NCBI GenBank assembly: GCA_030615855.1
Contig: JAUWYL010000003.1
Coordinates: forward strand, 2,384-66,383
From: a bacterium
Lineage (GTDB): Bacteria > UBP18 > UBA7526
Reading direction: 5' to 3'
Length of the DNA stretch: 64,000 nt
Shown here: piece by piece, positions 1 to 64,000 of the stretch
Position numbering within the stretch: position 1 is the first letter of the stretch
Layout: every line of letters starts with the position of its first letter
The notes under the pieces: model-generated
What the model was told of the DNA's origin: nothing
Databases searched by the model: none
What the model saw: the letters and a program-made list of their open reading frames with translations, nothing else
Made by a program: the position numbers and the translations under genes

Positions 1-518
1 CCCATGATAGGGTCTACCCCAGTAGTTGGCTCATCATACAAGACGATCTCTGGCTCCATGGCGATGGCCCGAGCCAGGCCTACCCTTTTCTTCATCCCTC
101 CAGAGAGTTCGGCCGGCTTGAGGCTCTCAATCCTCACCAGACCAACCAGCCCCAGCTTCTCGTTAACAATTCTTCTTGTCTCTTCTCTGCTCAAATTGGT
201 ATGCCTTCCCAACCCGAAGCCCACATTCTCTTCCACAGTCAGGGAATCGAAGAGGGCTGCCCCCTGGAAGAGCATACCAAACTTCTTTCTCACCTCATTC
301 AGTTTTCTCTCATCCAGCTTCGTTATATCGCGACCATCGATTAGTATCCTTCCCTTATCTGGCTTCAGGATGCCGATGATGTGCTTTAATAGGACGCTCT
401 TCCCACAGCCGCTTCTACCAATGATAACAAAGGTCTTTCCCTTCTCAATCTTAAGATTCACCCCTCTTAAAACCTTATTATCACCAAACGATTTGTGGAG
501 ATTTTCAATAACAATCAC
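1..518 (-). CDS. mlaF: ABC transporter ATP-binding protein, MlaF-like (N-terminal part; gene runs past window start)
   Basis: Minus-strand translation from GTG at 518 gives VIVIENLHKSFGDNKVLRGVNLKIEKGKTFVIIGRSGCGKSVLLK...LSGGMKKRVGLARAI...LYDEPTTGVD (Walker A, ABC signature, Walker B). GAGGA Shine-Dalgarno 5 nt upstream. The listed + ORF 4..579 is its antisense shadow. Confidence 0.8.
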   Translation of the reverse strand, partial: MIVIENLHKSFGDNKVLRGVNLKIEKGKTFVIIGRSGCGKSVLLKHIIGILKPDKGRILIDGRDITKLDERKLNEVRKKFGMLFQGAALFDSLTVEENVGFGLGRHTNLSREETRRIVNEKLGLVGLVRIESLKPAELSGGMKKRVGLARAIAMEPEIVLYDEPTTGVDPIM

Positions 519-640
519 GACATCCTCGTTTCACTTAGAGTTTGTTAGTTTGTTAGCGCGCTCACTTCGTTCGCTTTAGTTGTTAGTTAAAGGATTTTAC
601 TAACTACTAAAGGGCGAAGCCCGTCCTAACTACTAACCAA
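519..640. repeat. palindromic intergenic element built from gtttgttagtt ... aactaactactaa k-mers
   Basis: The left arm k-mers are reverse complements of those on the right arm. Lies in the mlaF-mlaE spacer. Confidence 0.6.
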
Positions 641-1411
641 CTAAAATAAGGCAGCGGTTAGAAAGTAATCGGCAGCCAAAATCATGACGCAGGAAGTAAC
701 CACTGAAATGGTAGTTGCTCTTCCTACGCCTTCTGCTCCTCCTTCCGTCTTGAATCCCTCATAACATCCGATAATGGTGATAATTGCTCCGAAGACAAAG
801 GCCTTTATCAAGGCAGAGGAGATATCATTCATGGTCAGGGCTTCTATGGTGCCATCTATATACTGTCGAGAGCCGATACCCAGTTTACGCACCCCGATGA
901 AATAGCCACCCGCAATGCCTATGGCATTGGCATAGATAGTAAGTATCGGGGTCATAATAACCCCAGCAATGAACCTGGGGACGACGAGGTACTTAATAGG
1001 GTTGGTGGCTAAGGTCTCTAAGGCGTCTATCTGTTCGGTAACCTTCATGGTCCCCAGCTCTGCGGTAATCCCTGCCCCTACCCTTCCGGCAAGCATTAAA
1101 GCGGTCAGGACCGGACCCAGTTCCCGGACCATGCCCAAGGCTACTCCTCCCGCTACAATACCCATGGTCTCAACGAACTTGGCCGCATGGCCTCCCTGAA
1201 GGGCAGAGACCATTCCAATACAGAGAGCAACCAGGCTCACCACAGGAAAGGATTTTATTCCAATCTCTATCATCTGATTGGTAATATTCTTAAGGCCCAG
1301 AGGTGGCCTCACCATCCAGACCAAGGTCCTGAAGAATAGGATGACCACCTCTCCCAGATGTCTCAAGATATAGGTCGTCCACTTGCCGATGAACTCAAAG
1401 AATCTTTTCAT
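641..1411 (-). CDS. mlaE: ABC transporter permease MlaE-like (phospholipid/organic-solvent ABC system)
   Basis: 256 aa multi-TM protein typical of the MlaE/Ttg2B family. Lies directly upstream of the MlaF-like ATPase. Confidence 0.8.
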   Translation of the reverse strand: MKRFFEFIGKWTTYILRHLGEVVILFFRTLVWMVRPPLGLKNITNQMIEIGIKSFPVVSLVALCIGMVSALQGGHAAKFVETMGIVAGGVALGMVRELGPVLTALMLAGRVGAGITAELGTMKVTEQIDALETLATNPIKYLVVPRFIAGVIMTPILTIYANAIGIAGGYFIGVRKLGIGSRQYIDGTIEALTMNDISSALIKAFVFGAIITIIGCYEGFKTEGGAEGVGRATTISVVTSCVMILAADYFLTAALF

Positions 1412-1561
1412 GCCTCACTTCCGTTCGGAGTGATCTGTGATCTGTGATCTGTGATCGGTTACTAAAGGTCACCAAGCAATCCGGCGAGCACCCCGACAGG
1501 TGTCGGGGGCGGGAGACCCGGATAGCCTTATTCTGTTCATTGTTCATTGTTCATTGTTCAT
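1412..1561. repeat. 5' leader with tandem gtgatct (x3) and ttgttcat (x4) repeats
   Basis: gagtgatctgtgatctgtgatctgtgatcgg and ttgttcattgttcattgttcattgttcattg read directly. Confidence 0.75.
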
Positions 1562-2675
1562 TGAGATAGATGCGGGGGACCCTCTCTGCAATCCTGCAGA
1601 CTATCTCATGGGGAACGGTATCTACCTTCTTCGCTATCCCCTCAACAGAGACCCTCTCCTTCCCCTGCTCTCCTATTAGAACTACCTCGTCGCCTACCTT
1701 GACATCGGGAACTTCACCCACATCTATGATCGTCTGGTCCATACAGACCCTTCCCGCGATCCTTACTCTCTTACCCTTTATGATAACTTCTCCTTTATTT
1801 GAAAGGAGACGATTATAGCCATCCTCATACCCAATGGGAAGGATGGCGATGGTGGTGTTTTTATTCGTAACATAGGTCTTTCCGTAACTTATAGTAGCAC
1901 CTTTCTTAACCCTCTTGAGATATGTCACCTTACTCTTAAGGCTCATCACGGGATGGAGGTCCAGGGATCTTGAGACATATTCTGAAGGATAGATGCCATA
2001 GAGGGCGAGTCCGGGCCTTACCATATTGAAGTAGCTCTCTGGGAAGTTTAGGACCCCGGCTGAGTTTGCCGCATGCCTTAAGGGAATATCTGCTTTCTCT
2101 CCTTTCAGTTTTTCTAGAACCTCTTTAAACCTTCTTATCTGCTCTTTAGTAAAGCTTTTATCCTCTTCATCCGCTGTTGAGAAATGGGTAAAGATCCCCT
2201 CCACTTCCAGTTCGGGAATCTTTACCACCTCTTTAATTAACTTCAGGGCCCTCTGGTAAGGAACCCCGGTCCTCCCCATCCCAGTATCTACTTCAATGTG
2301 GATCTTGAGCCTTTTCTTCAACCTCTTACATTCTTCTGCTAAAGCAAGGGCGATCTCTTTGGTGCATATCGTTTGGGTAATATCCTTCTCTATGATCCCG
2401 GATGCTTTCTCAAGCATGGTGGGACCCAGGATGAGAATGGCTGATTCGATCTCTTCTTTACGAAGGAAGAAGGCCTCAAAGGGAGAGGTTACACCAAAGT
2501 AATTCACCCCTTCCTTCTCCAGGGCCCTTGAGATCTGGACCATCCCATGGCCATAACCTTGGGCCTTAACGATGGCCATGATTCCAACATCTGGGCCTAC
2601 TCTTTTCTTAATCTCCTTGAAGTTATGGACCAAGGCACCTAAATCAATCTCTGCCCAGGTGGATCGGCTGTCCAT
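1551..2675 (-). CDS. alr: alanine racemase
   Basis: 374 aa. PLP-Lys motif region IMAIVKAQGYGHG. Overall architecture of bacterial Alr. Confidence 0.85.
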   Translation of the reverse strand: MDSRSTWAEIDLGALVHNFKEIKKRVGPDVGIMAIVKAQGYGHGMVQISRALEKEGVNYFGVTSPFEAFFLRKEEIESAILILGPTMLEKASGIIEKDITQTICTKEIALALAEECKRLKKRLKIHIEVDTGMGRTGVPYQRALKLIKEVVKIPELEVEGIFTHFSTADEEDKSFTKEQIRRFKEVLEKLKGEKADIPLRHAANSAGVLNFPESYFNMVRPGLALYGIYPSEYVSRSLDLHPVMSLKSKVTYLKRVKKGATISYGKTYVTNKNTTIAILPIGYEDGYNRLLSNKGEVIIKGKRVRIAGRVCMDQTIIDVGEVPDVKVGDEVVLIGEQGKERVSVEGIAKKVDTVPHEIVCRIAERVPRIYLNEQ

Positions 2676-2819
2676 TTTCCCTCACTCTGTTCGGGAGTTA
2701 ACAGTTTACCCGTCCCGACATCCGTCGGGACTGTTTACCGTTTACCGTAAACCGTTCCAGCCAGAGGCTGGTCCGCCTTTGGCGGAAACCGTAAACCCCA
2801 TCTTGCCTCGCTTATCAGA

Positions 2820-4181
2820 TCATTCTGCTCTCTTGGCTAAGTTCTCGAACTTGGTGTATTCCTTTATGAAAGCCAGTTGCAGTGTTCCAGTGGGACCGTT
2901 GCGCTGCTTTCCGATATTTATCTCTGCAATTCGCTGATCCGCTGGAATGTCCGGATTATAGAGTTCTTCCCTAAAAATAAAGGCCACCAGGTCGGCATCC
3001 TGTTCAATGGCGCCACTCTCTCTTAAATCAGAAAGGCGGGGTCGTGGATCTTGCCTCTGCTCTGACGCCCGGGATAATTGGGATAGAGCAACTACCGGGA
3101 CATTCAGCTCTCGGGCTAAAGACTTCAGAGATCTTGAGATCTCTGAGATCTCCTGTTGCCTGTTCTCTATTCTCCCTGAACCAGACATAAGTTGAAGATA
3201 GTCGACGATTATTAAACCGATATTATGTTCGGCTTTCAATCTTCTTGCCTTGGCCCTCACTTCCCAAACACTTATGGCTGGAGTATCGTCTATGAATATT
3301 GGCGCTTCGGCCAACCTTCCGGCAGCAATGGTCAATTTCGGCCAGTCGGATTCTGATAGATAACCGGTCCTCACCTTCTGGGCATCGACCCTTGCTTCAG
3401 AGCAGAGCATCCTCTGGACTAATTGATCCATTGACATCTCCAAGGAAAATATAGCAACCGGGATTTTCTCCTCCACCCCGGCCTTATGGGCGATCCCCAA
3501 GGCAAAGGAGGTCTTCCCCATACTGGGCCTTCCCGCAATGATTATTAATTCAGAACCATGCAATCCAGAGGTTTTCAGGTCAAACTCATTATAGCCGGTG
3601 GGAATGCCAGTGACATGCTCCTTCTTGGCATATAACTCCTCGATGGTCTGGAAACTATCCTTTATGATGTGCTTTAATAGTACGAAGTCCTGCCTTATCT
3701 TCTCCTGGGTAACGGAAAAGATTATCTTCTCCGCGCTGTCTACGATCCTGTCCACCTCTTCTGCGCTTTCAAAACTCAGATTCTTTATCTCATCACAAGC
3801 ATTAATCAGTCCCCTCAATATCGCCTTCTCTAATACGATCTTGGCGTAGTATTCCACATTAGCTGCCGTAGGAACGGAGTTTATCAGTTCTGTTAAGTAG
3901 GCTGCTCCCCCAATGGCCTCCAGGTCTCCCTTCCTCCTCAGTTCCTCAGTTATGGTCACCAGATCTGCTGGCTCATTCTTCATGAAGAGATCAATGATTG
4001 CCGAATAGATCTTCTTATGGGCTTCCTTATAGAAGGGCTCCTCATTCCCCAAAACCTCGATGCCCTTTCCAATGGCCTCCTTCTCAACGAGCATGGAGCC
4101 GATTACCGATTTCTCGGCCTCAATATTCTGGGGAGGAACCCTTGCCGTCAATTCCTCTTTTCGCATTATTTCTGCGCACAT
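2820..4181 (-). CDS. dnaB: replicative DNA helicase DnaB
   Basis: 453 aa. N-terminal DnaB domain (VPPQNIEAEKSVIGSML). Walker A GRPSMGKTSFAL. RecA-like C-terminal domain. Confidence 0.9.
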   Translation of the reverse strand: MCAEIMRKEELTARVPPQNIEAEKSVIGSMLVEKEAIGKGIEVLGNEEPFYKEAHKKIYSAIIDLFMKNEPADLVTITEELRRKGDLEAIGGAAYLTELINSVPTAANVEYYAKIVLEKAILRGLINACDEIKNLSFESAEEVDRIVDSAEKIIFSVTQEKIRQDFVLLKHIIKDSFQTIEELYAKKEHVTGIPTGYNEFDLKTSGLHGSELIIIAGRPSMGKTSFALGIAHKAGVEEKIPVAIFSLEMSMDQLVQRMLCSEARVDAQKVRTGYLSESDWPKLTIAAGRLAEAPIFIDDTPAISVWEVRAKARRLKAEHNIGLIIVDYLQLMSGSGRIENRQQEISEISRSLKSLARELNVPVVALSQLSRASEQRQDPRPRLSDLRESGAIEQDADLVAFIFREELYNPDIPADQRIAEINIGKQRNGPTGTLQLAFIKEYTKFENLAKRAE

Positions 4182-4317
4182 CTCTTACCTCCTTTTATAC
4201 ACGGATTATCACGGATTGTTTACGGATTCGCACAGATTAAAAGTAAATTTTAACTTTTGGCTTCAGTGTCTCAGATTAGTTGTCAACTAACAGTATTTTA
4301 GCCAGTCAGACTATTTA

Positions 4318-4653
4318 TTATTTCTTTAAAGAGCGAAGTCTTAAGATTATTTTAACTAAAAGGTTTAGTTCACCGATAAGAATGAATAGGGTTCCTATGA
4401 AGCAGAGGAGATATCTTGTCTCCTCCTCCACCTCCCTCAGGTCCAGAGAGATGAGTCCGGAGATGAGGATGCCTGTTCCCAGAAGGAGAAAGATAGTCAT
4501 AAGGGAGTCGAAGAGTGTCCAACATCTGAGGAGTTCTATTCCCAGGGAGGCTGCTCCCCTACTCTTATAAAAGACCTTTAGAATAATTCCTATTATTCCC
4601 AAAAGGAGAAGACTGACTCCTCCAATAAGACCCCAGATCTGTGTTTCCGTCAC
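4318..4653 (-). CDS. hypothetical small membrane protein
   Basis: 111 aa. Two or three predicted TM helices. Sits between rplI and dnaB, where a small membrane protein is common. No recognisable domain. Confidence 0.35.
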   Translation of the reverse strand: MTETQIWGLIGGVSLLLLGIIGIILKVFYKSRGAASLGIELLRCWTLFDSLMTIFLLLGTGILISGLISLDLREVEEETRYLLCFIGTLFILIGELNLLVKIILRLRSLKK

Positions 4654-4656
4654 TAT

Positions 4657-5124
4657 CTATTCCTTTACCACCCAGACCTTTATCTTTGTCTCTACCTCAG
4701 GATGGAGTCTAATCAGGGCATGATAGATTCCCAAGGTCTTTATATTATCTACTAAGGATATATTTCTCTTATCGACATCTATTCCCTGGCTATCTAAGGC
4801 CCTCTTGATATCCAAAGGAGTGACCGAGCCGAATATCCGATCATCCTCTCCAGCCTTCACTTTCACAGTACAGGAGATATTTTCTAATTCTTTGGCTAAA
4901 GCAGCTGCCTTCTCTTTCTCCTTCTTCTTCGCTGCCTCTCTCATCCTCTTCTCATGTTCCAGAACCTTGAGGTTCTTGGGACTCGCCTCTAGGGCCAGGC
5001 CCTGTGGCATGAGAAAATTTCGGGCGTAGCCATCCTTTACTTCTATCACATCCCCAATATTTCCTAAATCCTCTATCTTTTCCTTTAAGATAATCCTCAT
5101 TTTGACCTCACTATAATTAGTCAA
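4657..5124 (-). CDS. rplI: 50S ribosomal protein L9
   Basis: MRIILKEKIEDLGNIGDVIEVKDGYARNFLMPQGLA is a classic L9 N-terminus. Confidence 0.9.
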   Translation of the reverse strand: MTNYSEVKMRIILKEKIEDLGNIGDVIEVKDGYARNFLMPQGLALEASPKNLKVLEHEKRMREAAKKKEKEKAAALAKELENISCTVKVKAGEDDRIFGSVTPLDIKRALDSQGIDVDKRNISLVDNIKTLGIYHALIRLHPEVETKIKVWVVKE

Positions 5125-5257
5125 AATAAAAACACCATTAGCTAAGAAGGTGGAATGTAGCTATCCTTAATCTATAGTGAACGATAGGGGAAGAGAAAGG
5201 AAGCAATGGTGGGATTCAAGAGGAAAAAGGAAGAGGAGTATGATGACAAAAACTTAT

Positions 5258-5527
5258 CTACTCGCCCTTAAAAGGTAATAGAGCAATACTCCTTGCCCTC
5301 TTGATTGCTCGGGCAAGCTCCCTCTGATGCCGGGCACAGTTTCCGGTAAACCTCCTGGGCTTTATCTTTCCTCGATCACTAATGTAATTCCTTAAAGTAG
5401 TGGCATCCTTATAATCGATTATCAGGTCTTTTCTGACGCAGAAGCGACAGGGCCTCTTCCTCCTAAAAAAGCGGGGACGAGCACCCCTTCTCGGTCGAAA
5501 TGCTCTCCCTCTTGCCTGATAAACCAT
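5258..5527 (-). CDS. rpsR: 30S ribosomal protein S18
   Basis: [65 protein letters not shown]. The exact start is uncertain. Confidence 0.85.
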
Positions 5528-5813
5528 TCTCTTTCCTCCTCTAACACGGATTTTTTCTTATTGCTTATTGTGTGGGTAGAAACCACGGATCAGCACGGAT
5601 TTAGGACAACGCGCTTCGCTTACCTCGTCTAAATAGGAACCTTTCGCTAATGCCCAAGAACCCTGTTTTATTCGCTCTGCTCAGAAAATGAGTCAAGTAA
5701 GTTGTCTCTTTTATTCGCTTCGCTCATAAAATAAAGAGTAAACAAGGTTCTGCCAAAAGCAGGTTCTTATTTATCCGTGTCTATCCGTGTTGTAATCCGT
5801 GTCTATCCGTGTC

Positions 5814-6233
5814 TTAAAAGGGGATTTCTTCCTCTCCTTCCTCTTCTTTAGGTAATGCTTCTTCTACTGCCTTTTCTTCAACTGCCTCTGCCCGAGGAGC
5901 AGCACTCAAGAAGTGAACCCGAAATGCTCTTATCTCAACAACACTTCTCTTCTGTCCCTCTGGTGTCTGCCAGGAGCGCTGCATCAGCCTTCCTTCCACT
6001 AAGACCGGGCTCCCCTTTTTCAAGTATTCACTGCAGACCTCTGCCTGCCTTGCCCAAGCGACGATACGTATGAAGCTTGTCTCTTCTTTCCACTCCCCGG
6101 ATTGATCGGGATATCTTCTGTTATTGGCAATGGAAAAGTTAGTTACCGCCTGTCCGCTGGGGGTATACCTCAATTCTGGATCGTGAGTTAGATTCCCAGA
6201 TATGAATACCCTATTTATATTGATTCTTGCCAT
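5814..6233 (-). CDS. ssb: single-stranded DNA-binding protein
   Basis: OB-fold N-terminus MARININRVFISGNLTHDPELRYTPSGQAV. Acidic C-terminal tail ending EEIPF. Confidence 0.9.
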   Translation of the reverse strand: MARININRVFISGNLTHDPELRYTPSGQAVTNFSIANNRRYPDQSGEWKEETSFIRIVAWARQAEVCSEYLKKGSPVLVEGRLMQRSWQTPEGQKRSVVEIRAFRVHFLSAAPRAEAVEEKAVEEALPKEEEGEEEIPF

Positions 6234-6294
6234 CTTTTATCTCCTTTCTTATGAAGAATCAATAGAGGGGGCAAGTGATAACGCGCCCTCACAT

Positions 6295-6675
6295 TTATTC
6301 TCGCCATCTCTCCCTCCCTCCTCTCCTTTCATATTCTTGAACTCTCGGTCTATATCTTTTCGGCTTCACCTTCTTTGGTTTTGGTTTTCGCTCCTCTATC
6401 CTCACGCTCAGGTATTTGATGATCTCCTCTATTGTTCTATAGCTCCTCTCCAGGCTTTCGATAACTGAGGGGCTAACCTCTAAATTCAAAAAGCAGTAGT
6501 ATCCCTCTTCACATCCCTTTATCGGGTAGGCTAACCTCCTCACCCCCCACTCATCGAGACCCAGAAGTTTTCCCCCACCTGAAGTTATTATTCCCTTTAA
6601 CTTCTCAATGAGTTCCTTCCTCTTCTCTTCTTTCAATTCGGGATTTATTACGAATATTGATTCATACCTGTTCAT
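6295..6675 (-). CDS. rpsF: 30S ribosomal protein S6
   Basis: MNRYESIFVINPELKEEKRKELIEK...GVRRLAYPI. Lies in the rpsF-ssb-rpsR-rplI cluster. Confidence 0.9.
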   Translation of the reverse strand: MNRYESIFVINPELKEEKRKELIEKLKGIITSGGGKLLGLDEWGVRRLAYPIKGCEEGYYCFLNLEVSPSVIESLERSYRTIEEIIKYLSVRIEERKPKPKKVKPKRYRPRVQEYERRGGRERWRE

Positions 6676-6689
6676 AAGGCCTCTTTTCG

Positions 6690-6806
6690 GAGTAACCAGT
6701 AACCAGTTTACAGTTTTTGAAAGAAGTAACCAGTTACCAGTAACCAGTTCTTTACTGTAAACTGTTCGCTGGTTACTGTAAACCTCTATTCTACTATCTA
6801 TTCTTT
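6690..6806. repeat. MITE-like element with imperfect terminal inverted repeats (gtaaccagtaaccagtttacagt / actgttcgctggttactgtaaac)
   Basis: Termini shared with 32985..33245. Lies in the rpsF 5' region. Confidence 0.55.
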
Positions 6807-6823
6807 ATGTTAGCACACTAAGA

Positions 6824-7927
6824 CTATCTGGTCAAGTGAAATTTAATGGTAATTATATCTCCCTCTGCTACTCTGTAATCTTTCCCTTCTATTTTCAAAA
6901 GACCCTTCTCCCTTGCTTGGGATAGGGAACCTATCTGAATCAAATCGGAGTAGTTGATCACCTCCGCTTTAATGAATCCCTTCTCCATATCTGAATGTAT
7001 TCTTCCCGCTGCTTCCCTGACGTTTCTCCCCCCTTCCAGAGTCCAAGCGCGAAGTTTCTTCCTCTCCAAGGTGAAGAAGGTAATAAGGCGTAGTAATCTA
7101 TAACTTTCTCTAATCAACTTCTCTAATCCTATCTCCCCTATTCCCAGCTCAGCTCGAAACTGGGCGCGCTCCTCCTCTGGTAGTTCCTGCATCTCAGACT
7201 CTAATTGAGCACAGATTCCTATTGCATTATACTTCTTCAAATCTTCTGGAACTTCCTCTTCCTCACCCAGATTGGCAACATAGAGGACCGGCTTCAGAGA
7301 GAGAAGATGGTATTCTTTCAAAACCTCTCTCTCTTTTTCATTTAATTCTGGTAGTTCTCCCTGCTTGAGCGATTCCCCCACCTTCTCAAGTAACCTAAGT
7401 TCTTCCTTTGCCTCAGGGTCCTTCTTTATTTTCTCTCTTCTTTTTTCAATGATCTCCAGATCCGCCAAGGCGAGTTCCAGATTGATGATCTCTATATCTT
7501 TTATCGGATTGAGGCCTCCGGCCTGGGCTCCGCCCCAAGAGGGGCTCTGTCCCGGTGGGAGGGGCCTCTGGCCTGGAAGGTCGGGAGTGATGTGGGCAAT
7601 ATTGGGATCCGGGAAGCACCTCACGATATGGACTATGGCCTCCACTTCCCTTATCTTTGCTAAGAACCGATTTCCCAGTCCTTGCCCCTTGCTCGCTCCT
7701 TCAACCAATCCCGCGATATCCAAGAACTTAATGGTGGTTGGGGTCACCTCGGATGCCTCAATGAGCTCTTTTAACTTCGCCAATCTCTCATCCGGGACCT
7801 CCACCACCCCGATATTGGGCTCTATGGTAGTGAAGGGATATCTCTCAACCTTAGCATGTCCCCTGGTTAGGGCATTGAATAGGGTTGTCTTCCCCACATT
7901 GGGAAGTCCCACGATTCCGATCTGCAA
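6824..7927 (-). CDS. ychF: ribosome-binding ATPase YchF (Obg-family GTPase)
   Basis: LQIGIVGLPNVGKTTLFNALT G1 motif. C-terminal TGS domain. Start is most likely the TTG at 7927, which follows the conserved leader with its GTGAGG Shine-Dalgarno. The tracked ORF extends to 7951 by translating that leader. Confidence 0.8.
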   Translation of the reverse strand: MQIGIVGLPNVGKTTLFNALTRGHAKVERYPFTTIEPNIGVVEVPDERLAKLKELIEASEVTPTTIKFLDIAGLVEGASKGQGLGNRFLAKIREVEAIVHIVRCFPDPNIAHITPDLPGQRPLPPGQSPSWGGAQAGGLNPIKDIEIINLELALADLEIIEKRREKIKKDPEAKEELRLLEKVGESLKQGELPELNEKEREVLKEYHLLSLKPVLYVANLGEEEEVPEDLKKYNAIGICAQLESEMQELPEEERAQFRAELGIGEIGLEKLIRESYRLLRLITFFTLERKKLRAWTLEGGRNVREAAGRIHSDMEKGFIKAEVINYSDLIQIGSLSQAREKGLLKIEGKDYRVAEGDIITIKFHLTR

Positions 7928-8084
7928 GATAAGCCTCACTTCGTTCGGCAAGACGCAGATTCAGACAGATGTCTGCGGATTCAAACGGATAATTCGTCGA
8001 AAAGGAGTTTTCCGTCTGCATTCGCCACAATCCGTTTGCATCCTTTTTCAAAAATTAATATAAATAAAAATTGGCCAAGAGGCC

Positions 8085-8315
8085 GATGAGACAGGATACT
8101 AGGTGATTAGGAGATTAGGATTTGGAAACTGGGATATTTGGATATTAGGAACGCCTTTGTCCCCAATCCCCTAGTCCCCTAATCATCCATCCTCCGTAGC
8201 AGTTGCACTGCTACTGCGGAGGACGGGCCAAATCCCAGTCTCCCAGTCACCCAATCTCCTAAATTTACTAATCCACCTAATTATTCTGTTCACCGTTCAC
8301 TGATCACCGATCACC
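8085..8315. repeat. ~230-bp imperfect palindrome centred on hairpin tcctccgtagcagt-tgca-actgctactgcggagga
   Basis: Flanking arms (ttaggagattaggatttggaaactggg / cccagtctcccagtcacccaatctcctaa) are reverse complements. Lies between hppA and ychF. Confidence 0.55.
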
Positions 8316-8319
8316 GGAA

Positions 8320-10383
8320 TTAGAATATCCTCTCAACCAGTGCCATAAGGTGCTCATTGAGAAATAGGATAACGGGCGAGAAGACCAGGGAGACAATGGC
8401 CATGAGCTTCAATAGAATGTTCAAAGAGGGTCCGGCGGTATCCTTGAAGGGATCCCCTACCGTATCCCCGATAATAGAATCCTTATGGACTTGAGAACCC
8501 TTTCCTCCCAAGTTTCCTTCCTCAATGTACTTCTTGGCATTGTCCCAGGCACCACCAGTATTGGCGAGCATGATGGCCAAAGGGACACCGGTCACTAAGG
8601 AACCGATTAGAAACCCGCCCAGGGTCTCCACTCCCAAAAGGATGCCAATTATGAAGGGGATGATGACCGCCATGATCCCGGGAACAATCATCTCCCTTAG
8701 AGCGCCCCGGGTAGTGATGTCTACGCATTTATAGGAGTCAGGCATCACCTTCCCTTCCATGAGGCCTTTTATCTCCTTAAACTGCCTCCTCACCTCCTCC
8801 ACCACCTTATGAGCCGTCCTCCCCACGGCCTGCATGGTCATTGAGCAGAAAAGAAAAGGAACCACTCCCCCTATAAATAATCCGGCAACCACCTTTGCCT
8901 TGAGGCAGTCGATGAGGGTGAGGTTCACTACTTTAGAATAAGCGACGAACAAGGCAAGAGCAGTCAGGGCAGCGGAACCGATGGCGAATCCCTTTCCAAT
9001 GGCAGCCGTGGTATTCCCCACGGCATCCAGCCTCTCCGCCCTCTTTCTCACCTCTGGCCCCATACCAGCCATCTCGGCAATCCCGGCCGCATTATCGGCA
9101 ATGGGACCATAGGCATCGACCGCCACGGTCATTCCCGTTATGGATAACATGCCAATGGCAGATAAGGCGACTCCGAAGATCCCTTCTAACCAGTAAGCGA
9201 TAATGGTCGCCAGGCCAATGGCCACCATGGGAAGGGCAGTAGATCTCATCCCTATCGCCAATCCTTGAATGATATTGGTTGCCGGACCAGTAGTCGTTGC
9301 CTGGGCGATCTGACGCACCGCTTTTCCAGAGGTGAAATACTCTGCAGTGAATCCCACAACGAGACCAGCTACCAGACCGGCTAAAACACTGAAAAAGGTA
9401 TTGAATATTTTCCAGGATTCGTTATACCAGTAAGTAGTCAGAATGAAGGCCCCAATTATCAAGGCCAGGGCGCTCGATACCATACCGTTGCGCAGTGCTC
9501 TCTGAGGATCCTGGCCCTCCTTCATTCTCACGAAGAATACTCCAATAATGGAAGCGAGGATTCCCCAGCCAGCCAATAGCAGAGCAAGCATCATCCCCTT
9601 GGTATTGAGTGCTGCAGCAGCGATGATTAGACAGGCGATGATGGCCCCCACATAGGACTCATATAGATCAGCGCCCATGCCCGCCACATCTCCCACATTG
9701 TCGCCCACATTATCGGCAATGACTGCGGGATTCCGGGGGTCGTCCTCTGGTATTCCTCTCTCAACCTTTCCCACCAGATCAGCACCAACATCCGCAGCCT
9801 TAGTGAAGATTCCCCCTCCCACCCTGGCGAATAAGGCCACCAGGGAAGCGCCCATAGAAAATCCCACGATGAGTGAAGTAGCCTCTATGATTCTATTCGA
9901 TAATTCCATCTCTCCTTTACCAATGAAGAGTAGAAAGACCAGGGAGAGGCCTAATAGGCCAAGGGAAACCACAGAGAGGCCCATCACCGCTCCTCCGGGA
10001 AAGGCGATGGAAAGCGCCTCGTTGAAGCTCTTCTTCGCTCCCTGGGCAGTACGGGCATTGGACTTGGTGGCGATCTGCATCCCAAAGTAGCCAGCCAAAA
10101 GGGAGAAGAAGGCGCCCACTAAGAAGGCCAAAGCGGTCTTCTTCGCCACAGCGAAGAAAAGGATTAAGGCGATAGCCAGGATGAAGAAGGCGATCGCCTT
10201 ATACTCTCGATATAAAAAAGCCATGGCTCCCCGATGAATGCTATCCGAGATCTGAACCATCCTCTCACTTCCCGCATCCTTCCTCAGGATTCTTCGGGAG
10301 AGAATGAGAACGAAGAAGAGACCCACTATCCCACAAGCCAGGGCAGCTATTAAAGATGTTAAATCACCGAATATCGGAATCAT
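8320..10383 (-). CDS. hppA: membrane-bound proton- or sodium-translocating pyrophosphatase
   Basis: 687 aa polytopic protein. Signature motifs [19 protein letters not shown] and DNVGDNVGD. Confidence 0.9.
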
Positions 10384-10450
10384 CTCTCCCTCCCTTCGGT
10401 CGGAGTGATCTGTGATCAGTGATCGGTGATCTGTATTTTTTGTTCACGGT

Positions 10451-11020
10451 TCATGGTTCACTGACATTATATTTATTCATAGCGGGGATAATTCCTTCTT
10501 TCACAAGAAGGATCAGAGCCTCCCCTGCTCTATCTATCGCTTTTTTAACTAATAAATTTTCTTCTCTTGTAAAATTCTTAAGGACGTAATCTTTAGGATC
10601 TATTCTTTGAGAAGGCCTTCCAATCCCTATGCGCAAGCGAGGAAATTCATTACTTTTTAAATATCGAATTATGGATTCCAAGCCTTTATGGCCGCCAGAT
10701 GTACCTTTTTTCCTTATTCTTATTCTTCCTAAAGGAAGGTCGATGTCATCACAGACAATGATCAGATTCTTCAAAGGAATCTTCAGGCCTCTAACTAAGG
10801 AGGCCGCTGCCACTCCAGAGTTATTCATAAAGGTCAGGGGTTGGGCAAGAACGATCCTTTTCCTTCCTATCCTTCCCCTTCCCATAAGGGATTTATATCT
10901 TTTGGTCTTTAAGTCGACCTTTAGTCTTCTGGCCAGGGAATCGAGGACCCGGAAGCCTAAGTTGTGACGACTCTTCAGATATCTCTTCCCCGGATTCCCC
11001 AGGCCGAGGAAGAGAATCAT
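10451..11020 (-). CDS. pth: peptidyl-tRNA hydrolase
   Basis: MILFLGLGNPGKRYLKSRHNLGF. 4-bp overlap with upstream rplY. Confidence 0.9.
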   Translation of the reverse strand: MILFLGLGNPGKRYLKSRHNLGFRVLDSLARRLKVDLKTKRYKSLMGRGRIGRKRIVLAQPLTFMNNSGVAAASLVRGLKIPLKNLIIVCDDIDLPLGRIRIRKKGTSGGHKGLESIIRYLKSNEFPRLRIGIGRPSQRIDPKDYVLKNFTREENLLVKKAIDRAGEALILLVKEGIIPAMNKYNVSEP

Positions 11021-11775
11021 TTCTTCTTTTCTTCTGCCTTCGGTGCTTTCTCTGGCTTCTTCTCTTCCTTAGCAGGAGGCTTGGCCTCTTTTACCTCCCT
11101 AGGAGGCGGAGCTGGTTTCTTCTTTGCTTCCTCTGCCTCCTCTGGTGGCACCTCCTTCTCCTCTCCGATTACCTCTGGCTCGGCCACCACCTCCTCTGGG
11201 GTGGGTGGGACCACCTCCTCCACTGTAGGAGGTACAATAGAGACTACGGATTCTTCTCCATCTGCCAATATCTCGATATCACCGATTACTCTCAAATCCT
11301 TGACGTGCAGAGAGTCCCCAATCCCTAATTCTGAGACATCGACGGAAATGGACTCCGGGATCTCAGTGGGGAGGCACTCCACCTCTATCTCCCTCAATCT
11401 ATGCTGAAGTATTCCTCCCTCTTTTACCCCAGGAGCCTCTCCCCTCACCTCAATGGGAACCGAGGCCTTTAACCTCTCTCTCAGGGATATCTGGCAGAGG
11501 TCAACGTGGAGAAGATCTTCCCTCACGGGATCGGTCTGCAGGTCCTTTACAATGACCGTCCTTGTCTTATCTCCCACCTTTAAAGATATGATGACATTCT
11601 CCCCTGCTTCAGAAGAGAGGGCTCTCTCCAAGTCCTTAGTATTTACAATCAGGGATTGGGCTTTCTCTTTTCCTCCATAGAGTATGGCCGGGATATAACC
11701 TCTTCTTCTCAGTCTTCCCGAGGAGCCCTTCCCCGTCTTCTCCCTGATCTCGGCCTCTAAACTTACTTTCTCCAT
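11017..11775 (-). CDS. rplY: 50S ribosomal protein L25 / general stress protein Ctc
   Basis: N-terminal L25 domain (RRRGYIPAILYGG) with a Lys/Glu/Pro-rich C-terminal extension. Lies in the conserved glmU-prs-rplY-pth cluster. Confidence 0.85.
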   Translation of the reverse strand: MEKVSLEAEIREKTGKGSSGRLRRRGYIPAILYGGKEKAQSLIVNTKDLERALSSEAGENVIISLKVGDKTRTVIVKDLQTDPVREDLLHVDLCQISLRERLKASVPIEVRGEAPGVKEGGILQHRLREIEVECLPTEIPESISVDVSELGIGDSLHVKDLRVIGDIEILADGEESVVSIVPPTVEEVVPPTPEEVVAEPEVIGEEKEVPPEEAEEAKKKPAPPPREVKEAKPPAKEEKKPEKAPKAEEKKK

Positions 11776-11796
11776 TCTTCCTCACTCCGTTCGGAT

Positions 11797-11882
11797 ACAC
11801 GGATTTGCACGGATTACAAAACGGATGAGCACGGATTAAATCAGTGCTAATCAGTGTAATAAAATCCGTGCTAATCAGTGCT
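11797..11882. repeat. cacggatt / aatcagtg k-mer repeat array upstream of rplY
   Basis: cacggatttgcacggattacaaaacggatgagcacggattaaatcagtgctaatcagtgtaataaaatccgtgctaatcagtgc. Confidence 0.7.
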
Positions 11883-12841
11883 TAATCAAAGAGGGAGCTT
11901 ACTGACTCTCCCTTGTAAATGCGTTTTATTGCCTCTCCTAAGAGCGGGGCAACAGATAGAACCTTTATCTTCTTGAGCCTCTTCTCCTTTGGCAGAGGAA
12001 TGGTATCAGTGATTATCACTTCCTTAATTACCTTCTCCTTTAATATCTCTATTGCTGGCGGAGAGAAGACCCCATGGGTGCAGGCAGCAGAGATCTCCCT
12101 TGCTCCCTCATCTTTCAAGGCCTTTACTGCCTTTATTAAGGTTCCCGCAGTATCTATGATATCATCGACAATGACCAGGTTCTTATTCTTTACTTCACCG
12201 ATGACATTCATCACTGTCGTCTTTCCCGATAGATCCCTCCGTTTATCAATGATGGCTAAAGGAGCCTTCAACCGCTTGGCATAGAACCTCGCCCTAGCTA
12301 CCCCACCAGCATCTGGAGCCACAACCACGAACCTCTTCTTCTTGAGATATCTGCAGATGCTTGGGGTAGCGAAGAGATGATCCACCGGGATATCGAAGAA
12401 GGACTGTATCTGAGCAGCATGTAGATCCATGGTAAGCACCCTATGGGCCCCAGAGCGGGCGATGAGGTTGGCCACCAGTTTGGCGGCGATGGAGACTCGG
12501 GGCTCCACCTTCCTATCCTGCCGGGCATATCCATAGTAGGGTAGAACAGCGGTGATCCTCTCTGCCGATGCCCTCTGGGCGGCATCGATCAAGAGCAATA
12601 GTTCCATCAGACTCTTATTCACTGGAGGACAGGTGGGCTGAAGAATAAAGACATCCTTTCCCCTTATATTCTCTAATATCTTGACATAGGTCTCCCCATC
12701 TGGGAACTGGGTGACCTCTGCTTTTCCTAAAGGAATCTTCAAATATCTGCAGATCTCCTTTGCTAACTCTGGATTGGCATTTCCCGTAAAGACCTTCAAC
12801 TTATCCTTCATCCCGTTTCCTCCTTTGCAATTATAACACAC
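11882..12841 (-). CDS. prs: ribose-phosphate pyrophosphokinase
   Basis: 319 aa. PRPP synthetase N- and C-domains, with PRPP-binding loop VDDIIDTAGT. Confidence 0.9.
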   Translation of the reverse strand: MCYNCKGGNGMKDKLKVFTGNANPELAKEICRYLKIPLGKAEVTQFPDGETYVKILENIRGKDVFILQPTCPPVNKSLMELLLLIDAAQRASAERITAVLPYYGYARQDRKVEPRVSIAAKLVANLIARSGAHRVLTMDLHAAQIQSFFDIPVDHLFATPSICRYLKKKRFVVVAPDAGGVARARFYAKRLKAPLAIIDKRRDLSGKTTVMNVIGEVKNKNLVIVDDIIDTAGTLIKAVKALKDEGAREISAACTHGVFSPPAIEILKEKVIKEVIITDTIPLPKEKRLKKIKVLSVAPLLGEAIKRIYKGESVSSLFD

Positions 12842-12892
12842 GAATCTATATGAATCAGAAACGAATTCACATGAATCTTTGACTTATTCGTG

Positions 12893-14281
12893 TCATTTCG
12901 TGTTTCTTTTTCGCTTCTGTGACCTCTTCTTTGCCCAGTCCTTTATATTCCTCTGTCTTCCCCGAGCAATGGCCAGGGCATAAGGGGGAACGTCCTCAGT
13001 AATGGTGGAGCCAGCTCCGATCACCGCTCCTCTCCCAATTTTGACTGGAGCAATGAAGTTGGTATTGCTTCCCACGAACACCCCATCAGAAATCGTGGTG
13101 GGATACTTCTTGAAGCCATCGTAGTTACAGGTGATGGTTCCTGCCCCGATATTGATCTCATCCCCTAAGGTAGCATCCCCAATGTAGGACATGTGGGCCA
13201 CCTTGGACTCTCTTCCAATACTTGACTTCTTTATCTCTACAAAGTTCCCGATCTTGGCTCTCTTCCCGATCCTGCTCTTTGGCCTCAGGTGGGCATAGGG
13301 GCCGATTCTGGCCTCTGATTCTATGATGCTATTCTGAATGGATGAGTTCTTGATCTCAACCTTATTGGCCACTCTACTATCCCTTATCTGGACCGCGGGG
13401 CCGATGATACAGTCTTTTCCAATTCTACTCTTGCCCTCAATTATGGTGAAGGGATAGATTACGGTATCCCGATCGATCTCTACCTCCTGGTCAATGGTAG
13501 TAGTGAGAGGATCAACGATGGTCACCCCATTGAGCATGAGCCTATCCAGGATGTGCTCCCTCATGATCCTATTGGCCAAGGCAAGATCCTTCCGAGAGTT
13601 AATCCCGATGATCTCATCTGACTCATCCGTGGTATAGGCACTGACCTTATGGCCCTTCTTGGTCAAGACCTCAATGGCATCTGTTAGGTAATACTCCTCC
13701 TGGACGTTCTCCGGCTTTATCTTCTCTAAGGCCTGGAAGATGGCTTCCTTCTTAAAACAGTAGGTCCCGGCATTCACCTCCTCATTGGCCAGTTCGATTA
13801 TCGTGGCATCCTCCTCCTCTACTATCTTACGGATGGTTCCATCCCCATGCCTGATGACCCTCCCATATCCTGTAGGAGGCTTCAGGATGGCAGTAAGAAT
13901 GGTGGCCAGGGCATCCTTCTCTCTGTGGGTCTCGATCAGTCCCTTCAGGGTCTGGGTTGTTAAGAGCGGGGTGTCCCCGCTTAAGACCAGAAGATCCCCT
14001 TTGAATTTAGTGAGGTCTTCTCTGTATTGGGCCAGGGCATGGCCGGTACCCAGCTGCTCCTTCTGCCAGATGTAATCTACCCTTTTGCCCAGGGCCTCTT
14101 TAACTAAACTTCCTTTATATCCAATGATGACTATCTTCCGATCAATATTTAGCTCTTTTAATCGGTCGATGAGATATTCTATCATGGGCTTGCCACAGAC
14201 CTGGTGCAAGACCTTGGGCAATCTGGACTTCATTCTCGTCCCCTCGCCCGCTGCCAGGACAATGGCCACAATACTTTTCAT
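12893..14281 (-). CDS. glmU: bifunctional UDP-N-acetylglucosamine pyrophosphorylase / glucosamine-1-phosphate N-acetyltransferase
   Basis: 462 aa. N-terminal LAAGEGTRMKS nucleotidyltransferase motif. C-terminal left-handed beta-helix hexapeptide repeats. Confidence 0.9.
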   Translation of the reverse strand: MKSIVAIVLAAGEGTRMKSRLPKVLHQVCGKPMIEYLIDRLKELNIDRKIVIIGYKGSLVKEALGKRVDYIWQKEQLGTGHALAQYREDLTKFKGDLLVLSGDTPLLTTQTLKGLIETHREKDALATILTAILKPPTGYGRVIRHGDGTIRKIVEEEDATIIELANEEVNAGTYCFKKEAIFQALEKIKPENVQEEYYLTDAIEVLTKKGHKVSAYTTDESDEIIGINSRKDLALANRIMREHILDRLMLNGVTIVDPLTTTIDQEVEIDRDTVIYPFTIIEGKSRIGKDCIIGPAVQIRDSRVANKVEIKNSSIQNSIIESEARIGPYAHLRPKSRIGKRAKIGNFVEIKKSSIGRESKVAHMSYIGDATLGDEINIGAGTITCNYDGFKKYPTTISDGVFVGSNTNFIAPVKIGRGAVIGAGSTITEDVPPYALAIARGRQRNIKDWAKKRSQKRKRNTK

Positions 14282-14323
14282 CTTTTACTCCTCAATAAAA
14301 AGTCAAAAGTCAAAAGTCAATAG

Positions 14324-14713
14324 TCAATAGTCTTTTTCCGATTTTGGAAGAAATTTTTCAGGATCGTTATGCATTACCCATAGCATAGAAATTATTTCCT
14401 GATAATCATTATCAATCTCGTGATATATGTCTTCATCCAAATAGCCATGCTGCAATGCATAATCAAGCCAATTTTGGGTTTCCTGTGCTTCTCCCATGGC
14501 ATCTACCATTTTGACCTTAAATGCTTTAGGATACATTCGTTTTGCCCACCCCTCAGCAATTTGACCGCTTACAGAACGGGAAGATCTTAGGGTCTGATCT
14601 ATAAGAGAATACCTTTCTTCCTTTGGCCAAGAACGAGTCAACTCATATAATCTGCAAGATAAAGCGAATGCTTTCTGCCATACCTTGAGATCACGAAACG
14701 ATTTTATTTTCAT
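14324..14713 (-). CDS. four-helix-bundle protein (23S rRNA intervening-sequence protein family)
   Basis: DLKVWQKAFALSCRLYELTRSWPKEERYSLIDQTLRSSRSVSGQIAEGW matches the conserved core of this family. Confidence 0.7.
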   Translation of the reverse strand: MKIKSFRDLKVWQKAFALSCRLYELTRSWPKEERYSLIDQTLRSSRSVSGQIAEGWAKRMYPKAFKVKMVDAMGEAQETQNWLDYALQHGYLDEDIYHEIDNDYQEIISMLWVMHNDPEKFLPKSEKDY

Positions 14714-14770
14714 TCTTACTCTATTTTCTGACTATCGACTAATGACTATCGACTAATGACTAATTGTAAG

Positions 14771-14841
14771 CTGCCGGGGATGGGATCGAACCATCACACC
14801 GGACTCCAAAGGCCCGTGTCCTACCATTAGACGACCCGGCA
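14771..14841 (-). tRNA. tRNA-Gln (anticodon UUG)
   Basis: Minus-strand sequence TGCCGGGTCGTCTAATGGTAGGACACGGGCCTTTGGAGTCCGGTGTGATGGTTCGATCCCATCCCCGGCAG folds as a cloverleaf. 7-bp acceptor stem with U1-A72, TTCGATC T-loop, anticodon loop CTTTGGA. CCA is not encoded. Confidence 0.75.
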
Positions 14842-14997
14842 ACTCTTCCTTAAGGGCTCTCTCTTGAAAATCTTTAGAACCCTCTGATTACACAGATTTC
14901 AAAATGACTACACTGATTTTACTGTCGAAGTCTTAATCTGTGTAATCTATCTTTCAATCTTGTAATCAAAGATTTCTGACTTTTTCAGAAATCTTTT

Positions 14998-15348
14998 TTA
15001 CTTCTTCTCTTCCTCCGGCTTCTCCCTTACCTCAGGGGCCTCTTCGTAGACCTTGGGTTCTTCAGGAACCACTGCCTCTGGGACTGCTCCCTGGGAGGCG
15101 AGCTCTTCCTGGTACTTCCCAATGACCTTCTCCTCAATCATCCTTCTGGTCTCGTTGTTCAGGGGATGGGCGATGTCCTTGAAGCTTCCGTCCTGGAGCC
15201 GCCTGGAAGGCATGGAGACAAAGAGTCCCCTCATACCTTTGATCACCTTTAAGCCCCTCACCACAAAGCAACCATCGAAGACGATGGAGGCAAAGGCCTT
15301 GAGCTTTTCCTCATCCCTGAGCGTGATGCGTATTTCCGTGATCTCCAT
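14998..15348 (-). CDS. spoVG: septation / regulatory protein SpoVG
   Basis: MEITEIRITLRDEEKLKAFASIVFDGCFVVRGLKVIKG is the canonical SpoVG N-terminus. Confidence 0.85.
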   Translation of the reverse strand: MEITEIRITLRDEEKLKAFASIVFDGCFVVRGLKVIKGMRGLFVSMPSRRLQDGSFKDIAHPLNNETRRMIEEKVIGKYQEELASQGAVPEAVVPEEPKVYEEAPEVREKPEEEKK

Positions 15349-15367
15349 CTAGTTCTCACCACCTTCC

Positions 15368-16276
15368 TTATGCAAGATGCTTAAAAGATTTCAAGAAAAA
15401 GACCTTTCTAAAGTCTTTCTTTATCTTCTTATAAATCTCTTCTGCTTTCTGGTAGTCTTCCGCCAGACCAAAGACTGAAGGGCCAGAGCCACTCATCAAA
15501 GCGCCGCAGGCACCCAATTCCAAGAGCCTTTTCTTTATCTTACCAATTTGGGGATGCCTGGGAATGACCACTTCCTCTAATCTATTATATAGGCTATTAC
15601 CTATTTTCTTTACGTTGCCCGATTTCAGGGCAAACAAAATTATTTTAATACTTTGCGCTTCTTTTGTCAAGTCCTTCAGGTTCTTATTTCTGAGCGAAGC
15701 GAAGAAACAAGGTTCTGACGAAGTCAGGTTCTTATAGGCCCACTCTGTAGAGACCTCAAAATCAGGGGAGATGAGGACAAAGTAAAGGGTTGGGCTCTGG
15801 GGAAGAGGTTTTAGCTTATCCCCCCTACCTTTTCCTAAAACCCTTCCTTTTCTCAAGAAGAAAGGAGCGTCTACCCCTATCTCTCGGGCAAGACCGGCTA
15901 GTTCTTGATAACTTAAACCCAAGTTCCACAACCTATTCAATCCCAGAAGGACACTCGCCCCATTACTTGACCCCCCTCCCAGGCCACTGGCTAGGGGTAT
16001 TTTCTTATCGAGGGTAATCTGGACTCCTCTTTTGATCTTGAGTCTCTCTTTTAAGAGGGAGGCTGCCTGGTAAGCAAGGTTCTCTTTCCCTAAAGGCAGT
16101 TCAGGAAGATCGCTCTTAATTTCTATCTCTTTCTCTATCTCTTTCAGTGTGAGACTATCGAAGAGGTCTACCGTCTCTAGGATGGTCTCCACATTATGGT
16201 AGCCATCCCCTCTCTTTCCCAGGACCTCTAAAAAGAGATTTACCTTGGCTGGTGATTCAATCCTTAGCTCTTTCAA
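15368..16276 (-). CDS. ispE: 4-diphosphocytidyl-2-C-methyl-D-erythritol kinase
   Basis: GHMP-kinase motifs (PLASGLGGGSSNGAS, KVNLFLEVLGKR). Carries an in-frame interspersed-repeat segment encoding ...KNLTSSEPCFFASLRNKNLKDL... Confidence 0.85.
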   Translation of the reverse strand: MKELRIESPAKVNLFLEVLGKRGDGYHNVETILETVDLFDSLTLKEIEKEIEIKSDLPELPLGKENLAYQAASLLKERLKIKRGVQITLDKKIPLASGLGGGSSNGASVLLGLNRLWNLGLSYQELAGLAREIGVDAPFFLRKGRVLGKGRGDKLKPLPQSPTLYFVLISPDFEVSTEWAYKNLTSSEPCFFASLRNKNLKDLTKEAQSIKIILFALKSGNVKKIGNSLYNRLEEVVIPRHPQIGKIKKRLLELGACGALMSGSGPSVFGLAEDYQKAEEIYKKIKKDFRKVFFLKSFKHLA

Positions 16277-18062
16277 GTTCCTTTCTTGCTCTCTTTATCT
16301 TCTGCTTAACCTTCTTATCCTTCTTAAGTTTATAAGACTTCTCCCAAAAATTAAGTGCTTTCTCTAAGAGGCCCTTCTGCTGGTAGGCATCACCAAGATG
16401 GTCGAAGATGATGGGGTCATCAGAGACAAATCCAATGGCTTTCTCTAAGAGTTCTAAGGCCTTCTCATAATTTCCCTTCTGGTAGTAACCCCATCCCAGG
16501 CTATCCAAGAAGTAGCCATTCTCCGGTTCAATCTCCAAGGCCTTCTCCACTAACTCCATGGATTCCTCAAGGTTTATTCCCCTCTCAATGTAGAGATAGC
16601 CCAGATAATTATAGGCATTGGCCAATTTGGGATCCAGTTCTATTGCCTTCCGGAAATTCTCTACCGTCTTCTCGAACTCCCCCCTCTTATCATAGGCCAC
16701 TCCCAGGTTGAAGTGGACCGCTCCATCCTTAGGATTCAAGGAGAGGGATTTCTGGAAAGAGGAGATTGCTTTCTTATAATCCTCTATCCCATTGTAGGCC
16801 AGACCGAGGAAGAACCAGACCTGGGCATTATCTGGTTTTAGTTTGGTGGTCTTCTTGAATACCTTTAGCGTTTTCCTCTTCTCATCTATTTCAGAATAGA
16901 TGTAACCCAGGTGGAGATAGGCCTCTAAGAAGTCCTTCTTTAAGTCGATGACTTTCTTGAACTGGTCCCTTGCCTTCTGATAATCCTTCTTCTCTTCAAA
17001 TAGGACTCCCAGATAGTAGTGAGCCCGCACATCCTCTGGTGCTATTTTCAGTACCTTCTGGAAACCTTCTATGGCCTTATCTACCTCTCCCTGATAGTAA
17101 TAGATCAAGGCTAATCTCTTAGTTACGCTTATCTCCCTGGGATTTATCTCCAGGATCTTTTCATACTGGGAGAGGGCCTCTTTTAGCTTGTTCTGATTGC
17201 AGTAGATCTGGGCCAGGCGGTTTCGGGCAGTGATATTCTTAGGATCCTTCTTCAATACCTCAAGATATGTTTTCTTTGCCTCTTCTGTCTCATCCTTCAG
17301 TTCATATAAGATGCCCAAGGAGAGGTGGGCCGGAAGGTATTCTGGATTGAGCTCTAAGACCTTCTTATAAGAAGCGATGGCTTTAGCAAACTCTCCCTTT
17401 CCACTATAGAGCAGAGCCAGGTTTAAATGGGTACTTGTATAATCCGGTTCCAGCCTCTCAACCTCCTCATAGGAGTCTATTGCTTTTTCAAAGTCCCCTT
17501 CCCTAGCATAGAGGTTCCCCAGGATGAAGTGGGCCTCAGCATAATCCGGCTCCAGATCTATTGCTCTCTGATAGCATTCCCTGGCTCTTTCTATTCTTCC
17601 TTCTTCAATACTTAGGGTTCCTAAGAAGAAGTAGGTCTGGGGGGAGAGGGGATCAGTCCACATGGATCGGCGAAAGAGTCCTCTGGCTTCTTTGAACTCC
17701 TCTATTCTGAAGTAATCCTTCCCTAAGGCGGTGAGGATGGCACTGGAGTCCGGCTCATACTTTAAAGCCCGCTCATACTGCTTGATGGCCTTCTTGAAAT
17801 CACCCTCCTCATCATAGATAACCCCTAGGCTATAATGAGCATAACCTAAGGGATGAGCGATTCTTTTCTCTTCCTTGGGAGGAGTAAATGGTCTCTCTTC
17901 GATCTCAAAGGAGAAGGAAGCAAGGGGGAAGCAGAATAACCAAGAAACAAGAAACAATAGCCAAACAGAGAATTTCCAATATCCCCGCCTGCCAATCGCC
18001 TGAAGGCGATAGCCTGATGGCGGGCAGGCAATACCCAATTTCCAATGATCCGGATTAAACAT
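16257..18062 (-). CDS. tetratricopeptide (TPR) repeat protein with N-terminal signal peptide
   Basis: At least 12 tandem TPR units (AxxYxxLGxxY...). The tracked ORF 16257..18209 over-extends into pckG. The start is placed at the Met before the signal peptide WKFSVWLLFLVSWLFCFPLASF and is uncertain. Confidence 0.7.
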   Translation of the reverse strand: MFNPDHWKLGIACPPSGYRLQAIGRRGYWKFSVWLLFLVSWLFCFPLASFSFEIEERPFTPPKEEKRIAHPLGYAHYSLGVIYDEEGDFKKAIKQYERALKYEPDSSAILTALGKDYFRIEEFKEARGLFRRSMWTDPLSPQTYFFLGTLSIEEGRIERARECYQRAIDLEPDYAEAHFILGNLYAREGDFEKAIDSYEEVERLEPDYTSTHLNLALLYSGKGEFAKAIASYKKVLELNPEYLPAHLSLGILYELKDETEEAKKTYLEVLKKDPKNITARNRLAQIYCNQNKLKEALSQYEKILEINPREISVTKRLALIYYYQGEVDKAIEGFQKVLKIAPEDVRAHYYLGVLFEEKKDYQKARDQFKKVIDLKKDFLEAYLHLGYIYSEIDEKRKTLKVFKKTTKLKPDNAQVWFFLGLAYNGIEDYKKAISSFQKSLSLNPKDGAVHFNLGVAYDKRGEFEKTVENFRKAIELDPKLANAYNYLGYLYIERGINLEESMELVEKALEIEPENGYFLDSLGWGYYQKGNYEKALELLEKAIGFVSDDPIIFDHLGDAYQQKGLLEKALNFWEKSYKLKKDKKVKQKIKRARKELERAKD

Positions 18063-18192
18063 TTGACATTTAAGAATTGAACATTTTGTTAGAAATTGGA
18101 AATTAGCCCCTCGCATTTGCTCGGGATAAACCTTGTCCCGAACCTTTAGGTGAGGGATAATTAGAAATTTAATAGAGTTGTCATTTCTCATT

Positions 18193-20073
18193 TTAACTTT
18201 CTTTATCAAACACTGCTGGAGCTATGTAGTCTCCATGTTCTGCTCTTGCCACTTCTAACCTCTTTCTCTCTTCTTCCAATACCTTAAACAGGATATCCGG
18301 AGCATCAGGAACCTTTGTTCTATAGATCTCAACAATCCTTTCGTTTTTTGCTACATTCTCCGGGATCCTTAAGGTGAACTGCTTTACATAATCTTCCTCA
18401 CTATAATTCTTATCAAGGACCTCTTTAAATAATTTTTTAAGGTCTTTATACTGGGGGATATAACCAGTAGGAGTCTTAATGGCCTCAACCTCGCCATGTA
18501 CTCTTCTCTCCATCCATTTGAGCCAGATGATCTTATCCTCCACAGCATTCAGATACTCTCCCTCCTTATCCTTCAAGAAGTAATTTACGGAGAAGATGGA
18601 TGGTGGATTATCTAAGGTGTTACCAAACTGAAGATTATTATTGATGTATCTGCCTAAGGGGATGGATAAAAAGTCCAGATTGGACATGAGGTTGAACTTC
18701 CTCACCCCTTCCTCTCCCAGAGTAGCGGCAGTAGTCTCTGACTCTAGGGAGGCCCCTTTGGTTATTATCCCATGTTTCCAATCAAAAGATTCTTGTACTG
18801 GAACCCAGGTATCTGAATCCCGACCCCCATAGATTATCCCCTTTATCTCTACGCCTTGGGGATCGTCTAATTTAGGGTCACAATTCTTAAGGGCATAAAG
18901 ACTGACGGTATATCTTGCGTTCTTATGGGCATGGGTTATTTCATTCCCTTTGGCATCCTTCTTTCCTTTAAACCATTCTCCCGAATAATTAACCCCTCTC
19001 TCAGGTATCTCTCTCCCATCCCCAAGCCAATAAGGAGTCCCCTCTTCAGTCACTAAGATATTAGAGAAGATTACCTCTCCCGGAGAATTGAGAGCCTTCC
19101 AAATCAGAGGGTCGTCCTTGGGATTGACATCCCTGATAATCCCAAATATTCCACATTCAACATTTACCGCATAGACTTTTCCATCCTTCTTTTTCAGATA
19201 GGCTATATCATCGCCAATGATGGTCTCCCCTTCTATCATAGAGGTTGATGTCTTGCCACAGGCGCTGGGAAATGCTCCCGTGAAATAAGTCACCCTCGCG
19301 CCTTTCCCATGGACCCCCATGATAAGCATATGCTCCGCCAGCCAGCCTTCCCGGGAGGCCTTATGGATGGCCAGGCGCAGGGAGAGCTTCTTGAAACCTA
19401 CCGTATTTCCCGCATACTGGGTATTGGTACTATAAACAATGTGATCCTTTAAGTCTATGTATACTTTACGCTCATCGATGTTCTTACTTACCCCATTCTC
19501 AAGAGGACCGGCGCTATGAACAACCTTGAAGAATTCCCTGCTTGCTCCCATTCTTTTAAACTCCTCATACCCACTCCGATAAAGAATGCCTTCTGAGTGG
19601 GCAACATAAGCCGAATCGGTTAATTGGACAGCGGGGATGGAGAATTCAGAGTTCGTCGGTCCCAGAGAGAAGAAACAGACAAACATCTCCTTTCCTTCCA
19701 TAATCTTTTTCAGATACTCATGCACCTCTTTGAGCCCCTTCTCTCTATCTATAGCATTGACATCGGGACCTAAACTTACCTCAGGGGGAAGAAGATACTT
19801 GGTATTCTCCTTATCCCTCGCCTGGTCAAAGTAGCCATCGAAATGGATGGTATGGCCATCTATGGCCAGTGACTTTTCTTCTTTCAATTCTTTGGCCCTA
19901 TTCCTGACATACTGAGCATCCTCTAAGGAATCGGTGCGCACGAAGAGAGAGGCTGGATTACAATGCTCGACATACTTTGCTACAAAATCATGAAGCCTGG
20001 GATTATCTAACGCCATCAGTTTCTCATAGTTTTCTCGTTTGCATTTGGCCTTGAGTAACTCTTTATAATTCAT
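18193..20073 (-). CDS. pckG: phosphoenolpyruvate carboxykinase (GTP)
   Basis: 626 aa. GTP-PEPCK kinase-1a/P-loop region FPSACGKTSTSM and nucleotide-binding motifs. Confidence 0.9.
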   Translation of the reverse strand: MNYKELLKAKCKRENYEKLMALDNPRLHDFVAKYVEHCNPASLFVRTDSLEDAQYVRNRAKELKEEKSLAIDGHTIHFDGYFDQARDKENTKYLLPPEVSLGPDVNAIDREKGLKEVHEYLKKIMEGKEMFVCFFSLGPTNSEFSIPAVQLTDSAYVAHSEGILYRSGYEEFKRMGASREFFKVVHSAGPLENGVSKNIDERKVYIDLKDHIVYSTNTQYAGNTVGFKKLSLRLAIHKASREGWLAEHMLIMGVHGKGARVTYFTGAFPSACGKTSTSMIEGETIIGDDIAYLKKKDGKVYAVNVECGIFGIIRDVNPKDDPLIWKALNSPGEVIFSNILVTEEGTPYWLGDGREIPERGVNYSGEWFKGKKDAKGNEITHAHKNARYTVSLYALKNCDPKLDDPQGVEIKGIIYGGRDSDTWVPVQESFDWKHGIITKGASLESETTAATLGEEGVRKFNLMSNLDFLSIPLGRYINNNLQFGNTLDNPPSIFSVNYFLKDKEGEYLNAVEDKIIWLKWMERRVHGEVEAIKTPTGYIPQYKDLKKLFKEVLDKNYSEEDYVKQFTLRIPENVAKNERIVEIYRTKVPDAPDILFKVLEEERKRLEVARAEHGDYIAPAVFDKES

Positions 20074-20102
20074 GCTATGCTCCCGTAGTTTCTAAATTAG
20101 AC

Positions 20103-20163
20103 GAGGCAAACGAAGTGCGTCGTCACAATTATAAATTGGACAAGGCAAACGAAGTGCGTTGTC
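20103..20163. promoter_or_regulatory. two tandem near-identical 25-bp palindromic sites (GACRAGGCAAACGAAGTGCGTYGTC) upstream of pckG
   Basis: Each unit has 5-bp inverted-repeat ends. Centres are about 36 bp apart, 30-90 bp upstream of the pckG start. Reading as operator sites is an inference. Confidence 0.35.
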
Positions 20164-20551
20164 ATATCTTTCCATTACTTTCCTTCACTCTTGAAAGGGA
20201 TAAGTAAGAGAGATAATCATGACTAAATAAGAACCTGACTTCGTCAGAACCTTGTTTTGCTTATTGAAGTTCCGATACCTCAAAATAGCCACCAATGATC
20301 AGGATGGGAGCAGTAGTGAGGGAGCCTTTCTAGAGATAGAGAAATCCTAAAGCAGCGATCAAGAGGCCCAGTCCAAAAATCATTAGAGTTTTCTTAGTGT
20401 CTCTCTTCACCCCGCACCTTCCCCTTGCTATAACTAAATTAGTTTAGCATACTAAACTCTGGAATGCAAATAAAAAGAAAAAGCCCCACCAATATCCCCC
20501 TAATATCGAGGGATTCGGGAGAGGCTTTCTCTTTCCTAAAATATTTCTTCC

Positions 20552-20776
20552 CTAACGGCGGGCCATCTTGGCTTCGGCAATGTAACCGGCCTTGTCCAGG
20601 TAGTACATATAGCCTTTTTTTCTAGTGATCTTCTCGGTGCCTACTCTCTTCTTTCTTCCGCCCTTGGTCCTCTTCATGGGTGCCTGCCAGACATAGCCGT
20701 CTTTCCCGATGTAGTAAAGATAGCCTTTCTGCCTCGCAATCTTTTCCTTACCGATTTTCTTTCCCATTCCCTTCAC
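20552..20776 (-). CDS. small basic protein with internal duplicated ~30-aa unit
   Basis: 74 aa. Units EKIARQKGYLYYIGKDGYVWQA and EKITRKKGYMYYLDKAGYIAEA. No known family recognised. Confidence 0.4.
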   Translation of the reverse strand: MKGMGKKIGKEKIARQKGYLYYIGKDGYVWQAPMKRTKGGRKKRVGTEKITRKKGYMYYLDKAGYIAEAKMARR

Positions 20777-20853
20777 CTCCTTCGTCTACTCTCGAAAATT
20801 TTTCAACCAAGAAATAGTATACTCGAAAAAAGTTGTTTTGTCAAGGAAAATCT

Positions 20854-21396
20854 TTAAATTTTTCTGGGAAGCAAGGTAGAGACTTCAAAGGTGACATTCA
20901 GCAGTTCACGTCTAATAGACTGAGGGGTGATGTGTAGCCTCCGTACTTCTAAGGAGTGGGGTGAACTCTCTACGGAATAAAGATACCTGGTCAATTGTTC
21001 CAAGGTAACCGCCCTTAACTTGACTCTAACCAGTGACCTCCGATACCTCTCACTCACCACCCTCTCCTCTGGTTTTAGGTAGTCTATTCTCTCCTTAATC
21101 CCTGCCTGAGAGGCGAGGTCCTCTAAGTGAGAGAAAAGGGTAAAGTCGGGAGGCCTTGTGACCATTCTCTCATCAAAGGACTTCAATCTCTCCTCCAGAG
21201 TAAGATAACGGCTCTGGAGATGATACATCTCTTCCAGATCCTTCTCTAACTTTCTATTCACTCTCTCCAGAGTTCTCATTCTCTTGTGGCCAGAGGAGAG
21301 AAGTCGGAAGAAGATGAGAAGGAGGAGAAGGACTATTCCCCCGATAAGAAGAAGCCTCTCCCTTTTGGCTAACCTTATCTTGGGTAGTTTAAACAT
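20854..21396 (-). CDS. GspM/PilO-like inner-membrane assembly protein
   Basis: 180 aa. Single N-terminal TM helix followed by a coiled-coil and periplasmic domain. Lies immediately downstream of the GspL/PilM-like gene. Confidence 0.5.
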   Translation of the reverse strand: MFKLPKIRLAKRERLLLIGGIVLLLLLIFFRLLSSGHKRMRTLERVNRKLEKDLEEMYHLQSRYLTLEERLKSFDERMVTRPPDFTLFSHLEDLASQAGIKERIDYLKPEERVVSERYRRSLVRVKLRAVTLEQLTRYLYSVESSPHSLEVRRLHITPQSIRRELLNVTFEVSTLLPRKI

Positions 21397-23396
21397 TATT
21401 CCTTCCTGTGTTTCACAGTCATTCTGAACTCCACGCTTCTCCCCCTTCTACTCAGATGGGCATCGCTCACCGCGACTTCCGTGAAATAGTCTGAGGCCTC
21501 AAGAACCCTTTTGAAGCGATCGACGAGAGAGAAGTCGGGGAGTGAAGTGCTTCCCCTTATTCTGGTCTCGTCCCAGTCAATGGAAAGGTCCTCTAAACTT
21601 ATTTCCAAATCTTGGGGAGTGAGGGAGGAGATTTCTTTCAGGATAGTCAGAGAAGAAAATTCTCTTGGTGAGAGGGCAAGGTCTTCTTCTCTCTTCTCTA
21701 AACTGCTCTTCATCTGGACTAAGGGATCGACAATATTGGTGACTTCAGGAAAGGTTTTTTTGAAGACTAAGCGAATCTCCTTTTTTAGTTTCGCGCTTCT
21801 TTTATTCTTGAGGTAGAGATGGAGATAGAAGTCCAGAAGGCCCAGGAGAAAGATGGAAAGAAGTAGGATGGTGGCTGGCTTAAGAAGGGGCCGGGCCTCC
21901 TCCAATCTCTTGATGAGGGGCTTCTCCTCCCGGATGAAATTAAGGGATGCCCTGGTCCTGGCCATTCCACGCAAGGCAATCCCCATCGCCTGGGGGAGGA
22001 GGGGTCTAGTTTTCTCTAAAGTAGAGCTATCTAGCGTACTAGAGATCTCCCTTAAGGAAGGAGTAAGAAGCTCCTTTAGGCGCAAGAAAAATGGTCTAGG
22101 GAGGGATAGCTTAAAGAAAGGATTGAAGAGAGAGGTTTCTATATTGAGGCTCTTCTGGAAGTATTCAACTATTTCGGGCAGGCGGGCACTTCCTCCAGTC
22201 AATAGGATTTTTTCTATACTCTTATCTGGGTAGAAAGCCAGGAAGGATGAGAAGGTATGCTCTATCTCTTTTATAATTTCATCCAGAACAGGCTCTATCG
22301 CCTTTAACTTCTCCTCATCGAGCTCTTCCCTCTGGGGCAGAGGCCCTTCTGGGCCGGAGGCCCTCTTTAACTTCTCCGCCTCTTTGAAGCTTACCCCAAA
22401 TCTCTCTGCCAAAACCTGGCTGACGTTATCCCCGGCCTTAGGGATACTCCGAGTGAAGAAGAGTCTCCCCTCACTTATAATATCGATTATTGTCTGGCCT
22501 GCTCCAAGATTGATAAGGGCAACGATCTCTTTATCCTCTTTCAGGGCATAGATATTGAAGAGGCTAGTACTATCAAGGTCCACAACCTCTGGCCTAAGCC
22601 CCGCCTTATCCAAAATCCTAAGGTGTTTTTCGATCACTTTCTTGTTGAAGGCAAAGGCTAAGACCAGGGTCCTGTCTGGGAGACGATCATCTACGATATA
22701 GAAATCAATAATCGCCTCTTCCAGGGGAAATGGGAGATGGGGCTCTAACTCATACCTTATTACCTGGCGGATCTTCCTTGAACCCTTAAAGGGCAGGGAG
22801 AGCCTCTTAATTACAGAAGAGGAGGCAGGAAGGGAGGAGATTACTCTTTCTTTTTCTCCTTTAACCCCGCCCATTGGTAAAGGGGCGGGGCGAGCCTGGG
22901 AGAGGAGTTCGGCTATTGTTCGGACAATTATCTCCTCCTCTGCTTCACCCTTCTCTTCCCTGGGAATCTCCTTCTCCCAGAAGTTAAGGAGTCTCACTCC
23001 CCTTCTGGTCTTCAATAACCGGGTAACTTTTATACTATTTGTCCCGATATCTAGGCCCAGGGCCTCTTTCCCTTTTAGGAATTTCTTTACCTTTACTCCT
23101 TTTATTTTCGAACGAAGTGAGAAAACAAGGTTCTTGAGTGTAGCGAAAGGCTTTCTTATTTTATGAGCAAGGCGAATAAAACAAGGTTCTGTGAAGCAGG
23201 TTCTTATTTTGGCCAGACCCTTCTTTATCAGGGGGTTTAACCTATTCCGAACGAAATGAGACATCTTCTGGAAGACGGAAAGAAGAAAGCCTTTTACACG
23301 AAGAAGAAGAGTCTTACTTTTAGTAAAAATAGTGCTCGTTAGTCTCTTCATCCTTCCCATCTTTTCTTTTAGATTGAGTTCCCGAATCTTAAACAT
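21396..23396 (-). CDS. GspL / PilM-PilN-like fusion protein
   Basis: Actin-like ATPase N-domain (LGLDIGTNSIKV...), internal TM helix (LLLSIFLLGLLDFYLHLYL) and a periplasmic PilN/GspL-like tail. The first ~100 codons of the tracked ORF translate interspersed repeats (23100-23220), so the true start may lie near 23070. Confidence 0.55.
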   Translation of the reverse strand: MFKIRELNLKEKMGRMKRLTSTIFTKSKTLLLRVKGFLLSVFQKMSHFVRNRLNPLIKKGLAKIRTCFTEPCFIRLAHKIRKPFATLKNLVFSLRSKIKGVKVKKFLKGKEALGLDIGTNSIKVTRLLKTRRGVRLLNFWEKEIPREEKGEAEEEIIVRTIAELLSQARPAPLPMGGVKGEKERVISSLPASSSVIKRLSLPFKGSRKIRQVIRYELEPHLPFPLEEAIIDFYIVDDRLPDRTLVLAFAFNKKVIEKHLRILDKAGLRPEVVDLDSTSLFNIYALKEDKEIVALINLGAGQTIIDIISEGRLFFTRSIPKAGDNVSQVLAERFGVSFKEAEKLKRASGPEGPLPQREELDEEKLKAIEPVLDEIIKEIEHTFSSFLAFYPDKSIEKILLTGGSARLPEIVEYFQKSLNIETSLFNPFFKLSLPRPFFLRLKELLTPSLREISSTLDSSTLEKTRPLLPQAMGIALRGMARTRASLNFIREEKPLIKRLEEARPLLKPATILLLSIFLLGLLDFYLHLYLKNKRSAKLKKEIRLVFKKTFPEVTNIVDPLVQMKSSLEKREEDLALSPREFSSLTILKEISSLTPQDLEISLEDLSIDWDETRIRGSTSLPDFSLVDRFKRVLEASDYFTEVAVSDAHLSRRGRSVEFRMTVKHRKE

Positions 23397-23531
23397 CGTG
23401 TCCCTTTGTCACTCGGTTAGGGTTAAGGTTAGGTTGTTAGTTTGGTCGTTGGGTTAGGTTGTTAGTCTTTTTAAACACCTAACCCTCACCAAACTACCAT
23501 ACCCACTACTTTACCCTAACCCAACTACTAA
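23397..23531. repeat. palindromic element of ggttaggttgttag ... ctaaccc k-mers
   Basis: Left arm ggttagggttaaggttaggttgttag. Right arm cctaaccctcacc...ccctaacccaactactaa. Confidence 0.6.
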
Positions 23532-26360
23532 TCACTTCAGTATTTCCTTCGCGGCCCAAACCACGGGTTTGAAATAGAACCTTACCATCTTCTTCAAGGC
23601 TTCTTTGTTCCTTATAAAGTTAGCAACTGGTGGGCTAATTCTGTTATAGAAGGAAATGAAGGCTCTGCCTGCTCTATTGGGCAAAAGATATCTATCCCTG
23701 AATTCACAGAGAATTTTCTCTTCCTCTGCCATCGGTGTTCCATAGGCGGCAGTAGCGATGAGGCAGCCGCCTCCGCCACCTCCTCCGCCTCCGCCTCCGG
23801 CAGGGGCGGCGATGGTGGTGAATTGATAGTAGGAACCACCATTATTATCTGTGGTCTGGTTCTCAACTGTGTCGCTTGAGGTAACCTGATAGTAGTATAG
23901 GGTCGAGGAACTTAAATTAGAGAGGGTAACGGAGTGAGAAGTGGTCTGGGTGGGATCCTGAGTAGTGGAACCAGGGGGAGTGGTAGTTCCATGCTTCACG
24001 ATACTATCACTCGCTTCATCTGTGGTCCAGGTGATGGTGCAGGTAGTGGAACCAGGAGAGGCGCTGACATTAGTTATTACGGGGTCCTGAGCATCTATGG
24101 TAGCGGTGTCGGTTCTCTCTCCAGGAGGGCTGGCATCAGTATAGGTAGCGGTTATGGTATCTCCGTGGGCTACCTGTAATTCTCCGGTACCCGGAGCCTC
24201 CGTAGTCAGGGTTACTGAGCCTTTGAAGCAATTTGTAGTCCCTCCCGTCTCTTCTAGGATTATGGTCTCCGAATCACCAGTAAGAAAACTGGTCATAACT
24301 ACTTCATCAGTGGTAAAACCAATGTCTGGGGTAGTATCTAAATTAGAATCCCAGAGGGTGATGTTTACTTTGGCAGAACCATTATAAACCCCGGCATCTA
24401 AATTGATTAAACCAGTAGGAACAGGTATATGGAAAGGGGTCTCGGGGTCACCGAAGAGGTTGAGAGCAAAGTAGCACCACCTTATCGCTCCTGTGCTGTC
24501 TACAGATCCATCGTTATCTTCTTTTGAATCTTGGTTAATCCTGCCCAGATTGGTTATTCCCTCATCGAATAAAGCATCCCAGAACTGGCGGTCGAACCTC
24601 TGAGAGGCTCCATTGGTGCTTCCCTGGACATACCAGCCATACCTTGAATTCCCCACAAAGGCGAAGGCACCATTGGCTTCGGTGGTGAAGTGTTCCAGGA
24701 TAGAGTCATAATTATAATAATAACTACTGCTGGTACTACGATTGTCGAAGGCTCCGCAGTAACAGCCCTGGGTATAGCCAAAGAAGTAATCGGTATTGGT
24801 CAAGGCATCGACATCCGCGTTGTACATCTTCATATCATAGTTTACATTAGCATGGCCCAGATGGTTTATAACGTGAAGGCCATTATTGATATATCCGGTG
24901 AGGGTGCTCTTCGACCAAAAAGCATCGTAATCATAGAGGGTATTGAGATCGCTGAAGAAGGAACAGTCAGTGAAGCCTTTGGTGGTATAGTAATTAATGG
25001 AGCCAGTTCGAACCTCTTCTTTATAATCCCTTCCCCAGGTTGGGTAACTATCCAGTTTTTCAGCGACCATATAAGCGGTGTGGAGATAATCAGTAGTAGC
25101 ATCCTCATAGGCCAAGGTCTTCTTGACGAAGTTGGAGAGTTCTGTAGTAGAATCAACGGGCGCTCTTCCCACATAGACCTCAGCGTAGAGGTCGATTTCT
25201 CCCCCGTCTACGCCATCGTTCGATTCCCCATATATTCCATCAGCATCGTTGTCAAACGTTCCATCGAGACAGGCATAGTACATATCGGCCGGAATATCGT
25301 TGTCTGCTGGTGTAGGAGGAGAACTTGACACATAGCCATAGAATCCACGATGGGGAATGATGGGTTCTGCCTCCCTCTCGCCATCGGCACTGCCACCTCC
25401 GTCACCGTCCCCAACCAAGAGGATATAATCGGTAGCCCAACCACCTTCAACCACAGGTTTATTGGCATCGAAGATGAAGTTTCGAATCTTGGTCTGATTG
25501 TCCGTTCCTCCATCAGGACGGGTTCCGCTATAGTTGGCATATATCCATTCTGTGGTTACGATATTGGTAGTGATTCCGCGATTGTTCTTACTCTGAGTTA
25601 AATCCTGGAGATCATAGGTTCCGGAGTAGTTCTTGAAAGTATCATTGGTAATGATGACATAATCGTAGGGACCTCCTGACAAGAGAGGGCCACCGTCTAA
25701 GGCGGTCTTAATGGCCCGGGAGTAGCTCTTTGTATCTTGAGGATTATTTACTATCTTCCCGATTACTCTTTCATCCTTGGCTAAACCACGGTATAAGGGA
25801 GGAGCAGTTATTTCGCGGACGGGAATAGTCTCTACCTCAATGGTCATATTTTTATAATAGGAGAGCCTTTTCTCTTGAGGGATATATTCCATAGGATGGA
25901 GGTTGACGGGTAGGATGCGATAACCCCTCTTATTCTGTACGGACTTTGGAGTGTGGAGTTTGCCCGGGAAAGGATTCCTGGATTGATATATTCTCTTATC
26001 CGGTAGAGTCTTAGATACTTTCCCTCTATAACTCAAGGGCACCGGCCTCTGTCCCGGTTCGACGTTATAGGTGCCGGAGAGTTCTATCTTCTGTGCAGGA
26101 ATAATATTTATTCCCTTGACCTTTTGGCCAAAGGGGATGAGGACTTTAACTGTCTTTATGGGAAGGACGGGCTCTCCAGGCTCGCCTATAGTGGATGAGC
26201 CCTTCATACTTATCCTGTGGTATTCACCAACCCTGTTAATCTGGGGAGAGGGGAAGGTTATTTCTATTCTGATGGAATTATTCCTTGCCTGCAAATAATA
26301 AGTTCCACTACTTAGAAGTAGCAGACTGATAATTATTACTAGGATGTTAACTATTTTCAC
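23532..26360 (-). CDS. C25 (gingipain-like) cysteine peptidase with propeptide-like N-domain, FN3/Ig-like domains and CFIATAAY-type C-terminal sorting domain
   Basis: Signal peptide. Candidate catalytic pair in HVINHLGHANV and YTQGCYCGAFD (His-Gly ... Gln-x-Cys). FN3-like segment. G11 linker followed by CLIATAAYG...FRDRYLL...SPPVANFIRNKEALK. Confidence 0.6.
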   Translation of the reverse strand: MKIVNILVIIISLLLLSSGTYYLQARNNSIRIEITFPSPQINRVGEYHRISMKGSSTIGEPGEPVLPIKTVKVLIPFGQKVKGINIIPAQKIELSGTYNVEPGQRPVPLSYRGKVSKTLPDKRIYQSRNPFPGKLHTPKSVQNKRGYRILPVNLHPMEYIPQEKRLSYYKNMTIEVETIPVREITAPPLYRGLAKDERVIGKIVNNPQDTKSYSRAIKTALDGGPLLSGGPYDYVIITNDTFKNYSGTYDLQDLTQSKNNRGITTNIVTTEWIYANYSGTRPDGGTDNQTKIRNFIFDANKPVVEGGWATDYILLVGDGDGGGSADGEREAEPIIPHRGFYGYVSSSPPTPADNDIPADMYYACLDGTFDNDADGIYGESNDGVDGGEIDLYAEVYVGRAPVDSTTELSNFVKKTLAYEDATTDYLHTAYMVAEKLDSYPTWGRDYKEEVRTGSINYYTTKGFTDCSFFSDLNTLYDYDAFWSKSTLTGYINNGLHVINHLGHANVNYDMKMYNADVDALTNTDYFFGYTQGCYCGAFDNRSTSSSYYYNYDSILEHFTTEANGAFAFVGNSRYGWYVQGSTNGASQRFDRQFWDALFDEGITNLGRINQDSKEDNDGSVDSTGAIRWCYFALNLFGDPETPFHIPVPTGLINLDAGVYNGSAKVNITLWDSNLDTTPDIGFTTDEVVMTSFLTGDSETIILEETGGTTNCFKGSVTLTTEAPGTGELQVAHGDTITATYTDASPPGERTDTATIDAQDPVITNVSASPGSTTCTITWTTDEASDSIVKHGTTTPPGSTTQDPTQTTSHSVTLSNLSSSTLYYYQVTSSDTVENQTTDNNGGSYYQFTTIAAPAGGGGGGGGGGGCLIATAAYGTPMAEEEKILCEFRDRYLLPNRAGRAFISFYNRISPPVANFIRNKEALKKMVRFYFKPVVWAAKEILK

Positions 26361-26364
26361 CTTG

Positions 26365-27033
26365 TTACTTCTCCTTTACTGGATAGGTCGCGATGGCCTG
26401 TGGGTTTTCCACCATCTTCTTAATCCTTTCTCTATCCTCTGGTTTTCCTCTAAATAACGTCGGCTTTGAAGCAGAAATTGTGGTTACCTCTATCTTTATG
26501 CTCTCATAATAAGAAAGTTCTCTTTTTCCCGGAATATATTTTACAGGATGAAGATTGAGAAGAAGTATTTTATATCCTCTCATACTCTGGATTGACTTAT
26601 TAGAATATAACCTGCCCGGAAAGGGATGATTAGAACTATAGATTTTATCTTTGAGAAAAGGAAGGGGCACTTTCCCTCGATATCTTAAGGGAACTGGTCT
26701 TTGACCGGGTTCTACCAGATATTTTCCCTTTAAAATCCTTTCCTTTTTAGAAGATACCTTTATTCTCTTCACTTCCTGGCCAAAGGGAATTAGTATCTTG
26801 ATCGTCTTTACTGGTAATACTGGTTCTCCCGGCTGGCCAAGACTGGGCATCCCTTTTATAGTCACCCGGTGATATTCCCTGACCTCAGTAATCGTGGGGG
26901 AGGGGAAGTCTATCTCGATTCTAATACCATGGTTTCTGATTAATAAAGAATGAAGACCACTTCCCAGAAATATTATACTGACCATGGCTACTATACCGAT
27001 TTTCCTCATCTCAAACTCCCCCCTTTCCCTCAC
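26365..27033 (-). CDS. stand-alone paralogue of the peptidase propeptide-like N-domain
   Basis: 222 aa with signal peptide. Aligns along its whole length with residues ~20-200 of the 942-aa peptidase (e.g. IRIEIDFPSPTITEVREYHRVTIKG vs IRIEITFPSPQINRVGEYHRISMKG; EPGQRPVPLRYRGKV vs EPGQRPVPLSYRGKV). Confidence 0.5.
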   Translation of the reverse strand: MRERGEFEMRKIGIVAMVSIIFLGSGLHSLLIRNHGIRIEIDFPSPTITEVREYHRVTIKGMPSLGQPGEPVLPVKTIKILIPFGQEVKRIKVSSKKERILKGKYLVEPGQRPVPLRYRGKVPLPFLKDKIYSSNHPFPGRLYSNKSIQSMRGYKILLLNLHPVKYIPGKRELSYYESIKIEVTTISASKPTLFRGKPEDRERIKKMVENPQAIATYPVKEK

Positions 27034-27038
27034 TCATG

Positions 27039-27953
27039 TTACATTACTCTCCAGTATTTTATCTCTAAACTTTTGCCTTGCCTCTCTAAGATGGTCTTTA
27101 TTCTCTTCCTCGTCTCTCCCAAGGCCCCTTGAGAAAAGATAGAGAAGGAGTTGCTCTTCACAGTAATGAGAGGGCTAATCTTATTATAGAGTCTATCAAC
27201 TATTCCGAAGACTTCCTTTAGGTCTGTAATCTTCTCAAAAGGGCGATCCTCCCGATATTTTACAATCTCTTGGGCCAAACCCTCATCAATATCAGAATGG
27301 AGGGCCTGAAGAACAATGGAAGGGGCGGTATTGATATTCACCTTACCATCCCCATAGACCGTAAGATAGGAATCCAGGGAGCCTCTTTCCTTTTCTTTTC
27401 CATAGAAGACTTCGTCATTGAAATCTTTTAGGAGGAAGAGTTCATCTATTGTGTTCAGAGGGCCGTTCTTACAAGGGTAGGGGTTTTCCAGATTAGAGTA
27501 ATAATCATCCTCTGTCCCAAAATCCCTCACTTCATCATCCTCATCAAGCCAGTCGCAGATTATATCGACAAGCTCCTTATCGATCTCAAGGACCTCAAAT
27601 AGCCTCTCTAACATTACCTTCTTTTTCTTATCAACCTTACCTTCCTTACCCAAAAGGGAGTTGATATTTATCTTACCACACTCATCTATAATGTGAAAAG
27701 TTATCGCTCCTTCCTCCATAGCAACCGGTGGCTTGGCTAAAGCCCAATCCTCATCCAAGGAGTCACAACTTAAGTCATCATCATCCCTTAAGAGGAGATA
27801 GGCAAAGTTAATCCCAGAATTCGCCAGATAATAAGATTTGAGGCTATCCCGATAATTTCCCGAGATCTCTGCCTCCACTCTCATGAGATAGTTAAACTCC
27901 AAGACCAAAACCGCTAAGATTGTAATAACCACCAGGGTGAGAACTAAGGCCAT
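27039..27953 (-). CDS. gspK: type II secretion minor pseudopilin GspK
   Basis: Prepilin-like TM segment MALVLTLVVITILAVLVLEFNYL, then a GspK-like periplasmic domain. Start placed at Met30 of the tracked ORF, downstream of the caccgattc tandem repeat. Confidence 0.65.
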   Translation of the reverse strand: MALVLTLVVITILAVLVLEFNYLMRVEAEISGNYRDSLKSYYLANSGINFAYLLLRDDDDLSCDSLDEDWALAKPPVAMEEGAITFHIIDECGKININSLLGKEGKVDKKKKVMLERLFEVLEIDKELVDIICDWLDEDDEVRDFGTEDDYYSNLENPYPCKNGPLNTIDELFLLKDFNDEVFYGKEKERGSLDSYLTVYGDGKVNINTAPSIVLQALHSDIDEGLAQEIVKYREDRPFEKITDLKEVFGIVDRLYNKISPLITVKSNSFSIFSQGALGETRKRIKTILERQGKSLEIKYWRVM

Positions 27954-27969
27954 CCCTCTTTGAGAATTA

Positions 27970-28003
27970 ATCGGTGAATCGGGGAATCGGTGAATCGGTG
28001 ATT
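27970..28003. repeat. tandem repeat (unit ~9 bp, atcggtgaa / caccgattc) in the gspJ-gspK spacer
   Basis: atcggtgaatcggggaatcggtgaatcggtgatt read directly. Confidence 0.7.
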
Positions 28004-28054
28004 TTCCCCGTTTCTCCCTTTCTCCCTGTCTCCGTTTCATAACCCACTCTCACT

Positions 28055-28690
28055 TCATTCTTTTACTGTCTCACTCTTTCCTAAGGGGATAAAAGCCACA
28101 GTGGAAAGCTCCTTTTCTGAGAATTTCAAGGTAACCTTAACCGCCTGGGGCAGGCAGGATTCTTCTTTGCTATCCCACTCATCACGCCATTCTTCCCCAT
28201 CATAATACTTAAACTCCAAACCCTCTAAGCCTTCTATTAGATTCTCTTTCTCTCCTCCCTCAAGAACATCATCATCCGGCGTTCCATCCTCCCTGCGCCA
28301 TAGAGAAAGGTTCTTCCCCTCTTCCTCCGGTTCTGTGAAGTAGCCGATCTCTACCAGATCATACTCCTTGCTATCTTTAAATATTCGCTCATGAGAAGAG
28401 GAGATAAAGTCTATCTTTCCTTCCTCTCCGGCAAACATCACATCCTCACTATCTTCTGAAAAGAAAGAAGAGGTAATTTCATCATTCATCCTGCTTAAGG
28501 TGAGTCTTACCATAGAGAAGGCATCCATCTTTTTCCGGGTATAATTCATAGTATCGATGCTTGAGGCATAGGAAGCGTAGATAATGGTGAGGATGAGGCT
28601 AACGATGGCCACGGCAATTAATATCTCAACCAAAGTGAAACCATTGCGGGTGAGCCGGTGAGAAAGTGAGAAAGTGAGCTTTTTACTCAT
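28055..28690 (-). CDS. gspJ: type II secretion minor pseudopilin GspJ
   Basis: Prepilin N-terminus ...RNGFTLVEILIAVAIVSLILTIIYASY (G/FTLxE cleavage and methylation motif). Probable start at MSKK. Confidence 0.65.
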   Translation of the reverse strand: MSKKLTFSLSHRLTRNGFTLVEILIAVAIVSLILTIIYASYASSIDTMNYTRKKMDAFSMVRLTLSRMNDEITSSFFSEDSEDVMFAGEEGKIDFISSSHERIFKDSKEYDLVEIGYFTEPEEEGKNLSLWRREDGTPDDDVLEGGEKENLIEGLEGLEFKYYDGEEWRDEWDSKEESCLPQAVKVTLKFSEKELSTVAFIPLGKSETVKE

Positions 28691-28734
28691 TTTTACACAC
28701 CTGCCTACTTTCACACCTGCCTGCTTTCTCCATT

Positions 28735-29097
28735 TTATTCACGTTTGGCAAGATAAGTAACTACTTCAAGGTTCTTCTCATCCCAGGAGATGGTCAAGGT
28801 CACCTTCCTCAAATCTTCCATAGGAGTCTCGGCCACTCTTTCTCTCCAAGTAAAACCAGGGTACTCCTCTCCAAAGTCCCCTTCTTCTCCTCCTACCTCA
28901 GGGAATCCCTCTAATTCTATCTCAGCCATCTTTCCCTGAGCAAGCAAGGTAGCTAAGGAAAAGTCCTGGGACTCGTTAGCCATACTTATTCCCAGACCAT
29001 AGGAATGGAGGATAACTACTAAAGCAATAGCGATAATGGCTATCGCGATCATCACCTCAATCAGGGTGAAGCCTTTCTTCTTCCACATATCCTTCAT
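28735..29097 (-). CDS. gspI: type II secretion minor pseudopilin GspI
   Basis: MKDMWKKKGFTLIEVMIAIAIIAIALVVIL prepilin leader and N-terminal helix. 120 aa. Confidence 0.7.
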   Translation of the reverse strand: MKDMWKKKGFTLIEVMIAIAIIAIALVVILHSYGLGISMANESQDFSLATLLAQGKMAEIELEGFPEVGGEEGDFGEEYPGFTWRERVAETPMEDLRKVTLTISWDEKNLEVVTYLAKRE

Positions 29098-29575
29098 AGA
29101 CCATAACCTGGCCCATGGTCCCCTTGACTAATAGGGTCTGGACCTCTTCCTTTTCATTCTGAAGATGGATGATGGATTTGGTAACATAGCCTTTGGGAAA
29201 AAAGAGGGTAAAGGCCTGACCATTATTTATCTTTCCCTCTGGAGTGACGACATCCAGGAATTTGATCCCTTCCGGAAGGGCCTCCCTCCTTCCCAAGACG
29301 GTCTTCAACTCCTCGAACTCTCCCTCCTCATTCTCCTCTTCTATCCAGTACTCATTCTCATCTAAGTTATAACAGAGACGCAAGCGTTTTCCTGTAGTTG
29401 CTGAGCGATCGTGAAGATAGCGGATAGTCCCTATCAGTCGCCGGCTTGTGCTCTTCAGATAACCTCCGGATAAGAAAGCCTCCATCCTGGGAAAGGCAAT
29501 GACCAAAACAGCACTCAAAACAATGAGAACGATGATTAACTCTATTAAAGTGAAGCCACAAGCTCCAAGCCTCAA
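29057..29575 (-). CDS. gspH: type II secretion minor pseudopilin GspH
   Basis: Prepilin N-terminus ...LRLGACGFTLIELIIVLIVLSAVLV. Most plausible start is the TTG at 29575, giving leader MRLGACG. The tracked ORF runs further upstream through the cctgtagc tandem repeat and into gspG. Confidence 0.55.
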   Translation of the reverse strand: MRLGACGFTLIELIIVLIVLSAVLVIAFPRMEAFLSGGYLKSTSRRLIGTIRYLHDRSATTGKRLRLCYNLDENEYWIEEENEEGEFEELKTVLGRREALPEGIKFLDVVTPEGKINNGQAFTLFFPKGYVTKSIIHLQNEKEEVQTLLVKGTMGQVMVYEGYVEEERLHPD

Positions 29576-29590
29576 GCCACAAGCTTCTTT

Positions 29591-29638
29591 GTAGCCTGGA
29601 GCCTGGAGCCTGTAACCTGTAGCCTGTAGCCTGTAGCC
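29591..29638. repeat. tandem 8-bp repeat (cctgtagc / cctggagc variants, ~6 copies) between gspG and gspH
   Basis: gtagcctggagcctggagcctgtaacctgtagcctgtagcctgtagcc read directly. Confidence 0.75.
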
Positions 29639-29639
29639 T

Positions 29640-30080
29640 TTACTTCTCCAGTGCCCAGCTCTGGATATCGGCATCATTCCCTTCCCCGCCTTCGGCTCCA
29701 TCTGCACCATAGGAGACAATATCATACTCCTTATTGTGCACCCCAGGTGAGATATAGACATAGGGGTTCCCCCAGGGATCGAAGGGAATCTCTTTGGCCT
29801 CTAAGTAGCCCCCCTCCTTCCAGTTCTTCGTCTCTCTTCCTGTAGTGGGCTTCTCAACCAGGGCCTTCAAGCTCTGCTCTGTTGAAGGATAGAAACCATT
29901 ATCTAACTTAAAGAGCTTCAGAGCTCCCTCAAAGTTCTTGATCTGAATGATGGTTGCCGTCCTCTTTGCCTGCTCCTCCCGGCCCATGAATTTAGGCACT
30001 ACAATGGTGGCCAGGATAGCCAGGATGACGATGACGATCATCAATTCAATCAGAGTAAAACCTCTTTCATTTTTTCTCAT
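29640..30080 (-). CDS. gspG: type II secretion major pseudopilin GspG
   Basis: MRKNERGFTLIELMIVIVILAILATIVVPKF, followed by the conserved GspG globular domain. 146 aa. Confidence 0.85.
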   Translation of the reverse strand: MRKNERGFTLIELMIVIVILAILATIVVPKFMGREEQAKRTATIIQIKNFEGALKLFKLDNGFYPSTEQSLKALVEKPTTGRETKNWKEGGYLEAKEIPFDPWGNPYVYISPGVHNKEYDIVSYGADGAEGGEGNDADIQSWALEK

Positions 30081-30229
30081 AAGAACCCTCCTATAATTAA
30101 TTTGTTAGTTTGCTGGTTATTTGATACCTTATCAACTTATTAACTTATTAACTTATTAACTTGTTAACTAACCAATTATCCAACTATTTTACTAATCTAC
30201 CTAATTTACTTAGCCGACTTTGTCGGCTA

Positions 30230-31441
30230 TTAGCGGATGGCTTGGCTCATTTCAAAGATAGGTAATAGAATGGCTAAGACGATAAATCCCACCACAAGTC
30301 CCATTAAGAGTATAAGAATGGGTTCCAAGAGAGCAGTCAGGGTACCAACCGTGGCCTCCACCTCGCTATCATAGGTATCCGCTGCCTTATAGAGTAAATC
30401 CTCTAAGTTCCCGCTCTTCTCTCCAGAGGCGATCATTCTGACCACGATGGGAGGGAAGACCTTATTCCTGGATAAGGGAGCAGCCAGGCTCTCCCCCCTC
30501 CTCACGCTCTCCCCCGCCTCTCCAATGGCTTCTGAGAGAACCCGATTGCCCACGATATTCTTGACAATCTCTAAGGAACTCAAGAGGGGAACCCCGCCAG
30601 CCAGAAGGGTAGCTAAGGTGCGTGAGAACCTGGCCAGGGCGATCCCCTGGTTCAGAGGTCCAAAGAGAGGAACTCTTAGCCTCAGTCGATCGAAGATTTT
30701 CCCTCCTCCTTCTGTTTTGATATATCTCTTCATCCCAAAGATAAAGACAATGACTATTAGTAAGAGAAGCCACCAGTAGCCTTTGAAGAAGTCGCCTAAT
30801 TTAATCAGGATGATGGTGGGGAGGGGAAGAGAGGCCTGAAAAGTGGTAAATAGGCTAGTCACCCGAGGAATGACGAAGGTAAAGAGAAAGGATAGAACCA
30901 GGATGCCGATGGCCACAATGAAGAGGGGGTAGGCTAAAGCAGCCCTTATTCTATTCTCTAAGCGTAGGTGCTTCTCATTATAATCTGCCAAGCGTTCCAG
31001 AACAAGTTCTAATGCTCCGGCACTTTCACCGGCTCTAATCATACTGACATAGAGGCCAGAAAAGACCTTAGGATATTGGCTAAGGGCACTAGAGAGGGTG
31101 GAACCTGACTTTACCCTTTCGCGAACATCAACCAGGGCCTTCTTCAAAGTCTGATTCTCTAACTGCTCGCTCACCCCAGAGAGGGCCTCAGTGAGGGGAA
31201 GGCCGGCACTCAATAAAGTGGCCAGCTGCCGAGTAAGAATGGCTAAATCTCTTATCCTTACCCTCTTAAATATCCTTATCTCTCGTGAGGGAATAAGGGA
31301 GGGAAGAGATTCCTTTAAGGAGGTGAGATGTAAACCTTCTTGATGGAGCTTAGCCCGGGCTTCGGCAGGACTATCGGCATCGATGATTCCCCTCTTCCTC
31401 TTTCCCGACTTATCAAGGGCCTGATACTCAAAGACTGCCAT
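30230..31441 (-). CDS. gspF: type II secretion / type IV pilus platform protein GspF
   Basis: 403 aa. Two GspF/PilC repeats, each with cytoplasmic domain plus TM helices (e.g. GLPLTEALSGVSEQLEN, GGVPLLSSLEIVKNIVGNRV). Confidence 0.85.
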   Translation of the reverse strand: MAVFEYQALDKSGKRKRGIIDADSPAEARAKLHQEGLHLTSLKESLPSLIPSREIRIFKRVRIRDLAILTRQLATLLSAGLPLTEALSGVSEQLENQTLKKALVDVRERVKSGSTLSSALSQYPKVFSGLYVSMIRAGESAGALELVLERLADYNEKHLRLENRIRAALAYPLFIVAIGILVLSFLFTFVIPRVTSLFTTFQASLPLPTIILIKLGDFFKGYWWLLLLIVIVFIFGMKRYIKTEGGGKIFDRLRLRVPLFGPLNQGIALARFSRTLATLLAGGVPLLSSLEIVKNIVGNRVLSEAIGEAGESVRRGESLAAPLSRNKVFPPIVVRMIASGEKSGNLEDLLYKAADTYDSEVEATVGTLTALLEPILILLMGLVVGFIVLAILLPIFEMSQAIR

Positions 31442-31467
31442 CTCTCCCTCGCTGTCGCTCGGAGTAA
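31435..31467. repeat. 33-bp direct repeat, copy B (ctgccatctctccctcgctgtcgctcggagtaa), spanning the gspF start codon and leader
   Basis: Identical 33-mer also at 32952..32984. Together they bracket the HEPN/MNT cassette. Confidence 0.85.
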
Positions 31468-31487
31468 GATAGTATCAAAGTAGGAAA

Positions 31488-31606
31488 GTAATGGTTGGGA
31501 ATGGGTAGTAAGTAGTGAGTCGGGTAGTGAGTAGTGCGGGTGGGGTAAAGAGACCTCACAACTCACCCCCACAACTCGACTCACAACCCATAACTCACCC
31601 TCATCC
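31488..31606. repeat. ~120-bp imperfect palindromic element (ggtagtgagtagtg ... cacaactcgactcacaacccataactcaccctca family)
   Basis: Arms are reverse complements of each other. A second copy lies at 40621..40735. Confidence 0.65.
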
Positions 31607-31645
31607 TTTGCTGTTACTCTTCTTCTCTTCTTCTTTCCTACTCTC

Positions 31646-32065
31646 CTACCTTTTGGGTTGAGGTAGCATAGATTTTACCCAAGCGAAAAAGCGCTCAGTA
31701 TGCTTAATTATCTCTATTGCTTCTTTCTGGGTAAATAACCGCTCTTCATATTCTATGAGATTTTTCTTAGCGATGACCTTCCGCAGATGTTGAGCATTTC
31801 TCCTGGCATCAGGGGTTTTTATTGATTCGATTAATAAGCGTACTGCTTCTCTATGATCTGGGCTGGTACTTCTCACCTTGCGATAAAAAGTAAGCAGGGC
31901 ATCGTTAGCAGATATAACGCAGTGTACTGCTTCCAACCCTGCTGAATTCCAGTTGCCTTTTTCATAAGCCAATCTCATAGCCCGATGGAAATCCCGAGAT
32001 TTCCTAAAGTAATTTAGATACTCGCCAGGTTCAATCTTTTTGAATTTAGTCTTCTTAGCTATCAA
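31646..32065 (-). CDS. HEPN-domain protein (HepT-like toxin candidate)
   Basis: 139 aa, all-helical. R-x4-6-H motif in RRNAQHLRK. Overlaps the upstream nucleotidyltransferase gene by 11 bp. Confidence 0.6.
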   Translation of the reverse strand: MIAKKTKFKKIEPGEYLNYFRKSRDFHRAMRLAYEKGNWNSAGLEAVHCVISANDALLTFYRKVRSTSPDHREAVRLLIESIKTPDARRNAQHLRKVIAKKNLIEYEERLFTQKEAIEIIKHTERFFAWVKSMLPQPKR

Positions 32066-32678
32066 TTGTTAGCACCTCAGTTAAACTTTTTCCTTGAATT
32101 ACTTTTCCCTCTTTAATAATTCTCCCTATTAGCCTCTCTTTTGCCTTTTGCTTTTTAGTAAATTCCCTAAGGGTTAAGATATATGGGGAAACTACATTTC
32201 CAAAGGTATCCATTAATTCCATATTCAGGGAGTCGAATTTTCGCTCTACCTTCTTCTTTTCTTTCTGGCGGGAAACCAGTACTAAAAGGTCGATGTCGCT
32301 ATCGGAACTTTCTCTACCTTGAGCAAAACTTCCAAAAAGTATTACGGAGACTACTGTTCTATTAAAGGATTTAGTTATTTTCTTTAATGCTGTCTGAAGC
32401 AAGCCTGCCTCTTTTTTAAATAAAGGTTGGAGCACATGAGAGACTAAATAATTTGTTTCTTTTAAACCGAATAAATGAGCCTTACCTACCTTCTGTCTAG
32501 TGACTATTCCTTCGTTTATCAATTCTCTTAATGCCAAATGGCAGGTTCTATGGTTCAGTCCGCTGAGTTGGGCTATTTGACGACCGGTTATTTCTATTTT
32601 ACTTTTAAATAATACACGCAATATTTTAATCTTAGATCTCTGTCCCAATACCTCTTCCAAGACATTGTGCATACGCAT
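32055..32678 (-). CDS. minimal nucleotidyltransferase (MntA-like antitoxin candidate) with N-terminal winged-HTH
   Basis: wHTH segment GRQIAQLSGLNHRTCHLALRELINEGIV. Pol-beta-type motif ILFGSFAQGRESSDSDIDLLVL. Confidence 0.65.
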   Translation of the reverse strand: MRMHNVLEEVLGQRSKIKILRVLFKSKIEITGRQIAQLSGLNHRTCHLALRELINEGIVTRQKVGKAHLFGLKETNYLVSHVLQPLFKKEAGLLQTALKKITKSFNRTVVSVILFGSFAQGRESSDSDIDLLVLVSRQKEKKKVERKFDSLNMELMDTFGNVVSPYILTLREFTKKQKAKERLIGRIIKEGKVIQGKSLTEVLTIDS

Positions 32679-32733
32679 ACAACGGCCTCACTTTCTGGAT
32701 AATTTTATTACCTATATGGCTAATTTATTAACC

Positions 32734-32762
32734 AATATATCATAGGATTATTTGATTGTCAA
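32734..32762 (-). promoter_or_regulatory. sigma70-type promoter (TTGACA-17 bp-TATATT) for the MNT/HEPN cassette
   Basis: Minus strand: -35 TTGACA = complement of 32757..32762; 17-bp spacer; -10 TATATT = complement of 32734..32739. About 55 nt upstream of the MNT start, in an AT-rich segment. Confidence 0.6.
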
Positions 32763-32869
32763 CCCCCTTAGACTTTTTAAAAATTTATTGTCAATTCATA
32801 AGATTCAGTAAACTAAAAAATTTCTGATCGAAAGTCTAATGGGATCAAGCGATTGGTCAGTAAGCACAA

Positions 32870-32898
32870 ATTACAACTCAAATCGAAACTTTTGTCAA
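32870..32898 (-). promoter_or_regulatory. second sigma70-like promoter (TTGACA-17 bp-TGTAAT) overlapping duplicated tcgaaacttttg motifs
   Basis: Minus strand: -35 = complement of 32893..32898; -10 = complement of 32870..32875. The motif gtcgaaacttttg occurs twice (32884-32896 and 32914-32926), a possible operator. Confidence 0.45.
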
Positions 32899-32951
32899 GT
32901 AATTTCAATTGCAGTCGAAACTTTTGAGACTAAAGACACAGGATTAAAAAC

Positions 32952-32984
32952 CTGCCATCTCTCCCTCGCTGTCGCTCGGAGTAA
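32952..32984. repeat. 33-bp direct repeat, copy A (duplicate of the gspF start/leader, including ATGGCAG)
   Basis: Identical to 31435..31467. Here the duplicated start codon is followed by non-coding AT-rich sequence. Confidence 0.85.
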
Positions 32985-33245
32985 CCAGTAACCAGTGTAC
33001 AGTTTACAGCAAAAGAATATCAGATTACCAGTATATCAGATGGAGAGGGATAGATATCAGAAATCAGATAAATCTGATACTCTGACCATCTGAATTCTCA
33101 TTCTGAGACTCTGATGTTCTGCATTCTGAGCATCGCGAAGAATCTAGCCAGTTTATCTGGCGTCTAATCTATAGTTTTACTGGTTACTGTTTGCTGGTTA
33201 CTGTAAACCTCTATTCTACTATTCACTGATAGTAAGTATACCATA
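32985..33245. repeat. MITE-like palindromic element with gtaaccagtaaccag ... ctggttactgtaaacctctattctact termini
   Basis: Shares both end sequences with the element at 6690..6806. The interior carries gatatcag / tctgat and cgaagaatctagccag motifs, also seen at 61141-61260 and 63181-63310. Confidence 0.55.
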
Positions 33246-33332
33246 CTCCTCTTAAAAAAGCAAAAAAGCCACTACATTCATGTGACATAGTGGCTCTTAC
33301 TTACTTTCCTACTTTTTTACTTTTATACTCTT

Positions 33333-35120
33333 TTAGACTACTATTTCCTGGGTGACGCGCAGGACTTCTTCTAAGGTGGTGATTCCAGATAAGATCTTCT
33401 CCACCCCTGCCTGCTGTAAGGTGGTCATCCCTTTGGAGACGGCCTTCTGCTTTATAAGGTTGGTCTCTTTCTTATTGGTAATCATATCCCTTATCTCATC
33501 ATCTATTACTAATAGTTCGAAGATCCCGGTCCTTCCCCAATATCCAGTATCGAGACAAAAAGGACAACCCTTTCCTCTCCAGAGAACTCCCTCCGGGCCA
33601 GAGGCCCTCTGAGCCGGCGGCCCTTCCCTCCGGGGCAGAGCCCCCTCTCTCCGAGCCAGAGGCTCTTCCGAGCCGGAGGCTGGGGCGGAGCCTTTAAGGT
33701 CAGAAGGTTTCAATCCCACCTCTGCTAAGGACTCTGGCGTTGGAGTATAGGACTCCTTGCATTTTGGGCAGATGAGGCGAACTAATCTCTGGGCCATGAT
33801 CCCGATTATTGAAGAAGAGGCAAGATAGGGCTCCACCCCCATCTCGAGTAGTCTGGTAATGGCTCCGGCAGCATCATTGGTATGGAGAGTAGAGAAGACC
33901 AAGTGGCCGGTTAAAGCAGCGTGGATGGCAATCTCTGCGGTCTCGAAGTCTCGGATCTCACCCACCATCATAACATCCGGGTCCTGCCTCACAATAGACC
34001 TTAATCCAGAAGCAAAGGTTAAACCGATCTTGGGCTTTACCTGTATCTGTCCGATCCCCTCTAACTGATACTCAATGGGATCCTCCACAGTAATGATGTT
34101 TTTGTCCGGGGTATTAATGCGGTCTAAAGCACTATACAGAGTGGTCGTCTTACCTGACCCTGTTGGCCCAGTATTCAGTATGATACCATGGGAACTTTTG
34201 ATTAATTTGAGGAGCTTTTCCAGGTTCTTTTGAGAGAAGCCTAAGTTCTCCAATCTGAAGGACATACTCGACTTATCCAATAACCTCATCACTACCCTCT
34301 CCCCAAAGAAGGTGGGAATTACTGAGACTCGGATATCAATGTCCTTTCCCGCCATCTTGATACTTATTCTTCCATCCTGGGGAAGCCTTCTCTCAGCAAT
34401 ATTTAAGCTGGCCATTACTTTTACCCGAGAGACGATGGCCGGTTGATGACTACGCTCATTACGCAGAATATCATATAGCACGCCATCTACTCTATATCGT
34501 ATCCTCAGTTCCTTCTCAAAGGGCTCGATGTGGATATCACTGGCCCTCTTCTTTAAGGCCTCAATAATGAGGGAGTCAACGAACTTAATAATGGGTGGTT
34601 TGGAAGCCAAGTCCAATAAATCCTCTGCCCCTTCAAATGTTCCTTCCCCTTTTCCAAAATCAACCTTCTCAAACTCCTTTATGATTTCAGTGGCGCTCTC
34701 TCCCTCCTGGGCACCATAACCCCTTTCAATCCCTTTGAGAATCTCCTCTTCCGGAACGATGACCATCCTTAGAGGATGGGTCAGGATAAGGCGGAGATTA
34801 TCAATGGGACCAGGGTCCAAAGGATCAGAGGTAGCCACCCTCTCTCCTTTCAGGGGAAGAAGGCAACACCTCTTGAGGAAAGAATGGGAGAGTTCAGAGA
34901 GTCCCTCAGAATCGATATCCTCATCTGAGAGATGGTCCAAGTAGGGGACATGAAGTTTTTCACTCAAGACCCGCAGAATCTCTTCCTGAGTAAGAAACTT
35001 TAGTTGTAAGAGAACCTTATCTAATCTCTCATTGGTCCTTCCCTGTAAGTCTAAAGCCTCTTTTAATTCTTCCTTAGTTATCTTCTTATCCTTCAGGAGG
35101 ATCTCACCCAGATTCTCCAT
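33333..35120 (-). CDS. gspE: type II secretion / type IV pilus assembly ATPase GspE
   Basis: N1 domain, Walker A GPTGSGKTT, Asp and His boxes. C-terminal Cys pairs CPKC ... CPFC are separated by an in-frame low-complexity Gly/Pro/Arg insertion encoded by GC-rich tandem ccggagg/gagccgg repeats (~33590-33700). Confidence 0.85.
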   Translation of the reverse strand: MENLGEILLKDKKITKEELKEALDLQGRTNERLDKVLLQLKFLTQEEILRVLSEKLHVPYLDHLSDEDIDSEGLSELSHSFLKRCCLLPLKGERVATSDPLDPGPIDNLRLILTHPLRMVIVPEEEILKGIERGYGAQEGESATEIIKEFEKVDFGKGEGTFEGAEDLLDLASKPPIIKFVDSLIIEALKKRASDIHIEPFEKELRIRYRVDGVLYDILRNERSHQPAIVSRVKVMASLNIAERRLPQDGRISIKMAGKDIDIRVSVIPTFFGERVVMRLLDKSSMSFRLENLGFSQKNLEKLLKLIKSSHGIILNTGPTGSGKTTTLYSALDRINTPDKNIITVEDPIEYQLEGIGQIQVKPKIGLTFASGLRSIVRQDPDVMMVGEIRDFETAEIAIHAALTGHLVFSTLHTNDAAGAITRLLEMGVEPYLASSSIIGIMAQRLVRLICPKCKESYTPTPESLAEVGLKPSDLKGSAPASGSEEPLARREGALPRREGPPAQRASGPEGVLWRGKGCPFCLDTGYWGRTGIFELLVIDDEIRDMITNKKETNLIKQKAVSKGMTTLQQAGVEKILSGITTLEEVLRVTQEIVV

Positions 35121-35122
35121 AA

Positions 35123-37054
35123 TTACTTCCTCTCAAACTCCTCTATCTCTTCCCTCTTTCTCTCAGTCAGGGCTTCGACCTCCTCTGGAGTAGTAACCAC
35201 ATGAGGGGTGAGAAAGATGACCAAGCTTATCTTCTCTGTGACCTCTATCTTTCTCTTGAAGAGCCAGCCCAATCCCGGAATCCTTCCCAGTCCGGGGACC
35301 CTTCTCTCCACAACAGATTTATCTTCTCTCAGTAGGCCCCCAATAACAATGGTCTGGCCATCCCTGACCGTCACTGTGGTATCTGTCTCCCTCTTGGCTA
35401 AAACCGGAGCATCGTGTATCGTCTCTGCTAATACTTTCTGAATCTCCTGATGAATCTTTAAGGTAACAAATCCCTCAGGATTTATCTGGGGGGTGATCTT
35501 CAAGTTTATTCCCACATCCTCATAGGTATAGGTCTTTACCACCGTCTCATCTTCCGTTAGCCGAGAGGCAGTAACCATGGGGACCCTCTTCCCCACCTTG
35601 ATCTCCGCCTCCTGATTATTATTCACCAAGAGATAGGGGGTAGATAGGATATTGAATTCAGAATCAGTCTTATAGAGGTTAACCAGGGCAGCGATATTGG
35701 CTGGCTCATTCTTATATAATCCCAGGGTCATGCCATACAACGTCCCAGCCAAGTACTCTGGTCTCATCCCAAAGTGAGTCACCGCGAGGGGCCGATGGGC
35801 ATGGTCGAGCCGAAATTCTTCTAATGCTGCCCATTCCACTCCTAAGTTCAGGAACTTCTCTAAAGTGACCTCTGCTACCAGAGCCTCCACTAAGACCTGT
35901 TGGCGGGGGATGTCTAGTTTCTCAATAATCTTCTCTAATTCTTCATACTGAGTGGGAGCAGCAATGATGATGAGGGCATTGGTCAATTTATCAGCCACGA
36001 TAGTAGGCTTGGCCTCTATGGCCAGGGCCTTCCCCTTTCCCACTCTGCGAGCAACCATCTTGGCATACATCTCGGTCAAAACCTTGGCTAAGTCCTCAGC
36101 AGTCGAGTTCTTGAGATAGTAGACGTGGATCATCTCCTTCCCTGGAGGAGGCTTCTTATCGATCTCTTCCACAATGGTCATCATTCTCCTTATATTAGAG
36201 GAGACATCTGTAATGATGACCGTATTGGCAGGGGGATAGGTAATGAGATTTCCTCCCGGAGAGATTAAAGGGGTCAAGAGGCTTCGTACCTGATCGCAGG
36301 CAGCATACTCTAAGGGGATGAGCTGGGTGATAATCTTATCCTCTGGGCTTATCCTTTCAACCTCTCTTCCCACTCTGGTCTCAATGCTCTTCCCTTTCGC
36401 TTCCCTTGAGGGAATGACCTTTATCACCTCTCCCGCCGGAACCGTGGTATAGCCCTTCACCTCTAAGATAGACTCTAAGACGTGATATACCTCTTCTAAG
36501 GGAATCTTGGTGGGGGAGATGATGGTTACCTTCCCCCTCACCTTCTCATCGATGACGAAGTTCTTTCCGGTCAATTCGCTTATTGCTTTAATCACTACCT
36601 TAATATCAGCATCCTTGAAATCTAAGGAGACGAGATTCCGGGGTAAGGGTTTCTTAGTAACTTTCTTCTCCTTTGGTGAGATTCTCAAGGAGAGTCTATC
36701 TTTCTGGCTGGTTGCTTTATACTCTGCTGGTTTTTTCAGGTCTATGACCACCCGACTGATACTCTTCGGTCTATCCTTATACTGGGCAGACCTTATGCTC
36801 TTCACCAATGGATGATCGACTACCAATTCTCTCTTAGGCCAGGCATGGATGGTATTGGAAAGGTCTACTACCATACGATTCGGTTTGGTAAGGAGAAAGA
36901 TATTATAATCATGGGGAGAAGGGAGGGTAATATTGACCATTGCCTCCTCTCCCTTGGGTAGAAAAGTTATTTTCGTTAATTTACCTACCGCCCCAGAAAG
37001 GCTACTTCCCAATAGCAGGAAAATTAAAGACGAAATTATTATTCTTGTTTTCAT
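35123..37054 (-). CDS. gspD: type II secretion secretin GspD
   Basis: 643 aa. Signal peptide, N0/N1 periplasmic domains, C-terminal secretin domain (...TVVIGGLLREDKSVVERRVPGLGRIPGLGWLFK). Confidence 0.85.
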   Translation of the reverse strand: MKTRIIISSLIFLLLGSSLSGAVGKLTKITFLPKGEEAMVNITLPSPHDYNIFLLTKPNRMVVDLSNTIHAWPKRELVVDHPLVKSIRSAQYKDRPKSISRVVIDLKKPAEYKATSQKDRLSLRISPKEKKVTKKPLPRNLVSLDFKDADIKVVIKAISELTGKNFVIDEKVRGKVTIISPTKIPLEEVYHVLESILEVKGYTTVPAGEVIKVIPSREAKGKSIETRVGREVERISPEDKIITQLIPLEYAACDQVRSLLTPLISPGGNLITYPPANTVIITDVSSNIRRMMTIVEEIDKKPPPGKEMIHVYYLKNSTAEDLAKVLTEMYAKMVARRVGKGKALAIEAKPTIVADKLTNALIIIAAPTQYEELEKIIEKLDIPRQQVLVEALVAEVTLEKFLNLGVEWAALEEFRLDHAHRPLAVTHFGMRPEYLAGTLYGMTLGLYKNEPANIAALVNLYKTDSEFNILSTPYLLVNNNQEAEIKVGKRVPMVTASRLTEDETVVKTYTYEDVGINLKITPQINPEGFVTLKIHQEIQKVLAETIHDAPVLAKRETDTTVTVRDGQTIVIGGLLREDKSVVERRVPGLGRIPGLGWLFKRKIEVTEKISLVIFLTPHVVTTPEEVEALTERKREEIEEFERK

Positions 37055-37244
37055 TCTATCTCCTTGCCACCGCCGAATTACAAAACAAGTTGGATTAGTG
37101 TATTAGGTAGACTTTTAGGATATTAGTTGGATTAGTGTATTAGGTGGATTAGGTGAAAGTTAATTCAACTAGTCCAACTCATCCAACTAATTTACCAGTC
37201 TAACTATCCTTTTCTGCGTCTTTGCTTCTTCAGCGCTTCTGCGT

Positions 37245-38087
37245 TTAATCTTTTATCTCATAGGTCAAAGTGATGGGACGACCGCCCCTCTCTACTTCCA
37301 CACTGATGATCGGTCTATCCTTCACCTCTTTATACATCTGAATAGCCCTCTCAATACTGTCCAGCCTCTGGCCCTCAACCCCTTTGATGATATCTCCATC
37401 CCTCACGCCCAAGCTCTCAGCCAAGCTCCCCTTCTTGACATCATCTAACCTGAAGCCTCTTATCTGACCAGCCTCTAAGTAAGGTGCAACCTTCACCTGG
37501 GCAAGGAGCTGGTTGGGGTTACTGATCACTGAGGTGAATTTACTTCTGGAAAACGACCATCTATTGCTGGCCACCTTTTCCACCAAACGGGAAGTATCAG
37601 AAGTCATACCAGGAAGAAAGTTCTCACCATAAACTGCCAGGGAGACCAGACCGGCTGAGGTCTTCAAGACAACATGGTCTCTCTCAATCTTGACTATCTC
37701 ATTTTCCCCTACCAAGTCCCCTTTCTTGTAGACTTCCTCCTTCTTAGTATCAGGATCCTCAATGATGCATAGGGATTCCAGGCCCTCTACGACAATGGTC
37801 CCCTTCAGTTTTAGATTCGATACTATACCAGGTAGGGTTTCCAATAGCCCTTCTTCAAGTGAGACCCCTTCTTCCCCAGCAGCAAAGAGATTTCTTTCTA
37901 TAATAATAGAATAATGTTCATAGAGCCTGGGTTCCTCTTTCACTTCCTCTTTTCCTGGAGGAAGCGGAGGAGGCTTAGGAACCGCTACCTTTCCCACGCG
38001 GGCAAAGGAAAGGGAGATATCAATAATAATGGTAAGTGCGATAACGATGAGAACTACATTCAGGATCAGAAAATATTTCTTCAGCAT
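37245..38087 (-). CDS. gspC: GspC-like inner-membrane protein with C-terminal PDZ domain
   Basis: N-terminal TM helix. PDZ segment GFRLDDVKKGSLAESLGVRDGDIIKGVEGQRLDSIERAIQMY. Lies directly upstream of gspD. Confidence 0.6.
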   Translation of the reverse strand: MLKKYFLILNVVLIVIALTIIIDISLSFARVGKVAVPKPPPLPPGKEEVKEEPRLYEHYSIIIERNLFAAGEEGVSLEEGLLETLPGIVSNLKLKGTIVVEGLESLCIIEDPDTKKEEVYKKGDLVGENEIVKIERDHVVLKTSAGLVSLAVYGENFLPGMTSDTSRLVEKVASNRWSFSRSKFTSVISNPNQLLAQVKVAPYLEAGQIRGFRLDDVKKGSLAESLGVRDGDIIKGVEGQRLDSIERAIQMYKEVKDRPIISVEVERGGRPITLTYEIKD

Positions 38088-38106
38088 CTTTTCCTCTCTT
38101 CAAATC

Positions 38107-38417
38107 TGGCTCCGGAGGAGGGATTCGAACCCCCGACCAAGTGGTTACAGATTCTCTCCAAATTTCTTTAGAGTCTGGACTCTCTCTTTCCCGTGTCCCA
38201 TCTGGCTCTGCCAGACAGGATTTAGGGAGCGGGTGTATAGTCTCTGCACGTTCCCTCCGAAGCTTTAGCCTAGGAGGGCTTCGCTCAGGATTACCTTACC
38301 CGCCGATGAGACGGGGTTAGGCTTCCCTGAATTAGCCCGCTTTTTCAATCCGACTTTCGACGGAAAGCTGCAACTTTCTGGTTACAGCCACCTGCGCTAC
38401 CACTGCGCTACTCCGGA
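38107..38417 (-). tRNA. tRNA gene split in the anticodon loop by a 229-nt insertion flanked by an 8-bp direct repeat. The joined exons give a class-I tRNA with anticodon GUA (Tyr by the universal code).
   Basis: 5' part TCCGGAGTAGCGCAGTGGTAGCGCAGGTGGCTGTAACC (38380..38417) and 3' part CTGTAACCACTTGGTCGGGGGTTCGAATCCCTCCTCCGGAGCCA (38107..38150) together form perfect acceptor, D, anticodon (GGTGG/CCACT) and T stems, with encoded CCA. ctgtaacc occurs at both junctions. Confidence 0.5.
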
Positions 38418-38466
38418 GCATCCTTAAATAACATTATACCAAGCAATATCTTATTTGTCAAATATC

Positions 38467-38511
38467 AAAAAAAAGAGCACTTTGACCGTTTGGGATTAAG
38501 TGCTCTTTTTA
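38467..38511 (-). terminator. bidirectional rho-independent terminator (A8-stem/loop-T5) between the HhH outer-membrane protein gene and the tRNA
   Basis: aaaaaaaa-gagcactt-[loop]-aagtgctc-ttttt. 9-10 bp perfect stem with U-tracts on both strands. Confidence 0.7.
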
Positions 38512-38695
38512 TCAGCATGATTTGCGTTCTTTTCTTTTGGCGTCTTTTAGTTTCAGCCTCAGCCAGAGGCTGATGAGCCTATGGCTCAAGAGGCTGATCT
38601 CCGCCACATTGATGGCGGACAGGCACCTTTGGCGGAAAATTTAGCGTCTTGGCGGCTGCAATTCGCGTCTTGTTTATTCGCGTTTATTCGCGTCT

Positions 38696-40591
38696 TTACC
38701 ACTTAATATCTAATTGAACAAAGATTGTCTTCTTTGGCTCATCTGGCCTGGCGGTATAGTCTTCATTAGTGTAGTTCTTGCAGGTATATCTCACCCGCAA
38801 CTTGATATCCTTGGTGAACTTCTCCGTAGCCTGGAGATAGTATTCATTATACCTGGTGTGCCTATCGGTATGGATATCGGAGTCATAATACTTCATCCTT
38901 CCCTCTAATGTGAGGCCCTTGGGCTTAGGTAAGTCGTAGCGCACCTTGAAGTAGGCGGTCTGGTCCTCCTGAAATTTATTGGTATACTTGCTGGCATCCT
39001 TCTGGTAGAAGGTATAAGAAGTCTCTAACTTAAGCCTCTTGATGGGGCTATATTTGCATTTGAAGTTATCGGTAATCTTCTCTCCCTCACTGATTGAGCG
39101 TCCCCGGCCGTTCCTATCGATGTCGTTATTCCTCCACTTGCGGTAGTAACTCAGGGTGAGTTTCTTTATTGGGGAGTAGTCTATCTTTCCCTTCCATTCA
39201 TCATCGGTAACTAAGGTGGAGTGCTGCTTCCACTGCTTATAGTATCCCTGAACCTTCCATCTCCTGCTGAACTTATAATCTCCTTTTATACGGTACCCCT
39301 TCTCATCGGTATCCCTTCCAAAGGACTTACTATGGGGATTTTCAAAGTCGGTATCATAATCATAGTAGATGGTCTCTAATTTGAACCTCTCCAGTTCCGT
39401 GAGGGCCTTCAGAAGATAGGCATCCCCTCCATCCTTTCTCCGACCAAACTCAGCAAATAGATTGGTCCTCTTTATCTTGGTGGCGAAGTCCAACCCGGCC
39501 ACAGAGAAGGTCCTCTTATCCGGGAACCTTGTCCAGTAACTACTCTTATATTCAAAGGGAAAGTCCCGATCTATCTTGCTTTGATACCAGGTGGCACCTA
39601 AGTGGGTTTTTTTATCCCAGCGGAAGGTGACATTGGCTCCCTCTATCTCTTCCCTATAGACATCGGGCAGGGTCTTCGATCCCAGGTTGGTGCTTACTGA
39701 GGGTAGGTCATAGTCATCCTGGGAATAGAAGACTGTAGTATCCAGCCATCTCTTCCCTAAGGGGATCTTCTTCCACCTGAAGGCTGCTCCAAAGAGGCGG
39801 TCAGTAGTGGTATCGTTATAGTAGATCCCATGGGCTTTACTTCGACCGGTCTCATTGAAGACCAGTCCCTGTCCAAAGCCCACCCCATAGTCACCAGCGA
39901 TGGCACTCCATTGGGGTTCACTCATATAGATATACTTCCTTAAGAGGCGCACCTCAGTATCCTCATTCTTGATGATAGCAGTCGATCCGGTAGCGGTATA
40001 ACCATCCAATATCTCATCCCTCTCTCCCAGGAAGCCAAGATGCACCCGATCGTAGGCATGGAGGCGAAGCCTCTCGTACATATAGGGCCTCTCCCCATCT
40101 TTCTCGGTATTCTTAAATTTAAAGCGCGACTCCCCCTTCCAACCCCTCTCTTCCTTCTTCCTCTTCTTCTCTACCATAGCAAAGGGCTCTATCTGGTCGT
40201 AGATATCCTTAATCCCAGAGATCTTCTTCATATCTTCCATACTTTTAAATAGACCATATCTTTCGCGGTAGGCAATAATCCTATCTGCTAAGGTGTAGGT
40301 TACTTCTGGAAGGTTATAAAGTTCCTTTCTACTGGCGGTATTGAGGTCCACCGGGTTATTGAATAGGTCCCTCAAGAGTTCGTAGCCCTCATGACTAATA
40401 TCTCCATCCACATATTCTTCTTCGTCATAGTCCCATTCTCCAGCCAGGTCACGCAGGTCGTCCTCACTTCCTACCCCGGATAGATCGACAGCATAGTCAT
40501 AGGCCCAGAGGGGATAGGCGCCAAGTAAGAGAAGGCTGAATACTATTAAAATAGTGAGCTTCTTCCTGCAGTCCATATTATACTTCCTCAA
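38696..40591 (-). CDS. outer-membrane beta-barrel protein with N-terminal ComEA-type helix-hairpin-helix domain
   Basis: Signal peptide. HhH unit VDLNTASRKELYNLPEVTYTLADRIIAYRERYGLFKSMEDMKKISGIKDIYDQIEPF. About 450 aa of alternating beta-strand pattern ending in the aromatic residues ...VQLDIKW. Confidence 0.5.
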   Translation of the reverse strand: MRKYNMDCRKKLTILIVFSLLLLGAYPLWAYDYAVDLSGVGSEDDLRDLAGEWDYDEEEYVDGDISHEGYELLRDLFNNPVDLNTASRKELYNLPEVTYTLADRIIAYRERYGLFKSMEDMKKISGIKDIYDQIEPFAMVEKKRKKEERGWKGESRFKFKNTEKDGERPYMYERLRLHAYDRVHLGFLGERDEILDGYTATGSTAIIKNEDTEVRLLRKYIYMSEPQWSAIAGDYGVGFGQGLVFNETGRSKAHGIYYNDTTTDRLFGAAFRWKKIPLGKRWLDTTVFYSQDDYDLPSVSTNLGSKTLPDVYREEIEGANVTFRWDKKTHLGATWYQSKIDRDFPFEYKSSYWTRFPDKRTFSVAGLDFATKIKRTNLFAEFGRRKDGGDAYLLKALTELERFKLETIYYDYDTDFENPHSKSFGRDTDEKGYRIKGDYKFSRRWKVQGYYKQWKQHSTLVTDDEWKGKIDYSPIKKLTLSYYRKWRNNDIDRNGRGRSISEGEKITDNFKCKYSPIKRLKLETSYTFYQKDASKYTNKFQEDQTAYFKVRYDLPKPKGLTLEGRMKYYDSDIHTDRHTRYNEYYLQATEKFTKDIKLRVRYTCKNYTNEDYTARPDEPKKTIFVQLDIKW

Positions 40592-40620
40592 TTACGTTAA
40601 TCGGTTACGGTTACTTGTAT

Positions 40621-40735
40621 TAGGAGTGCGGATGAGTTGTGAGTAGTGGGTCGGGGATGAGTTATGAGGGTGAGGTAATAGAACTCAACCCCATCCCCAC
40701 AACTCGACACACAACCCATAACCCACCCTCAACCT
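40621..40735. repeat. second copy of the ~120-bp palindromic element family (see 31488..31606)
   Basis: gagtagtgggtcgggg ... cacaactcgacacacaacccataacccaccctca. Confidence 0.65.
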
Positions 40736-40751
40736 TTTAACCGGATAGCCT

Positions 40752-41207
40752 TTATTTTTCTTCCATTCTCTGGAGGGCACATCCCCCACCCACTCGTCTT
40801 TCTCTCGCCTCAATGAAGGGCTCTATTTGCTCATATATCTCTAAGGTTATTCCAGGAATCTTCTTTATCTCTTCCTTACTTTTAAAAAGTCCATACTTCT
40901 TGCGATATTCTATAATCCTATCTGCTAAGTTGTAGCCTATCTCAGGAAGGTTATAGAGCTCATCCCTATCTGCAGTATTGAGATTCACCTTATTATCAAA
41001 TAGGTCTTTCAAGGTTTCATATTCCTCGTTAGTAATCTCCCCATCGACATACTCCTCTGCATCATAGTCCCACTCTCCGGCCAGGTCACGTAAGTCGTCC
41101 TCACTGGTAACATCAGAGAGGTCAACCCCATAGTCATAGCCCAGGATGAGAGGAGCAAGGAATAGGAGACTAAAAATCATCAAAATAGTAATCTTTCTGT
41201 GATCCAT
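40752..41207 (-). CDS. small secreted ComEA-type HhH protein (paralogue of the N-terminus of 38696..40591)
   Basis: 151 aa. VNLNTADRDELYNLPEIGYNLADRIIEYRKKYGLFKSKEEIKKIPGITLEIYEQIEPF. Nucleotide-level similarity to the 5' end of the neighbouring gene indicates a partial tandem duplication. Confidence 0.5.
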   Translation of the reverse strand: MDHRKITILMIFSLLFLAPLILGYDYGVDLSDVTSEDDLRDLAGEWDYDAEEYVDGEITNEEYETLKDLFDNKVNLNTADRDELYNLPEIGYNLADRIIEYRKKYGLFKSKEEIKKIPGITLEIYEQIEPFIEARERRVGGGCALQRMEEK

Positions 41208-41246
41208 ATTACCCTACTTATATTCGCGACAATTCGTGTCTTGGCG

Positions 41247-42656
41247 TTACTCAATAGTAAAAGAACTTTTAAGAAAGCGGTAGGTCTCATCATCCATTCC
41301 CGGGACATCCTTCACTTCCCTCATACCCTTGAATGGACCATGGCTCTCTCTATAATCGATAATAGAACGAGCCATCCCCGGCCCAATGGCCGGCATGGCG
41401 GATAACTCCTGAAAGGTAACGGTATTGATATCCATCTTTTCTACAGTGATGAGATCTTTAAGTTTCTCATAAGTCTTAGATCCGATACGGGGGACATTCT
41501 GGATCTCAATGATACTTCTAAACGGACGATATTCGATGATGCGCCTCGCAGTCTTGGGTCCGATGCCTGGGAGGTTCTCCAACTCTTTCTGAGAAGCGAT
41601 GTTAATATTTACCTTTCGGGACACCCTCTTCCTCACCTCTGGCCTTTCTCCCGGAGGAACCTCACCAACAGTAATCAAGGGCCTCAGATTCTCCAAGGTC
41701 TTTGGCCCGATCCCCCTGGCCTTGGTCAATTCATCGATAGAGGCATAGGGTCGGGCATCTATGATGGCCCGGGCTTTCACCGGTCCAATCCCGGGAAGGG
41801 TCTGAATCTCTGAAGGAGAGGCGGTGTTGATATCAATCCTTGCTCTAACTGGAGGTGCTCTTTTTACAACCGGGACCTCCTTCTCGAGAGGGGCCTCGGG
41901 GGCTGGCTCTGCAACCTCACCAACAGTAACCAGGGGTCTCAACCTCTCCAGGGTCTTTGGTCCGATCCCTCTGACCCTGATCAGTCCATCAATGGTAGCA
42001 TAGGGACGGGCATCTATGATGGCCCGGGCTTTCACCGGACCGATCCCGGGAAGGGTCTGAATCTGAGAGGCGCTTGCCGTATTGATATTGACCAAATAAG
42101 AAGGCGCGGTATTCCTCTCTGGTCTGACTTCTTCCTTCTTCGCCAAACTCTCCCGAGCAAAATTTACCTCTTTCTGGGGTAATATCCGCATCTGAGGAAC
42201 CCTTACCACTTCTCCAGGATAGATGAGATCCGGGTTCTTGATCCTGTTATATAAAGCCAGATTAGGAAAGGCTGAAGCTATCCCCAGATACCTTTTAGCA
42301 ATCTTACTCAAGGTATCACCTTCCCTAACATAATGGGTTATTATTTCAATCCCCACTCCCGGAACCTGGAATGTTGCCTTTTCTAACTCAGGCTCCCTCT
42401 CCGGTCCAACAGTAACCAGGGGTCTTAACCTCTCCAGGGTCTTTGGTCCGATCCCTCTGACCCTGATCAGTTCATCAATGGTAGCATAGGGACGGGTATC
42501 TATGATGGCCTGGGCCTTTACCGGACCGATCCCGGGAAGGGTCTGAATCTGAGAGGCGCTTGCCGTATTGATATCTATTTTCTCCTGACCCAGCCCGGTC
42601 TGGGTCACAATAAGCAAAAGAAGGAAAATTAAAAGAACCAAGCCCTTTCTCATCAT
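41247..42656 (-). CDS. secreted protein with five tandem ComEA-type HhH DNA-binding domains and one LysM domain
   Basis: Five units of INTASxxQIQTLPGIGPVKAxAIIDxRPYATIDELIRVRGIGPKTLERLRPLVTVG. LysM: YVREGDTLSKIAKRYLGIASAFPNLALYNRIKNPDLIYPGEVVRVP. Units 1 and 2 are near-identical at the DNA level. Confidence 0.7.
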   Translation of the reverse strand: MMRKGLVLLIFLLLLIVTQTGLGQEKIDINTASASQIQTLPGIGPVKAQAIIDTRPYATIDELIRVRGIGPKTLERLRPLVTVGPEREPELEKATFQVPGVGIEIITHYVREGDTLSKIAKRYLGIASAFPNLALYNRIKNPDLIYPGEVVRVPQMRILPQKEVNFARESLAKKEEVRPERNTAPSYLVNINTASASQIQTLPGIGPVKARAIIDARPYATIDGLIRVRGIGPKTLERLRPLVTVGEVAEPAPEAPLEKEVPVVKRAPPVRARIDINTASPSEIQTLPGIGPVKARAIIDARPYASIDELTKARGIGPKTLENLRPLITVGEVPPGERPEVRKRVSRKVNINIASQKELENLPGIGPKTARRIIEYRPFRSIIEIQNVPRIGSKTYEKLKDLITVEKMDINTVTFQELSAMPAIGPGMARSIIDYRESHGPFKGMREVKDVPGMDDETYRFLKSSFTIE

Positions 42657-42699
42657 TCTCTCCTACGGCTTCCATATGACACGAATCTTTATTATGAGG

Positions 42700-42860
42700 G
42701 CGCGCTTCGCTTGCCCCCTCTACTAAGGAAGCCCGAATAACAAGGTTCTCGAGCGTTAGCGAGAGGCTTCCTTATTATGAGGGCGCGCTTCGCTTGCCCC
42801 CTCTACTAAGGAAGCCCGAATAACAAGGTTCTTCCCGCTTCATCGGGAAGGCATCCTTAT
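42700..42860. repeat. tandem duplication of a 78-bp unit carrying the aacaaggttct interspersed-repeat motif
   Basis: ttattatgagggcgcgcttcgcttgccccctctactaaggaagcccgaataacaaggttct occurs twice in tandem. Confidence 0.75.
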
Positions 42861-43085
42861 TTCCTGACCAGGATAGATACGATCCGGGTCTTTGATATTA
42901 TTTTCCTTGGCTAACTCTTTATATTTACTGGCATCACCAAGATAACGTTCTGCAATTTTGGCCAAGGTATCTCCCTTCTTTACCACGTGGACTATCTCTT
43001 CAACCACTGGCTTGAGAACTTCTTCTACTTTCGGAGGAGCTACTTCTTCAGGAACAACCTCTGGTGCCGGAGGCTTTTCTTTTTT

Positions 43086-45020
43086 TCAAGGAGTCTCTTC
43101 GGGAGGGAGAATAAGAATCTCTGTCCCCGGTGGTTCCTCTTCTGGCTCCTCAACCTTCTCAGGCTCTATGGTAATTAGATCCTTCAGAACCTCATATCTC
43201 TTGGCCCCGATGCCCGGGACGCTCCGTAGATCTTCAATCCTTTCATAGGGACGGTGGGCGATGATGGCCAAGGCCTTTACTGGACCGATCCCGGGAAGGG
43301 TCTCCAATTGAGTCCGAGAAGCGGTATTGATATTGATTTTCTCTACGACCCTCTCTGGTTTGACTGGAACCTCGACCTCTTCCTCAGGGATGGACACCTC
43401 TTCCTCTATTTCTATAATCTGGATATCTGAGAGATCCTTCGGTCTTATCTCCAATTCATTAGCATAAGAACCGATCTGACCACTGACTTGAATACTCGTT
43501 CCTTGAACCAGGCTTTCCCTCTCTGGTATGCTCTCATATAGGTCCTTCCAGATAACGACATTTATGGAGCCTGTTCCATCGTCTATCTTTAATGTTCTAC
43601 CCTTCTCCTCTTTGAAGACCCTGACAGATATTATCTTCCCTTTAATGGTCACCCTTTGACCGATGGAGGCCTCGGTTATCTTACCGATAGGAACCAGTTC
43701 CGTCTCCAGAATCTGGATGTCTGAGGGTTTCTTCAGTTTTATCTCGAATTTATCCTTGTAAGATGCGACTCGACCACTGACCTGAATAGGCATTCCTTGA
43801 ACCAGGCTTTGTCTATAGAGTAGGCTCTCGTATAGTTCCTTCCAGATAAGGACATCTATGGAGCCTGTCCCATCGTTTAGCTCTAAAGTACGACCTTTCT
43901 CCTTTTTAAAGATCCTGACAGACATTATTTTTCCTTTAAGGGTTACCTTCTGACCGATGGAGGCCTCAGTTATGCTGCTGATGGGAACCACTTTTTCCTC
44001 AGGAACAGGTACCACTTCTGGCTTCTCAATCTCTTCTGGCTTCTCAACAGGGACTTCTTTAACCGGAACCTCTTCAACTGGGACTTCTTTAACAGGAACC
44101 TCTTCCACAGGAACTTCCTCAATCTCCACTATAGGAGGCTTTTCTTCCTTCCTTTTCTTTGGGCCCCCGAAACGAAAGGTCAGAGTGCCCAGATGGGTCT
44201 CATCGAGGTTATGGTGGGGAAGATAAGCATAATCAAAGGAGAGGAATCTATTCCTCAATCCCCATCCTACCATCCATCTGCCGGGATTATTAGCCACCCC
44301 GGAGCGAAGGAAGAGATACTTCAGCCAGTGGTATTCCAGGCCTAATCTGAACTCGTCATCCTCCTCTTTCTCCTGCTTCTCATAGTGATAATCTACTGCC
44401 AGGATTAAGTCGGGGTCTGGTCGATAGGCGATCCCTCCCGCATACCTCTGGGGGAGGTCGTCACCGATATGGGGGGTATTAACGTTACCTCCGAATAAGC
44501 CAAGGCTCAACTTCCCGTCCAGGAGTTTATATAAGAGTCCTAAGTCCCCTCCATAATCGAACTCCTTACCTACAGTCTCGATCTCGAGACGGAGGTACTT
44601 GGCATTTCCCCCAAGATAGATATCCTGTTTCTCAAAGGTGAACTTCCTTCCATAGGAGAAGATATAGGCATCTTCTCTTAACTTCCTGTGGCCATAATTA
44701 GTCGTGGCCAATCCAATGGTACCCAGCCTCCCCATAGGCAGAGCGAGATTTCCTAACTTATACTCTAAGTCCTTCTCCCCATAGAGCATGGTATAGCTTC
44801 CAGATAATTCTATCATTTTCAATTGTCCCAGACCCGCCGGATTGAAGTAGATGGCACTTGAATCATCTGCCACAGCAGTAAAAGCCCCTCCCATACCCCA
44901 GGCACGGGCAGAAGAGGGCCTCTCCTCAAATATAGCCCAAGCCGAGACAGTGAACAGTGAACAGTGAACAGTGAACAGTGATAAAAAAAATAAAATAAAA
45001 AATAATCGCTTAACCTTCAT
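43086..45020 (-). CDS. modular outer-membrane / surface protein: FadL-OmpP1-like N-domain, VPVEEVPVKE repeat linker, two OB-fold domains, C-terminal ComEA-type HhH
   Basis: N-terminal WGMGGAFTAVADDSSAIYFNPAGL. Linker (VPVEEVPVKE)n. Two ~90-aa OB units (ITEASIGQKVTLKGKIMSVRIFKKEKGRTLELNDGTGSIDVLIW...). C-terminal ININTASRTQLETLPGIGPVKALAIIAHRPYERIEDLRSVPGIGAKRYEVLKDL. Confidence 0.6.
   Translation of the reverse strand: MKVKRLFFILFFLSLFTVHCSLFTVSAWAIFEERPSSARAWGMGGAFTAVADDSSAIYFNPAGLGQLKMIELSGSYTMLYGEKDLEYKLGNLALPMGRLGTIGLATTNYGHRKLREDAYIFSYGRKFTFEKQDIYLGGNAKYLRLEIETVGKEFDYGGDLGLLYKLLDGKLSLGLFGGNVNTPHIGDDLPQRYAGGIAYRPDPDLILAVDYHYEKQEKEEDDEFRLGLEYHWLKYLFLRSGVANNPGRWMVGWGLRNRFLSFDYAYLPHHNLDETHLGTLTFRFGGPKKRKEEKPPIVEIEEVPVEEVPVKEVPVEEVPVKEVPVEKPEEIEKPEVVPVPEEKVVPISSITEASIGQKVTLKGKIMSVRIFKKEKGRTLELNDGTGSIDVLIWKELYESLLYRQSLVQGMPIQVSGRVASYKDKFEIKLKKPSDIQILETELVPIGKITEASIGQRVTIKGKIISVRVFKEEKGRTLKIDDGTGSINVVIWKDLYESIPERESLVQGTSIQVSGQIGSYANELEIRPKDLSDIQIIEIEEEVSIPEEEVEVPVKPERVVEKININTASRTQLETLPGIGPVKALAIIAHRPYERIEDLRSVPGIGAKRYEVLKDLITIEPEKVEEPEEEPPGTEILILPPEETP
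44944..44985. repeat. tandem cagtgaa(ca) repeat inside the signal-peptide coding region (encodes FTVHCSLFTV)
   Basis: gtgaacagtgaacagtgaacagtgaacagtg. The same k-mer family forms intergenic tandem repeats at 1533-1561 and 10423-10448. Confidence 0.7.
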
Positions 45021-45085
45021 CTATTCATCTTTCCCTTATCTGTGATCTGTGTCCATCTGTAATAAATCTGTGCCAATCTGTGTTC

Positions 45086-45949
45086 TCAAAAGGCGAGGCC
45101 AAAGCCCAACCGATGGACTCCTTTCTCCGTTGCCCGGCGATACTGATAGGCATAATCTATCTTATAGTCTATTCCTCTCCTTGTTATGATCTTTATTCCC
45201 AATCCTCCTGTGGGATCATCGTGATAGCCTCCAGCCCGAAAGGCAAAGTACCTGCTTAGCCACCACTCCATACCAAAGGAATGCTCAAGTCCTACGAAGT
45301 TTTCTAAGTCATAGATATCGTAGGCGATGAGGATCTTCTTATGGGGTCGAAAGGCAATTCCTGGTCGCACATTCATCCTCCTCAATACCCCAAAGACTTT
45401 AGGCTCATTCACATCCTGAGCTAAGAGACCAGCGCTGAACCATCTTATCGGTCTATAGTGAAGGCCGAGGTCTAAGGAGAGATCATCTTCCGTCTCTTCA
45501 GAGACTCCGCTTGTCTTATGCCGGGCATCAATAAACTGGCCTCCCGCACCTATGGAGAACCCCCTGAAGATTTCCTTTCCCCAGGAAGCACCATACTGGT
45601 TTTCCGGCTCAGACCACCCTCTGCCTCTATAGCCGGCATTCAAGAAGTATAATCCCCAGGCACCATACCTCCTATCCGGCTCAGCATAGATTACCGTATC
45701 ATCATAATCTATCCTGTCCCTTTCTGCGTTATTCACAAGAGAACTAATCGAAAAGTCCCTCTTTTCTAATTGTGATAATCCCGCTGGGTTATAGTAGACA
45801 GCATTCGCATCATCTGCTACAGCAACCGCTGCCCCACCCATGCCCATCTGCCGGGTACCAACCTCAGCATAACTAACCGCAGTGAACAGTGAACAGTGAA
45901 CAGTGAACAGTGAAAGGACCAAGAGTAAAAATTTAAATATGTTCTTCAT
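45086..45949 (-). CDS. outer-membrane beta-barrel protein, FadL/OmpP1-like (paralogue of the N-domain of 43086..45020)
   Basis: 287 aa. MGMGGAAVAVADDANAVYYNPAGL. Ends in aromatic-rich RLGFGLAF. Same repeat-encoded signal peptide LSLFTVHCSLFT. Confidence 0.55.
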   Translation of the reverse strand: MKNIFKFLLLVLSLFTVHCSLFTAVSYAEVGTRQMGMGGAAVAVADDANAVYYNPAGLSQLEKRDFSISSLVNNAERDRIDYDDTVIYAEPDRRYGAWGLYFLNAGYRGRGWSEPENQYGASWGKEIFRGFSIGAGGQFIDARHKTSGVSEETEDDLSLDLGLHYRPIRWFSAGLLAQDVNEPKVFGVLRRMNVRPGIAFRPHKKILIAYDIYDLENFVGLEHSFGMEWWLSRYFAFRAGGYHDDPTGGLGIKIITRRGIDYKIDYAYQYRRATEKGVHRLGFGLAF

Positions 45950-46021
45950 CTCTTCTCTTTTCCATAAAATCTCTTGCGTTAATAAGTCCCTTTTTGCCTT
46001 GTCTTTCTTTGCCTTATTCTC

Positions 46022-49000
46022 TTATTTTCGTATTAACTTATTCGCTCCCCAAACCAATGGCTTCAATCCTGCTCTAACTACTGCCTTGAGTGGTTCTTTA
46101 TCTCGGATGAAGTCCGCAATCGGTGGCGAAATTTTACAGTAAGTAAGAACAAATGCCCGACCTAAGGGATTAGTGAGCAGATGCTGGTCTCGGAACTGCC
46201 GCAAAGCCATTATTTCAGGAGGACAGTTTAAAAAGTTGGTTAGTTGGTTAGTTTTATCCGTGCTAATCCGTGATTTTAATCCGTGCCTATCCGTGCAACT
46301 GCTGTAAGCAGCAGTAGCAATAAAGCATCCTCCACTCCCTCCACCACTCAGAGACTTGCCCACTGTGACCGTAGTCGTTGCCTCAGTGCTCGAGTTTCCA
46401 TCTTCAGCAATGGCCTTGATATAAATGGTGTAGTAACCTATAGGAACAGAGTCGCCAGAACTGTTCTTCCCATCCCATTTTGTAGAGAAACTATCTGCAA
46501 TATAATACTTATCTTCCCCTAAGGTTTTTACCACCCTTCCCCTTCCATCGAGGGCCTGAATGGTGACCTCAGACTCCTTATTAAGAGTGAAGGAGATCTT
46601 GGTATGTCTCCGATTGAGGTCGCTTCCATCCGATAGGAAGGGATCTTCAGAGACTCCTAAACCCCTGATTCCCACTCCAGAAGGCATATCCGCATTATTT
46701 ACCTTCCCTCTGGTAGGAGAGGAACAGACGCTCCAGTCACTATTTGCATTGGTATCACTTGAATCAGCGTCACGGGCGATGGAGTCATTAGCATCGACTG
46801 TAGTGCTATTAAAACAGTCAGATTCTGCCAGAGAAGCCCCAGCAATCTTCCATTGTTCAGGATCAGCATCTACTAATGCTTGGACATCTGCTTCCTCACC
46901 AGAACCCCACGTCCCACTTTGATCTGCCCAGCAAACAGCATCCTCAATATTCCCCAATCCATCCTTGAAGATTACCTGTTCATCTGTAGAGGTCAACCCA
47001 GTATCATGGGCCCAGATATTGATGATTCCATCCGAACCAGCAGTGAGTTCATCCATCCAGTAACTCATCCCATTAGTAAAGATCTCAATATTTCCCCTTC
47101 CTGTAGGAGCCCCGGTCCGTGAACCAGTTCCTGTGCAGTAGTAGGGAATACTTTTAGCCGACAGACGATCCAAACATTCAGTAGTCGGATGGTTATAGGG
47201 GTTGGAGCCGGTAGAGATGACGGCCTTATCCGGATAGACATAGGTGAGGAAGTTACTTGAGGTGGCATATCTAGCGCCATGATGGCCTACTTTTAAGATA
47301 TCGCTCGTTAATCCTATCCCATACTTACTGATCAGGTTCTCCTCCACCTCGAATCGGGGATCATTATCATGGCAGGCAGAGGATTCCGCATCACCAGTGA
47401 GCATAAAGGAGACATTCCCGTAGGTAAGGTAAATAACAATGGAACTATTATTCTTATAATCGGTTCCTTCCTCTTCAGTTGCTCCTGGCCAAGGACTGGT
47501 AGCATGGGCATTGAGCACCTTGGCAGTAATGTTATAGTCTTCATCCCAGGTATAGGTCTGGCCAACGGTGGGAACGATACCCGGAATATCATTGACATCT
47601 GAGATGGTTGGGTAACCCAACTCATTCTTTACCGCGGTAACAAAGGCATCGGTATAATAACTCTCTGGCTGGCCAGAGAGCCAGATGGCCTCTACTGTCT
47701 TATTATTTAAAACATCTGTCAGGTCACCATAATGGTCGCTATCCGCATGGGTAGCGACCATACGATGGACAGTAGTAGAGACACCCACTTTATCAAGATA
47801 GGAATCAACGATTTCCTTATTTGGGTTTCCTCCATCGATTAAGATATTTTCTCCTCCCGGAGTCTGAACAAGAATGGAGTCCCCTTGTCCTACATCAATG
47901 AAGGTGACGGTCATGCAGCCTGAGGCTGGCTGGAGGACTAAATATTCCCCGGTCTTTATTGTTGTTCCCTTGGCGATGGTCTTTATTGTTCCATCATCTT
48001 CAAAGTAGCATTCCCCGATATCTACTCCGCTTCCATCGCTGGTTCCATCAGCCTCACAATATAACTCTACCCAGTCCTTGCTGCCTGAAGCATTAAACGA
48101 TACCTCATTTATCTTAATGCTTACATCCAATTCTAAGGAAGAGGGGTTCTTCTTTCCCTTGGTAGGGGTAGTAATAAGATTCCAATCGCTCTCCTTATGG
48201 GTATCCGTTGCTCCAGAAGCATTATCTCTTCCTAAAGACTTTCCCTTTGCCCCACTCGTCCAGTTGGCAGACTGGCCTTCCTGAGTCTCATTACTGTAGG
48301 TATCCTCATCCCCGGCATCGCCAATCCATTGACGGGGACTGAGACTATCATCCGCTATCCTGTTGAAGGCCGTACGCTGGGTGCCTGCCCAGGTGCCATC
48401 CCTCTTGGCCAATGATACAGCATCGATGATGTTTCCCGAAGGATCCTCAAGGATAATGACATTATCCGTTCCGGTAAGACCAGAATCCGTGGAATAGAAG
48501 TCACGATAGCCATTCCCATTGGTATCGCTATCCACCTCATCCGCAGTAGGGTCCTCCGGGTCATCCCTGAGACGAAGGACGATATACTCATCATCAGACA
48601 TAGTATAATCTGGAAAGGTCTTGATATAGGCGCTTCTTTCCAAGACTCTCCAGGAACCGATATTCTGGGTTGTTCCCGAGACATTATGGAACTCAATCCA
48701 CTCTGGGGTATCCTTGGTAGCAATCTCATTAATCAATATACTGCCTGGGTCTCCCTCATCTGGAGCAGTAGTATTTGTTGCTTTCGGTGACCCTCTTTCT
48801 GTGGCCCCGGCATCCCAGTTAGTAGTTCCTTCTTCATTGGCAGTATACCAGTTCTTGGCCTGCGTACCATCCCCGGGGGTGCTGCGACGCTCCATAGAAT
48901 ATTTCTTATCATTGTCACCTGCTAAAGGTGTTGAACTATCACCAGCGGTATCATAAAGGATATCGCCATCCGTGTAGAGTTTTATCTGAAGAGTGCTATT

Positions 49001-50290
49001 GGATAATACTACATCAGTATCTATTACATTTGGAGTAACACTATCTTCTATTCTGGAGTTAGCTGCATCAAAGTTAGAAATGAGGAAGTAATCATCACCA
49101 GCCGGATCACCCGTGGCCTTTATGGTTCCAGAAAGGGTGACTTGCATAGGAGCTTCAGCTCCAGCAGAAAATTTAGTGAGATACCAGTTGGTCAAATCAA
49201 TGTCTGAACTGCTGGTATTCCTCAGTTCAATCCATTCATCGGAACTGCTAAGCGTACTCCCTGTCCACATCAATTCGTTGATCACTACCGGCGCTCCTCC
49301 GTCATAATAGAGAGCAGTATCTGTGCGGTCAATAGAGGGGGCTGGTTCGGCATCGGCATAGGTAGCGGTAATGGTAGAGCCATCGGCCACCTTAATCACA
49401 TTATTGGCATCATTACTAGCAGTTGTAGAAACTCCTAACTCTGGCTCTGGAGATTGAATGTTAAATATTCCGGTATCGTTTCCCGTTTCGGTTAGGGTAA
49501 TACTTATCGTTACTGGGTCAGAGGTAGTGGAGATTATGCTGACCGTAAACGACTGCTTACTTCCCGAATCGGTATTGCGATCATTATCAGTGACCGTAAT
49601 ATCGGAAGTTTGAGAAGTGCTGCTAAAGATTCCTCTATCAATATCTATGCTCCCCACATAGTTGCCGCTTCCATTTGCTGCTCCCGGAGTTCCCAATTCT
49701 GTAGCCCCGGAATCCCAGTTCAGGGAGGTCGTAGCAGTATACCAGTTCTCTGATACCGTTCCATCACCCGGTGTAGTATTACGAGACATAGAGTATTTAT
49801 TGGCATTATCCCCAGCAAATGGGGTTCCACTAGCATCATCAGCGGTATCGATGATCGTAGTGGTTTCACCTGCATAGGGGCCATCATAGAGTTTTATCTG
49901 TAGAGCAGTATTGGCTAAAGAGACATCAGTATCTACCACATCTGGTATGACGTTCAACTTTGAACTACCACTGGTCTCGGCATAATTGGAGATGAGGAAG
50001 TATCCATTGGCTGGGATGGTGCCAGAGGAGATGGTGAGCATCAACGTCTCTGCGCCACTACTATACTTAGTAATATCCCAATTACTCAGATTGATGGGTG
50101 AACTGGTCATATTCCTCAGTTCGATCCATTCATCATAAGTACTGGCATTACTCCCCATCCACATCAACTCATTGATCACCACATCCCCGGGATCTGCTCC
50201 CCAGGCTCGCCCGCTCCCACAGAGAGCTATACTAATAATAAGGAATAGCATTAATGTTAAGTTCTTAGAAAATATTTTTCTTATCTTCAT
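46022..50290 (-). CDS. giant surface protein: three lamin-tail domains + ComEC-like metallo-beta-lactamase nuclease domain + Ig/FlgD-like domain + Gly-linker + CFIATAAY C-terminal sorting domain
   Basis: Lamin-tail-domain motifs VVINELMWMGSNASTYDEWIELRN, VVINELMWTGSTLSSSDEWIELRN, ILINEIATKDTPEWIEFHN. MBL segment MTVTFIDVGQGDSILVQTPGGENILIDGG ... VATHADSDHYGDL (ComEC C-terminal-domain-like). C-terminus GGGSGGCFIATAAYSS[repeat insert]NFLNCPPEIMALRQFRDQHLL...SPPIADFIRDKEPLK. Confidence 0.7.
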   Translation of the reverse strand: MKIRKIFSKNLTLMLFLIISIALCGSGRAWGADPGDVVINELMWMGSNASTYDEWIELRNMTSSPINLSNWDITKYSSGAETLMLTISSGTIPANGYFLISNYAETSGSSKLNVIPDVVDTDVSLANTALQIKLYDGPYAGETTTIIDTADDASGTPFAGDNANKYSMSRNTTPGDGTVSENWYTATTSLNWDSGATELGTPGAANGSGNYVGSIDIDRGIFSSTSQTSDITVTDNDRNTDSGSKQSFTVSIISTTSDPVTISITLTETGNDTGIFNIQSPEPELGVSTTASNDANNVIKVADGSTITATYADAEPAPSIDRTDTALYYDGGAPVVINELMWTGSTLSSSDEWIELRNTSSSDIDLTNWYLTKFSAGAEAPMQVTLSGTIKATGDPAGDDYFLISNFDAANSRIEDSVTPNVIDTDVVLSNSTLQIKLYTDGDILYDTAGDSSTPLAGDNDKKYSMERRSTPGDGTQAKNWYTANEEGTTNWDAGATERGSPKATNTTAPDEGDPGSILINEIATKDTPEWIEFHNVSGTTQNIGSWRVLERSAYIKTFPDYTMSDDEYIVLRLRDDPEDPTADEVDSDTNGNGYRDFYSTDSGLTGTDNVIILEDPSGNIIDAVSLAKRDGTWAGTQRTAFNRIADDSLSPRQWIGDAGDEDTYSNETQEGQSANWTSGAKGKSLGRDNASGATDTHKESDWNLITTPTKGKKNPSSLELDVSIKINEVSFNASGSKDWVELYCEADGTSDGSGVDIGECYFEDDGTIKTIAKGTTIKTGEYLVLQPASGCMTVTFIDVGQGDSILVQTPGGENILIDGGNPNKEIVDSYLDKVGVSTTVHRMVATHADSDHYGDLTDVLNNKTVEAIWLSGQPESYYTDAFVTAVKNELGYPTISDVNDIPGIVPTVGQTYTWDEDYNITAKVLNAHATSPWPGATEEEGTDYKNNSSIVIYLTYGNVSFMLTGDAESSACHDNDPRFEVEENLISKYGIGLTSDILKVGHHGARYATSSNFLTYVYPDKAVISTGSNPYNHPTTECLDRLSAKSIPYYCTGTGSRTGAPTGRGNIEIFTNGMSYWMDELTAGSDGIINIWAHDTGLTSTDEQVIFKDGLGNIEDAVCWADQSGTWGSGEEADVQALVDADPEQWKIAGASLAESDCFNSTTVDANDSIARDADSSDTNANSDWSVCSSPTRGKVNNADMPSGVGIRGLGVSEDPFLSDGSDLNRRHTKISFTLNKESEVTIQALDGRGRVVKTLGEDKYYIADSFSTKWDGKNSSGDSVPIGYYTIYIKAIAEDGNSSTEATTTVTVGKSLSGGGSGGCFIATAAYSSCTDRHGLKSRISTDKTNQLTNFLNCPPEIMALRQFRDQHLLTNPLGRAFVLTYCKISPPIADFIRDKEPLKAVVRAGLKPLVWGANKLIRK
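46252..46292. repeat. atccgtg / cacggat-family tandem repeat inserted in-frame within the C-terminal sorting domain of the 1422-aa protein
   Basis: tatccgtgctaatccgtgattttaatccgtgcctatccgtg encodes CTDRHGLKSRISTDK between AAYSS and NFLNCPPE. The paralogous site of the 1094-aa protein (51261-51304) carries the same family. Confidence 0.7.
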
Positions 50291-50307
50291 CCTGCACCTT
50301 TTGATAT

Positions 50308-50874
50308 TTAATTCCTTCCCTTCATGATCTTCTTCAGCCGATTCCAGACTCTTAAATCTTCCGCTTCATCACAGATCTTCATTGCCCATTCCTCAAGGTA
50401 TTTAACATCCAGGCTTCTCCCATGACGGATAAATATGCTTTCTACGTCAATCATATCTCGGCCTCTGCCTGGGATTAACTTGAGAAGAATTAAATCTTCG
50501 GGAGTAGGGATATAAATCTGCCGTCCCATAATTTTGGCTTTTCTTTTCCTTTGGAAGGCCGATTTTTCTAATGCTATTGATAGCTTGATGAAATCGATAT
50601 GAAGTCTACTGTGGTATAGACGGAAGACCCCCCGGGTATCAAATGTCTCTTGGACCACTTCCCTGTCGAATTTGAAGCCTTTCCTTTGAGCTGTGGTTAG
50701 GAATGCCTCTAATTTTTTCCTGTTTATTAAGATGATGAAATCCGCATCATTGGTTACTCTTGGTTCGCCAATAATACCGACCGCCAAACCTCCTACCAGA
50801 AGATAAGGGGTGTTTGTTACCTTTAACAACCCCAGGGCTTTATGAAAGACTACGGGAAATCTATTGGCTTTCAT
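50308..50874 (-). CDS. minimal nucleotidyltransferase-fold protein (GG...D.D motif), function unknown
   Basis: LLVGGLAVGIIGEPRVTNDADFIILI fits the Pol-beta superfamily hG[GS] ... DxD pattern. Paralogue of 55828..56313. Lies 17 nt upstream of the giant nuclease-like gene. Confidence 0.5.
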   Translation of the reverse strand: MKANRFPVVFHKALGLLKVTNTPYLLVGGLAVGIIGEPRVTNDADFIILINRKKLEAFLTTAQRKGFKFDREVVQETFDTRGVFRLYHSRLHIDFIKLSIALEKSAFQRKRKAKIMGRQIYIPTPEDLILLKLIPGRGRDMIDVESIFIRHGRSLDVKYLEEWAMKICDEAEDLRVWNRLKKIMKGRN

Positions 50875-51083
50875 TCCTTCTTCATTTTTAACCCCAGCTT
50901 CGCACAGACTGGAAGGTGGGAAGCAAAATTCAAGGAATCTATTAGTTCTGAGTCTAATAGAAATTCCATGATCTCGGCACTCTCTTTAATGGTAAGTTTC
51001 CTCAGGGTTTCCCTTCTCTCTTTTTCGCTCTCTCTTCTATACTTTTCCGGATTCTTAATCATCGCTTCTTCCTTCTTTAACAA
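50871..51083 (-). CDS. possible small partner protein of the nucleotidyltransferase (70 aa)
   Basis: ATGA overlap with the NTase start. Charged, helical. Overlaps the last 28 bp of the upstream giant gene. Purely positional evidence. Confidence 0.3.
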   Translation of the reverse strand: MLKKEEAMIKNPEKYRRESEKERRETLRKLTIKESAEIMEFLLDSELIDSLNFASHLPVCAKLGLKMKKE

Positions 51084-54000
51084 TTCTCTTTGCTCCCCAA
51101 ACGATCGGTTTCAGATAGAATCTCACCATTGCTTTCAGTGGTTCTTTATCTGAAATAAAGCGAGCAACCGGTGGACTAAAGCGACAGTAGAACCTCACAA
51201 ATGCTTTTCCCAGGGAATTAGTCAAGAGATGCTCATCCCGAAATCTCTGCAAAACAATAATCTGTGATCTGTGTGAATCCGTAATAAATCTGTGTGAATC
51301 CGTGCCGCTGCTATAAGCAGCGGTAGCGATGAAGCATCCCCACTTCTCTGAGGTGCTCTTCGCCTCTTCCTTGGCAGCTGCCGGGGTGGTAATGGTAACC
51401 ACGGGAGTGCTCACCTCGGTGTCCGGACTTGATGAATATACCCCCCACAACTGTATGTAGTAGGTCGTTCCTCCTGAGAGACCAGTAATGGTGGTGGAGG
51501 TCGTCGCCCTGGTAGCCAGATCAACATCATTACTATCATCCCAGTAACTGGTTGCCTTGTTTTCCACTTCAGTTCGATTGGTCCCATAATAGATGCGGTA
51601 GCGGAGAAAGTCCTTATCTGAAGGAGTGAAGGGCGTCCAGGTCAACTTGCTACTTGAGGATTTCGATTCGCTCTCCTGGACATCGGCCAAACCCACAGAA
51701 ACAGAAGCAGTACCAGAAGGAGAAGTCGTCTCATTACCAGCGTTATCCATTGCCCATATTTTAGCATAGTAGATGTTAGGTGAGGTTAATCCTGTAACGA
51801 TAGTTGAAGAGGTATCTATATCTGTCTCTTCCTTTTTAGTGGCTCCTTCTGGCGAACCCGTATTGTCCTTATCCTGCACCTTTGTCTGATCCTTCCCATA
51901 CCAGATTTCATAGTGGCTGAAGTAGCTCTCTGTGCAGGCCGTCCAGGAGAAAGTAATACTCGTTGAAGTAGCAGAACTTGCCTTGAAATCCGCCAGACCA
52001 CTGGGAACCACATTATCTATGCCAAAAGGAGTACCAGGAGAAGAAGCCGTATCCCCCATATAACCATAACTACCATCATCCGCGCCATCATTGGCCTTCA
52101 TCCTGAAGTAAACCGTGTCATCTTCAGTAGTGGGAAGATCAGTTGCCGTAGCCCAGGTGATGGTCTTCTCGCCTGGAGTGCCGATAGATTCCTCGGAGGC
52201 TGGGTCAGTAGAAGCGGTATGCCAATCTATTTCATCTCCGGTGGTAGAATACTCTGGATACCCAGTGCAGGAGTGACTATCGGCATCTATCAAGGTATAG
52301 GAAATCTCCCAGTCTCCTCTTTTCCAACTGGGAACCGGTGACTCAGTAATGTTTATTAAAGGAAGATTATTGTCGGTTACCTCAATACTAATACTGATAG
52401 CCGAGGTATAACCTGCACTTGAGTCGGCATCAATCTGTATGGTTTCCCCGGTATCATAATATATGCCGCTATAACTGGCCACCCCACTCACAACGTCTTC
52501 TGTAAGGGCGTCATTAGGTAATAAGGCACCAGCACCGGCGTGAAGTGCTAAGATAACGGTACCTATGGCAGCGGGGGTCACATTACCATAGGTATCCTTT
52601 ACGCTCACCTTTGGCTGGGTAGCAAAGGGGAAACCGACGATGGCCGCATCCGATGGTGGAGTGGTAAAGTCTAATTTATTGGGATTATCAGGATCGACAG
52701 CAATATTCGTTGAGGTCCCATTAATTGCTCCATCATCGGCCTTAATCCAGGGGGTCTCTCCTGCGTTATAGAGAGTGAAACCAGATACCGTTGCCACACC
52801 ATTCGCGAAGGTCTGGTTCCCATCAGCCGGCTTGGTCGGGTCATTAACGCCTATGGCAGTAGCGTTCCAGGTCCAGGTAATGTAATGAGAACCAGTATAA
52901 TCGGTGACCGTAGTATCGTCTTGCCTCTGAGCAGTAACCGTAACTGAGAAAGTAGTTCCCGCAGTCTCAGTTCCAGAATGCTCGGTCACTACACTGAACT
53001 TGGTGGCCAACCAACCACCTGGGGGTTCTCCGTCAGAAAGCCAGGCAGCACCCAAAATCAATCTTTCGCCAGTAGCCGCATGTCGGGTTAGTCCTATAGC
53101 TATCCCGCCATTAGTAGTCCCTTCTCCAGCGCCGATCACATAGGAGTGGCTGATTTTTGTCCAGTCAGCACCATCTAAATCGGTGACACCCGACTCATCT
53201 ATACCACCAGCATGCTCAACCCCTACTTTTACCTTACCAGTTCCTTTTGCCCAGACCACCACATAATAGGTTTTGCCCACTTCTAAATCTTTACCTAACT
53301 GCTTTAGATAACGCTCATCAGAATATGGTTCATGGGCAAAAGAAGCCTCCCCGACTAAAACCTCATCTGGGTCAGTAGTTCTTTCACCTCTATTGCCCCA
53401 GGTGTATTCATCAGGATCACTACCGGTAATATCATCAAAAAATTCGTTGTATAGGTAATTCTCTCCTGCTTCAGGATGGGTCTGGAAGGTCTTGATATCC
53501 CCATATGCATGATCGCTGTCATATTCTACAACGCCTCTAAACTGATATTTGGTCTTTTTACTAAAACTCGGAGTAGCGGTATGTGAGCCAGCTACACCAT
53601 AAGGTGTGTAGGTTGTCTCATTATCGGTTATGCTGCCTGAACTTTCCCCCCATTGAAAGTAGACATCAACAGAAATCTCCTCCCCCATGGTAAAATCACA
53701 GTTAAGGGTAGCGGTAGTAGTCCCGATGCTTGAGGCATCCTGAGTGGTGACTGTAGGATAAGGGTAGGTGCCTGTAGTAGTCCAGATAATTTCGTCCGTA
53801 ATGACCTTTCCCTCTGACCTATTGCCGATACACTTAAATACCACATTATTGCTTTCACTTATGGCAGTCAATGCCCCAGCCACCAGGGACCCATAGGTAC
53901 CATCAGTGGCTGAGTAATAAGTCTGATCAACAGGAAGAGCACCGACATCGATTACCGTTGTCAGATCAGAGTAGGCACCCCCATCAATACTATATTGGAA

Positions 54001-54339
54001 CTTTACATCACCAGTAGTAGTACCAGCACGCATCACTTGGAAGTCAAAATTAGTAAGGGTTAATCCCCGGAAATCAAAGGTATCGGTTGTATAGGTAGAT
54101 TCTCCTGTACCGGCTTTGATCATTGCTGCATTGGTGCAGTAGCTAATGTTGTATGTTACGAAGTTACCATCAGCGGTCCAGCCCGACGGCCAATCGGGAG
54201 GATCTATACTTTCAAAATCCTCTGTATAGCCAGGCGAATGCGGTATAATGAGGGCCTGGGCACCCATACCCCAGCCCAGAAGCAACCCAATAGAGAGGGA
54301 TATCAATATTAAGTTCTGGGAAAGTCTTCTTTTCTTCAT
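51055..54339 (-). CDS. large surface protein with fibronectin-type-III-like domains and CFIATAAY C-terminal sorting domain
   Basis: Signal peptide. FN3-like units (e.g. ...YYAKIWAMDNAGNETTSPSG). C-terminus WGCFIATAAYSSGTDSHRFITDSHRSQIIVLQRFRDEHLL...SPPVARFISDKEPLK. TTGACA-17-TATACT promoter upstream. Confidence 0.65.
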   Translation of the reverse strand: MKKRRLSQNLILISLSIGLLLGWGMGAQALIIPHSPGYTEDFESIDPPDWPSGWTADGNFVTYNISYCTNAAMIKAGTGESTYTTDTFDFRGLTLTNFDFQVMRAGTTTGDVKFQYSIDGGAYSDLTTVIDVGALPVDQTYYSATDGTYGSLVAGALTAISESNNVVFKCIGNRSEGKVITDEIIWTTTGTYPYPTVTTQDASSIGTTTATLNCDFTMGEEISVDVYFQWGESSGSITDNETTYTPYGVAGSHTATPSFSKKTKYQFRGVVEYDSDHAYGDIKTFQTHPEAGENYLYNEFFDDITGSDPDEYTWGNRGERTTDPDEVLVGEASFAHEPYSDERYLKQLGKDLEVGKTYYVVVWAKGTGKVKVGVEHAGGIDESGVTDLDGADWTKISHSYVIGAGEGTTNGGIAIGLTRHAATGERLILGAAWLSDGEPPGGWLATKFSVVTEHSGTETAGTTFSVTVTAQRQDDTTVTDYTGSHYITWTWNATAIGVNDPTKPADGNQTFANGVATVSGFTLYNAGETPWIKADDGAINGTSTNIAVDPDNPNKLDFTTPPSDAAIVGFPFATQPKVSVKDTYGNVTPAAIGTVILALHAGAGALLPNDALTEDVVSGVASYSGIYYDTGETIQIDADSSAGYTSAISISIEVTDNNLPLINITESPVPSWKRGDWEISYTLIDADSHSCTGYPEYSTTGDEIDWHTASTDPASEESIGTPGEKTITWATATDLPTTEDDTVYFRMKANDGADDGSYGYMGDTASSPGTPFGIDNVVPSGLADFKASSATSTSITFSWTACTESYFSHYEIWYGKDQTKVQDKDNTGSPEGATKKEETDIDTSSTIVTGLTSPNIYYAKIWAMDNAGNETTSPSGTASVSVGLADVQESESKSSSSKLTWTPFTPSDKDFLRYRIYYGTNRTEVENKATSYWDDSNDVDLATRATTSTTITGLSGGTTYYIQLWGVYSSSPDTEVSTPVVTITTPAAAKEEAKSTSEKWGCFIATAAYSSGTDSHRFITDSHRSQIIVLQRFRDEHLLTNSLGKAFVRFYCRFSPPVARFISDKEPLKAMVRFYLKPIVWGAKRIVKEGRSDD

Positions 54340-54370
54340 TTTGACTTAGGGCTCCATATTCCTTAGGAAT

Positions 54371-54399
54371 AGTATATTATTTCACACATTATATGTCAA
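54371..54399 (-). promoter_or_regulatory. sigma70-type promoter (TTGACA-17 bp-TATACT) for the 1094-aa surface-protein gene
   Basis: Minus strand: -35 = complement of 54394..54399; -10 = complement of 54371..54376. About 30 nt upstream of the start codon. Confidence 0.55.
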
Positions 54400-54487
54400 A
54401 TGTTCTTAGTCATTACTCCTGTATTTAATGTATTACCTTATTATTAGAGACTATCTCTTCCAAAAAGTTCCAAAATTATAGGGACTT

Positions 54488-55273
54488 TTAAAGGGCTTGG
54501 GAGAGACGGGAGAGGAGATCTTTAAGTTCTTTGCGACTTTCGAAGGTGACCAATAGTCTTTCTGCCTTCTTACCGGTTCGGATATTGATCTTCTTCTTCC
54601 ATTCCTTCCTGAGATGCCTCATGATATCTCTTTCGATGGCATTGAGTTCCTTCTCTCTTTCTGTCAACTCTTCCCCGGGTCGTGCTAAATCGACCAGAAC
54701 CATAGTATCTTCAACGGAGAGGCCTCGCTTAATTACTTCTTTGGCAAAGGAGAGCTGTTTATTCTTGTCCTCAAGTCCCATCAATACCTTGGCATGACCA
54801 AAGGTGATCCTACCCTTATGGAGATATTCTAACACCTTATGATGTAATCTCTTCAGAAGACGAAGATGATGACTGATATCTGATTGGGTGCGTCCGGTCT
54901 TCTTAGCGATCTCTTCTTCCTTAATCTTATAGGAATCCTTCAATTCCTGAAAGCCTTTGGCCCTCTCCAAAGGGGTAAGATCCAGCCTTTCTATATTCTC
55001 CACAATGGATTTAACTAGTAGGTCCTCACCCCCTATTTCTCCTAAGATAGCACAGGGTAATTCCTTCCAGCCCAATTTCTTTATTGCTTTAAGACGCCTA
55101 TTGCCAGAGATAAGATAATATTTATTCCCCCTTTTGGAGACCGTGGGAGGACAGATGAGGCCATTCTCTCTAATCGACCGGGCTAAATCTTCGATATTCT
55201 CCCTACCGCTTTCAAAACGTACCTTATATCCCTTGGTAGAAATCTCTTTTAAAGGCAGAATTCTAAAACGCAT
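54488..55273 (-). CDS. ParB/Spo0J-family protein (orphan, no adjacent ParA)
   Basis: ParB N-domain with ISGNRRLKAIKKLG (GxRR motif). HTH KTGRTQSDISHHLRLLKRL. C-terminal dimerisation region. Confidence 0.7.
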   Translation of the reverse strand: MRFRILPLKEISTKGYKVRFESGRENIEDLARSIRENGLICPPTVSKRGNKYYLISGNRRLKAIKKLGWKELPCAILGEIGGEDLLVKSIVENIERLDLTPLERAKGFQELKDSYKIKEEEIAKKTGRTQSDISHHLRLLKRLHHKVLEYLHKGRITFGHAKVLMGLEDKNKQLSFAKEVIKRGLSVEDTMVLVDLARPGEELTEREKELNAIERDIMRHLRKEWKKKINIRTGKKAERLLVTFESRKELKDLLSRLSQAL

Positions 55274-55466
55274 TTTTCTTCACCCTCGAAAAAAGAGGCA
55301 AATATGCCATATGGCATATTTTGGTAGCAATAAGAGTCAGGCCCGCCTTCGTCCGTCCGTCTCCGACGGGCCGAACTTCGGCGGGTAAGCATTTGACAAT
55401 AAATAAGTTCTGGAAAAGTCTTCTTTTCTTCATCCCGCACCTTTTGATAAGTTGATTAGTTGACAA
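55263..55466 (-). pseudogene. remnant 5' end of a paralogous large surface-protein gene
   Basis: Minus strand tatcaaaaggtgcgggATGAAGAAAAGAAGACTTTTCCAGAAC closely matches the ribosome-binding region and start of the 1094-aa gene (ATGAAGAAAAGAAGACTTTCCCAGAAC) and the upstream tatcaaaaggtgcagg of the 1422-aa gene. The reading frame degenerates after ~65 codons. Confidence 0.35.
55296..55317. promoter_or_regulatory. perfect 22-bp palindrome AAATATGCCATATGGCATATTT 20-45 bp upstream of the ParB-like gene
   Basis: Read directly. The position is consistent with an operator or parS-like site, but the function is inferred. Confidence 0.4.
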
Positions 55467-55827
55467 GTTGACAAGTCAATAAGTTTGCAACCGCCTATAC
55501 GCAAATTGTTACAAATTTTTTTGTTACATTTTTAAGTGCAATATAAAAAGACACTTTTATTAAAGATTTTCCACAATGGAGATGGGCTCCTGACCAGTTC
55601 ATTATTTATCTTCCTGGATGAGAGCAAACAAGATAGGCCTCACTCCATTCGGCAAAATCCTAAATTCTAATATCGAAACTCTAAACAATATCTAAATTCA
55701 AAATTCAAATGTTCCAAACCCGTTTAGTTTTGGATTTTTGTCATTTGAGATTCGGATTTGTTTAGGATTTAGTGCTTCGGATTTAGTATTTAACATTATC
55801 CAAATTCCGATGCCTCAAGGGTATCGA

Positions 55828-56313
55828 TCATCTTTTCTTCCTTAGACGTAGCTGAGCTCTTAGAAGTCGGGCATCCTTCTTATCTCGGGGACGGCCACTC
55901 CACTCCTTAAGATGAATAAGGTCAATGATCTCAGGAAGGGGGATCACCAGGCCAGCAAACTTTACCCTAATTCTATACTGATACATAAAGTCAAATTTGG
56001 CCTGGGAAAGGGTTAGGAGATCGATCCTCTGAGTATTAGTAATACGCAACATTTTTTTCTTTAACAGCCATTCTTTCCAATTGACAATCTTTCTCCCTTT
56101 CTCATCCATCGCTTTAGAATATCCCAACCTCTTTATGATCTTTAGAGTAAGGGCAACTTCCTTCTCATCCTGAGGCAAGAGAAGATCTAGGTCAAAAGTA
56201 GCCCTCTCTACCCCGTATAAAACAACAGCAACTCCTCCAATAACGAGATACCTCAGCCTTCTTTTATTAAACGCTCTGATAATCTTTTTAATTTCTTCCT
56301 TTTGGTTCGCCAC
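55828..56313 (-). CDS. minimal nucleotidyltransferase-fold protein, paralogue of 50308..50874
   Basis: LVIGGVAVVLYGVERATFDLDLLLP, same fold motif. Flanked on both sides by AT-rich non-coding DNA. Confidence 0.5.
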   Translation of the reverse strand: MANQKEEIKKIIRAFNKRRLRYLVIGGVAVVLYGVERATFDLDLLLPQDEKEVALTLKIIKRLGYSKAMDEKGRKIVNWKEWLLKKKMLRITNTQRIDLLTLSQAKFDFMYQYRIRVKFAGLVIPLPEIIDLIHLKEWSGRPRDKKDARLLRAQLRLRKKR

Positions 56314-57131
56314 GGTTTTACCGCCCTCCCTAACAGTTGGTTGAATAAAAATACTTTCTCCAGATTTTCTGGATAAAGTTTTAGTCTTAGATACTTCCTT
56401 CGTCTATTCAATTTAAGATATTTTTCACTCCTCATCTTCCTATCTCAACCCTAGAATGGGGATCAGGTCCCATTGGATAGTAAACATCCAACGGGATAAA
56501 TCTTGACCCCGAAGGACAAGCCCCGAAGAACAAGTCTACGGGGTAAACCTACGGGGCTCTGCACCGTATGGTTCAGGGCGGGGCAGGCAAATCTTGAAAA
56601 GCGTAATAAAACCCTTTCTGAATCCTTCTTTTACAGTTATTTCTTGCTCTTTTGAGTCTAAGCAGATACTTAAGGTCTTTTAAATCCTGCGGTTTTCCCG
56701 CACTACGTTTCATCCTAATGGAGATCGTTACCCTATGTCCTTTTATAGATTACTGAAAAACCACTGAATCCACTGAAATCACAGAAAATTTGTTATTCTG
56801 TTTCTTTATTTTTTAATATCTTTTGTTCAGTGTTCTCAGTGCCCTCTGTGGTTAAAGACTTTTCAGCGGTCTCTTTTAATAATTTGAGAAGGCCTTCAGT
56901 GTCCACTTTTCTTCCTGTTTATTGACAGGAAGGCCCGCCTGCCGGCGGGCCCTGTAGATATGAGAATCATCAACAGGGTAGAGTGATCATTTACCCCGCT
57001 CGCTCCATTAGAGATAGGAAACGCTTCTTTCTGATTATCTTACTGAAAGCGTTTCCGTCATCTCTATTCAAGCTGCTTAGCATCTCTAATGGAGGGAATG
57101 GCGAAGCCCGTCTATCTGCCAAGATCACCGT

Positions 57132-58391
57132 TTAGATGCTGTCGGTAATGAACTCCTCTTCGTTCTCCATCTGTTGTTCGTCAGTGATGGCCTCGGCTAT
57201 GGTCTCCTCTTCCTTCCCTCTCATAAAGATCTGCAGCAGGAGATAGATGATAGCCCCTATTCTTCTTATTCCTTTAGTCCTTTCTATTGTCTCCTGAACC
57301 TTCTCTCTCCATTCCTCTCCAAAGAGGAGTATCAAGGGGATACTCTTTATAGCTAGCTTGCTCTTTTTGACCAATTTTGCAATTGGCTTCTTCTCCTCAG
57401 AGATGCGAGCGATAAGCATGATGAGGAAGAAGGGTAGGAGCCAGAAGAAACCAAAGAGTTTCCCAGGAGAGAGAGTGAAGACCAGCGGATCAGCTACCCG
57501 ATTCAAATTGAAAACCACCAGTATAGCACTCCCCCAGATGACGAAGAGGTTCCCTAAGGGATTACTGGCCTTCAAGAACCTTCCCCCTTCTGTTCTCTTA
57601 TGCATAAAGGGCCAGGCGATATTGGCTCCCATGAAACCCGTGAAGTCGAATAGCAGGTGGGAGAAGTAGCCACAGGTAATGACCGCCCCATAGACCCAGG
57701 CCTTGGCAAAGGAGCCTAAGACCAATCCCATAATGAGCCAGCCCAAGAGGCCATAGAATAGCCCTAAGATAGCGGAATGGCTCCACTGCCTATGCCAGGG
57801 AAGAAAGACAATATTTACTCCCTCTTCCTTTTTAGTAAACAAAAAGGAGGGACCGTTGAAGATATCTATGGAAGAGGGTCTTGCCTGGGCCATTAATATC
57901 TTACACTTTGTCTTGCCCCTTCCTTCTTTTGGTCCAGTGAGTTCTGTTCCTTCAATATGCACCGGGAGCTGGGACATAGAGACCACCGGTCCTAACTTTA
58001 CCATGGTCTCATTTTTTTCCACATCATAGCCCACCTGATACTGTCTCCAGTTATCAGCCCCCATCTGGACGGTGTGCATCTGAAGGGTGATGTCCTTTCC
58101 CGTATCCCAGCATTTATTGATAGCCTCGGCCATCTTATCCGCCACCTTCTGGGCATCGATAGAACTGGGGTTGCGGGAATCGAGAAGATATTCCGGGGTT
58201 GCCGGATCGATGATGTAGTCGTTCTTGGCCAACATCATGGCCAATTTGAAGTCCTGGGTATCGGGAAGTATGCCGAATAGTCCTCCTAAGACCAGGATCC
58301 AGGAATGGGGGGTGGCCATAGACATAGAAAGAGCTTTGGTAAAACAGGTGGCTGCCGCCACCCCAGTACAAAAATGGGTAAGTCCTTTCAT
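57132..58391 (-). CDS. membrane protein with a C-terminal multi-TM domain resembling membrane-bound metal-dependent hydrolases (YdjM/DUF457-like)
   Basis: 419 aa. Soluble N-half. C-half has 5-6 TM helices with conserved His/Asp (HSAILG, SHLLFDF). Confidence 0.4.
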   Translation of the reverse strand: MKGLTHFCTGVAAATCFTKALSMSMATPHSWILVLGGLFGILPDTQDFKLAMMLAKNDYIIDPATPEYLLDSRNPSSIDAQKVADKMAEAINKCWDTGKDITLQMHTVQMGADNWRQYQVGYDVEKNETMVKLGPVVSMSQLPVHIEGTELTGPKEGRGKTKCKILMAQARPSSIDIFNGPSFLFTKKEEGVNIVFLPWHRQWSHSAILGLFYGLLGWLIMGLVLGSFAKAWVYGAVITCGYFSHLLFDFTGFMGANIAWPFMHKRTEGGRFLKASNPLGNLFVIWGSAILVVFNLNRVADPLVFTLSPGKLFGFFWLLPFFLIMLIARISEEKKPIAKLVKKSKLAIKSIPLILLFGEEWREKVQETIERTKGIRRIGAIIYLLLQIFMRGKEEETIAEAITDEQQMENEEEFITDSI

Positions 58392-58488
58392 CTTTACCTC
58401 CTTTTATACACTGATTATTACTGATTGATTACGGATTAGCACGGATAATCCGTGCCCATCCGTGTTGTTATCCGTGCCTATCCGTGTA

Positions 58489-59814
58489 TTAGAAGAGTTT
58501 CAAAGCCATGCAGATGGGTGCGCCCAATCCCGCCATATTGAGGCACATGGGGATTAAGAGAATCCCCAGGCAGTTCATCCTCCGGGAATGCCACATAACC
58601 GGGATGAGACCGATGGCGGTACCGATGAGCATGATGAAGAGCCCTATCCAGCCCGTTATCCCAATCACCGTTAGGGGAAGGATGACCAAAGTAATCCAGG
58701 AGATCATCCGATAGTTTATCTTGGCGATGAGGTTGATCATGAAGCGGGAGAAACGCAGAAGGAGAAAGAAGGATAGTCCCCCGCTTATGGCCATCACTGC
58801 CATAGCCAACCAGTAGTCCCCAATGTTGTAAGCCGCGTAGTAGGGTTTGAGCATCCAGGCCAATCCCCCTCTGGTAAGATGGTTCAGGGGGGGGATAAAG
58901 AAGAGGAGGAAGGCCCCCACATAGTAGATAACCTTGGAAGTCCCCTGTGACAAAACGAAGATCCGCTCATCCCTCTGGGCAATGGCATGGCCGGATAAGA
59001 GGCCTCCGATACCACCCGTTACCCCGGGCATGAGAGCCGCAAACCCTCCTCCTAAGGTACCGGCCACCGTTCCCCTGATAATCACAGAGAAATTAACATC
59101 TACAGAGGCGCCTGCAGTATACTGCTTAGGAATCTCTGTCTTAGAGATGATGTTGGTAATCACCCAGGGGACAGCAAAGAGCCCCACAAAGGCGGGCATC
59201 AGGGATTGAAAGGCTTTCTCCACCGGGATGAGGGTTCTATTCATGACGACCAATCCCAGGGCGCCAGAGAGAAGAAGGGTGAGAAGGCCTGCTCCACAGG
59301 ACTTCAGCCCCTCCAATGTCCTCCCTAAGGCGGTCTTGGCTCTTAAGGTGGCCTTGGGCCATTCTGAGGCAATGATGTAGACAATGATCAGACCCAGAAT
59401 CCAAAAGAAGTGGGGAGCGATTAATTTCTTGACATACTTTATGAGGTGAAAACTGACCGGGAACAGGAGCCAGAGGGCGATAATCCCCCCTAAGGAACCC
59501 AGTCCGGTCAGGATGGCTGCCTCATATCCCTTGCCCTGGAGCATATACTTCTGTCCGGGAAGGACAACAAACATGGCGCTCTCATCCGGGGCTCCTAAGA
59601 ACATGGCGGGAACAGTGTTGATTATTGCCCAGGAGACGATCCCCGCCATGAACATGACCGCAACATACTCCGCCGGGATGAGATGCAGGTGAGCCCCATA
59701 CCACAGCAAGAAGTAGCCCATCACACCGTAGAGATGCAATCCCGGAATGAGGGCCAAGACTCCGGCCACTACAGTTCCCAGAATAGTCCAGAAAAGAAGG
59801 TTTAGGAATATCAT
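58489..59814 (-). CDS. TctA-like (DUF112) large permease family membrane protein
   Basis: 441 aa, ~12 TM helices. Duplicated PG-x2-G loops (LIPGLHLYG, LMPGVTGGIGG) typical of the TctA family. Confidence 0.45.
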   Translation of the reverse strand: MIFLNLLFWTILGTVVAGVLALIPGLHLYGVMGYFLLWYGAHLHLIPAEYVAVMFMAGIVSWAIINTVPAMFLGAPDESAMFVVLPGQKYMLQGKGYEAAILTGLGSLGGIIALWLLFPVSFHLIKYVKKLIAPHFFWILGLIIVYIIASEWPKATLRAKTALGRTLEGLKSCGAGLLTLLLSGALGLVVMNRTLIPVEKAFQSLMPAFVGLFAVPWVITNIISKTEIPKQYTAGASVDVNFSVIIRGTVAGTLGGGFAALMPGVTGGIGGLLSGHAIAQRDERIFVLSQGTSKVIYYVGAFLLFFIPPLNHLTRGGLAWMLKPYYAAYNIGDYWLAMAVMAISGGLSFFLLLRFSRFMINLIAKINYRMISWITLVILPLTVIGITGWIGLFIMLIGTAIGLIPVMWHSRRMNCLGILLIPMCLNMAGLGAPICMALKLF

Positions 59815-59817
59815 TTC

Positions 59818-60942
59818 TTACCCCCTTTCCCCAGTCAATCTGATATCCTCGGAATGGAGGACCTTGACCTGCATCATTCCCCGATACTGGGTTACCTTAC
59901 CTTTTACAGAGATTGAGGCTCCGGGAATAGTAACCAACCTATCCACTCCCTTCTCCACCTCTGGCCAATAGACGACTTCTATCTTGCCCGTGTTATCAGC
60001 AATAACTACATTAGTAGGGTTTGTTCTTCGCTTAAGAGTTAAAACCTTTCCGCTACATTCTACTATCTTCCCCATCCTTTCACTGGTAATGAGGCCGATA
60101 TTGAACTTGGAAACCCTCTCTTCCTTAGAGAGGGCCTCGGCCCGGGTAATCTTAAACCTATCCAGCCTTATGAGAGTAAGCGATCTTTTTCCTTTCCTAT
60201 CTACATATACCCTTCCAGAGAGTTCTACCTTATCCTCTATCCTGGGTACCTTACCGAATTTCTTAAGATCTTGGTAGGTCCACTTAGGAGCGAATACCTT
60301 GATCTTACCTGTCTCATCCTCAACCCAGAAGTTTAGATTCACCTTCTTATAAGGACGTGGAGGATATTTCACCTTTCCTTTAATGCTCACCAAAGTACCA
60401 GCCTCTAAGGGATAGACCTCTTTAACCTTGAGTGAGGAGAAAACGGCTGGTTTTATGGTAAGCAGATCCGCACTCTGTAACGAAAGTGAGGTGCCATATA
60501 CTTCATCTATCTTTATGGCTCCCGTGGCCTCCACCTCATCCTCTACCCTGGGGATCCTATCCAGCCTCGCGATGTCCTCTGTAACATCCCCCCAGGCAGT
60601 GATCCTTATTTCTCCTGTCCCATCATCCACGGTAATGGAAAAAGATCTCTTACCTTTCTTGCCTCTCAGGGGCTTTACCTTCACTACTTTCCCTACTATC
60701 TTAGCGTTGGCAAAGTTATAGAGTCCGGTAATATCGCCCACCTTCACTACCGGAACATGAATCACCTTGATAGCAACCAAGTAAAGGATCACTACCCCGA
60801 TAATGGCCATCCAGACACTGCCATACTTGAAGAGTCTTAGTGAAAGGCGATGCTTAATGTGGGCTCCACAGTAAGGGCACTTGTAATGGGCTCCTACAAA
60901 GCGACCACAACTGGGACATCTGACCTCTTCTTCTACTACCAT
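59818..60942 (-). CDS. membrane-anchored protein: N-terminal zinc-ribbon, one TM helix, three extracytoplasmic OB-fold domains
   Basis: CPSCGRFVGAHYKCPYCG. TM helix WMAIIGVVILYLVAI. OB units share motifs with those of 43086..45020 and 63377..63958 (xVDDGTGEIRITAW, ADNTGKIEVVYW). Confidence 0.5.
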   Translation of the reverse strand: MVVEEEVRCPSCGRFVGAHYKCPYCGAHIKHRLSLRLFKYGSVWMAIIGVVILYLVAIKVIHVPVVKVGDITGLYNFANAKIVGKVVKVKPLRGKKGKRSFSITVDDGTGEIRITAWGDVTEDIARLDRIPRVEDEVEATGAIKIDEVYGTSLSLQSADLLTIKPAVFSSLKVKEVYPLEAGTLVSIKGKVKYPPRPYKKVNLNFWVEDETGKIKVFAPKWTYQDLKKFGKVPRIEDKVELSGRVYVDRKGKRSLTLIRLDRFKITRAEALSKEERVSKFNIGLITSERMGKIVECSGKVLTLKRRTNPTNVVIADNTGKIEVVYWPEVEKGVDRLVTIPGASISVKGKVTQYRGMMQVKVLHSEDIRLTGERG

Positions 60943-61094
60943 AATTCTCCCTCCTTTCTTAAACGCAGATTTCTTTATTCTGCTTACTGCGTGGGATTAA
61001 ATACACGGATAATCACGGATAAAACCTTAAACACGGATTATCACGGATTGGTTACGGATTCACACCCCATACCACTCCGACTCTAAGTTGGAGG

Positions 61095-61140
61095 CTACGG
61101 GGCCCTGCACCATATGGTTCAGGGCGGGGCAGGTAGATCA
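61095..61140. repeat. 45-nt conserved element (ctacggggcyctgcaccrtatggttcagggcggggcagg), second copy at 56545..56590
   Basis: Two near-identical copies in unrelated intergenic regions. Confidence 0.6.
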
Positions 61141-61443
61141 CAGATACTGGATACTTGATTCTAGATATTAGGAAACTCAGATAGACGCCAGACAATCTGG
61201 CTAGATTCTTCGTAATACTCAGAATGTAGGATCGGGAAACTGGGATATCAGGCACTTCGTTTCAATGCAAAGTGCAAAATTAACTGCTCACTCATTTTGC
61301 ATTGTTGTTTATTCCCAGTTTCCTCCGCCCCATCCGCCCCGGAGGGGCGAGACCTCGCCTCTGGCGGGCAATCCCCTAATCACCAATAACTGATAACTTT
61401 CTCCTGTAACCTGAGGCCGGCAGCCTGTAGCCTGAGGCCTGAA

Positions 61444-61956
61444 TTACTCTACAGTAATCAGGTCCCTCCACTTCGCCAGGGTCTTGGGCCCCACTCCCTT
61501 TGCCTTGGTGATATCATCAATACTGGTGTAGGGTCGGGCAGCGATGATTGCCTGGGCCTTAGCCGGGCCCACTCCAGGAAGGGCCTGAAGCTCACTAGCA
61601 GAAGCGGTATTGATGTTGATCTTTACTCCCGGAGCAAGGGGCTTCTTCTTGGCTGCTTTGGGCTTGCCAACCACCTCTGTGGCACCCTCTACAGTAATCA
61701 GGTCCCTCCACTTCATCAGGGTCTTGGGCCCCACTCCCTTTGCCTTGGTGATATCATCAATACTGGTGTAGGGTCGGGCAGCGATGATTGCCTGAGCCTT
61801 GGCCGGTCCCACCCCGGGAAGGCTCTGAAGCTCTGCACTGGTAGCGGTATTAATGTTCACCTTGGCCTGAATTAGGGTCGCTCCAAAGATTAGAAGACCT
61901 AAAGCAAGCACCAGAATCAATCCTTTTTTCATTCTTCTCACCCCCCTTCTAAACAC
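61444..61956 (-). CDS. secreted ComEA-like protein with two HhH DNA-binding domains
   Basis: Signal peptide. Two units NINTATSAELQSLPGVGPAKAQAIIAARPYTSIDDITKAKGVGPKTLxKWRDLITVE, near-identical at the DNA level. Confidence 0.7.
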   Translation of the reverse strand: MFRRGVRRMKKGLILVLALGLLIFGATLIQAKVNINTATSAELQSLPGVGPAKAQAIIAARPYTSIDDITKAKGVGPKTLMKWRDLITVEGATEVVGKPKAAKKKPLAPGVKININTASASELQALPGVGPAKAQAIIAARPYTSIDDITKAKGVGPKTLAKWRDLITVE

Positions 61957-62196
61957 AGATTTTCACAGATTTTTTACAGCTGGGCACAGATCACAGATCT
62001 TGAAAGCCTGCTGAATTTTGAAAATTGTTTGTATCTTGTTTCTTGGTGTTTGTATCTTGTCAACGGTTTTCTATTCTCTCTTTTCTCTACTGATTTCCGT
62101 TCTCTGCCAACTGATTTCTGTTTTCCCTGCCCCGTAGGCTTGTCCTTCGGGGTAACAACCGATTTCTATTTTTATAGTCAATCACCGATCACCGTA

Positions 62197-63180
62197 TTAG
62201 AACCATCTCTTCCTACGACAGTAGACGTAGATCAGGAATCCGGTTAAGCAGATAATGCCCCAGGCGAAGAGGTAGCCGAGGCGCCACCTGAACTCTGGGA
62301 TAAAGACAAAGTTCATCCCCCACAGTCCGGTAAGAAAGGTCATGGGGATGAAGATAGTGGCCACAATGGTCAGTACCTTCATGGTATTGTTCATCCTATG
62401 AGAAAGAAGGGAGAGATGGGCCTCCATTACTGAGGTTAACAACTCCCGAAAGGTCTCGATCATACTATGGATCCTGATCAGATGATCGTGGATATCCCTA
62501 TAGTAGACGGCCATCTGAGGATGAACGAAGGGATAGTCCCTTCTGCAGAAACGGGCGATGAGCTCTCGTTGGGGAGCCATGACCTTCCTCAGGGAAATAA
62601 TGTGTCTCTTATAGGAAAAGACCTTATTTAAAAACTTCTCTGGCTTAGCAGTAGAAACAGTGTCTTCCAATTCATCTATCCGATCCTCAATGAGGTTCAG
62701 GATATAGAAGTAGTTATCCATAATGTCATCCAGAATGGAATAGAGGAGAAAGTCGCATCCCTTAGAAAGTATTTCAGGATTTTTCTTTAACTCTTCCATT
62801 ATGGTATTTATATTCCATATCTTCTCCTTATGTAAGGTGAGGATATAATTCTTTCCTAAGATAACGTCTATCTCTCGGATGCTCAAGGGCTCCTCCCCTC
62901 TCTCTTCCTTATCCTTATAGAAGTAGACAGAGTGCATGATCATAAAGAGGTAATCGGAGAACTCATCAACCTTGGGCTCTTCTTGAGGAACACGGCAGGC
63001 ATCGATCACCAGAGAATGGAGATAGATGGCCGCTCTTAAGAATTCAAAATCTTCTTCACTGGGATCGAAGAAGTCAAGCCACAGGACGTTCTTCTCATTC
63101 TTAAGAAGTTTCTTGACCTTCTTAAGGTCGATCCCGGTCTCTAACTTCTTACCTTCTCTTAGGAGAAAGGAAGTAATCAT
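62197..63180 (-). CDS. corA: magnesium/cobalt transporter CorA
   Basis: 327 aa. C-terminal two TM helices with GMN motif (LWGMNFVFIPEF). Confidence 0.85.
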   Translation of the reverse strand: MITSFLLREGKKLETGIDLKKVKKLLKNEKNVLWLDFFDPSEEDFEFLRAAIYLHSLVIDACRVPQEEPKVDEFSDYLFMIMHSVYFYKDKEERGEEPLSIREIDVILGKNYILTLHKEKIWNINTIMEELKKNPEILSKGCDFLLYSILDDIMDNYFYILNLIEDRIDELEDTVSTAKPEKFLNKVFSYKRHIISLRKVMAPQRELIARFCRRDYPFVHPQMAVYYRDIHDHLIRIHSMIETFRELLTSVMEAHLSLLSHRMNNTMKVLTIVATIFIPMTFLTGLWGMNFVFIPEFRWRLGYLFAWGIICLTGFLIYVYCRRKRWF

Positions 63181-63376
63181 CTCTCAACCCCTAATCATAG
63201 ATTATCAGAACATCAGAATGAGAATTCAGGAATCAGATTTCAGATTCAATCTGACCTTCTGATAACTGACCCTCTCCATCTGATACTCTGGTAATCTGAT
63301 ATTCTAATTATACGAGCAGCGCCCGTCTGGCCGCCGGACAGGCAACCGCAATCAATTAACGTAACTTGCAGCCTAT

Positions 63377-63958
63377 TTATTTTACAGTAACCAATGGTCT
63401 CAATTTTTCCAGGGTGGCAGGTCCGATTCCCCTTACCTTAAGTAAATCATCAACTGTAGCATAGGGTCTACCAGCGATGATTGCTTGGGCCTTGGCTGGC
63501 CCAATCCTAGGGAGAGTCTCTAGCTGGGGGACAGAAGCGGTGTTGATATTTATCCTGGCCCCTGGAACCACTCTCTTCTCTGCGGGAGTTACTCTCTTCG
63601 CTGGAGGTTTCTTTATCACTGGTGCTGCACTTAGTATCTGGATATCAGAAGGCTCCTTGGGCTTTATTTGTAGCCCTCCTCTATAGAAACCGATCTGGCC
63701 AGTGACCTGGATGGAGGTGCCGGTCTTTAGGCTTTCTCTCCGGGGTAGGCGCTGGTATAGGCTCTTCCAGATGAGAACATCTATGCTTCCGGTGCCGTCG
63801 TTAATCCGCAAAGTGCGGCCCTTCTCTTCCTTGAAGACCTTGATGCTTGTTATCTTTCCTTTGAGCCTTGCCCTCTGCCCCACGTTCGCCCGGGTCATAC
63901 TCCCAATAGAGGAGACCTCTGGGGCGGGAAGAGCCGGCGCCTTCTTTTTCGGAACCAC
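63377..63958 (-). CDS. secreted OB-fold + ComEA-type HhH protein
   Basis: OB unit ANVGQRARLKGKITSIKVFKEEKGRTLRINDGTGSIDVLIWKSLYQ. HhH unit ININTASVPQLETLPRIGPAKAQAIIAGRPYATVDDLLKVRGIGPATLEKLRPLVTV. Confidence 0.55.
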   Translation of the reverse strand: MVPKKKAPALPAPEVSSIGSMTRANVGQRARLKGKITSIKVFKEEKGRTLRINDGTGSIDVLIWKSLYQRLPRRESLKTGTSIQVTGQIGFYRGGLQIKPKEPSDIQILSAAPVIKKPPAKRVTPAEKRVVPGARININTASVPQLETLPRIGPAKAQAIIAGRPYATVDDLLKVRGIGPATLEKLRPLVTVK

Positions 63959-64000
63959 TTTCTTTTCTGGAACTACTTTTTTCTCCGGGATACCTCCGCG

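Follow-up and report, generated by a model that had tools for sequence, protein, structure and literature searches.

The secretion operon and its genes

The window analysed here is a bacterial DNA stretch of 64,000 nucleotides (contig JAUWYL010000003.1). On its minus strand, from 38087 to 20854, it encodes gspC-D-E, a HEPN/nucleotidyltransferase cassette, gspF-G-H-I-J-K, a protein consisting only of a pro-domain, a 942-residue C25 peptidase, gspL and gspM. Assignment of the open reading frames (ORFs) with Pfam and NCBIfam profiles bears out the gene order and coordinates proposed in an earlier note on this DNA, and these are collected in Table 1.

Table 1 Features of the operon, the inserted genes and three genes upstream that lie outside the main finding.
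Feature	Position	Strand	Size	Details
gspC	37245..38087	-	280 aa	HR domain, C-terminal PDZ; Pfam T2SSC, PDZ_6
gspD, secretin	35123..37054	-	643 aa	AMIN, N0, Secretin_N, Secretin (Pfam); TIGR02517 460 bits (cut-off 351)
gspE, ATPase	33333..35120	-	595 aa	T2SSE E 3e-141; TIGR02533 665 bits (cut-off 630)
Toxin-antitoxin-like (TA) cassette	31646..32678	-		wHTH-nucleotidyltransferase 32055-32678 (Pfam Polbeta, NTP_transf_2); HEPN 31646-32065
gspF, platform protein	30230..31441	-	403 aa	T2SSF E 5e-67; TIGR02120 466 bits (cut-off 424)
gspG, major pseudopilin	29640..30080	-	146 aa	T2SSG E 2.4e-40; TIGR01710 174 bits (cut-off 89)
gspH-like, minor pseudopilin	29057..29677	-	206 aa (gene call; start uncertain)	N_methyl motif; weak GspH and ComGD matches
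gspI	28735..29097	-	120 aa	TIGR01707 53.9 bits (cut-off 44)
gspJ	28055..28714	-	219 aa	Pfam T2SSJ E 2e-11
gspK	27039..28040	-	333 aa	NF037980 170 bits (cut-off 130)
Stand-alone gingipain-type pro-domain protein	26365..27009	-	214 aa from ATG 27009	Longest ORF to 27033, 222 aa; Propeptide_C25 E 3.6e-15
C25 (gingipain-family) cysteine peptidase precursor	23532..26360	-	942 aa	Propeptide_C25; Peptidase_C25 E 4.6e-55; CFI_box_CTERM E 2.2e-24
Peptidase: signal peptide, then pro-domain	about 25722-26279	-
Peptidase: catalytic domain	about 24423-25673	-		His503 codon 24852-24854; Cys533 codon 24762-24764
Peptidase: two beta-sandwich domains	about 23811-24413	-		Followed by Gly11 linker
Peptidase: CFI-box-CTERM four-helix domain	23535-23765	-
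Intergenic long hairpin, 3' end of inserted segment	23397..23531	-		RNA fold -53.2 kcal/mol, z -5.5; no U-tract
gspL	21396..23396	-	666 aa	PilM-type actin-like domain, TM segment, GspL_C/PilN-like periplasmic domain; PilM_2 E 1e-37, GspL_C E 2e-8
gspM-like	20854..21396	-	180 aa	T2SSM E 4e-5, GspM_XpsM E 3.7e-7, both under cut-offs
PorV/PorQ-family outer-membrane beta-barrel	45086..45949	-	287 aa	Directly downstream of CFI-box protein gene
CFI-box protein, candidate surface nuclease	46022..50290	-	1422 aa	Three LTD domains, ComEC-type metallo-beta-lactamase, FlgD_Ig, CFI-box-CTERM
fn3 protein with CFI-box-CTERM	51055..54339	-	1094 aa

GspD, E, F, G, I and K exceed the NCBIfam equivalog cut-offs, and the locus is therefore a genuine type II secretion (Gsp) operon. 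GspC falls slightly short of the cut-off for GspC_delta (137.6 bits against 150). The N-terminus of GspE is an MshEN domain of the c-di-GMP-binding type (Pfam; c-di-GMP motif E 3.6e-13 in NCBIfam), and the protein carries a 33-residue in-frame repeat insertion (repeats at 33589-33681), GspE being 562 residues long in relatives. There is a 7-nt tandem repeat in the leader of the gspH-like gene (29590-29639), and a group I intron lies near the operon. The description of the locus as a complete type II secretion system is too strong, because no prepilin peptidase (GspO/A24) was found in the scan of minus-strand window ORFs of at least 150 residues, three plus-strand ORFs lying outside it. The same set of ORFs contains no PilT-like ATPase, in line with the earlier note.

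The C25 peptidase and the stand-alone pro-domain

The 942-residue protein is a true member of the C25 family, with an intact His/Cys pair and a gingipain-type pro-domain. H503 and C533, the pair expected from the suggestion that this was a C25-like enzyme, align to H211 and C244 of RgpB and are invariant in 26 homologues. The AlphaFold2 model (pLDDT 84.9) has Kgp and RgpB as its best Foldseek matches (E about 2e-19), and also matches the RgpB pro-domain. The pro-domain fold, catalytic fold, catalytic pair and subsequent Ig-like domain are shared with the gingipains RgpB and Kgp (MEROPS C25), but the sequence is only about 15–18% identical, a type IX C-terminal domain is lacking, and the host is by context not a member of the Bacteroidota. 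A leucine also aligns with the position of the inhibitory Arg or Lys, and the second pro-domain, encoded here as a separate gene, is not described for gingipains.

This second protein carries a signal peptide but lacks a catalytic domain. Its start is most likely ATG 27009, behind a GGGGGAG Shine-Dalgarno sequence. It shares 53% identity with the pro-domain of the peptidase over 195 residues (E 3e-70), which agrees with the paralogy already proposed and identifies it, at the level of sequence, as a true paralogue. Its profile matches the Kgp pro-domain 5mun (E 2.4e-9), and it retains a conserved loop, PVPL[S/R]YRGK, that aligns with the gingipain inhibitory loop. Going by the 53% identity, the duplication would be old. 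A relative, L007, has an orthologous fragment that shares the stop codon and the 4-nt spacing and has 68% identity over the 78 codons that can be seen; the dN/dS of 0.30 against it comes from only these 78 codons of one low-coverage contig. The ORF is thus kept separate in a relative, and the identity, intact signal peptide, conserved loop and L007 fragment together indicate that the copy is maintained as a gene.

Among the 104 C25 loci examined first, a stand-alone pro-domain was present only in the window lineage and in L007. Other lineages do, however, provide further cases. In one (L111/L112) a pro-domain gene is followed by a pro-less catalytic C25 gene with its own signal peptide, and in another (L109/L110) a giant C25 protein without a pro-domain is encoded two genes upstream of the pro-domain gene. 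Separately encoded C25 pro-domains therefore appear to recur independently, including as split genes that have no pro-domain other than the separate one, and this is a new observation.

Insertion into the operon

In the relative L107 the genes follow the order seen here, from the HHH genes by way of gspC-M as far as PEPCK; its Gsp proteins are 72–93% identical, and the N-terminus of GspL is collinear between the two from residue 8 on. The stop of gspK in L107 overlaps the start of gspL, and the protease, pro-domain and TA genes are absent. The abutting gspK and gspL genes argue that the pair is a lineage-specific insertion and not a conserved part of the system; by this comparison it would be a recent two-gene insertion of 3.6 kb placed exactly between gspK and gspL, which is a new finding.

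The small ORF is separated from gspK by 29 nt and from the peptidase gene by 4 nt. Shine-Dalgarno sequences are present, that of the peptidase gene (AAGGAG) sitting within the end of the pro-domain gene, and there is no strong internal promoter. The arrangement points to co-transcription of the pair with the operon, and to translational coupling of the pro-domain gene to the peptidase gene. The GC3 of the pro-domain gene is 0.39, against 0.48–0.60 for the gsp genes, and its codon usage deviates. The repeat motif of the hairpin at the edge of the insertion is found nowhere else in the window.

The HEPN/nucleotidyltransferase cassette is missing between gspE and gspF in L107 and in a further relative, L108; it has a promoter-like site of its own (32762-32734) and a low GC3 (0.34–0.39). 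The same operon has gained other unrelated elements in various relatives, namely 23S_rRNA_IVP and GIY-YIG genes.

The CFI-box domain and the linkage to secretins

The peptidase ends in a CFI-box-CTERM domain (NF041770), common to two other large proteins of the window. The motif had been given as CFIATAAY, but in the peptidase it reads CLIATAAY, the exact form being found in the two other proteins. The domain, roughly 70 residues with a leading Cys that mostly follows a linker rich in Gly or Ser, is modelled by AlphaFold2 as a folded four-helix domain, and in this lineage it has no transmembrane segment. C25 proteins with a CFI-box are also found in contexts of archaeal or monoderm appearance that lack secretin and type II secretion genes, so that the domain is not specific to type II secretion. 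These results do not favour the implied role as a sorting tag, which we treat as an assumption.

The PorV/PorQ-family barrel of the window matches NF033709 at E 8e-17 (61.7 bits against a cut-off of 90), and its AlphaFold2 model (pLDDT 89) has its best TM-scores with PorV (6h3i_F, 0.73; 8gl6_F, 0.71). Many ComEA-like DNA-binding proteins are encoded in the same 34-kb region.

In eight Omnitrophota-type loci (one binned as Planctomycetia), a secretin gene directly precedes the C25-CFI gene, and a PorV-like barrel gene follows it in all six with enough downstream sequence. The wider operon, checked in one locus (L003), reads GspM-like, GspC-like, secretin, C25-CFI, PorV-like barrel and GspC-PDZ-like. 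In L002, a C25-CFI paralogue lies in the adjoining HHH/PorV cluster. Linkage of the C25-CFI clade to secretin systems thus seems to recur in differing arrangements, which is also new.

Proposed function and alternatives

On the basis of these observations, we hypothesise, with somewhat better than even confidence, that the protease is an accessory cargo of the type II secretion system, retained at the cell surface and guarded by a pro-domain acting in trans. Both proteins have signal peptides and would be taken into the periplasm by Sec. There the protease, with its pro-domain fold and catalytic pair, would fold as a latent pro-enzyme, as gingipains do, and the free pro-domain might serve as an extra inhibitor or folding aid, mopping up enzyme that has activated itself. 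The folded zymogen would then leave through the GspD secretin. To our knowledge no recognisable sequence signal marks the cargo of type II secretion, and it is gene linkage that suggests export by this route. A point against the hypothesis as a whole is that the close relative L107 does without the pair. The CFI-box domain may hold the protease at the surface, possibly with the PorV/PorQ-like barrel encoded upstream, and removal of the pro-domain outside the cell would activate it for protein scavenging, beside the nuclease-like CFI-box protein and the ComEA-like proteins of the region.

Stand-alone propeptide-like inhibitors occur elsewhere, as the subtilisin-propeptide-like proteins of MEROPS I9 and the cathepsin-propeptide-like CTLA-2 and BCPI of I29. 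The protein described here resembles them as a free-standing, separately encoded pro-domain homologue and presumed trans-inhibitor of its cognate enzyme, but it has the C25 pro-domain fold, for which we know of no described stand-alone inhibitor, and it exists alongside a cis pro-domain. A role in trans is made more plausible by the naturally split genes of other lineages, and is supported by the nanomolar Ki with which free Rgp pro-domains inhibit in trans (PMC4138498). Such activity is not universal in the family, since trans-inhibition by the Kgp pro-domain is negligible (PMC4138498).

Type II secretion combined with a C-terminal tag finds a precedent in VesB and Xds of Vibrio cholerae, which are exported in two steps and retained at the surface (PMC6219818). 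The Eps system likewise comprises a Gsp machine whose GspC bears a PDZ domain, together with a protease zymogen and a nuclease-type protein that share one C-terminal domain family; VesB is also proposed to be exported as a folded pro-enzyme, retained at the surface and activated outside the cell (PMC6219818; see also PMC12369372). The Vibrio tag, however, is a Gly-Gly motif (GlyGly-CTERM) with a transmembrane helix, processed by rhombosortase, whereas here it is a four-helix domain, and neither a rhombosortase nor another processing enzyme was identified. VesB is moreover a trypsin-like serine protease and not a clan CD enzyme, and only here is the protease gene embedded in the operon.

An alternative that we consider unlikely is that the pair is a horizontally acquired protease module, a passenger that came to lie at an intergenic junction tolerant of insertions. 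Sec would export it, and its anchoring or release would not involve this secretion system. The operon readily takes up unrelated insertions (TA cassette, palindromic repeats in frame, nearby group I intron), so a functional tie between the pair and the machine need not exist, and the pair's absence from L107, the elements gained by other relatives, the codon usage and GC3 of the pro-domain gene, the hairpin at the edge and the occurrence of C25-CFI proteins without secretins in other taxa all fit such an origin. The insertion is nevertheless co-oriented and tightly packed, and without a promoter of its own it depends on transcription of the operon. A protease that acts at the surface of a diderm cell or outside it requires an outer-membrane route, and the linkage of this clade to secretins recurs across other lineages; both points argue against the pair being independent of the machine. 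It is very improbable that the small ORF is merely a non-functional remnant, left when the peptidase gene was partially duplicated in tandem at its 5' end. Its place directly upstream of its paralogue, its low GC3 and its restriction to two of the lineages first examined would suit a remnant, but after an old duplication the ORF is intact, with signal peptide, Shine-Dalgarno sequence and putative inhibitory loop, and the L007 fragment and the independent stand-alone genes of other lineages also speak for a maintained gene.

Barrels of the PorV/PorQ type and the further CFI-box proteins encoded upstream, which the earlier note did not take into account, open a different reading, which we regard as quite doubtful: that the C25 protein is a PorU-like processing or attachment peptidase, docking with such a barrel on the CFI-box of co-encoded surface proteins after their passage through the secretin, and perhaps cleaving it. 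An attachment module in the style of type IX would then be joined to a type II secretin. PorV anchors PorU, a gingipain-like sortase that retains its own C-terminal domain and favours small P1 residues (PMC5445135). The present peptidase similarly keeps a C-terminal sorting-type domain, shared with two further proteins of the region, and the Cys of such domains mostly follows a Gly- or Ser-rich linker. A barrel gene of the PorV/PorQ family immediately follows C25-CFI at seven loci, which represent at least two lineages, mirroring the adjacent porU-porV pair, with the secretin gene before it in the Omnitrophota-type loci; the window barrel is PorV-like by profile and fold. The NCBIfam PorU models match only weakly, however (49.5–65.8 bits, far under the cut-off of 420), and the PorV family scores are also under their cut-off of 90. 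The partner translocon would be a secretin instead of SprA/Sov, and the CFI-box is a four-helix bundle whereas the C-terminal domain of type IX cargo is a beta-sandwich. In the window the peptidase gene, a recent insertion absent from L107, is not adjacent to the PorV-like gene but about 19 kb from it, and the family is also distributed widely among archaea and apparent monoderms, which have no outer membranes. A zymogen pro-domain with an extra inhibitor copy is a better match for a degradative protease.

The reading that we prefer is a surface-retained accessory cargo with a trans-acting pro-domain. The gene pair would most likely be an add-on secreted enzyme that brings its own safety catch, an uncommon variant on known principles.

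Genetic organisation of the type II secretion operon

The operon was annotated by ORF listing and translation, followed by scans against Pfam and NCBIfam. The results are collected in the table below. The gene order is that described in the earlier note: gspC-D-E, a toxin-antitoxin-like cassette, gspF-G-H-I-J-K, a gene for a stand-alone pro-domain, a gene for a C25 peptidase, and then gspL and gspM. The NCBI equivalog cut-offs for type II secretion proteins are exceeded by GspD, E, F, G, I and K. GspC falls just under its cut-off and the match of GspM is weak; GspC, GspL and GspM have orthologues of 72-89% identity in a syntenic relative (L107). The nucleotidyltransferase and HEPN genes overlap by 11 nt (32055-32065), as would fit a HEPN/MNT toxin-antitoxin pair.

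Features of the window, in order along the minus strand
Feature	Coordinates	Strand	Evidence or remark
fn3 protein with CFI-box	51055-54339	-	CFIATAAY, NF041770
LTD-MBL-CFI protein (three LTD domains, ComEC-type metallo-beta-lactamase domain)	46022-50290	-	CFIATAAY, NF041770
PorV-like barrel	45086-45949	-	directly follows LTD-MBL-CFI gene
gspC with PDZ domain	37245-38087	-	HR plus PDZ; GspC_delta 137.6 bits, slightly below cut-off of 150
gspD with AMIN domain	35123-37054	-	TIGR02517 460 bits, cut-off 351; Pfam Secretin, N0
gspE with MshEN domain	33333-35120	-	TIGR02533 665 bits, cut-off 630
wHTH-nucleotidyltransferase	32055-32678	-	Pfam
HEPN	31646-32065	-	Pfam
gspF	30230-31441	-	TIGR02120 466 bits, cut-off 424
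gspG	29640-30080	-	above equivalog cut-off
gspH	29057-29677	-	weakly recognised
gspI	28735-29097	-	above equivalog cut-off
gspJ	28055-28714	-	Pfam match
gspK	27039-28040	-	above equivalog cut-off
Pro-domain-only ORF	26365-27033	-	PF08126
C25 peptidase, 942 aa	23532-26360	-	PF01364, PF08126, NF041770
gspL, PilM-type, 666 aa	21396-23396	-	PilM_2 plus GspL_C in a single protein
gspM-like gene	20854-21396	-	E 3.7e-7, below cut-off

The system had been called complete, which is valid for the C to M core only, because neither a GspO prepilin peptidase (Peptidase_A24) nor a PilT-type retraction ATPase was found among the scanned minus-strand ORFs of at least 150 aa in the window. GspO may be encoded elsewhere in the genome. 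The lack of a PilT-like protein agrees, for these ORFs, with the earlier note, and GspE is the sole T2SSE-family protein among the scanned window ORFs.

Tandem arrays of short repeats (7-8 nt) occur at gene starts and leaders (29590-29639, 27969-28038 and 30128-30185). TGTAGCC is present seven times in the gspH leader, immediately past the gspG stop, where a change in copy number could put gspH out of frame. Two 8-nt arrays fall within the opening codons of gspK, and CTTATTAA occurs five times upstream of gspG. A palindromic repeat of 16-21 nt, CCCTCYGRGCCAGAGG, has in-frame copies in gspE (33589-33681) and gspL (22328-22366), adding 33 residues to GspE and ASGPEGPLPQR to GspL. These insertions recall in-frame palindromic elements, and are missing from the relatives' 562-aa and 612-aa orthologues.

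Beyond gspC is a tRNA-Asn(GUU) gene (38107-38417, minus strand), interrupted by a 236-nt group I intron (Rfam RF00028, 81.9 bits). Exon 1 is at 38417-38384, the intron at 38383-38148 and exon 2 at 38147-38107, and ARAGORN folds the joined exons as tRNA-Asn. A perfect sigma-70 consensus promoter (38461-38433) lies just upstream of the tRNA, and the gspC ATG is 19 nt past its CCA. The intron was considered as a ribozyme in the 5'-UTR of the operon, which is ruled out, as it interrupts the tRNA gene. The tRNA is intronless in L107 and in another relative, L108, with a free GIY-YIG ORF alongside it in L107.

The C25 peptidase

The 942-residue protein is a match to Peptidase_C25 (PF01364, E 4.6e-55), with Propeptide_C25 at the N-terminus. 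When a profile of 26 homologues was aligned to PDB sequences, H503 and C533, both invariant across the 26, aligned to the catalytic H211 (..TGHG..) and C244 of RgpB, and the protein therefore has the catalytic residues of a C25 peptidase, whose absence the earlier note had named as grounds for refutation. The profile was necessary for this comparison: a single-sequence PDB search with the 942-aa protein reached only antibody scFv chains, through the Gly-rich linker, and gingipains were reached only with the 26-sequence profile. The best PDB matches to the AlphaFold2 model (pLDDT 84.9) in Foldseek are Kgp and RgpB (E about 2e-19, TM (target) 0.59-0.67), and its N-terminal domain matches the RgpB and Kgp pro-domains (TM 0.67-0.70). 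The C25 identity proposed in the earlier note is thus confirmed by Pfam, by the catalytic alignment and by structure.

The catalytic part is followed in the model by two beta-sandwich domains, an 11-Gly linker and a four-helix CFI-box domain. The latter forms the C-terminus, and the type IX secretion C-terminal domain of gingipains is absent. A reading of this gene, which comes after gspK, as encoding a PilY1-like pseudopilus-tip protein was rejected because its position varies: C25 genes are found after the secretin in Omnitrophota and within the HHH cluster of L002, which is related to the window organism, and the gene is absent from the L107 operon.

The stand-alone pro-domain protein

The pro-domain (PF08126), whose profile matches 5mun (E 2.4e-9) and 4ief_A, is present both in the peptidase and in the small protein, and is putatively inhibitory. 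The small protein carries a signal peptide. It shares 53% identity (E 3e-70) with the pro-domain of the peptidase, so that the two are indeed paralogues. The longest ORF gives 222 residues, and the probable translation start is ATG 27009, which is preceded by the Shine-Dalgarno sequence GGGGGAG. The peptidase starts with GTG, 4 nt past the stop of the small gene, and its AAGGAG Shine-Dalgarno sequence lies within the 3' end of that gene. The loop PVPL[S/R]YRGK, aligned to the inhibitory loop of gingipains, is retained in both copies.

An orthologous ORF, of which the final 77 codons are present, is found on a 1.3-kb metagenome contig (L007); it is 68% identical and has the same four-residue deletion. 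Since this ORF also keeps the stop position and the 4-nt spacing to the C25 start, and dN/dS against the window ORF is 0.30, this one short fragment shows no sign of the pseudogenisation which the earlier note had named as grounds for refutation. In a word-indexed homologue search, the 222-aa protein matched itself and P0130 only; P0130 was rejected as a stand-alone copy, being the frameshifted N-terminus of the adjoining C25 gene on L007. An exact-pattern metagenome scan gave no stand-alone copies, and a scan with a three-sequence alignment gave 17 loci, all of them full-length C25 N-termini with no type II secretion neighbours.

Separately encoded pro-domains in other loci

When 1.84 billion representatives were searched in full with HMMER, 3399 matches were obtained, several of which are short and stop exactly at the pro-domain boundary. 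At one locus, seen in two independent assemblies (L111 and L112; 64-2207), a 233-aa pro-domain gene is followed after 45-54 nt by a second gene, whose product has a catalytic domain but no pro-domain; this product carries a signal peptide of its own, and its His/Cys motif is intact. In L109 (1-6648) and L110, a gene encodes a giant LTD/FG-GAP/C25 protein, for which no pro-domain is on record, and a 215-aa pro-domain is encoded two genes downstream. Both arrangements are naturally split C25 zymogens. In a further protein, P0270, a dockerin-like tail is attached to a pro-domain. Rgp pro-domains inhibit their own enzymes in trans with nanomolar Ki, and that of Kgp gives barely any inhibition in trans (PMC4138498). 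Taking the separate pro-domains together with trans-inhibition by those of Rgp, a trans-acting role is therefore the most likely reading for the small protein of the window.

On a monoderm-looking contig (L106, 6434-11735), a serpin gene lies directly upstream of one for a C25 peptidase carrying a CFI-box (C25-CFI), with a TM anchor after the box. This is possibly another protease/inhibitor pairing.

Insertion between gspK and gspL

Synteny between L107 (GCA_030619985.1) and the window extends over the HHH genes, gspC-M and PEPCK, and the Gsp proteins of the two share 72-93% identity. Its operon contains neither the pro-domain gene, the peptidase nor the toxin-antitoxin cassette, and its gspK stop overlaps the gspL start. 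Because GspL of the window and that of L107 run collinear at the N-terminus from residue 8 onwards, the 3.64-kb segment (23397-27038) sits exactly at the gspK/gspL junction. At its 3' edge, in the gap that separates the peptidase gene from gspL (23397-23531, minus strand), is a 110-nt near-perfect hairpin (-53 kcal/mol, z -5.5, no U-tract), unique within the window, in which the motif AACAACCTAACC occurs twice. GC3 of the pro-domain gene is low, as in the toxin-antitoxin cassette, and other small insertions occur in the relatives' versions of the operon. These comparisons indicate that the pair is accessory and recent, and is not a conserved component of the machine.

The CFI-box domain

The C-terminal domain of the peptidase is recognised by NF041770 (CFI_box_CTERM, E 2.2e-24) and is confidently predicted by AlphaFold2 as four helices. 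The three window proteins that contain it score 85.1, 73.4 and 73.5 bits, where the cut-off is 40. The earlier note placed the motif CFIATAAY in the peptidase, which is incorrect: the peptidase reads CLIATAAY, and CFIATAAY is found in the two other large proteins. In its long forms the domain continues beyond the four helices into a TM helix and a basic tail, both of which are missing from short forms such as those of the window and of Omnitrophota. The idea that the short form is specific to diderm or PorV contexts was rejected, as P0005 has it in an archaeal-looking context. Neither 'CFI-box-CTERM' nor 'CFIATAAYG' is mentioned in any paper in the literature. For these reasons, we treat the label of sorting tag as a hypothesis.

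Two DUF6036 nucleotidyltransferase-like genes (50308-50874 and 55828-56313, minus strand) lie between and beside the CFI-box genes, and there is a ParB-like gene at 54488-55273. These are possibly further small mobile cassettes.

Linkage to secretins and PorV-like barrels

The C25 family is very large, spans bacteria and archaea, and mostly lacks type II secretion neighbours. In eight Omnitrophota-type loci (L003, L004, L010, L013, L015, L028, L048 and L067), among 104 C25 loci examined for their neighbourhood, a secretin gene directly precedes the C25-CFI gene, and wherever the sequence continues the next gene encodes a barrel matching PorV/PorQ (E about 1e-11 to 1e-12). In L003 (2623-10195) the order is a small MBL-fold protein, GspM-like, GspC-like, secretin, C25-CFI, PorV/PorQ-like barrel and GspC-PDZ-like; GspE, F and G were not found within 10 kb. 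In L002 a C25-CFI paralogue (46% identity) lies between an LTD-MBL-CFI gene and a PorV-like gene. The PorV-like barrel of the window, about 19 kb from the peptidase gene, is adjacent to C25 genes in relatives. It matches NF033709 with an E-value of 8e-17, but with 61.7 bits against a cut-off of 90, and PorV chains give the best TM-scores (0.71-0.73) to its AlphaFold2 model (pLDDT 89), with a similar E-value for FadL. The relatives derive from hydrocarbon and other metagenomes. Literature searches on Omnitrophota, type II secretion and C25, and on PorU/PorV and secretins, gave no description of this arrangement.

The window also has an unusual concentration of ComEA-like HHH_3/OB-fold proteins, with eight genes (38696-45020, 59818-60942, 61444-61956 and 63377-63958, minus strand). 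They include a fusion of a porin-like barrel with HHH_3 (631 aa), a 644-aa protein (43086-45020) in which a second PorV/PorQ-like barrel is joined to two OB folds and one ComEA-type HHH_3, and a protein that combines LysM with five HHH_3 domains. Together with the LTD-MBL protein, their domain content suggests extracellular DNA binding or scavenging.

Interpretation

The locus is built on known kinds of element, namely a type II secretion operon in which tagged cargo is embedded, and an inhibitor that resembles a propeptide. On balance, and with no great confidence, we favour the view that the pair is accessory cargo of the type II system. The C25 zymogen would be latent in the periplasm, with the extra free pro-domain guarding the enzyme; it would leave folded through GspD, and be retained at the surface by way of the CFI-box. 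The nearest precedent for tagged, surface-retained cargo is that of VesB and Xds of Vibrio cholerae, with GlyGly-CTERM tags (PMC6219818). This view starts from the gene content, the insertion, the domain identities, the catalytic residues, the conservation of the small ORF and the recurrent linkages, from which we infer the export route, anchoring, inhibition and activation. It keeps the protein identities of the earlier note as established, and its two-step route, tag and trans-inhibitor as proposals.

The pair could also be a passenger insertion, unrelated to the secretion system, which we consider unlikely. A decaying remnant of a duplication is a very improbable description of the small ORF, whose orthologue is intact as far as L007 extends. 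A PorU/PorV-like sorting role for the peptidase would fit the adjacency of C25-CFI and barrel genes, and a C-terminal domain common to several proteins; it is nevertheless quite unlikely, as the peptidase scores only 49.5 bits against a cut-off of 420 with the PorU-type sortase model (NF033707), the tag is helical, the pair is recently inserted, and the family has archaeal members. A wider proposal, improbable when taken as a whole, is that diderms outside the Bacteroidota (Omnitrophota and the window lineage) have an undescribed system for outer-membrane attachment, with CFI-box-CTERM as its recognition domain. In such a system the C25 peptidase may take the PorU role and the PorV/PorQ-like barrel that of PorV, and both may be coupled to a type II secretin in place of the type IX translocon. 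It may dock or process surface enzymes with a CFI-box (protease, nuclease-like and fn3 protein), and the stand-alone pro-domain may regulate the sorting peptidase.

If the pair is indeed guarded type II cargo, then type II secretion operons can acquire ready-made modules of cargo plus safety catch, and C25 pro-domains would naturally serve as separately encoded trans-acting regulators, including in fully split zymogens, which have previously been shown only in vitro, for gingipains. As natural inhibitors of gingipain-like proteases, they would constitute a new class. The recurrence of secretin, C25-CFI and PorV-like barrel in Omnitrophota suggests that type IX-associated pieces serve secretins in other phyla, and this neighbourhood supplies a testable partner for the uncharacterised CFI-box.

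Follow-up and report, generated by a model that had tools for sequence, protein, structure and literature searches.

Three proteins encoded in the window, the whole stretch of 64,000 nucleotides analysed here, are new members of the curated, functionally uncharacterised CFI-box-CTERM family, and a complete type II secretion system (T2SS) operon surrounds one of their genes. We propose, with a probability of roughly 0.4, that the short form of the domain found on these proteins serves T2SS cargo as a handle for docking or retention at the surface, and that a PorU-like peptidase may process it.

A shared C-terminal domain on three proteins

As the preliminary description had claimed, a C25 peptidase, a protein with lamin-tail and metallo-beta-lactamase domains (LTD-MBL) and an fn3-domain protein (FN3) end with the same domain (Table 1). 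It matches NCBIfam NF041770 (CFI_box_CTERM) over its full length (profile positions 1-69 of 69), with 85.1, 73.4 and 73.5 bits, respectively, against a cutoff of 40 bits, which bears out the identity tentatively suggested for it. When all six reading frames of the window were searched (hmmsearch) with a domain profile built from 15 sequences, exactly these three copies were returned (E 6e-40, 4e-36 and 2e-35), the fourth-ranked match having an E-value of 0.55, and a regular-expression scan for the motif gave the same count. In translation, the common ending reads C(L/F)IATAAY(G/S) ... FRDxxLL ... GxAF(I/V) ... SPP(V/I)AxFI ... KExLK ... KPxVW, and the Cys lies 77 aa (C25), 101 aa (LTD-MBL) and 93 aa (FN3) from the stop. 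The poly-Gly linker described for all three proteins precedes the Cys in C25 (G11) and LTD-MBL (GGGSGG), but not in FN3, which reads ...SEKWG-C. The window proteins agree with NF041770 in the position of the domain, its invariant Cys-Phe/Leu-Ile start and the varied nature of the exported cargo, with no family-level difference; the C25 copy has Leu for Phe, and the LTD-MBL and FN3 copies have insertions of 9-24 aa past the motif.

An AlphaFold2 model of the C25 copy places helices at residues 22-27, 33-46, 50-70 and 74-95 of a 96-aa construct, with pLDDT values of 80-88 in the helical bundle and a disordered linker. The prediction thus gives a folded module of ~75 aa, mainly helical, on a flexible Gly/Ser linker, as the last domain of proteins that are probably Sec-exported and act at the surface. 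Neither a transmembrane (TM) helix nor an Arg cluster is present in the window copies, and both this absence and the predicted fold speak against the tripartite signal of the PEP-CTERM or GlyGly-CTERM type that had been envisaged.

Pfam confirmed the N-terminal domains originally assigned to the three proteins, and the tag is indeed common to otherwise unrelated exported proteins. Read by eye, each of the three N-termini shows a basic n-region followed by a hydrophobic core and an AxA-like site. The peptidase (Peptidase_C25, 4.6e-55; Propeptide_C25) keeps the family-invariant NHxGH (residues 499-503) and QGCxxG (531-536), and scores 49.5 bits against the PorU model NF033707, far under the cutoff of 420. 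The stand-alone propeptide protein encoded directly upstream is a paralog of the N-terminus of the C25 ortholog at a related locus (L085, below).

Table 1. Features of the window discussed in the text
Feature	Coordinates	Strand	Basis
GspM	20854..21396	-	domain search
PilM/GspL fusion	21396..23396	-	domain search
C25 (gingipain/PorU-family) cysteine peptidase with own propeptide and CFI-box, between gspK and gspL	23532..26360	-	Pfam, NF041770
CFI-box copy 1 (CLIATAAYG...KEILK), preceded by G11	23535..23765	-	translation, NF041770, regex, hmmsearch
Stand-alone Propeptide_C25 protein, directly upstream of C25-CFI gene	26365..27033	-	Pfam 3.6e-15
GspK	27039..28040	-	domain search
GspJ	28055..28714	-	domain search
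GspI	28735..29097	-	domain search
GspH-like	29057..29761	-	domain search
GspG	29640..30080	-	domain search
GspF	30230..31441	-	domain search
ATPase GspE	33333..35120	-	domain search
Secretin GspD (AMIN, N0, Secretin)	35123..37054	-	domain search
GspC with PDZ domain	37245..38087	-	Pfam T2SSC + PDZ_6; NF041515 GspC_delta 137.6 bits
Second PorV-like barrel, N-terminal ~284 aa of 644-aa OB-fold/HhH protein (43086..45020)	44169..45020	-	PorV-like profile
PorV/FadL-like beta-barrel of the outer membrane (287 aa), gene 72 nt downstream of LTD-MBL-CFI gene	45086..45949	-	NF033709, AF2, Foldseek
LTD-MBL protein, 1422 aa: four lamin-tail domains, ComEC-like metallo-beta-lactamase, FlgD-Ig, CFI-box	46022..50290	-	Pfam, NF041770
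CFI-box copy 2 (CFIATAAYS...), 24-aa insertion past motif	46025..46327	-	translation, NF041770, regex, hmmsearch
FN3 protein, 1094 aa: fn3 domains and CFI-box	51055..54339	-	Pfam, NF041770
CFI-box copy 3 (CFIATAAYS...)	51058..51336	-	translation, NF041770, regex, hmmsearch

The CFI-box family

The family comprises 18,162 representatives at 50% identity (E<=1e-3), spread over many phyla on varied surface or secreted proteins with adhesin, enzyme or peptidase domains, and no paper on its function or partner was found in the literature searched. Elsewhere, too, the domain is terminal rather than internal, as the initial description of it as a tag implied: no more than 50 aa separate its end from the C-terminus in 143 of the best 150 representatives (of 18,162) and in 81 of 83 genomic examples, and the non-terminal copies inspected are in-frame fusions of two tagged modules. 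The Cys is invariant (228/228 sequences). The preceding residue is Gly in 53% of an unbiased set, and therefore there is no strict cleavage-site signature.

Two forms can be distinguished, a short one (~75 aa, helical, basic), to which the window copies belong, and a long one extended by a TM helix and an Arg-rich tail. Because helix and tail directly follow the domain in many relatives, the domain probably lies at the outer face of the membrane. Both forms are common in Dehalococcoidia/Chloroflexota and Saccharibacteria, lineages that have no outer membrane or T2SS; hence the CFI-box cannot be T2SS-specific, and docking to T2SS or PorV components is not its general function.

Secretion genes and barrels near tagged proteins

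Cognate machinery, which the preliminary description had not seen in view, has several candidates in the window: the complete T2SS operon (GspC-M, 20854..38087) around the C25-CFI gene, two PorV-like barrels, and the C25 peptidase itself, which is of the PorU-family type. All window genes lie on one strand, so that co-orientation by itself says little. The gspC gene of the window comes after a ComEA-like HhH/porin-like gene, not after a CFI-box gene.

The barrel encoded next to the LTD-MBL gene scores 61.7 bits (E 8e-17) against the PorV/PorQ family model NF033709, below its cutoff of 90. [quoted passage not shown] The second barrel was detected by a PorV-like profile (hmmsearch E 2e-88, residues 1-284), and the C-terminal half of the same protein has OB-fold and HHH_3 domains in Pfam.

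Elsewhere, a CFI-box gene is directly followed by gspC at eight Omnitrophota or Planctomycetia loci, and lies within or adjoining T2SS genes at three more. At four Omnitrophota loci (L083, L084, L086, L087) the order is secretin, C25-CFI and PorV-like gene; the secretin gene overlaps the C25-CFI gene in all four, and the latter overlaps the PorV-like gene in all except L087, where a 2-nt gap separates them. These four loci are orthologous and thus represent one evolutionary event. Locus L085 has LTD-MBL-CFI, C25-CFI and PorV-like genes in this order, and an unrelated T2SS-like operon (L088) contains a PorV-like gene, a 123-aa gene, a C11 peptidase gene with a CFI-box, a HEAT protein gene and a secretin gene. 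In related loci, genes for a PorV-like barrel, a secretin and a CFI-tagged peptidase of clan CD (C25 or C11) thus repeatedly lie side by side. Among 80 CFI loci of reference genomes, none has a PorV-like gene within 10 kb of the CFI gene, and no CFI-box occurs at distant PorV-like loci (0/80). Giant proteins of Omnitrophota also adjoin T2SS-like loci (bioRxiv 10.1101/2023.11.21.568195).

A possible surface handle for T2SS cargo

In the proposed model, CFI-tagged proteins would reach the periplasm by their N-terminal signal peptides and be carried across the outer membrane by the T2SS, and the CFI-box would then retain its bearer at the surface, most plausibly on the neighbouring PorV/FadL-like barrels. 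The short, basic and TM-less form would be the handle for cargo of the T2SS encoded in the same co-directional array. The greater basicity of short forms and the exchange of the CFI-box for other C-terminal anchors on C25 homologs, both detailed below, also favour an anchoring role. The C25 peptidase, which carries the same handle and is encoded inside the operon, would be placed to cut co-tethered cargo at the exposed linker, trimming it or setting it free, a role modelled on PorU with PorV in type IX secretion. There are precedents for C-terminally tagged proteins whose display at the surface depends on the T2SS, and for cargo selection that depends on the PDZ domain of GspC (PMC6219818, PMC11980579, PMC12369372).

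Proteins tagged with GlyGly-CTERM (with rhombosortase) or MYXO-CTERM (with myxosortase) depend on the T2SS for their arrival at the cell surface (PMC6219818, PMC11980579, bioRxiv 10.1101/2023.06.07.544157). Like these tags, the CFI-box is found at the C-terminus of many unrelated signal-peptide proteins, where the junction has a Gly-rich run, an invariant Cys or both; a genetic or functional coupling to a T2SS is common to them, and the expected outcome is surface retention, not free release. However, GlyGly-CTERM and MYXO-CTERM each combine motif, TM helix and Arg cluster in a short tripartite signal that an intramembrane protease cuts, whereas the window CFI-box is predicted to be a folded domain and has no rhombosortase or CPBP protease nearby. 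The arrangement also resembles the PorU/PorV complex of the T9SS in that a C-terminal domain of ~70-100 aa is present on varied cargo, the C25 peptidase bears the domain of its presumed substrates, and a PorV/FadL-like barrel gene adjoins the peptidase gene. The T9SS domain is a beta-sandwich, in contrast to the predicted helical CFI-box; moreover, the window peptidase and barrel fall far under the PorU/PorV ortholog cutoffs, the neighbouring translocon is a secretin-based T2SS rather than SprA/PorKLMN, and bacteria that lack an outer membrane have CFI-box proteins too. The PDZ-bearing GspC encoded directly downstream of CFI cargo at the eight loci recalls cargo selection by GspC/EpsC (PMC12369372), and by analogy with the Ig-fold of VesB suggests that the CFI-box may be a portable, domain-level secretion determinant.

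The peptidase may be simply another cargo, because Peptidase_C25 and C11 are absent among the 25 families listed of the 55 matched by 70 CFI proteins, in which S8, M4 and M6 peptidases have two matches each.

Alternative explanations

It is possible, though somewhat doubtful, that the CFI-box is a self-sufficient envelope binder, never processed and free of partners, the short form being an interfacial basic amphipathic helical bundle and the long form a membrane-proximal stalk before the TM anchor; the T2SS, PorV-like and peptidase neighbours would then be only an export route and further cargo. Its occurrence with and without an outer membrane, and with and without a TM tail, favours this explanation, as does the finding that no enzyme family recurs among the neighbours of 80 loci. 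Short forms are also the more basic ones, by about 3 charge units (+4.3, n=185, against +1.2, n=129, for long forms); the last helix is amphipathic (muH 1.4-1.6, mean hydropathy ~0.2), and the 120 closest C25 homologs end interchangeably in the CFI-box (~27), dockerin, SLH, CARDB or TM tails. However, with domain identities of 50-60% across phyla, the nine residues CFIATAAYG and the Cys hardly vary. Such constraint exceeds what is usual for a generic helix bundle that binds membranes and points to a specific partner or a specific chemistry, and the recurrence of tagged C25 and C11 peptidases beside PorV-like barrels is hard to explain as coincidence.

Less probably, the domain is a classical orphan sorting signal, recognised and cut by an enzyme whose gene lies elsewhere in the genome, an intramembrane protease or a transpeptidase (of the exosortase, rhombosortase or myxosortase/CPBP type), after which the Cys would be modified, for example lipidated. 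Such a modification has been proposed for MYXO-CTERM and other Cys-containing signals, and the invariant Cys is shared with MYXO-, JDVT-, Synerg- and CGP-CTERM (Haft 2023, bioRxiv 10.1101/2023.06.07.544157). The '-CTERM' in the NCBIfam name, the several unrelated bearers per genome, and the TM helix and Arg cluster at the end of long forms, where (V/I)(K/R)YP is conserved just ahead of the TM helix in Proteobacteria and Nitrospirota, point the same way. Yet the TM helix and basic cluster missing from the window copies are the features that define such signals and hold a substrate at a membrane-embedded active site, the long-form motif lies ~65 aa upstream of the TM helix rather than abutting it, and structure prediction makes the region a folded domain. 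Moreover, neither a set of 150 CFI-locus neighbours nor the BLAST clusters of all neighbours showed a recurrent CPBP, rhomboid, exosortase or sortase family, and none was found in the window.

Self-processing is very improbable; here the Gly-Cys bond would undergo an N-to-S acyl shift like the 'G|CF' site of Hedgehog proteins and inteins, and the resulting thioester would set the cargo free or pass it on to a nucleophile of the envelope. The frequent Gly before and Phe after the Cys, the conserved Thr, Tyr, Arg and Asp near the motif and the failure to find an external enzyme among the neighbours of CFI loci would suit it, but the predicted fold is all-helical rather than Hint, the alignment has no conserved His, the -1 residue is not Gly in 47% of the unbiased set, and a structure search matched no autoprocessing domain. 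The earlier suggestion that the multi-TM proteins 57132..58391 and 58489..59814 are processing enzymes can be set aside, even though they are membrane proteins encoded less than 5 kb from the FN3-CFI gene and the former has a YdjM domain, of a family annotated as putative membrane hydrolases: neither matches NCBIfam, homologs of either occur at 0/80 other CFI loci, no YdjM or TctA family is listed by Pfam for the genes of the five loci retrieved through a CFI-tagged peptidase or the PorV-like gene, and 58489..59814 is a TctA tricarboxylate transporter.

Identity of the C-Terminal Domain

The C-terminal domain common to three unrelated proteins encoded within 31 kb of the window, a C25 peptidase (C25-CFI), a protein with LTD and metallo-β-lactamase domains (LTD-MBL-CFI), and an fn3 protein (FN3-CFI), is the CFI-box, which is already known and catalogued as NCBIfam NF041770 (CFI_box_CTERM). 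The family profile, which has 69 positions and a curated cutoff of 40 bits, matches the three proteins over positions 1–69 with 85.1, 73.4, and 73.5 bits, respectively, and thereby confirms both the domain and the name tentatively proposed for it in the preliminary description, a CFI-box-type C-terminal domain. In a six-frame profile search of the window, the domain is detected three times, with E-values between 1e-35 and 1e-40, and nothing further appears below E 0.5, in agreement with a regular-expression scan. Only 0–14 aa separate the end of the CFI-box from the stop codon in each of the three proteins. The domain starts with CLIATAAYG in C25-CFI, where Leu replaces Phe, and with CFIATAAYS in LTD-MBL-CFI and FN3-CFI; the common pattern is C(L/F)IATAAY(G/S)...FRDxxLL...GxAF...SPP(V/I)A...KPxVW. 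No Pfam model covers this region, and the N-terminal architectures recognized by Pfam are Propeptide_C25 with Peptidase_C25, four LTD with metallo-β-lactamase and FlgD_ig, and fn3. The N-termini of all three proteins, read by eye, are signal-peptide-like: a basic n-region precedes a hydrophobic core, and an AxA-like site is present.

Distribution and Predicted Fold of the CFI-Box Family

A profile built from the three window copies retrieved more than 3,000 proteins in a word-indexed search. With an exhaustive hmmsearch, the number rose to 18,162 representatives at 50% identity, of which 7,628 reached E ≤ 1e-10, and a pattern scan in which each GTDB species was represented by one genome gave at least 589 confirmed matches. 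With about 18,000 clusters at 50% identity and members in many uncultivated phyla, CFI-box-CTERM is among the larger families of C-terminal tags borne by surface proteins of prokaryotes. The genomes of the best 80 loci are labeled as Omnitrophota, Chloroflexota/Dehalococcoidia, Nitrospirota, Desulfobacterota, Gamma- and Betaproteobacteria, Planctomycetota, Elusimicrobia, Gemmatimonadota, Saccharibacteria, and one doubtful Thermoplasmata bin, and a genome may carry several copies (for example L017, L031, and L042 in JBATUN01). The Thermoplasmata locus (L010), the only "archaeal" one among these 80, is a 2.5-kb contig whose CFI sequence almost matches that of the Omnitrophota locus L015 from the same Guaymas sample series, so that mis-binning is likely and, judged from the sequence, an archaeal occurrence is doubtful. 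Full-text searches of the literature library returned no mention of CFI-box-CTERM or NF041770, and no published function, partner, or mechanism.

The domain does not turn out to be an internal one elsewhere, which would have spoken against a terminal tag: it is terminal in 81 of 83 genomic examples and in 143 of the 150 best representatives. The exceptions that were read (P0122, P0128, P0234, and P0250) are in-frame fusions, in which a signal-peptide-like segment and a second module follow the CFI-box, TM helix, and basic tail; because each first module is complete and ends with these three elements, the copies were rejected as internal. The second module of P0122 and P0128 likewise ends in a CFI-box, and the same single-ORF layout, a complete module and then an in-frame signal-peptide or lipobox-like segment, is seen in L027 and L063. 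All six could represent either genes in tandem that lack a stop codon between them or genuine membrane proteins with two modules.

The Cys is invariant (228 of 228 relatives), and 43% of the 12 residues that precede it are Gly or Ser. The cargo domains are highly diverse and comprise InlB-B repeats, PKD, CBM_X2, RCC1, DUF11, and Ig-like domains, S8, M4, and M6 peptidases, lectins, and propellers. In the AlphaFold2 model (122 sequences), a disordered linker leads into a short helix that spans IATAAY and then into a bundle of three helices with a pLDDT of 80–88, for which a fold search against the PDB found nothing better than E = 7. Directly upstream of the CFI-box, weak ZU5 matches (about 26 bits, cutoff 21) occur in two T2SS-linked (type II secretion system-linked) Omnitrophota proteins (L029, residues 1736–1815; L052, residues 432–493). 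ZU5 is an autoproteolytic domain in eukaryotes.

Short and Long Forms

Two forms of the C-terminus can be distinguished. In the long form (129 of 314 non-redundant examples, about 40%), the bundle is followed by a hydrophobic TM helix and an Arg/Lys-rich tail, so that, by the positive-inside rule, the CFI domain lies at the outer surface of the cytoplasmic membrane. This continuation reads ...NTTxxEK, TM helix, RRRGRGPEYT in Dehalococcoidia and ...(V/I)(K/R)YP, TM helix, RRR in Proteobacteria and Nitrospirota. Long forms of Proteobacteria, Nitrospirota, and Desulfobacterota (for example L009, L019, L033, L045, L066, and L077) carry a conserved (V/I)(Y/F)x(V/I)(K/R)(Y/H)P directly before the TM helix and Arg cluster, and this segment, taken alone, resembles a classical tripartite sorting signal added on to the CFI domain.

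All three window copies are of the short form, which ends in an amphipathic, basic helix: the maximal 17-residue hydropathy after the domain core is 0.39–0.76, against our threshold of 2.0 for a TM helix. The core of the short form is about 3 charge units more basic than that of the long form (mean +4.3 versus +1.2). Short forms also occur in some Dehalococcoidia, in which the CFI-box family is abundant, and in one Saccharibacteria bin, and are therefore not confined to outer-membrane bacteria. Dehalococcoidia have no outer membrane.

Gene Context in the Window

The window is a one-directional chromosomal gene array in which all real genes lie on the minus strand, with housekeeping genes in the first 16 kb (MlaE, Alr, DnaB, L9, YchF, H+-PPase, L25, Prs, GlmU, and IspE). 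A complete set of T2SS genes, gspC, D, E, F, G, H, I, J, K, L, and M, was identified with Pfam and NCBIfam between 20854 and 38087, the GspH match being weak; no prepilin peptidase (GspO) was found in the window. Because the C25-CFI gene lies among these genes, one of the three tagged proteins is encoded inside the T2SS operon.

Features of the window relevant to the CFI-box proteins
Feature	Position	Strand	Basis or context
PilM/GspL fusion and GspM	20854..23396	-	Pfam/NCBIfam
C25-CFI peptidase	23532..26360	-	Pfam/NCBIfam
Stand-alone C25 propeptide protein	26365..27033	-	Pfam/NCBIfam
GspF, G, H-like, I, J, K	27039..31441	-	Pfam/NCBIfam
HEPN (31646..32065) and nucleotidyltransferase (32055..32678) pair, toxin-antitoxin-like	31646..32678	-	Inserted between gspE and gspF
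GspE	33333..35120	-	Pfam/NCBIfam
Secretin GspD with AMIN and N0	35123..37054	-	Pfam/NCBIfam
GspC-PDZ	37245..38087	-	Pfam/NCBIfam
Paralogous barrel, N-terminal 284 aa of the gene next to the 287-aa barrel	43086..45020 (whole gene)	-	PorV-like profile
PorV/FadL-like barrel, 287 aa	45086..45949	-	Directly downstream of LTD-MBL-CFI gene
LTD-MBL-CFI	46022..50290	-	NF041770
FN3-CFI	51055..54339	-	NF041770

The 287-aa protein beside LTD-MBL-CFI resembles PorV/FadL-type outer-membrane β-barrels. It scores 61.7 bits (E 8e-17) against the PorV/PorQ family NF033709, below the cutoff of 90, and its AlphaFold2 model is a β-barrel (pLDDT 90) whose top PDB matches are the T9SS protein PorV by TM-score and rmsd (6h3i_F, 0.72, 4.6 Å; 8gl6_F) and FadL by E-value. 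The paralog is an unusual fusion in which the barrel is joined to a C-terminal part with two OB-folds and a HhH (ComEA-like) DNA-binding domain.

C25-CFI resembles PorU only at the level of the Peptidase_C25 family (49.5 bits against NF033707, cutoff 420), and a phmmer search of its C25 region against PDB sequences gave no match at 1e-3. Because the family-invariant NHxGH and QGCxxG motifs are retained, the peptidase is probably active. The closest relatives are found in a hydrocarbon metagenome (L085) and in assembled genomes of Omnitrophota and Desulfobacteria. About 27 of the 120 closest C25 homologs end in a CFI-box (17 with the strict motif plus about 10 divergent proteins from Omnitrophota, each about 845 aa long), and the others end in dockerin, SLH, CARDB, or TM tails, so that the CFI-box fills the slot of known surface-attachment modules.

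The preliminary description had seen no cognate machinery in the window, which is incorrect: it missed the complete T2SS around C25-CFI and the PorV-like gene beside LTD-MBL-CFI, both of them candidate machinery.

Recurrence of the Linkages in Other Loci

Linkage to T2SS genes recurs in other genomes. In eight Omnitrophota/Planctomycetia loci (L002, L007, L029, L041, L043, L052, L056, and L065), a gspC homolog comes directly after a CFI-box gene whose cargo varies, often with more T2SS genes beyond, and in L026, L034, and L072 CFI genes lie within or beside T2SS genes. The four Omnitrophota-type C25-CFI loci whose context was retrieved (L083, L084, L086, and L087) share a cluster with the order PilO-like gene, ~170-aa gene, secretin gene, C25-CFI gene, and ~329-aa gene; in L083 and L084, Pfam assigns the ~170-aa product as T2SSC-like. 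The secretin and C25-CFI genes overlap by 14–23 nt, and the ~329-aa gene overlaps that of C25-CFI by 1 nt in three loci and follows it after a 2-nt gap in L087; its product belongs to the same PorV-like family (62.4 bits; profile E ≤ 1e-159). The hydrocarbon metagenome locus L085, 56–83% identical in amino acid sequence, has the order LTD-MBL-CFI, C25-CFI, PorV-like, and then the same HhH genes as the window. The different T2SS/T4P-like operon of L088, only about 27% identical, is an independent system that encodes an AMIN protein, a PorV-like protein, a 123-aa protein, a CFI-box-bearing C11 peptidase (E 5e-30), a HEAT protein, and a secretin, so that clan-CD peptidases of a second family bear this tag beside a barrel of this type.

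Neither a PorV-like gene nor a C25 homolog was found near the CFI-box in any of the best 80 CFI loci, and conversely none of 80 metagenome loci of distant PorV-like genes contains a CFI-box; both the barrel and C25 were therefore rejected as universal neighbors of CFI cargo. The 80 distant PorV-like loci include five with a secretin and one (L127) with an adjacent C25 gene. In L127, an 858-kb metagenome contig, a large C25 peptidase without a CFI-box (5705–10975) is encoded immediately upstream of the distant PorV-like barrel, and by its sequence this is another PorU/PorV-like pair, found without a search for T9SS genes.

No dedicated multi-TM sorting protease was detected in the window or among the neighbors of the best 80 CFI loci. 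When all ORFs of these loci were clustered by BLAST, the only families that recurred were T2SS genes, histidine kinases, and ABC ATPases, and a Pfam search of 150 neighbors of CFI-box genes found nothing recurrent beyond response regulators and no protease or sortase family. Together with the 0/80 results and the abundance of the domain in Dehalococcoidia, this argues that T2SS, PorV-like barrel, and clan-CD peptidase are not the universal function of the CFI-box; their combination is at most a lineage-specific use of the short form.

Possible Mode of Action

From the identity, position, and predicted fold of the domain and from the gene linkages, we infer an export route, a receptor, and a cleavage step. 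The CFI-box may be a membrane- or surface-proximal attachment module, whose short form in the window would serve as a docking or retention handle for T2SS cargo, with a PorV-like receptor and processing by C25-CFI; the probability of this reading is put at about 0.4. In long forms, the CFI-box would be a stalk beside the TM anchor. In the window, the short form would dock or retain proteins exported via Sec and then via the adjacent T2SS, the PorV-like barrels being the most plausible receptor and the tagged C25 peptidase a co-tethered, PorU-like processing enzyme.

Such a mode of action may come closest to the surface display of GlyGly-CTERM and MYXO-CTERM proteins, which is T2SS-dependent (PMC6219818; PMC11980579), and to the attachment logic of the T9SS PorU/PorV pair, and a contribution of the GspC PDZ domain to CFI-box handling is possible (compare PMC12369372). 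Giant Omnitrophota surface proteins have also been reported to adjoin T2SS-like loci (bioRxiv 10.1101/2023.11.21.568195); the terms "C25," "PorV," and "secretin" do not occur in the main text of that report. The window and its relatives thus provide concrete candidate partners, namely T2SS, the GspC PDZ domain, the PorV-like barrel, and the CFI-tagged clan-CD peptidase, and with them a specific, testable partner hypothesis for an orphan tag in outer-membrane bacteria. Should this link prove right, it would account for the surface display of large adhesins, nucleases, and proteases by Omnitrophota-like bacteria, and PorU/PorV-type attachment would not be restricted to type IX secretion; if it fails, the window adds just three more members to a catalogued domain family.

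An autonomous anchor that needs no partner is a possible, somewhat doubtful alternative. Tails such as dockerin and SLH occupy the same place in C25 homologs, and no protease or sortase family recurs beside CFI-box genes; against this alternative, CFI-tagged clan-CD peptidases of two families (C25 and C11) repeatedly lie next to PorV-like barrels.

A classical sorting signal cut by an unlinked intramembrane protease is unlikely. The preliminary description compared the tag to PEP-CTERM, GlyGly-CTERM, and T9SS C-terminal domains, and the likeness stands insofar as the CFI-box is C-terminal on diverse proteins and, like tripartite signals, tags many otherwise unrelated proteins per genome. In tripartite signals, however, the motif is followed directly by the TM helix and then by a terminal Arg/Lys cluster, whereas in the window about 70 aa of predicted amphipathic helices come after the motif; even in the long-form relatives, which have both elements, the TM helix comes about 65 aa after the motif. 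Lacking TM helix and Arg cluster, the window CFI-box falls outside the tripartite sorting signals in the definition of Haft (bioRxiv 10.1101/2023.06.07.544157). Nor does it belong to the T9SS C-terminal domains, because its model is all-helical whereas the domain of T9SS cargo is a β-sandwich, the ortholog cutoffs for PorU and PorV are not reached, and no T9SS translocon or motor gene (SprA/Sov, PorK/L/M/N) is present among the annotated ORFs of the window; T9SS C-terminal domain models gave no match to the three proteins.

The attachment reading can be sharpened, in a version that is rather improbable as a whole: the CFI-box would be the cargo handle of an undescribed outer-membrane attachment module built on T2SS, in which a PorV-like barrel catches CFI-boxes as they leave the secretin, and a clan-CD peptidase of the C25 or C11 family, itself tethered through a CFI-box, then cleaves or transpeptidates the cargo at the Gly-rich linker. 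If true, this would be a T2SS counterpart of the PorU/PorV sortase complex of T9SS, and the orphan CFI-box-CTERM (more than 18,000 protein clusters) would gain a cognate machinery in outer-membrane bacteria. Hedgehog-like self-cleavage at a Gly-Cys bond would agree with the invariant Cys but is very improbable; Gly directly precedes this Cys in only 53% of a linker-unbiased set. The two multi-TM proteins once suggested as processing enzymes, a YdjM-like protein and a TctA transporter, were rejected and hardly merit consideration despite their proximity, having neither an NCBIfam match nor a homolog near any other of the best 80 CFI loci.

Other Features of the Gene Array

Upstream of gspC, a gap of about 600 nt without an ORF of at least 100 aa (38088..38695) could hold the operon promoter. 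At the place in the L088 operon equivalent to that of the HEPN/nucleotidyltransferase pair, HicAB and HEPN/NTase pairs are found. Interspersed with the CFI-box genes are DUF6036 nucleotidyltransferase-like genes (50308..50874 and 55828..56313) and a ParB-like gene (54488..55273; ParB_N and HTH_ParB).

Next to the T2SS genes, exported proteins of nucleic-acid-binding type are dense (38696..45949, 59818..60942, 61444..61956, and 63377..63958, and also LTD-MBL-CFI); their domains are ComEA-like HHH_3 repeats (up to five per protein), OB-folds (tRNA_anti-codon), LysM, and a porin-like C-terminus. LTD-MBL-CFI has a ComEC-type metallo-β-lactamase domain (TIGR00361, 95 bits). By their domain content, this set and LTD-MBL-CFI look like a system for the capture, degradation, or uptake of extracellular DNA, and the array is kept in L085.

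Follow-up and report, generated by a model that had tools for sequence, protein, structure and literature searches.

In a UBP18 bacterium, the 5′ leader of the gspF transcription unit holds a foreign module of about 1.3 kb, between two copies of the ribosome-binding region and start codon of gspF. It contains an AT-rich promoter region, a gene for an MNT nucleotidyltransferase with a winged helix-turn-helix (wHTH) domain, and an overlapping HEPN gene. We refer to the entire 64,000-nt stretch of DNA that we analyzed as the window; the features described below are on its minus strand. The module is an insertion, native sequence is duplicated around it, its composition is foreign, it is younger than the host genes beside it, and it recurs at one site. 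On balance, we favor the explanation that this cassette moves passively, takes a piece of the gspF start with it, and integrates, and is lost, by recombination in short homology. A preliminary description had been made from the sequence alone: our results confirm its observation and partly support its interpretation.

The preliminary description reported that a 33-mer with the ATG, Shine-Dalgarno sequence, and leader of gspF occurs twice, and there are indeed exactly two copies in direct orientation: a functional downstream copy (copy A, 31435..31467) and an upstream copy (copy B, 32952..32984). No such matches are expected by chance (0 from 100 shuffles), and at 95% identity the repeat extends to 38 nt. 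What is repeated is native gspF sequence (the Shine-Dalgarno sequence, the ATG, and four more bases); the insertion point is exactly 7 nt inside the gspF reading frame, and the ribosome-binding “anchor” of gspF, TTACTCCGAGCGACAGCGAGGGAGAG-ATGGCAG, is found on either side of the cassette. An anchor that is orthologous to copy A precedes gspF in all of the relatives. Because the duplicated part is the native leader and start, gspF (30230..31441), which encodes the inner-membrane platform protein (Pfam T2SSF, E = 5e-67), retains a complete translation start and is intact. The 5′ 300 nt of gspF are 93–98% identical to those of L002, a relative that lacks the cassette, so this end of the gene is native. 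Copy B is a pseudo-start (MAGF*), with a stop after four codons. In the window, the two copies are identical and are closer to one another than to any orthologous copy, and both hold a C that is absent from every other lineage.

Upstream of the cassette, the gene for the type II/IV secretion ATPase gspE (33333..35120; Pfam T2SSE, E = 3e-141, and MshEN) is followed by an intrinsic terminator (33264..33298), with a 14-pair stem and then a run of T, and the relatives also have a terminator hairpin at this position. Next to it is a promoter-like box (33235..33263), TTGCTT-17-TATACT with a TGn extension. This box, TTTTTTRAAAGRGWRTRTGRTATACTTA, is kept in nine of nine sequences (the window, L002, L003/L092, L004, L082, L093, L094, L096, and L170), and it is the putative promoter of the gspF transcription unit. 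The cassette was said to have landed without breaking an operon, but with the terminator and the box between them, gspE and gspF do not form a single unbroken operon.

The leaders on both sides of the cassette are filled with hairpins. Upstream of the pseudo-start is a hypervariable “word” leader with nested hairpins (Y type, 32985..33225), and the 301-nt stretch that contains it has a predicted fold of −90.9 kcal/mol (z = −4.3). Another copy of this hairpin family is at 6676–6823, and the ends of the leader are common to the leaders of L004 and L170. The 5′ limit of the 33-nt repeat coincides with the boundary between the conserved anchor and a hypervariable hairpin. Between HEPN and gspF is an X-type leader (31468..31645) with a nested hairpin; its 3′ arm matches the native leader of L003/L092 and its 5′ arm matches the native leader of L094. 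The palindrome at 31488–31606, which sits inside a second hairpin, is real (the 231-nt stretch with it folds at −78 kcal/mol, z = −3.2), but it was wrongly described as abutting copy B: it is 20 nt from the functional copy, which ends at 31467. Its hairpin family recurs in other intergenic regions of the window (for example at 40592–40751), and the hairpin after HEPN is a member of this family, not a part of the cassette.

The 5′ region of the cassette (32679..32951) is non-coding and, as described previously, AT rich: it is 273 nt long, versus 270 bp in that description, and its GC content is 0.28–0.30 (in 200-nt windows). Two near-consensus sigma70 promoters had been proposed within it, of which the first has held up. 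P1 (32762..32734), which is TTGACA-17-TATATT with a TG extension, has a consensus score of 11/12, and its hexamers are invariant in the three other carrier contigs that cover the site (L082–L084; the contig of L085 begins within the first hexamer). P2 (32898..32870) is weaker. Its TTGACA (32898–32893) would not be there without a 32-bp tandem duplication at 32869–32926 that is specific to the window, and its −10 hexamer is TGTAAT in the window versus TATAAT in the relatives. Also, promoter-like sites in this region are not above the level in shuffles (4 found versus 4.4 expected). The sequence data support at least one conserved, near-consensus putative promoter in the cassette. From HEPN to gspF, the coding strand has no predicted terminator, so it is plausible that the cassette’s promoters read into gspF.

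The MNT gene (32055..32678, 207 amino acids) is upstream of the HEPN gene (31646..32065, 139 amino acids, with a TTG start) and overlaps it by 11 nt; the same pairing is found in L082–L091. The MNT protein, a putative antitoxin and autoregulator, matches HTH_24 (23.6 bits), Polbeta (E = 1e-11), and NTP_transf_2 (E = 4e-10) from Pfam. It has the catalytic motif GS-x10-DxD (G116-S117-x10-D128-x-D130), and G116, S117, D128, and D130 are each at least 90% conserved among 37 homologues. The HEPN protein, a putative RNase toxin, matches PF05168 (27.9 bits, with a cutoff of 22). These two genes had been recognized correctly as a wHTH-nucleotidyltransferase and a HEPN protein with an R-x4-6-H motif, but the motif needs correction: it is R65-x5-H71 (R65 in 53 and H71 in 60 of 62 homologues), while RRNAQH at residues 88–93 shows no conservation among homologues from the family. 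Tyr106 (61 of 62 homologues), D55, and K101 are conserved as well. The AF2 model of the HEPN protein (pLDDT 93.9, pTM 0.88) is a four-helix up-down bundle, and its best matches in the PDB are all HEPN proteins: 2hsb (TM 0.72/0.79), 1ufb, 1wol, 3o10, and 5yep. With dN/dS of about 0.2 for MNT and about 0.08 for HEPN, the cassette is, judging from its sequence, under purifying selection, and the predicted catalytic motifs of both proteins are intact.

That the cassette landed between gspE and gspF is borne out by the relatives: five contigs of relatives in the candidate phylum UBP18 (L002, L003, L092, L093, and L170) run without interruption from gspE through the gspF leader to gspF. Conversely, three independent assemblies have the cassette at this same junction, and contigs from other samples cross its left end (L082 from ENA and L083 and L084 from Logan). 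SRR13892599, SRR30965920, and SRR22388216 are carrier samples. The left junction of the window, ATGGCRG followed by GTTTTTAATCC, is kept in L082, L083, and L084; in L084, the ATG of copy B has decayed to ATA. The window is from a metagenome assembly and 33 is a common assembler k, so it could be asked if the cassette was misjoined to the gspF locus via a short shared k-mer. We find this hardly credible: the independent assemblies of other samples cross the junction with sequence variants, and a single 4972-nt contig of L082 links gspD, gspE, the leader, copy B, MNT, and HEPN. Furthermore, L001 matches the window at 100% over 1391 nt, and it ends 30 nt inside copy B, which is where a k = 31 assembly graph would break at a true repeat. 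All of the carrier contigs other than the window end shortly after HEPN, so the downstream junction is readable in the window alone, and the repeat is seen directly in one genome only.

The GC content of the cassette is 36.4%, versus 47.9% for gspE and 49.3% for gspF. When the window is compared with L082, the cassette differs at 28 of 223 synonymous sites and the adjacent gspE at 138 of 380 (Fisher p = 8e-11); dS is 0.10 for MNT and 0.19 for HEPN, versus 0.50 for gspE and 0.81 for the 3′ part of gspD. The AT-rich region shares 94.6–95.0% identity with L082 and L084, whereas no alignment of the flanking leaders is possible. Composition and synonymous divergence indicate that the cassette is foreign and has moved between lineages, and its spread looks recent. 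When we searched for relatives of MNT (and of MNT alone), there were none in viral contigs or phage records, and the matches in plasmids were only 26–28% identical.

Alternatively, there might have been a single ancient insertion followed by vertical inheritance, with empty sites arising by precise loss and with the low divergence reflecting constraint or composition. All of the carriers do share the same left junction. An empty site is no proof that the cassette was never inserted, since recombination between the repeats would leave a perfect gspE-gspF junction behind. Also, L004, which lacks the cassette, has a B-type anchor, 5 nt, and then a degenerate A-type anchor, which looks like a deletion scar from an imperfect loss. 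And judged by gspE and the 3′ part of gspD, the non-carrier L002 is more closely related to the window than the carrier L082 is. Nevertheless, we think that vertical inheritance is unlikely. For the same pair of genomes, the synonymous divergence of the cassette is 3–6 times below that of the adjacent genes, and it is also below that of the window relative to its closest non-carrier (dS relative to L002 is 0.31–0.38 in gspE and gspF and 0.45 in the 3′ part of gspD). The non-coding leader of the cassette is 95% identical even though the neighboring non-coding leaders have been fully replaced, and copies A and B of the window are more alike than either is to any ortholog.

Under the recombination explanation that we favor, the comparative data suggest that the cassette takes along the cassette-proximal part of an anchor that it picked up in a former host. 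Its integration, through recombination of the Campbell or “ends-in” type within 20–55 nt of anchor homology, would recreate the direct repeat, and recombination between the repeats would remove the cassette and leave the gspF junction intact. The 33 nt would then be the conserved core of the duplicated leader, between the insertion point and the rapidly replaced hairpin, and not the footprint of a staggered cut. The 5′ part of copy B is like L002 in L082, and in L084 it is identical over about 55 nt to the leader of L096, yet both copies end in the cassette-linked GAGGGAGAGATRGCGG, where the corresponding host starts read GAGGAAGAGATGGCAG and GAGG-AGAAAATGGCAG. So the upstream copy in L082 and L084 looks like a hybrid, with a far end that is host-like and a near end that is cassette-linked, where “host” refers to the relatives L002 and L096 rather than to the actual pre-insertion alleles. 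Also, the L084/L096 lineage probably has a longer repeat, of at least 55 nt, versus 33 nt in the window; a perfect 26-nt inverted match between the ends of these two contigs supports their contiguity, but they come from different sequencing runs.

Some observations count against this explanation. With 20–33 nt, the homology is at the bottom of the range that RecA-type recombination can use. The identical copies in the window, with their private C, are what would be expected from a fresh duplication of the local sequence, so the recombination model needs mismatch correction or a donor with an identical anchor. The sequence 3′ of HEPN differs among all three carrier classes, which leaves the mobile unit without a defined right-hand limit. 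And the model does not account for the origin of the first duplication.

The preliminary description instead proposed a self-contained mobile cassette with a target duplication. Neither a self-contained mobile cassette nor a transposon or insertion sequence is supported: the cassette encodes just the MNT and HEPN proteins, there are no terminal inverted repeats at the ends of the insert, and we found no transposase, integrase, or recombinase in it or among the 20 mid-size ORFs of the window that we scanned. The enzyme would have to act in trans, as a site-specific or ruler-type integrase or transposase that inserts promoter-bearing cassettes at gene starts, and its cuts, with a stagger of about 30–33 nt, would be filled in to give the direct repeat. 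In favor of this idea, the repeat is exact and its lineage-specific C is in both copies, and three carriers agree on the junction to the nucleotide. Also, an unrelated cassette in the window, with a ParB-like gene, has the same start-codon-duplication layout at an fn3 gene, with flanking repeats of 30 nt (29/30) that begin at the start codon; the layout is also found in L175, and both repeats in this genome are of similar length (30–38 nt). However, the gspF and ParB repeats share no sequence, so no single site-specific enzyme can account for both, and there are no mobility genes or terminal inverted repeats near either cassette. A staggered cut also does not sit well with a repeat that stops at the boundary of anchor and hairpin and that probably is longer in the L084/L096 lineage. 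Filling in would not give copies of B whose near ends match other carriers instead of the presumed host, as in L082 and L084. In L175, the upstream ParB-side copy is nearer to the copies in the window than to its own downstream copy. We consider a true target-site duplication to be improbable.

More doubtful still is the broader idea that UBP18-type bacteria have a general and undescribed process that inserts promoter-bearing cassettes at gene starts and duplicates about 30 nt, including the start codon, so that the resident gene survives, with the cassettes at gspF (HEPN/MNT) and at fn3 (ParB-like) as two of its products. If this were true, plain homologous recombination would not be the mechanism; an enzyme acting in trans, or guidance by RNA or by hairpins, would be required, and there might be a connection to the hypervariable “word” hairpins with which the 5′ leaders of this genome are filled.

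From the families that the two proteins belong to, we infer that HEPN would be an RNase toxin that acts through R65-x5-H71, that MNT would neutralize it (nucleotidylylation, as in type VII systems, being the most likely means), and that the wHTH domain of MNT would repress the cassette’s promoter. The insertion puts this promoter, which is probably self-regulated, just ahead of the genes for the platform protein and the pseudopilins of a type II secretion-like system (possibly one for DNA uptake), and therefore their expression may now be coupled to the module. The mobility of toxin-antitoxin and candidate defence modules is known, but the movement of the smallest ones, which have no mobility gene, is rarely visible. 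Here, the comparative picture is testable: a cassette that holds the ribosome-binding and start fragment of its target is found at one chromosomal site in diverged genomes, and the interrupted gene remains functional. Together with the leaders full of hairpins, the second cassette of the same layout hints at a way of remodelling the genome that is common to a lineage of an uncultured phylum.

Among known mobile elements, CIME-like elements are non-autonomous, integrated, and flanked by att-type direct repeats, and Campbell-type integration can use a captured piece of the target gene. Similarly, the insert that we describe lacks a recombinase and lies between direct repeats of its target gene’s sequence, it brings a replacement for the interrupted end of the gene, and its excision would restore the target. 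But CIME-like elements usually target the 3′ ends of tRNA or protein genes and need a cognate integrase that acts on a defined core, whereas this cassette targets a 5′ leader and start codon, and its repeat length seems to be variable. Xer-dependent dif modules and IMEX are also similar in that they are about 1–2 kb, often carry toxin-antitoxin pairs, lack a recombinase, and are moved by host enzymes at repeats of about 28–30 nt; our cassette is likewise small, with a toxin-antitoxin pair, short bounding repeats, and no recombinase of its own. However, the sites that bound dif modules alternate in orientation, the 33-mer (by eye) lacks the 11-6-11 arm symmetry of dif and is the ribosome-binding region of gspF, and the repeat of the ParB-like cassette is unrelated to it in sequence. 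The boundaries also speak against an integron gene cassette, as they have no attC GTTRRRY core (the left junction is G/GTTTTTA and the right junction is G/TCTTTG).

As for the genes themselves, type VII HepT/MntA toxin-antitoxins include SO_3166/SO_3165 from Shewanella (PMC7641770) and a HEPN-MNT pair from Legionella (PMC11586414). As in those systems, there are two overlapping genes with the MNT gene first, the MNT protein has the GS-x10-DxD motif, and the HEPN protein has a conserved R-x5-H and a conserved tyrosine as well as a fold that resembles HepT (TM of about 0.6 to 5yep). But the MNT protein scores just 38.3 bits against the NCBIfam model for MntA_antitoxin, with a cutoff of 60, and has an additional N-terminal wHTH domain. 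The HEPN protein belongs to PF05168 rather than to the HepT family (DUF86), its fold is nearer to AF_0298, TT1696, and ST0689, and Tyr106 is 35 residues past the R-x5-H motif instead of adjoining it. So neither protein is a member of the curated MntA or HepT families. PDC-M05, a candidate defence system in PADLOC, has a two-gene architecture of a nucleotidyltransferase and a HEPN protein, and it is reported to be enriched in archaea, with an antiviral role that is unconfirmed (PMC12988326). The MNT protein, which has a HEPN partner, matches PDC-M05A over its full length (E = 3.8e-21, residues 5–193 to model positions 4–186 of 201), while the HEPN protein matches PDC-M05B weakly (E = 5e-3), and this pair is inside a bacterial secretion-system locus. 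The pair is probably a HEPN/MNT module of the PDC-M05 type, which is related to the type VII toxin-antitoxins but is not a member of HepT/MntA.

Every gene of the region lies on the minus strand. In transcription order, gspD (35123-37054) comes first and gspE (33333-35120) second. After gspE come an intrinsic terminator (33298..33264), a box that resembles a promoter, TTGCTT-17-TGgTATACT (33263..33235), and a long composite hairpin leader (33225-32985). The upstream copy of a 33-nt repeat comes next (copy B, 32984..32952), then an AT-rich stretch of 273 nt, the gene for a 207-aa wHTH-nucleotidyltransferase (MNT; 32678..32055), an overlapping gene for a 139-aa HEPN protein (32065..31646), a second hairpin leader (31645-31468), and the downstream copy (copy A, 31467..31435). 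Both the Shine-Dalgarno sequence and the gspF ATG (gspF, 31441..30230) lie in copy A. gspG and pseudopilin genes follow. As the preliminary description had it, the 33-mer flanks the cassette in exactly two occurrences, where zero are expected by chance; with two mismatches, the repeat lengthens to 38 nt. Its coding strand is TTACTCCGAGCGACAGCGAGGGAGAG-ATGGCAG. Copy A runs on into gspF (ATGGCAG followed by TCTTTGAG), while copy B runs on into the cassette (ATGGCAG followed by GTTTTTAATCC) and encodes just MAGF-stop.

We compared this locus with gspF loci from related genomes and metagenomes, the closest of which have 86-94% GspF identity. One close relative is UBA7526, labelled UBP18, so the window belongs in or near candidate phylum UBP18. 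In each relative, gspF is preceded by the same anchor, a conserved Shine-Dalgarno and start segment, (TTACTCC)GAGCGAYAGCGAGGRAGAG-ATGGCRG, which implies that the repeat is target DNA and not element DNA. The uninterrupted gspE-gspF junction expected before an insertion is present in five contigs (L002, L003, L092, L093, and L170), all with the order gspE, terminator, promoter box, leader, anchor, gspF and with 181-362 nt between the genes. In another relative, L004, gspF comes after a different gene and the promoter box is retained, so gspF and the genes downstream seem to form their own transcription unit.

Close relatives of the MNT protein (88-97% identity) are found on only four other contigs (L082-L085); the next homologues are just 56% identical and lie in unrelated contexts. 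L082, from an independent ENA assembly, has part of gspD, gspE, the leader, the anchor, and the cassette with both genes on one contig, and two Logan contigs (L083 and L084) likewise span the left junction. This junction, ATGGCRG followed by GTTTTTAATCC, is identical in all carriers that cross it (the window, L082, L083, and L084). Furthermore, L001, from another read set, matches the window at 100% identity and ends 30 nt into copy B, as expected of a k=31 assembly graph that meets a genuine 33-nt repeat. These independent assemblies and the break point rule out an assembly artefact. All four carrier contigs stop within about 70 nt after the HEPN gene, and the downstream junction is read in the window only. 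The samples with carriers are SRR14872660, SRR13892599/ERZ23498622, SRR30965920, and SRR22388216.

The GC content of the insert is 36.4%, versus 47.9% for gspE and 49.3% for gspF. In the cassette genes, the window and L082 differ at 28 of 223 synonymous sites, a divergence of 0.10 for MNT and 0.19 for HEPN; the corresponding values are 0.50 for gspE and 0.81 for the 3' part of gspD (Fisher p = 8e-11 for the cassette versus gspE). The non-coding leader of the cassette is 95% identical between carriers, and the adjoining gspF leaders cannot be aligned. By gspE and the 3' part of gspD, the window is nearer to its closest non-carrier, L002 (divergence of 0.31-0.38 in gspE and gspF), than to the carrier L082. 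Taken together, these comparisons indicate that the cassette is foreign and younger than its hosts and that it has spread laterally between lineages, always to the same site. Both genes are under purifying selection, given dN/dS of about 0.2 for MNT and 0.08 for HEPN. The homology between the carriers' cassettes stops at ...CAACCMAAAAG, within the last HEPN codons, and the HEPN stop codon and 3' flank differ in each carrier lineage.

Beside these divergences, it seems unlikely that the insertion is ancient and that precise loss, repeated in lineage after lineage, emptied the other sites. L004 has tandem anchors without a cassette (3900-3965; ...GAGGGAGAGATGGCAG-AATTT-GAGCGGAGCGAAAATGGCAG-gspF), with a B-type anchor, then AATTT, and then a degenerate A-type anchor, which is possibly the scar of a deleted cassette. 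The tandem anchors create a 12-codon upstream ORF that overlaps the gspF start. Directly upstream of them lies a segment of about 3.1 kb between 63-nt and 58-nt repeats (316-427 and 3470-3578).

How did the lateral spread take place? The preliminary description proposed a mobile cassette, self-contained, that duplicated 33 bp of its target. The insertion is supported, but that description of it is not. No protein other than the putative toxin and antitoxin is encoded in the insert, we found no terminal inverted repeats at its ends, and the 20 other mid-size ORFs of the window include no recombinase (all are housekeeping or ComEA-like). So far as the sequences go, a transposon-type target duplication is probably not the origin of the repeat. 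On the 5' side, the 33 nt stop at the boundary between the conserved anchor and a hypervariable hairpin, which is different in every relative, so they may be what remains of a longer duplication. The 55 nt that precede the pseudo-start in L084 recur without a mismatch as the leader immediately ahead of gspF in another contig, L096. Over 26 nt, the 3' end of L085 pairs perfectly in inverted orientation with the 5' end of L096 (L084 matches at 27/30), as would two contigs that had broken at a single hairpin. If L084/L085 and L096 are contiguous, then this lineage has a repeat of 55 nt or more, with the gspF promoter downstream of the cassette. The tandem anchors of L004 also count against a transposon-type target duplication.

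A true duplication could instead have been made by an enzyme acting in trans. The window's copies A and B are identical and both hold a C (GCGACAGCG) that is absent from every other lineage, which would favour a fresh local duplication. On the other hand, copy B in L082 and L084 looks hybrid: its distal part is host-like, and its cassette-proximal part (GAGGGAGAGATRGCGG) is common to the carriers and differs from related host starts (GAGGAAGAGATGGCAG in L002 and GAGG-AGAAAATGGCAG in L096). This would be expected from a crossover inside the anchor, not from fill-in duplication, and we doubt that a trans-acting enzyme was responsible.

Nor do the data support import by a homologous replacement whose crossover fell within gspF. 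The first 300 nt of the window's gspF are 93-98% identical to the non-carrier L002, the highest in the gene, so the cassette was not brought by a long replacement reaching into gspF. Also, identity across gspD-gspE shows no gradient or rise towards the cassette. What lies between HEPN and copy A resembles the native gspF leaders of L003/L092 and L094, and the sequence ahead of copy B is like the leaders of L004 and L170, so leader sequence of native type is present on both sides. This fits a duplication that may originally have been longer, or a donor leader that travelled with the cassette. We rejected an integron cassette, as GTTRRRY is missing from the junctions and the downstream hairpin is not unique to the cassette. 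A search of viral contigs and phage records with the MNT protein gave no relative, plasmid matches were only 26-28% identical, and the left-junction DNA pattern had no match in JGI metagenomes. Nor did we find a precedent in the literature on UBP18 or on start-codon duplications around toxin-antitoxin inserts. By a modest preference, we think that the most likely mechanism is a passive one, in which the cassette would integrate guided by homology to the gspF anchor and would be lost through the duplicated anchor.

The window contains a second case of such a layout. The ATG and the next 27 nt of a gene for a 1094-aa fibronectin-type-III (fn3) protein make up a 30-nt repeat (29/30; 54310-54339 and 55404-55433), and between the copies is a ParB-like gene (ParB_N/HTH_ParB; 54488-55273). 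A promoter-like site, TTGACA...TATACT, lies just before the real fn3 gene start. L175, from another metagenome (JGI 3300035493), shares this arrangement, with copies that have diverged; the upstream one is more like the window's copies than the downstream one is. A native leader piece is found on one side of the cassette in the window and on the other side in L175. The fn3 protein had no relative in the protein collection that we searched. A dif/Xer module was set aside by visual inspection only: no arm symmetry was seen, and the repeats of the two cassettes are unrelated. DUF6036 nucleotidyltransferase-like genes (50308-50874 and 55828-56313) each lie just upstream of a gene for a large secreted protein. 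The leader and start of a 1422-aa LTD/metallo-beta-lactamase gene (50278-50309) resemble the pseudo-start region 55421-55452 (88% over 32 nt).

Long hairpins of degenerate short-word repeats occupy the 5' leaders in most of the larger intergenic regions of the window (for example 1412-1550, 5125-5813, 6676-6823, 23397-23531, 30081-30229, 37055-37244, 40592-40751, and 63181-63376). One arm consists of degenerate tandem words of about 6-8 nt, such as gacacggat, ggttaggg, gatcaca, or ccagtaa, and the other arm is the complement. Families of these hairpins recur in the window, nested and in both orientations, and are wholly different in relatives whose GspF proteins are more than 90% identical. 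Many such leaders finish with a ACTCCGAACGGAGTGAGG-like motif ahead of the start codon. In L093 (8041-8573), a gene for a 130-aa 23S_rRNA_IVP/bAvd-like four-helix bundle (8101-8493) lies between two pseudopilin genes and appears to sit between the two arms of one hairpin.

We also note some features of the secretion genes. Inside the window's gspE, a GC-rich run of degenerate repeats with 16-21 nt spacing (33587-33681) adds about 33 residues (…GSAPASGSEEPLARREGALPRREGPPAQRASGPEG…): GspE has 595 aa in the window and 562 aa in L002, L003, L082, L092, and L093. In metagenome assembly JABUBL01, gspF is cut after residue 51: L170 (1745-3946) goes on with genes for an ABC-2 permease and an ABC ATPase, and L097 (1-1068) begins at GspF residue 52. 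Either the contig is chimeric or the insertion is real. Many ComEA-like HHH_3 helix-hairpin-helix genes (38696-45020, 59818-61956, and 63377-63958), some with OB folds or LysM, adjoin the T2SS-like operon and have internal 169-nt and 289-nt repeat families in common. Given these neighbours, the genes named "type II secretion" may be part of a machine for DNA uptake.

Of the two promoters originally proposed for the cassette, P1 (TTGACA-17-TATATT, TG-extended) is conserved apart from variable spacer bases wherever a carrier contig covers the site. The second TTGACA is due to a 32-bp tandem duplication found in the window only; in the relatives, this site has a perfect TATAAT but a weak -35 hexamer. 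Between HEPN and gspF, the prediction shows no terminator on the coding strand, so read-through into gspF from P1 and from the gspF promoter is plausible. A 231-nt stretch with the hairpin of the HEPN-gspF leader is predicted to fold at -78 kcal/mol, and such a stable hairpin could impede or process the transcript. An Rfam scan of 31300-33450 gave only chance-level matches to the hairpin.

The MNT protein has an N-terminal winged helix-turn-helix and a catalytic motif, G116-S117-x10-D128-x-D130, that is conserved in 37 homologues. The HEPN family includes 660 representative proteins at E up to 0.001, among them fusion proteins of MNT length, and its conserved residues are H48, D55, R65-x5-H71, K101, Y106, R125, and W129. 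So the R-x4-6-H motif proposed earlier is borne out at R65-x5-H71, but RRNAQH at 88-93 is not conserved. Over its full length, MNT matches PADLOC PDC-M05A (E 4e-21); PDC-M05 is an archaea-enriched pair of a nucleotidyltransferase and a HEPN protein whose antiviral role is unconfirmed (PMC12988326). The AlphaFold model of the HEPN protein is confident (pLDDT 93.9) and is closest to classical HEPN proteins, namely AF_0298 (TM 0.72/0.79), TT1696, ST0689, and sacsin. In HepT/MntA, it is established that the HEPN toxin is neutralised via MNT-catalysed AMPylation (PMC7641770, PMC11586414). By analogy, we infer that this HEPN protein may be neutralised in the same manner. Its model matches HepT less well than the classical HEPN proteins (TM about 0.6), and the MNT protein scores 38 bits against MntA, below the curated cutoff of 60.
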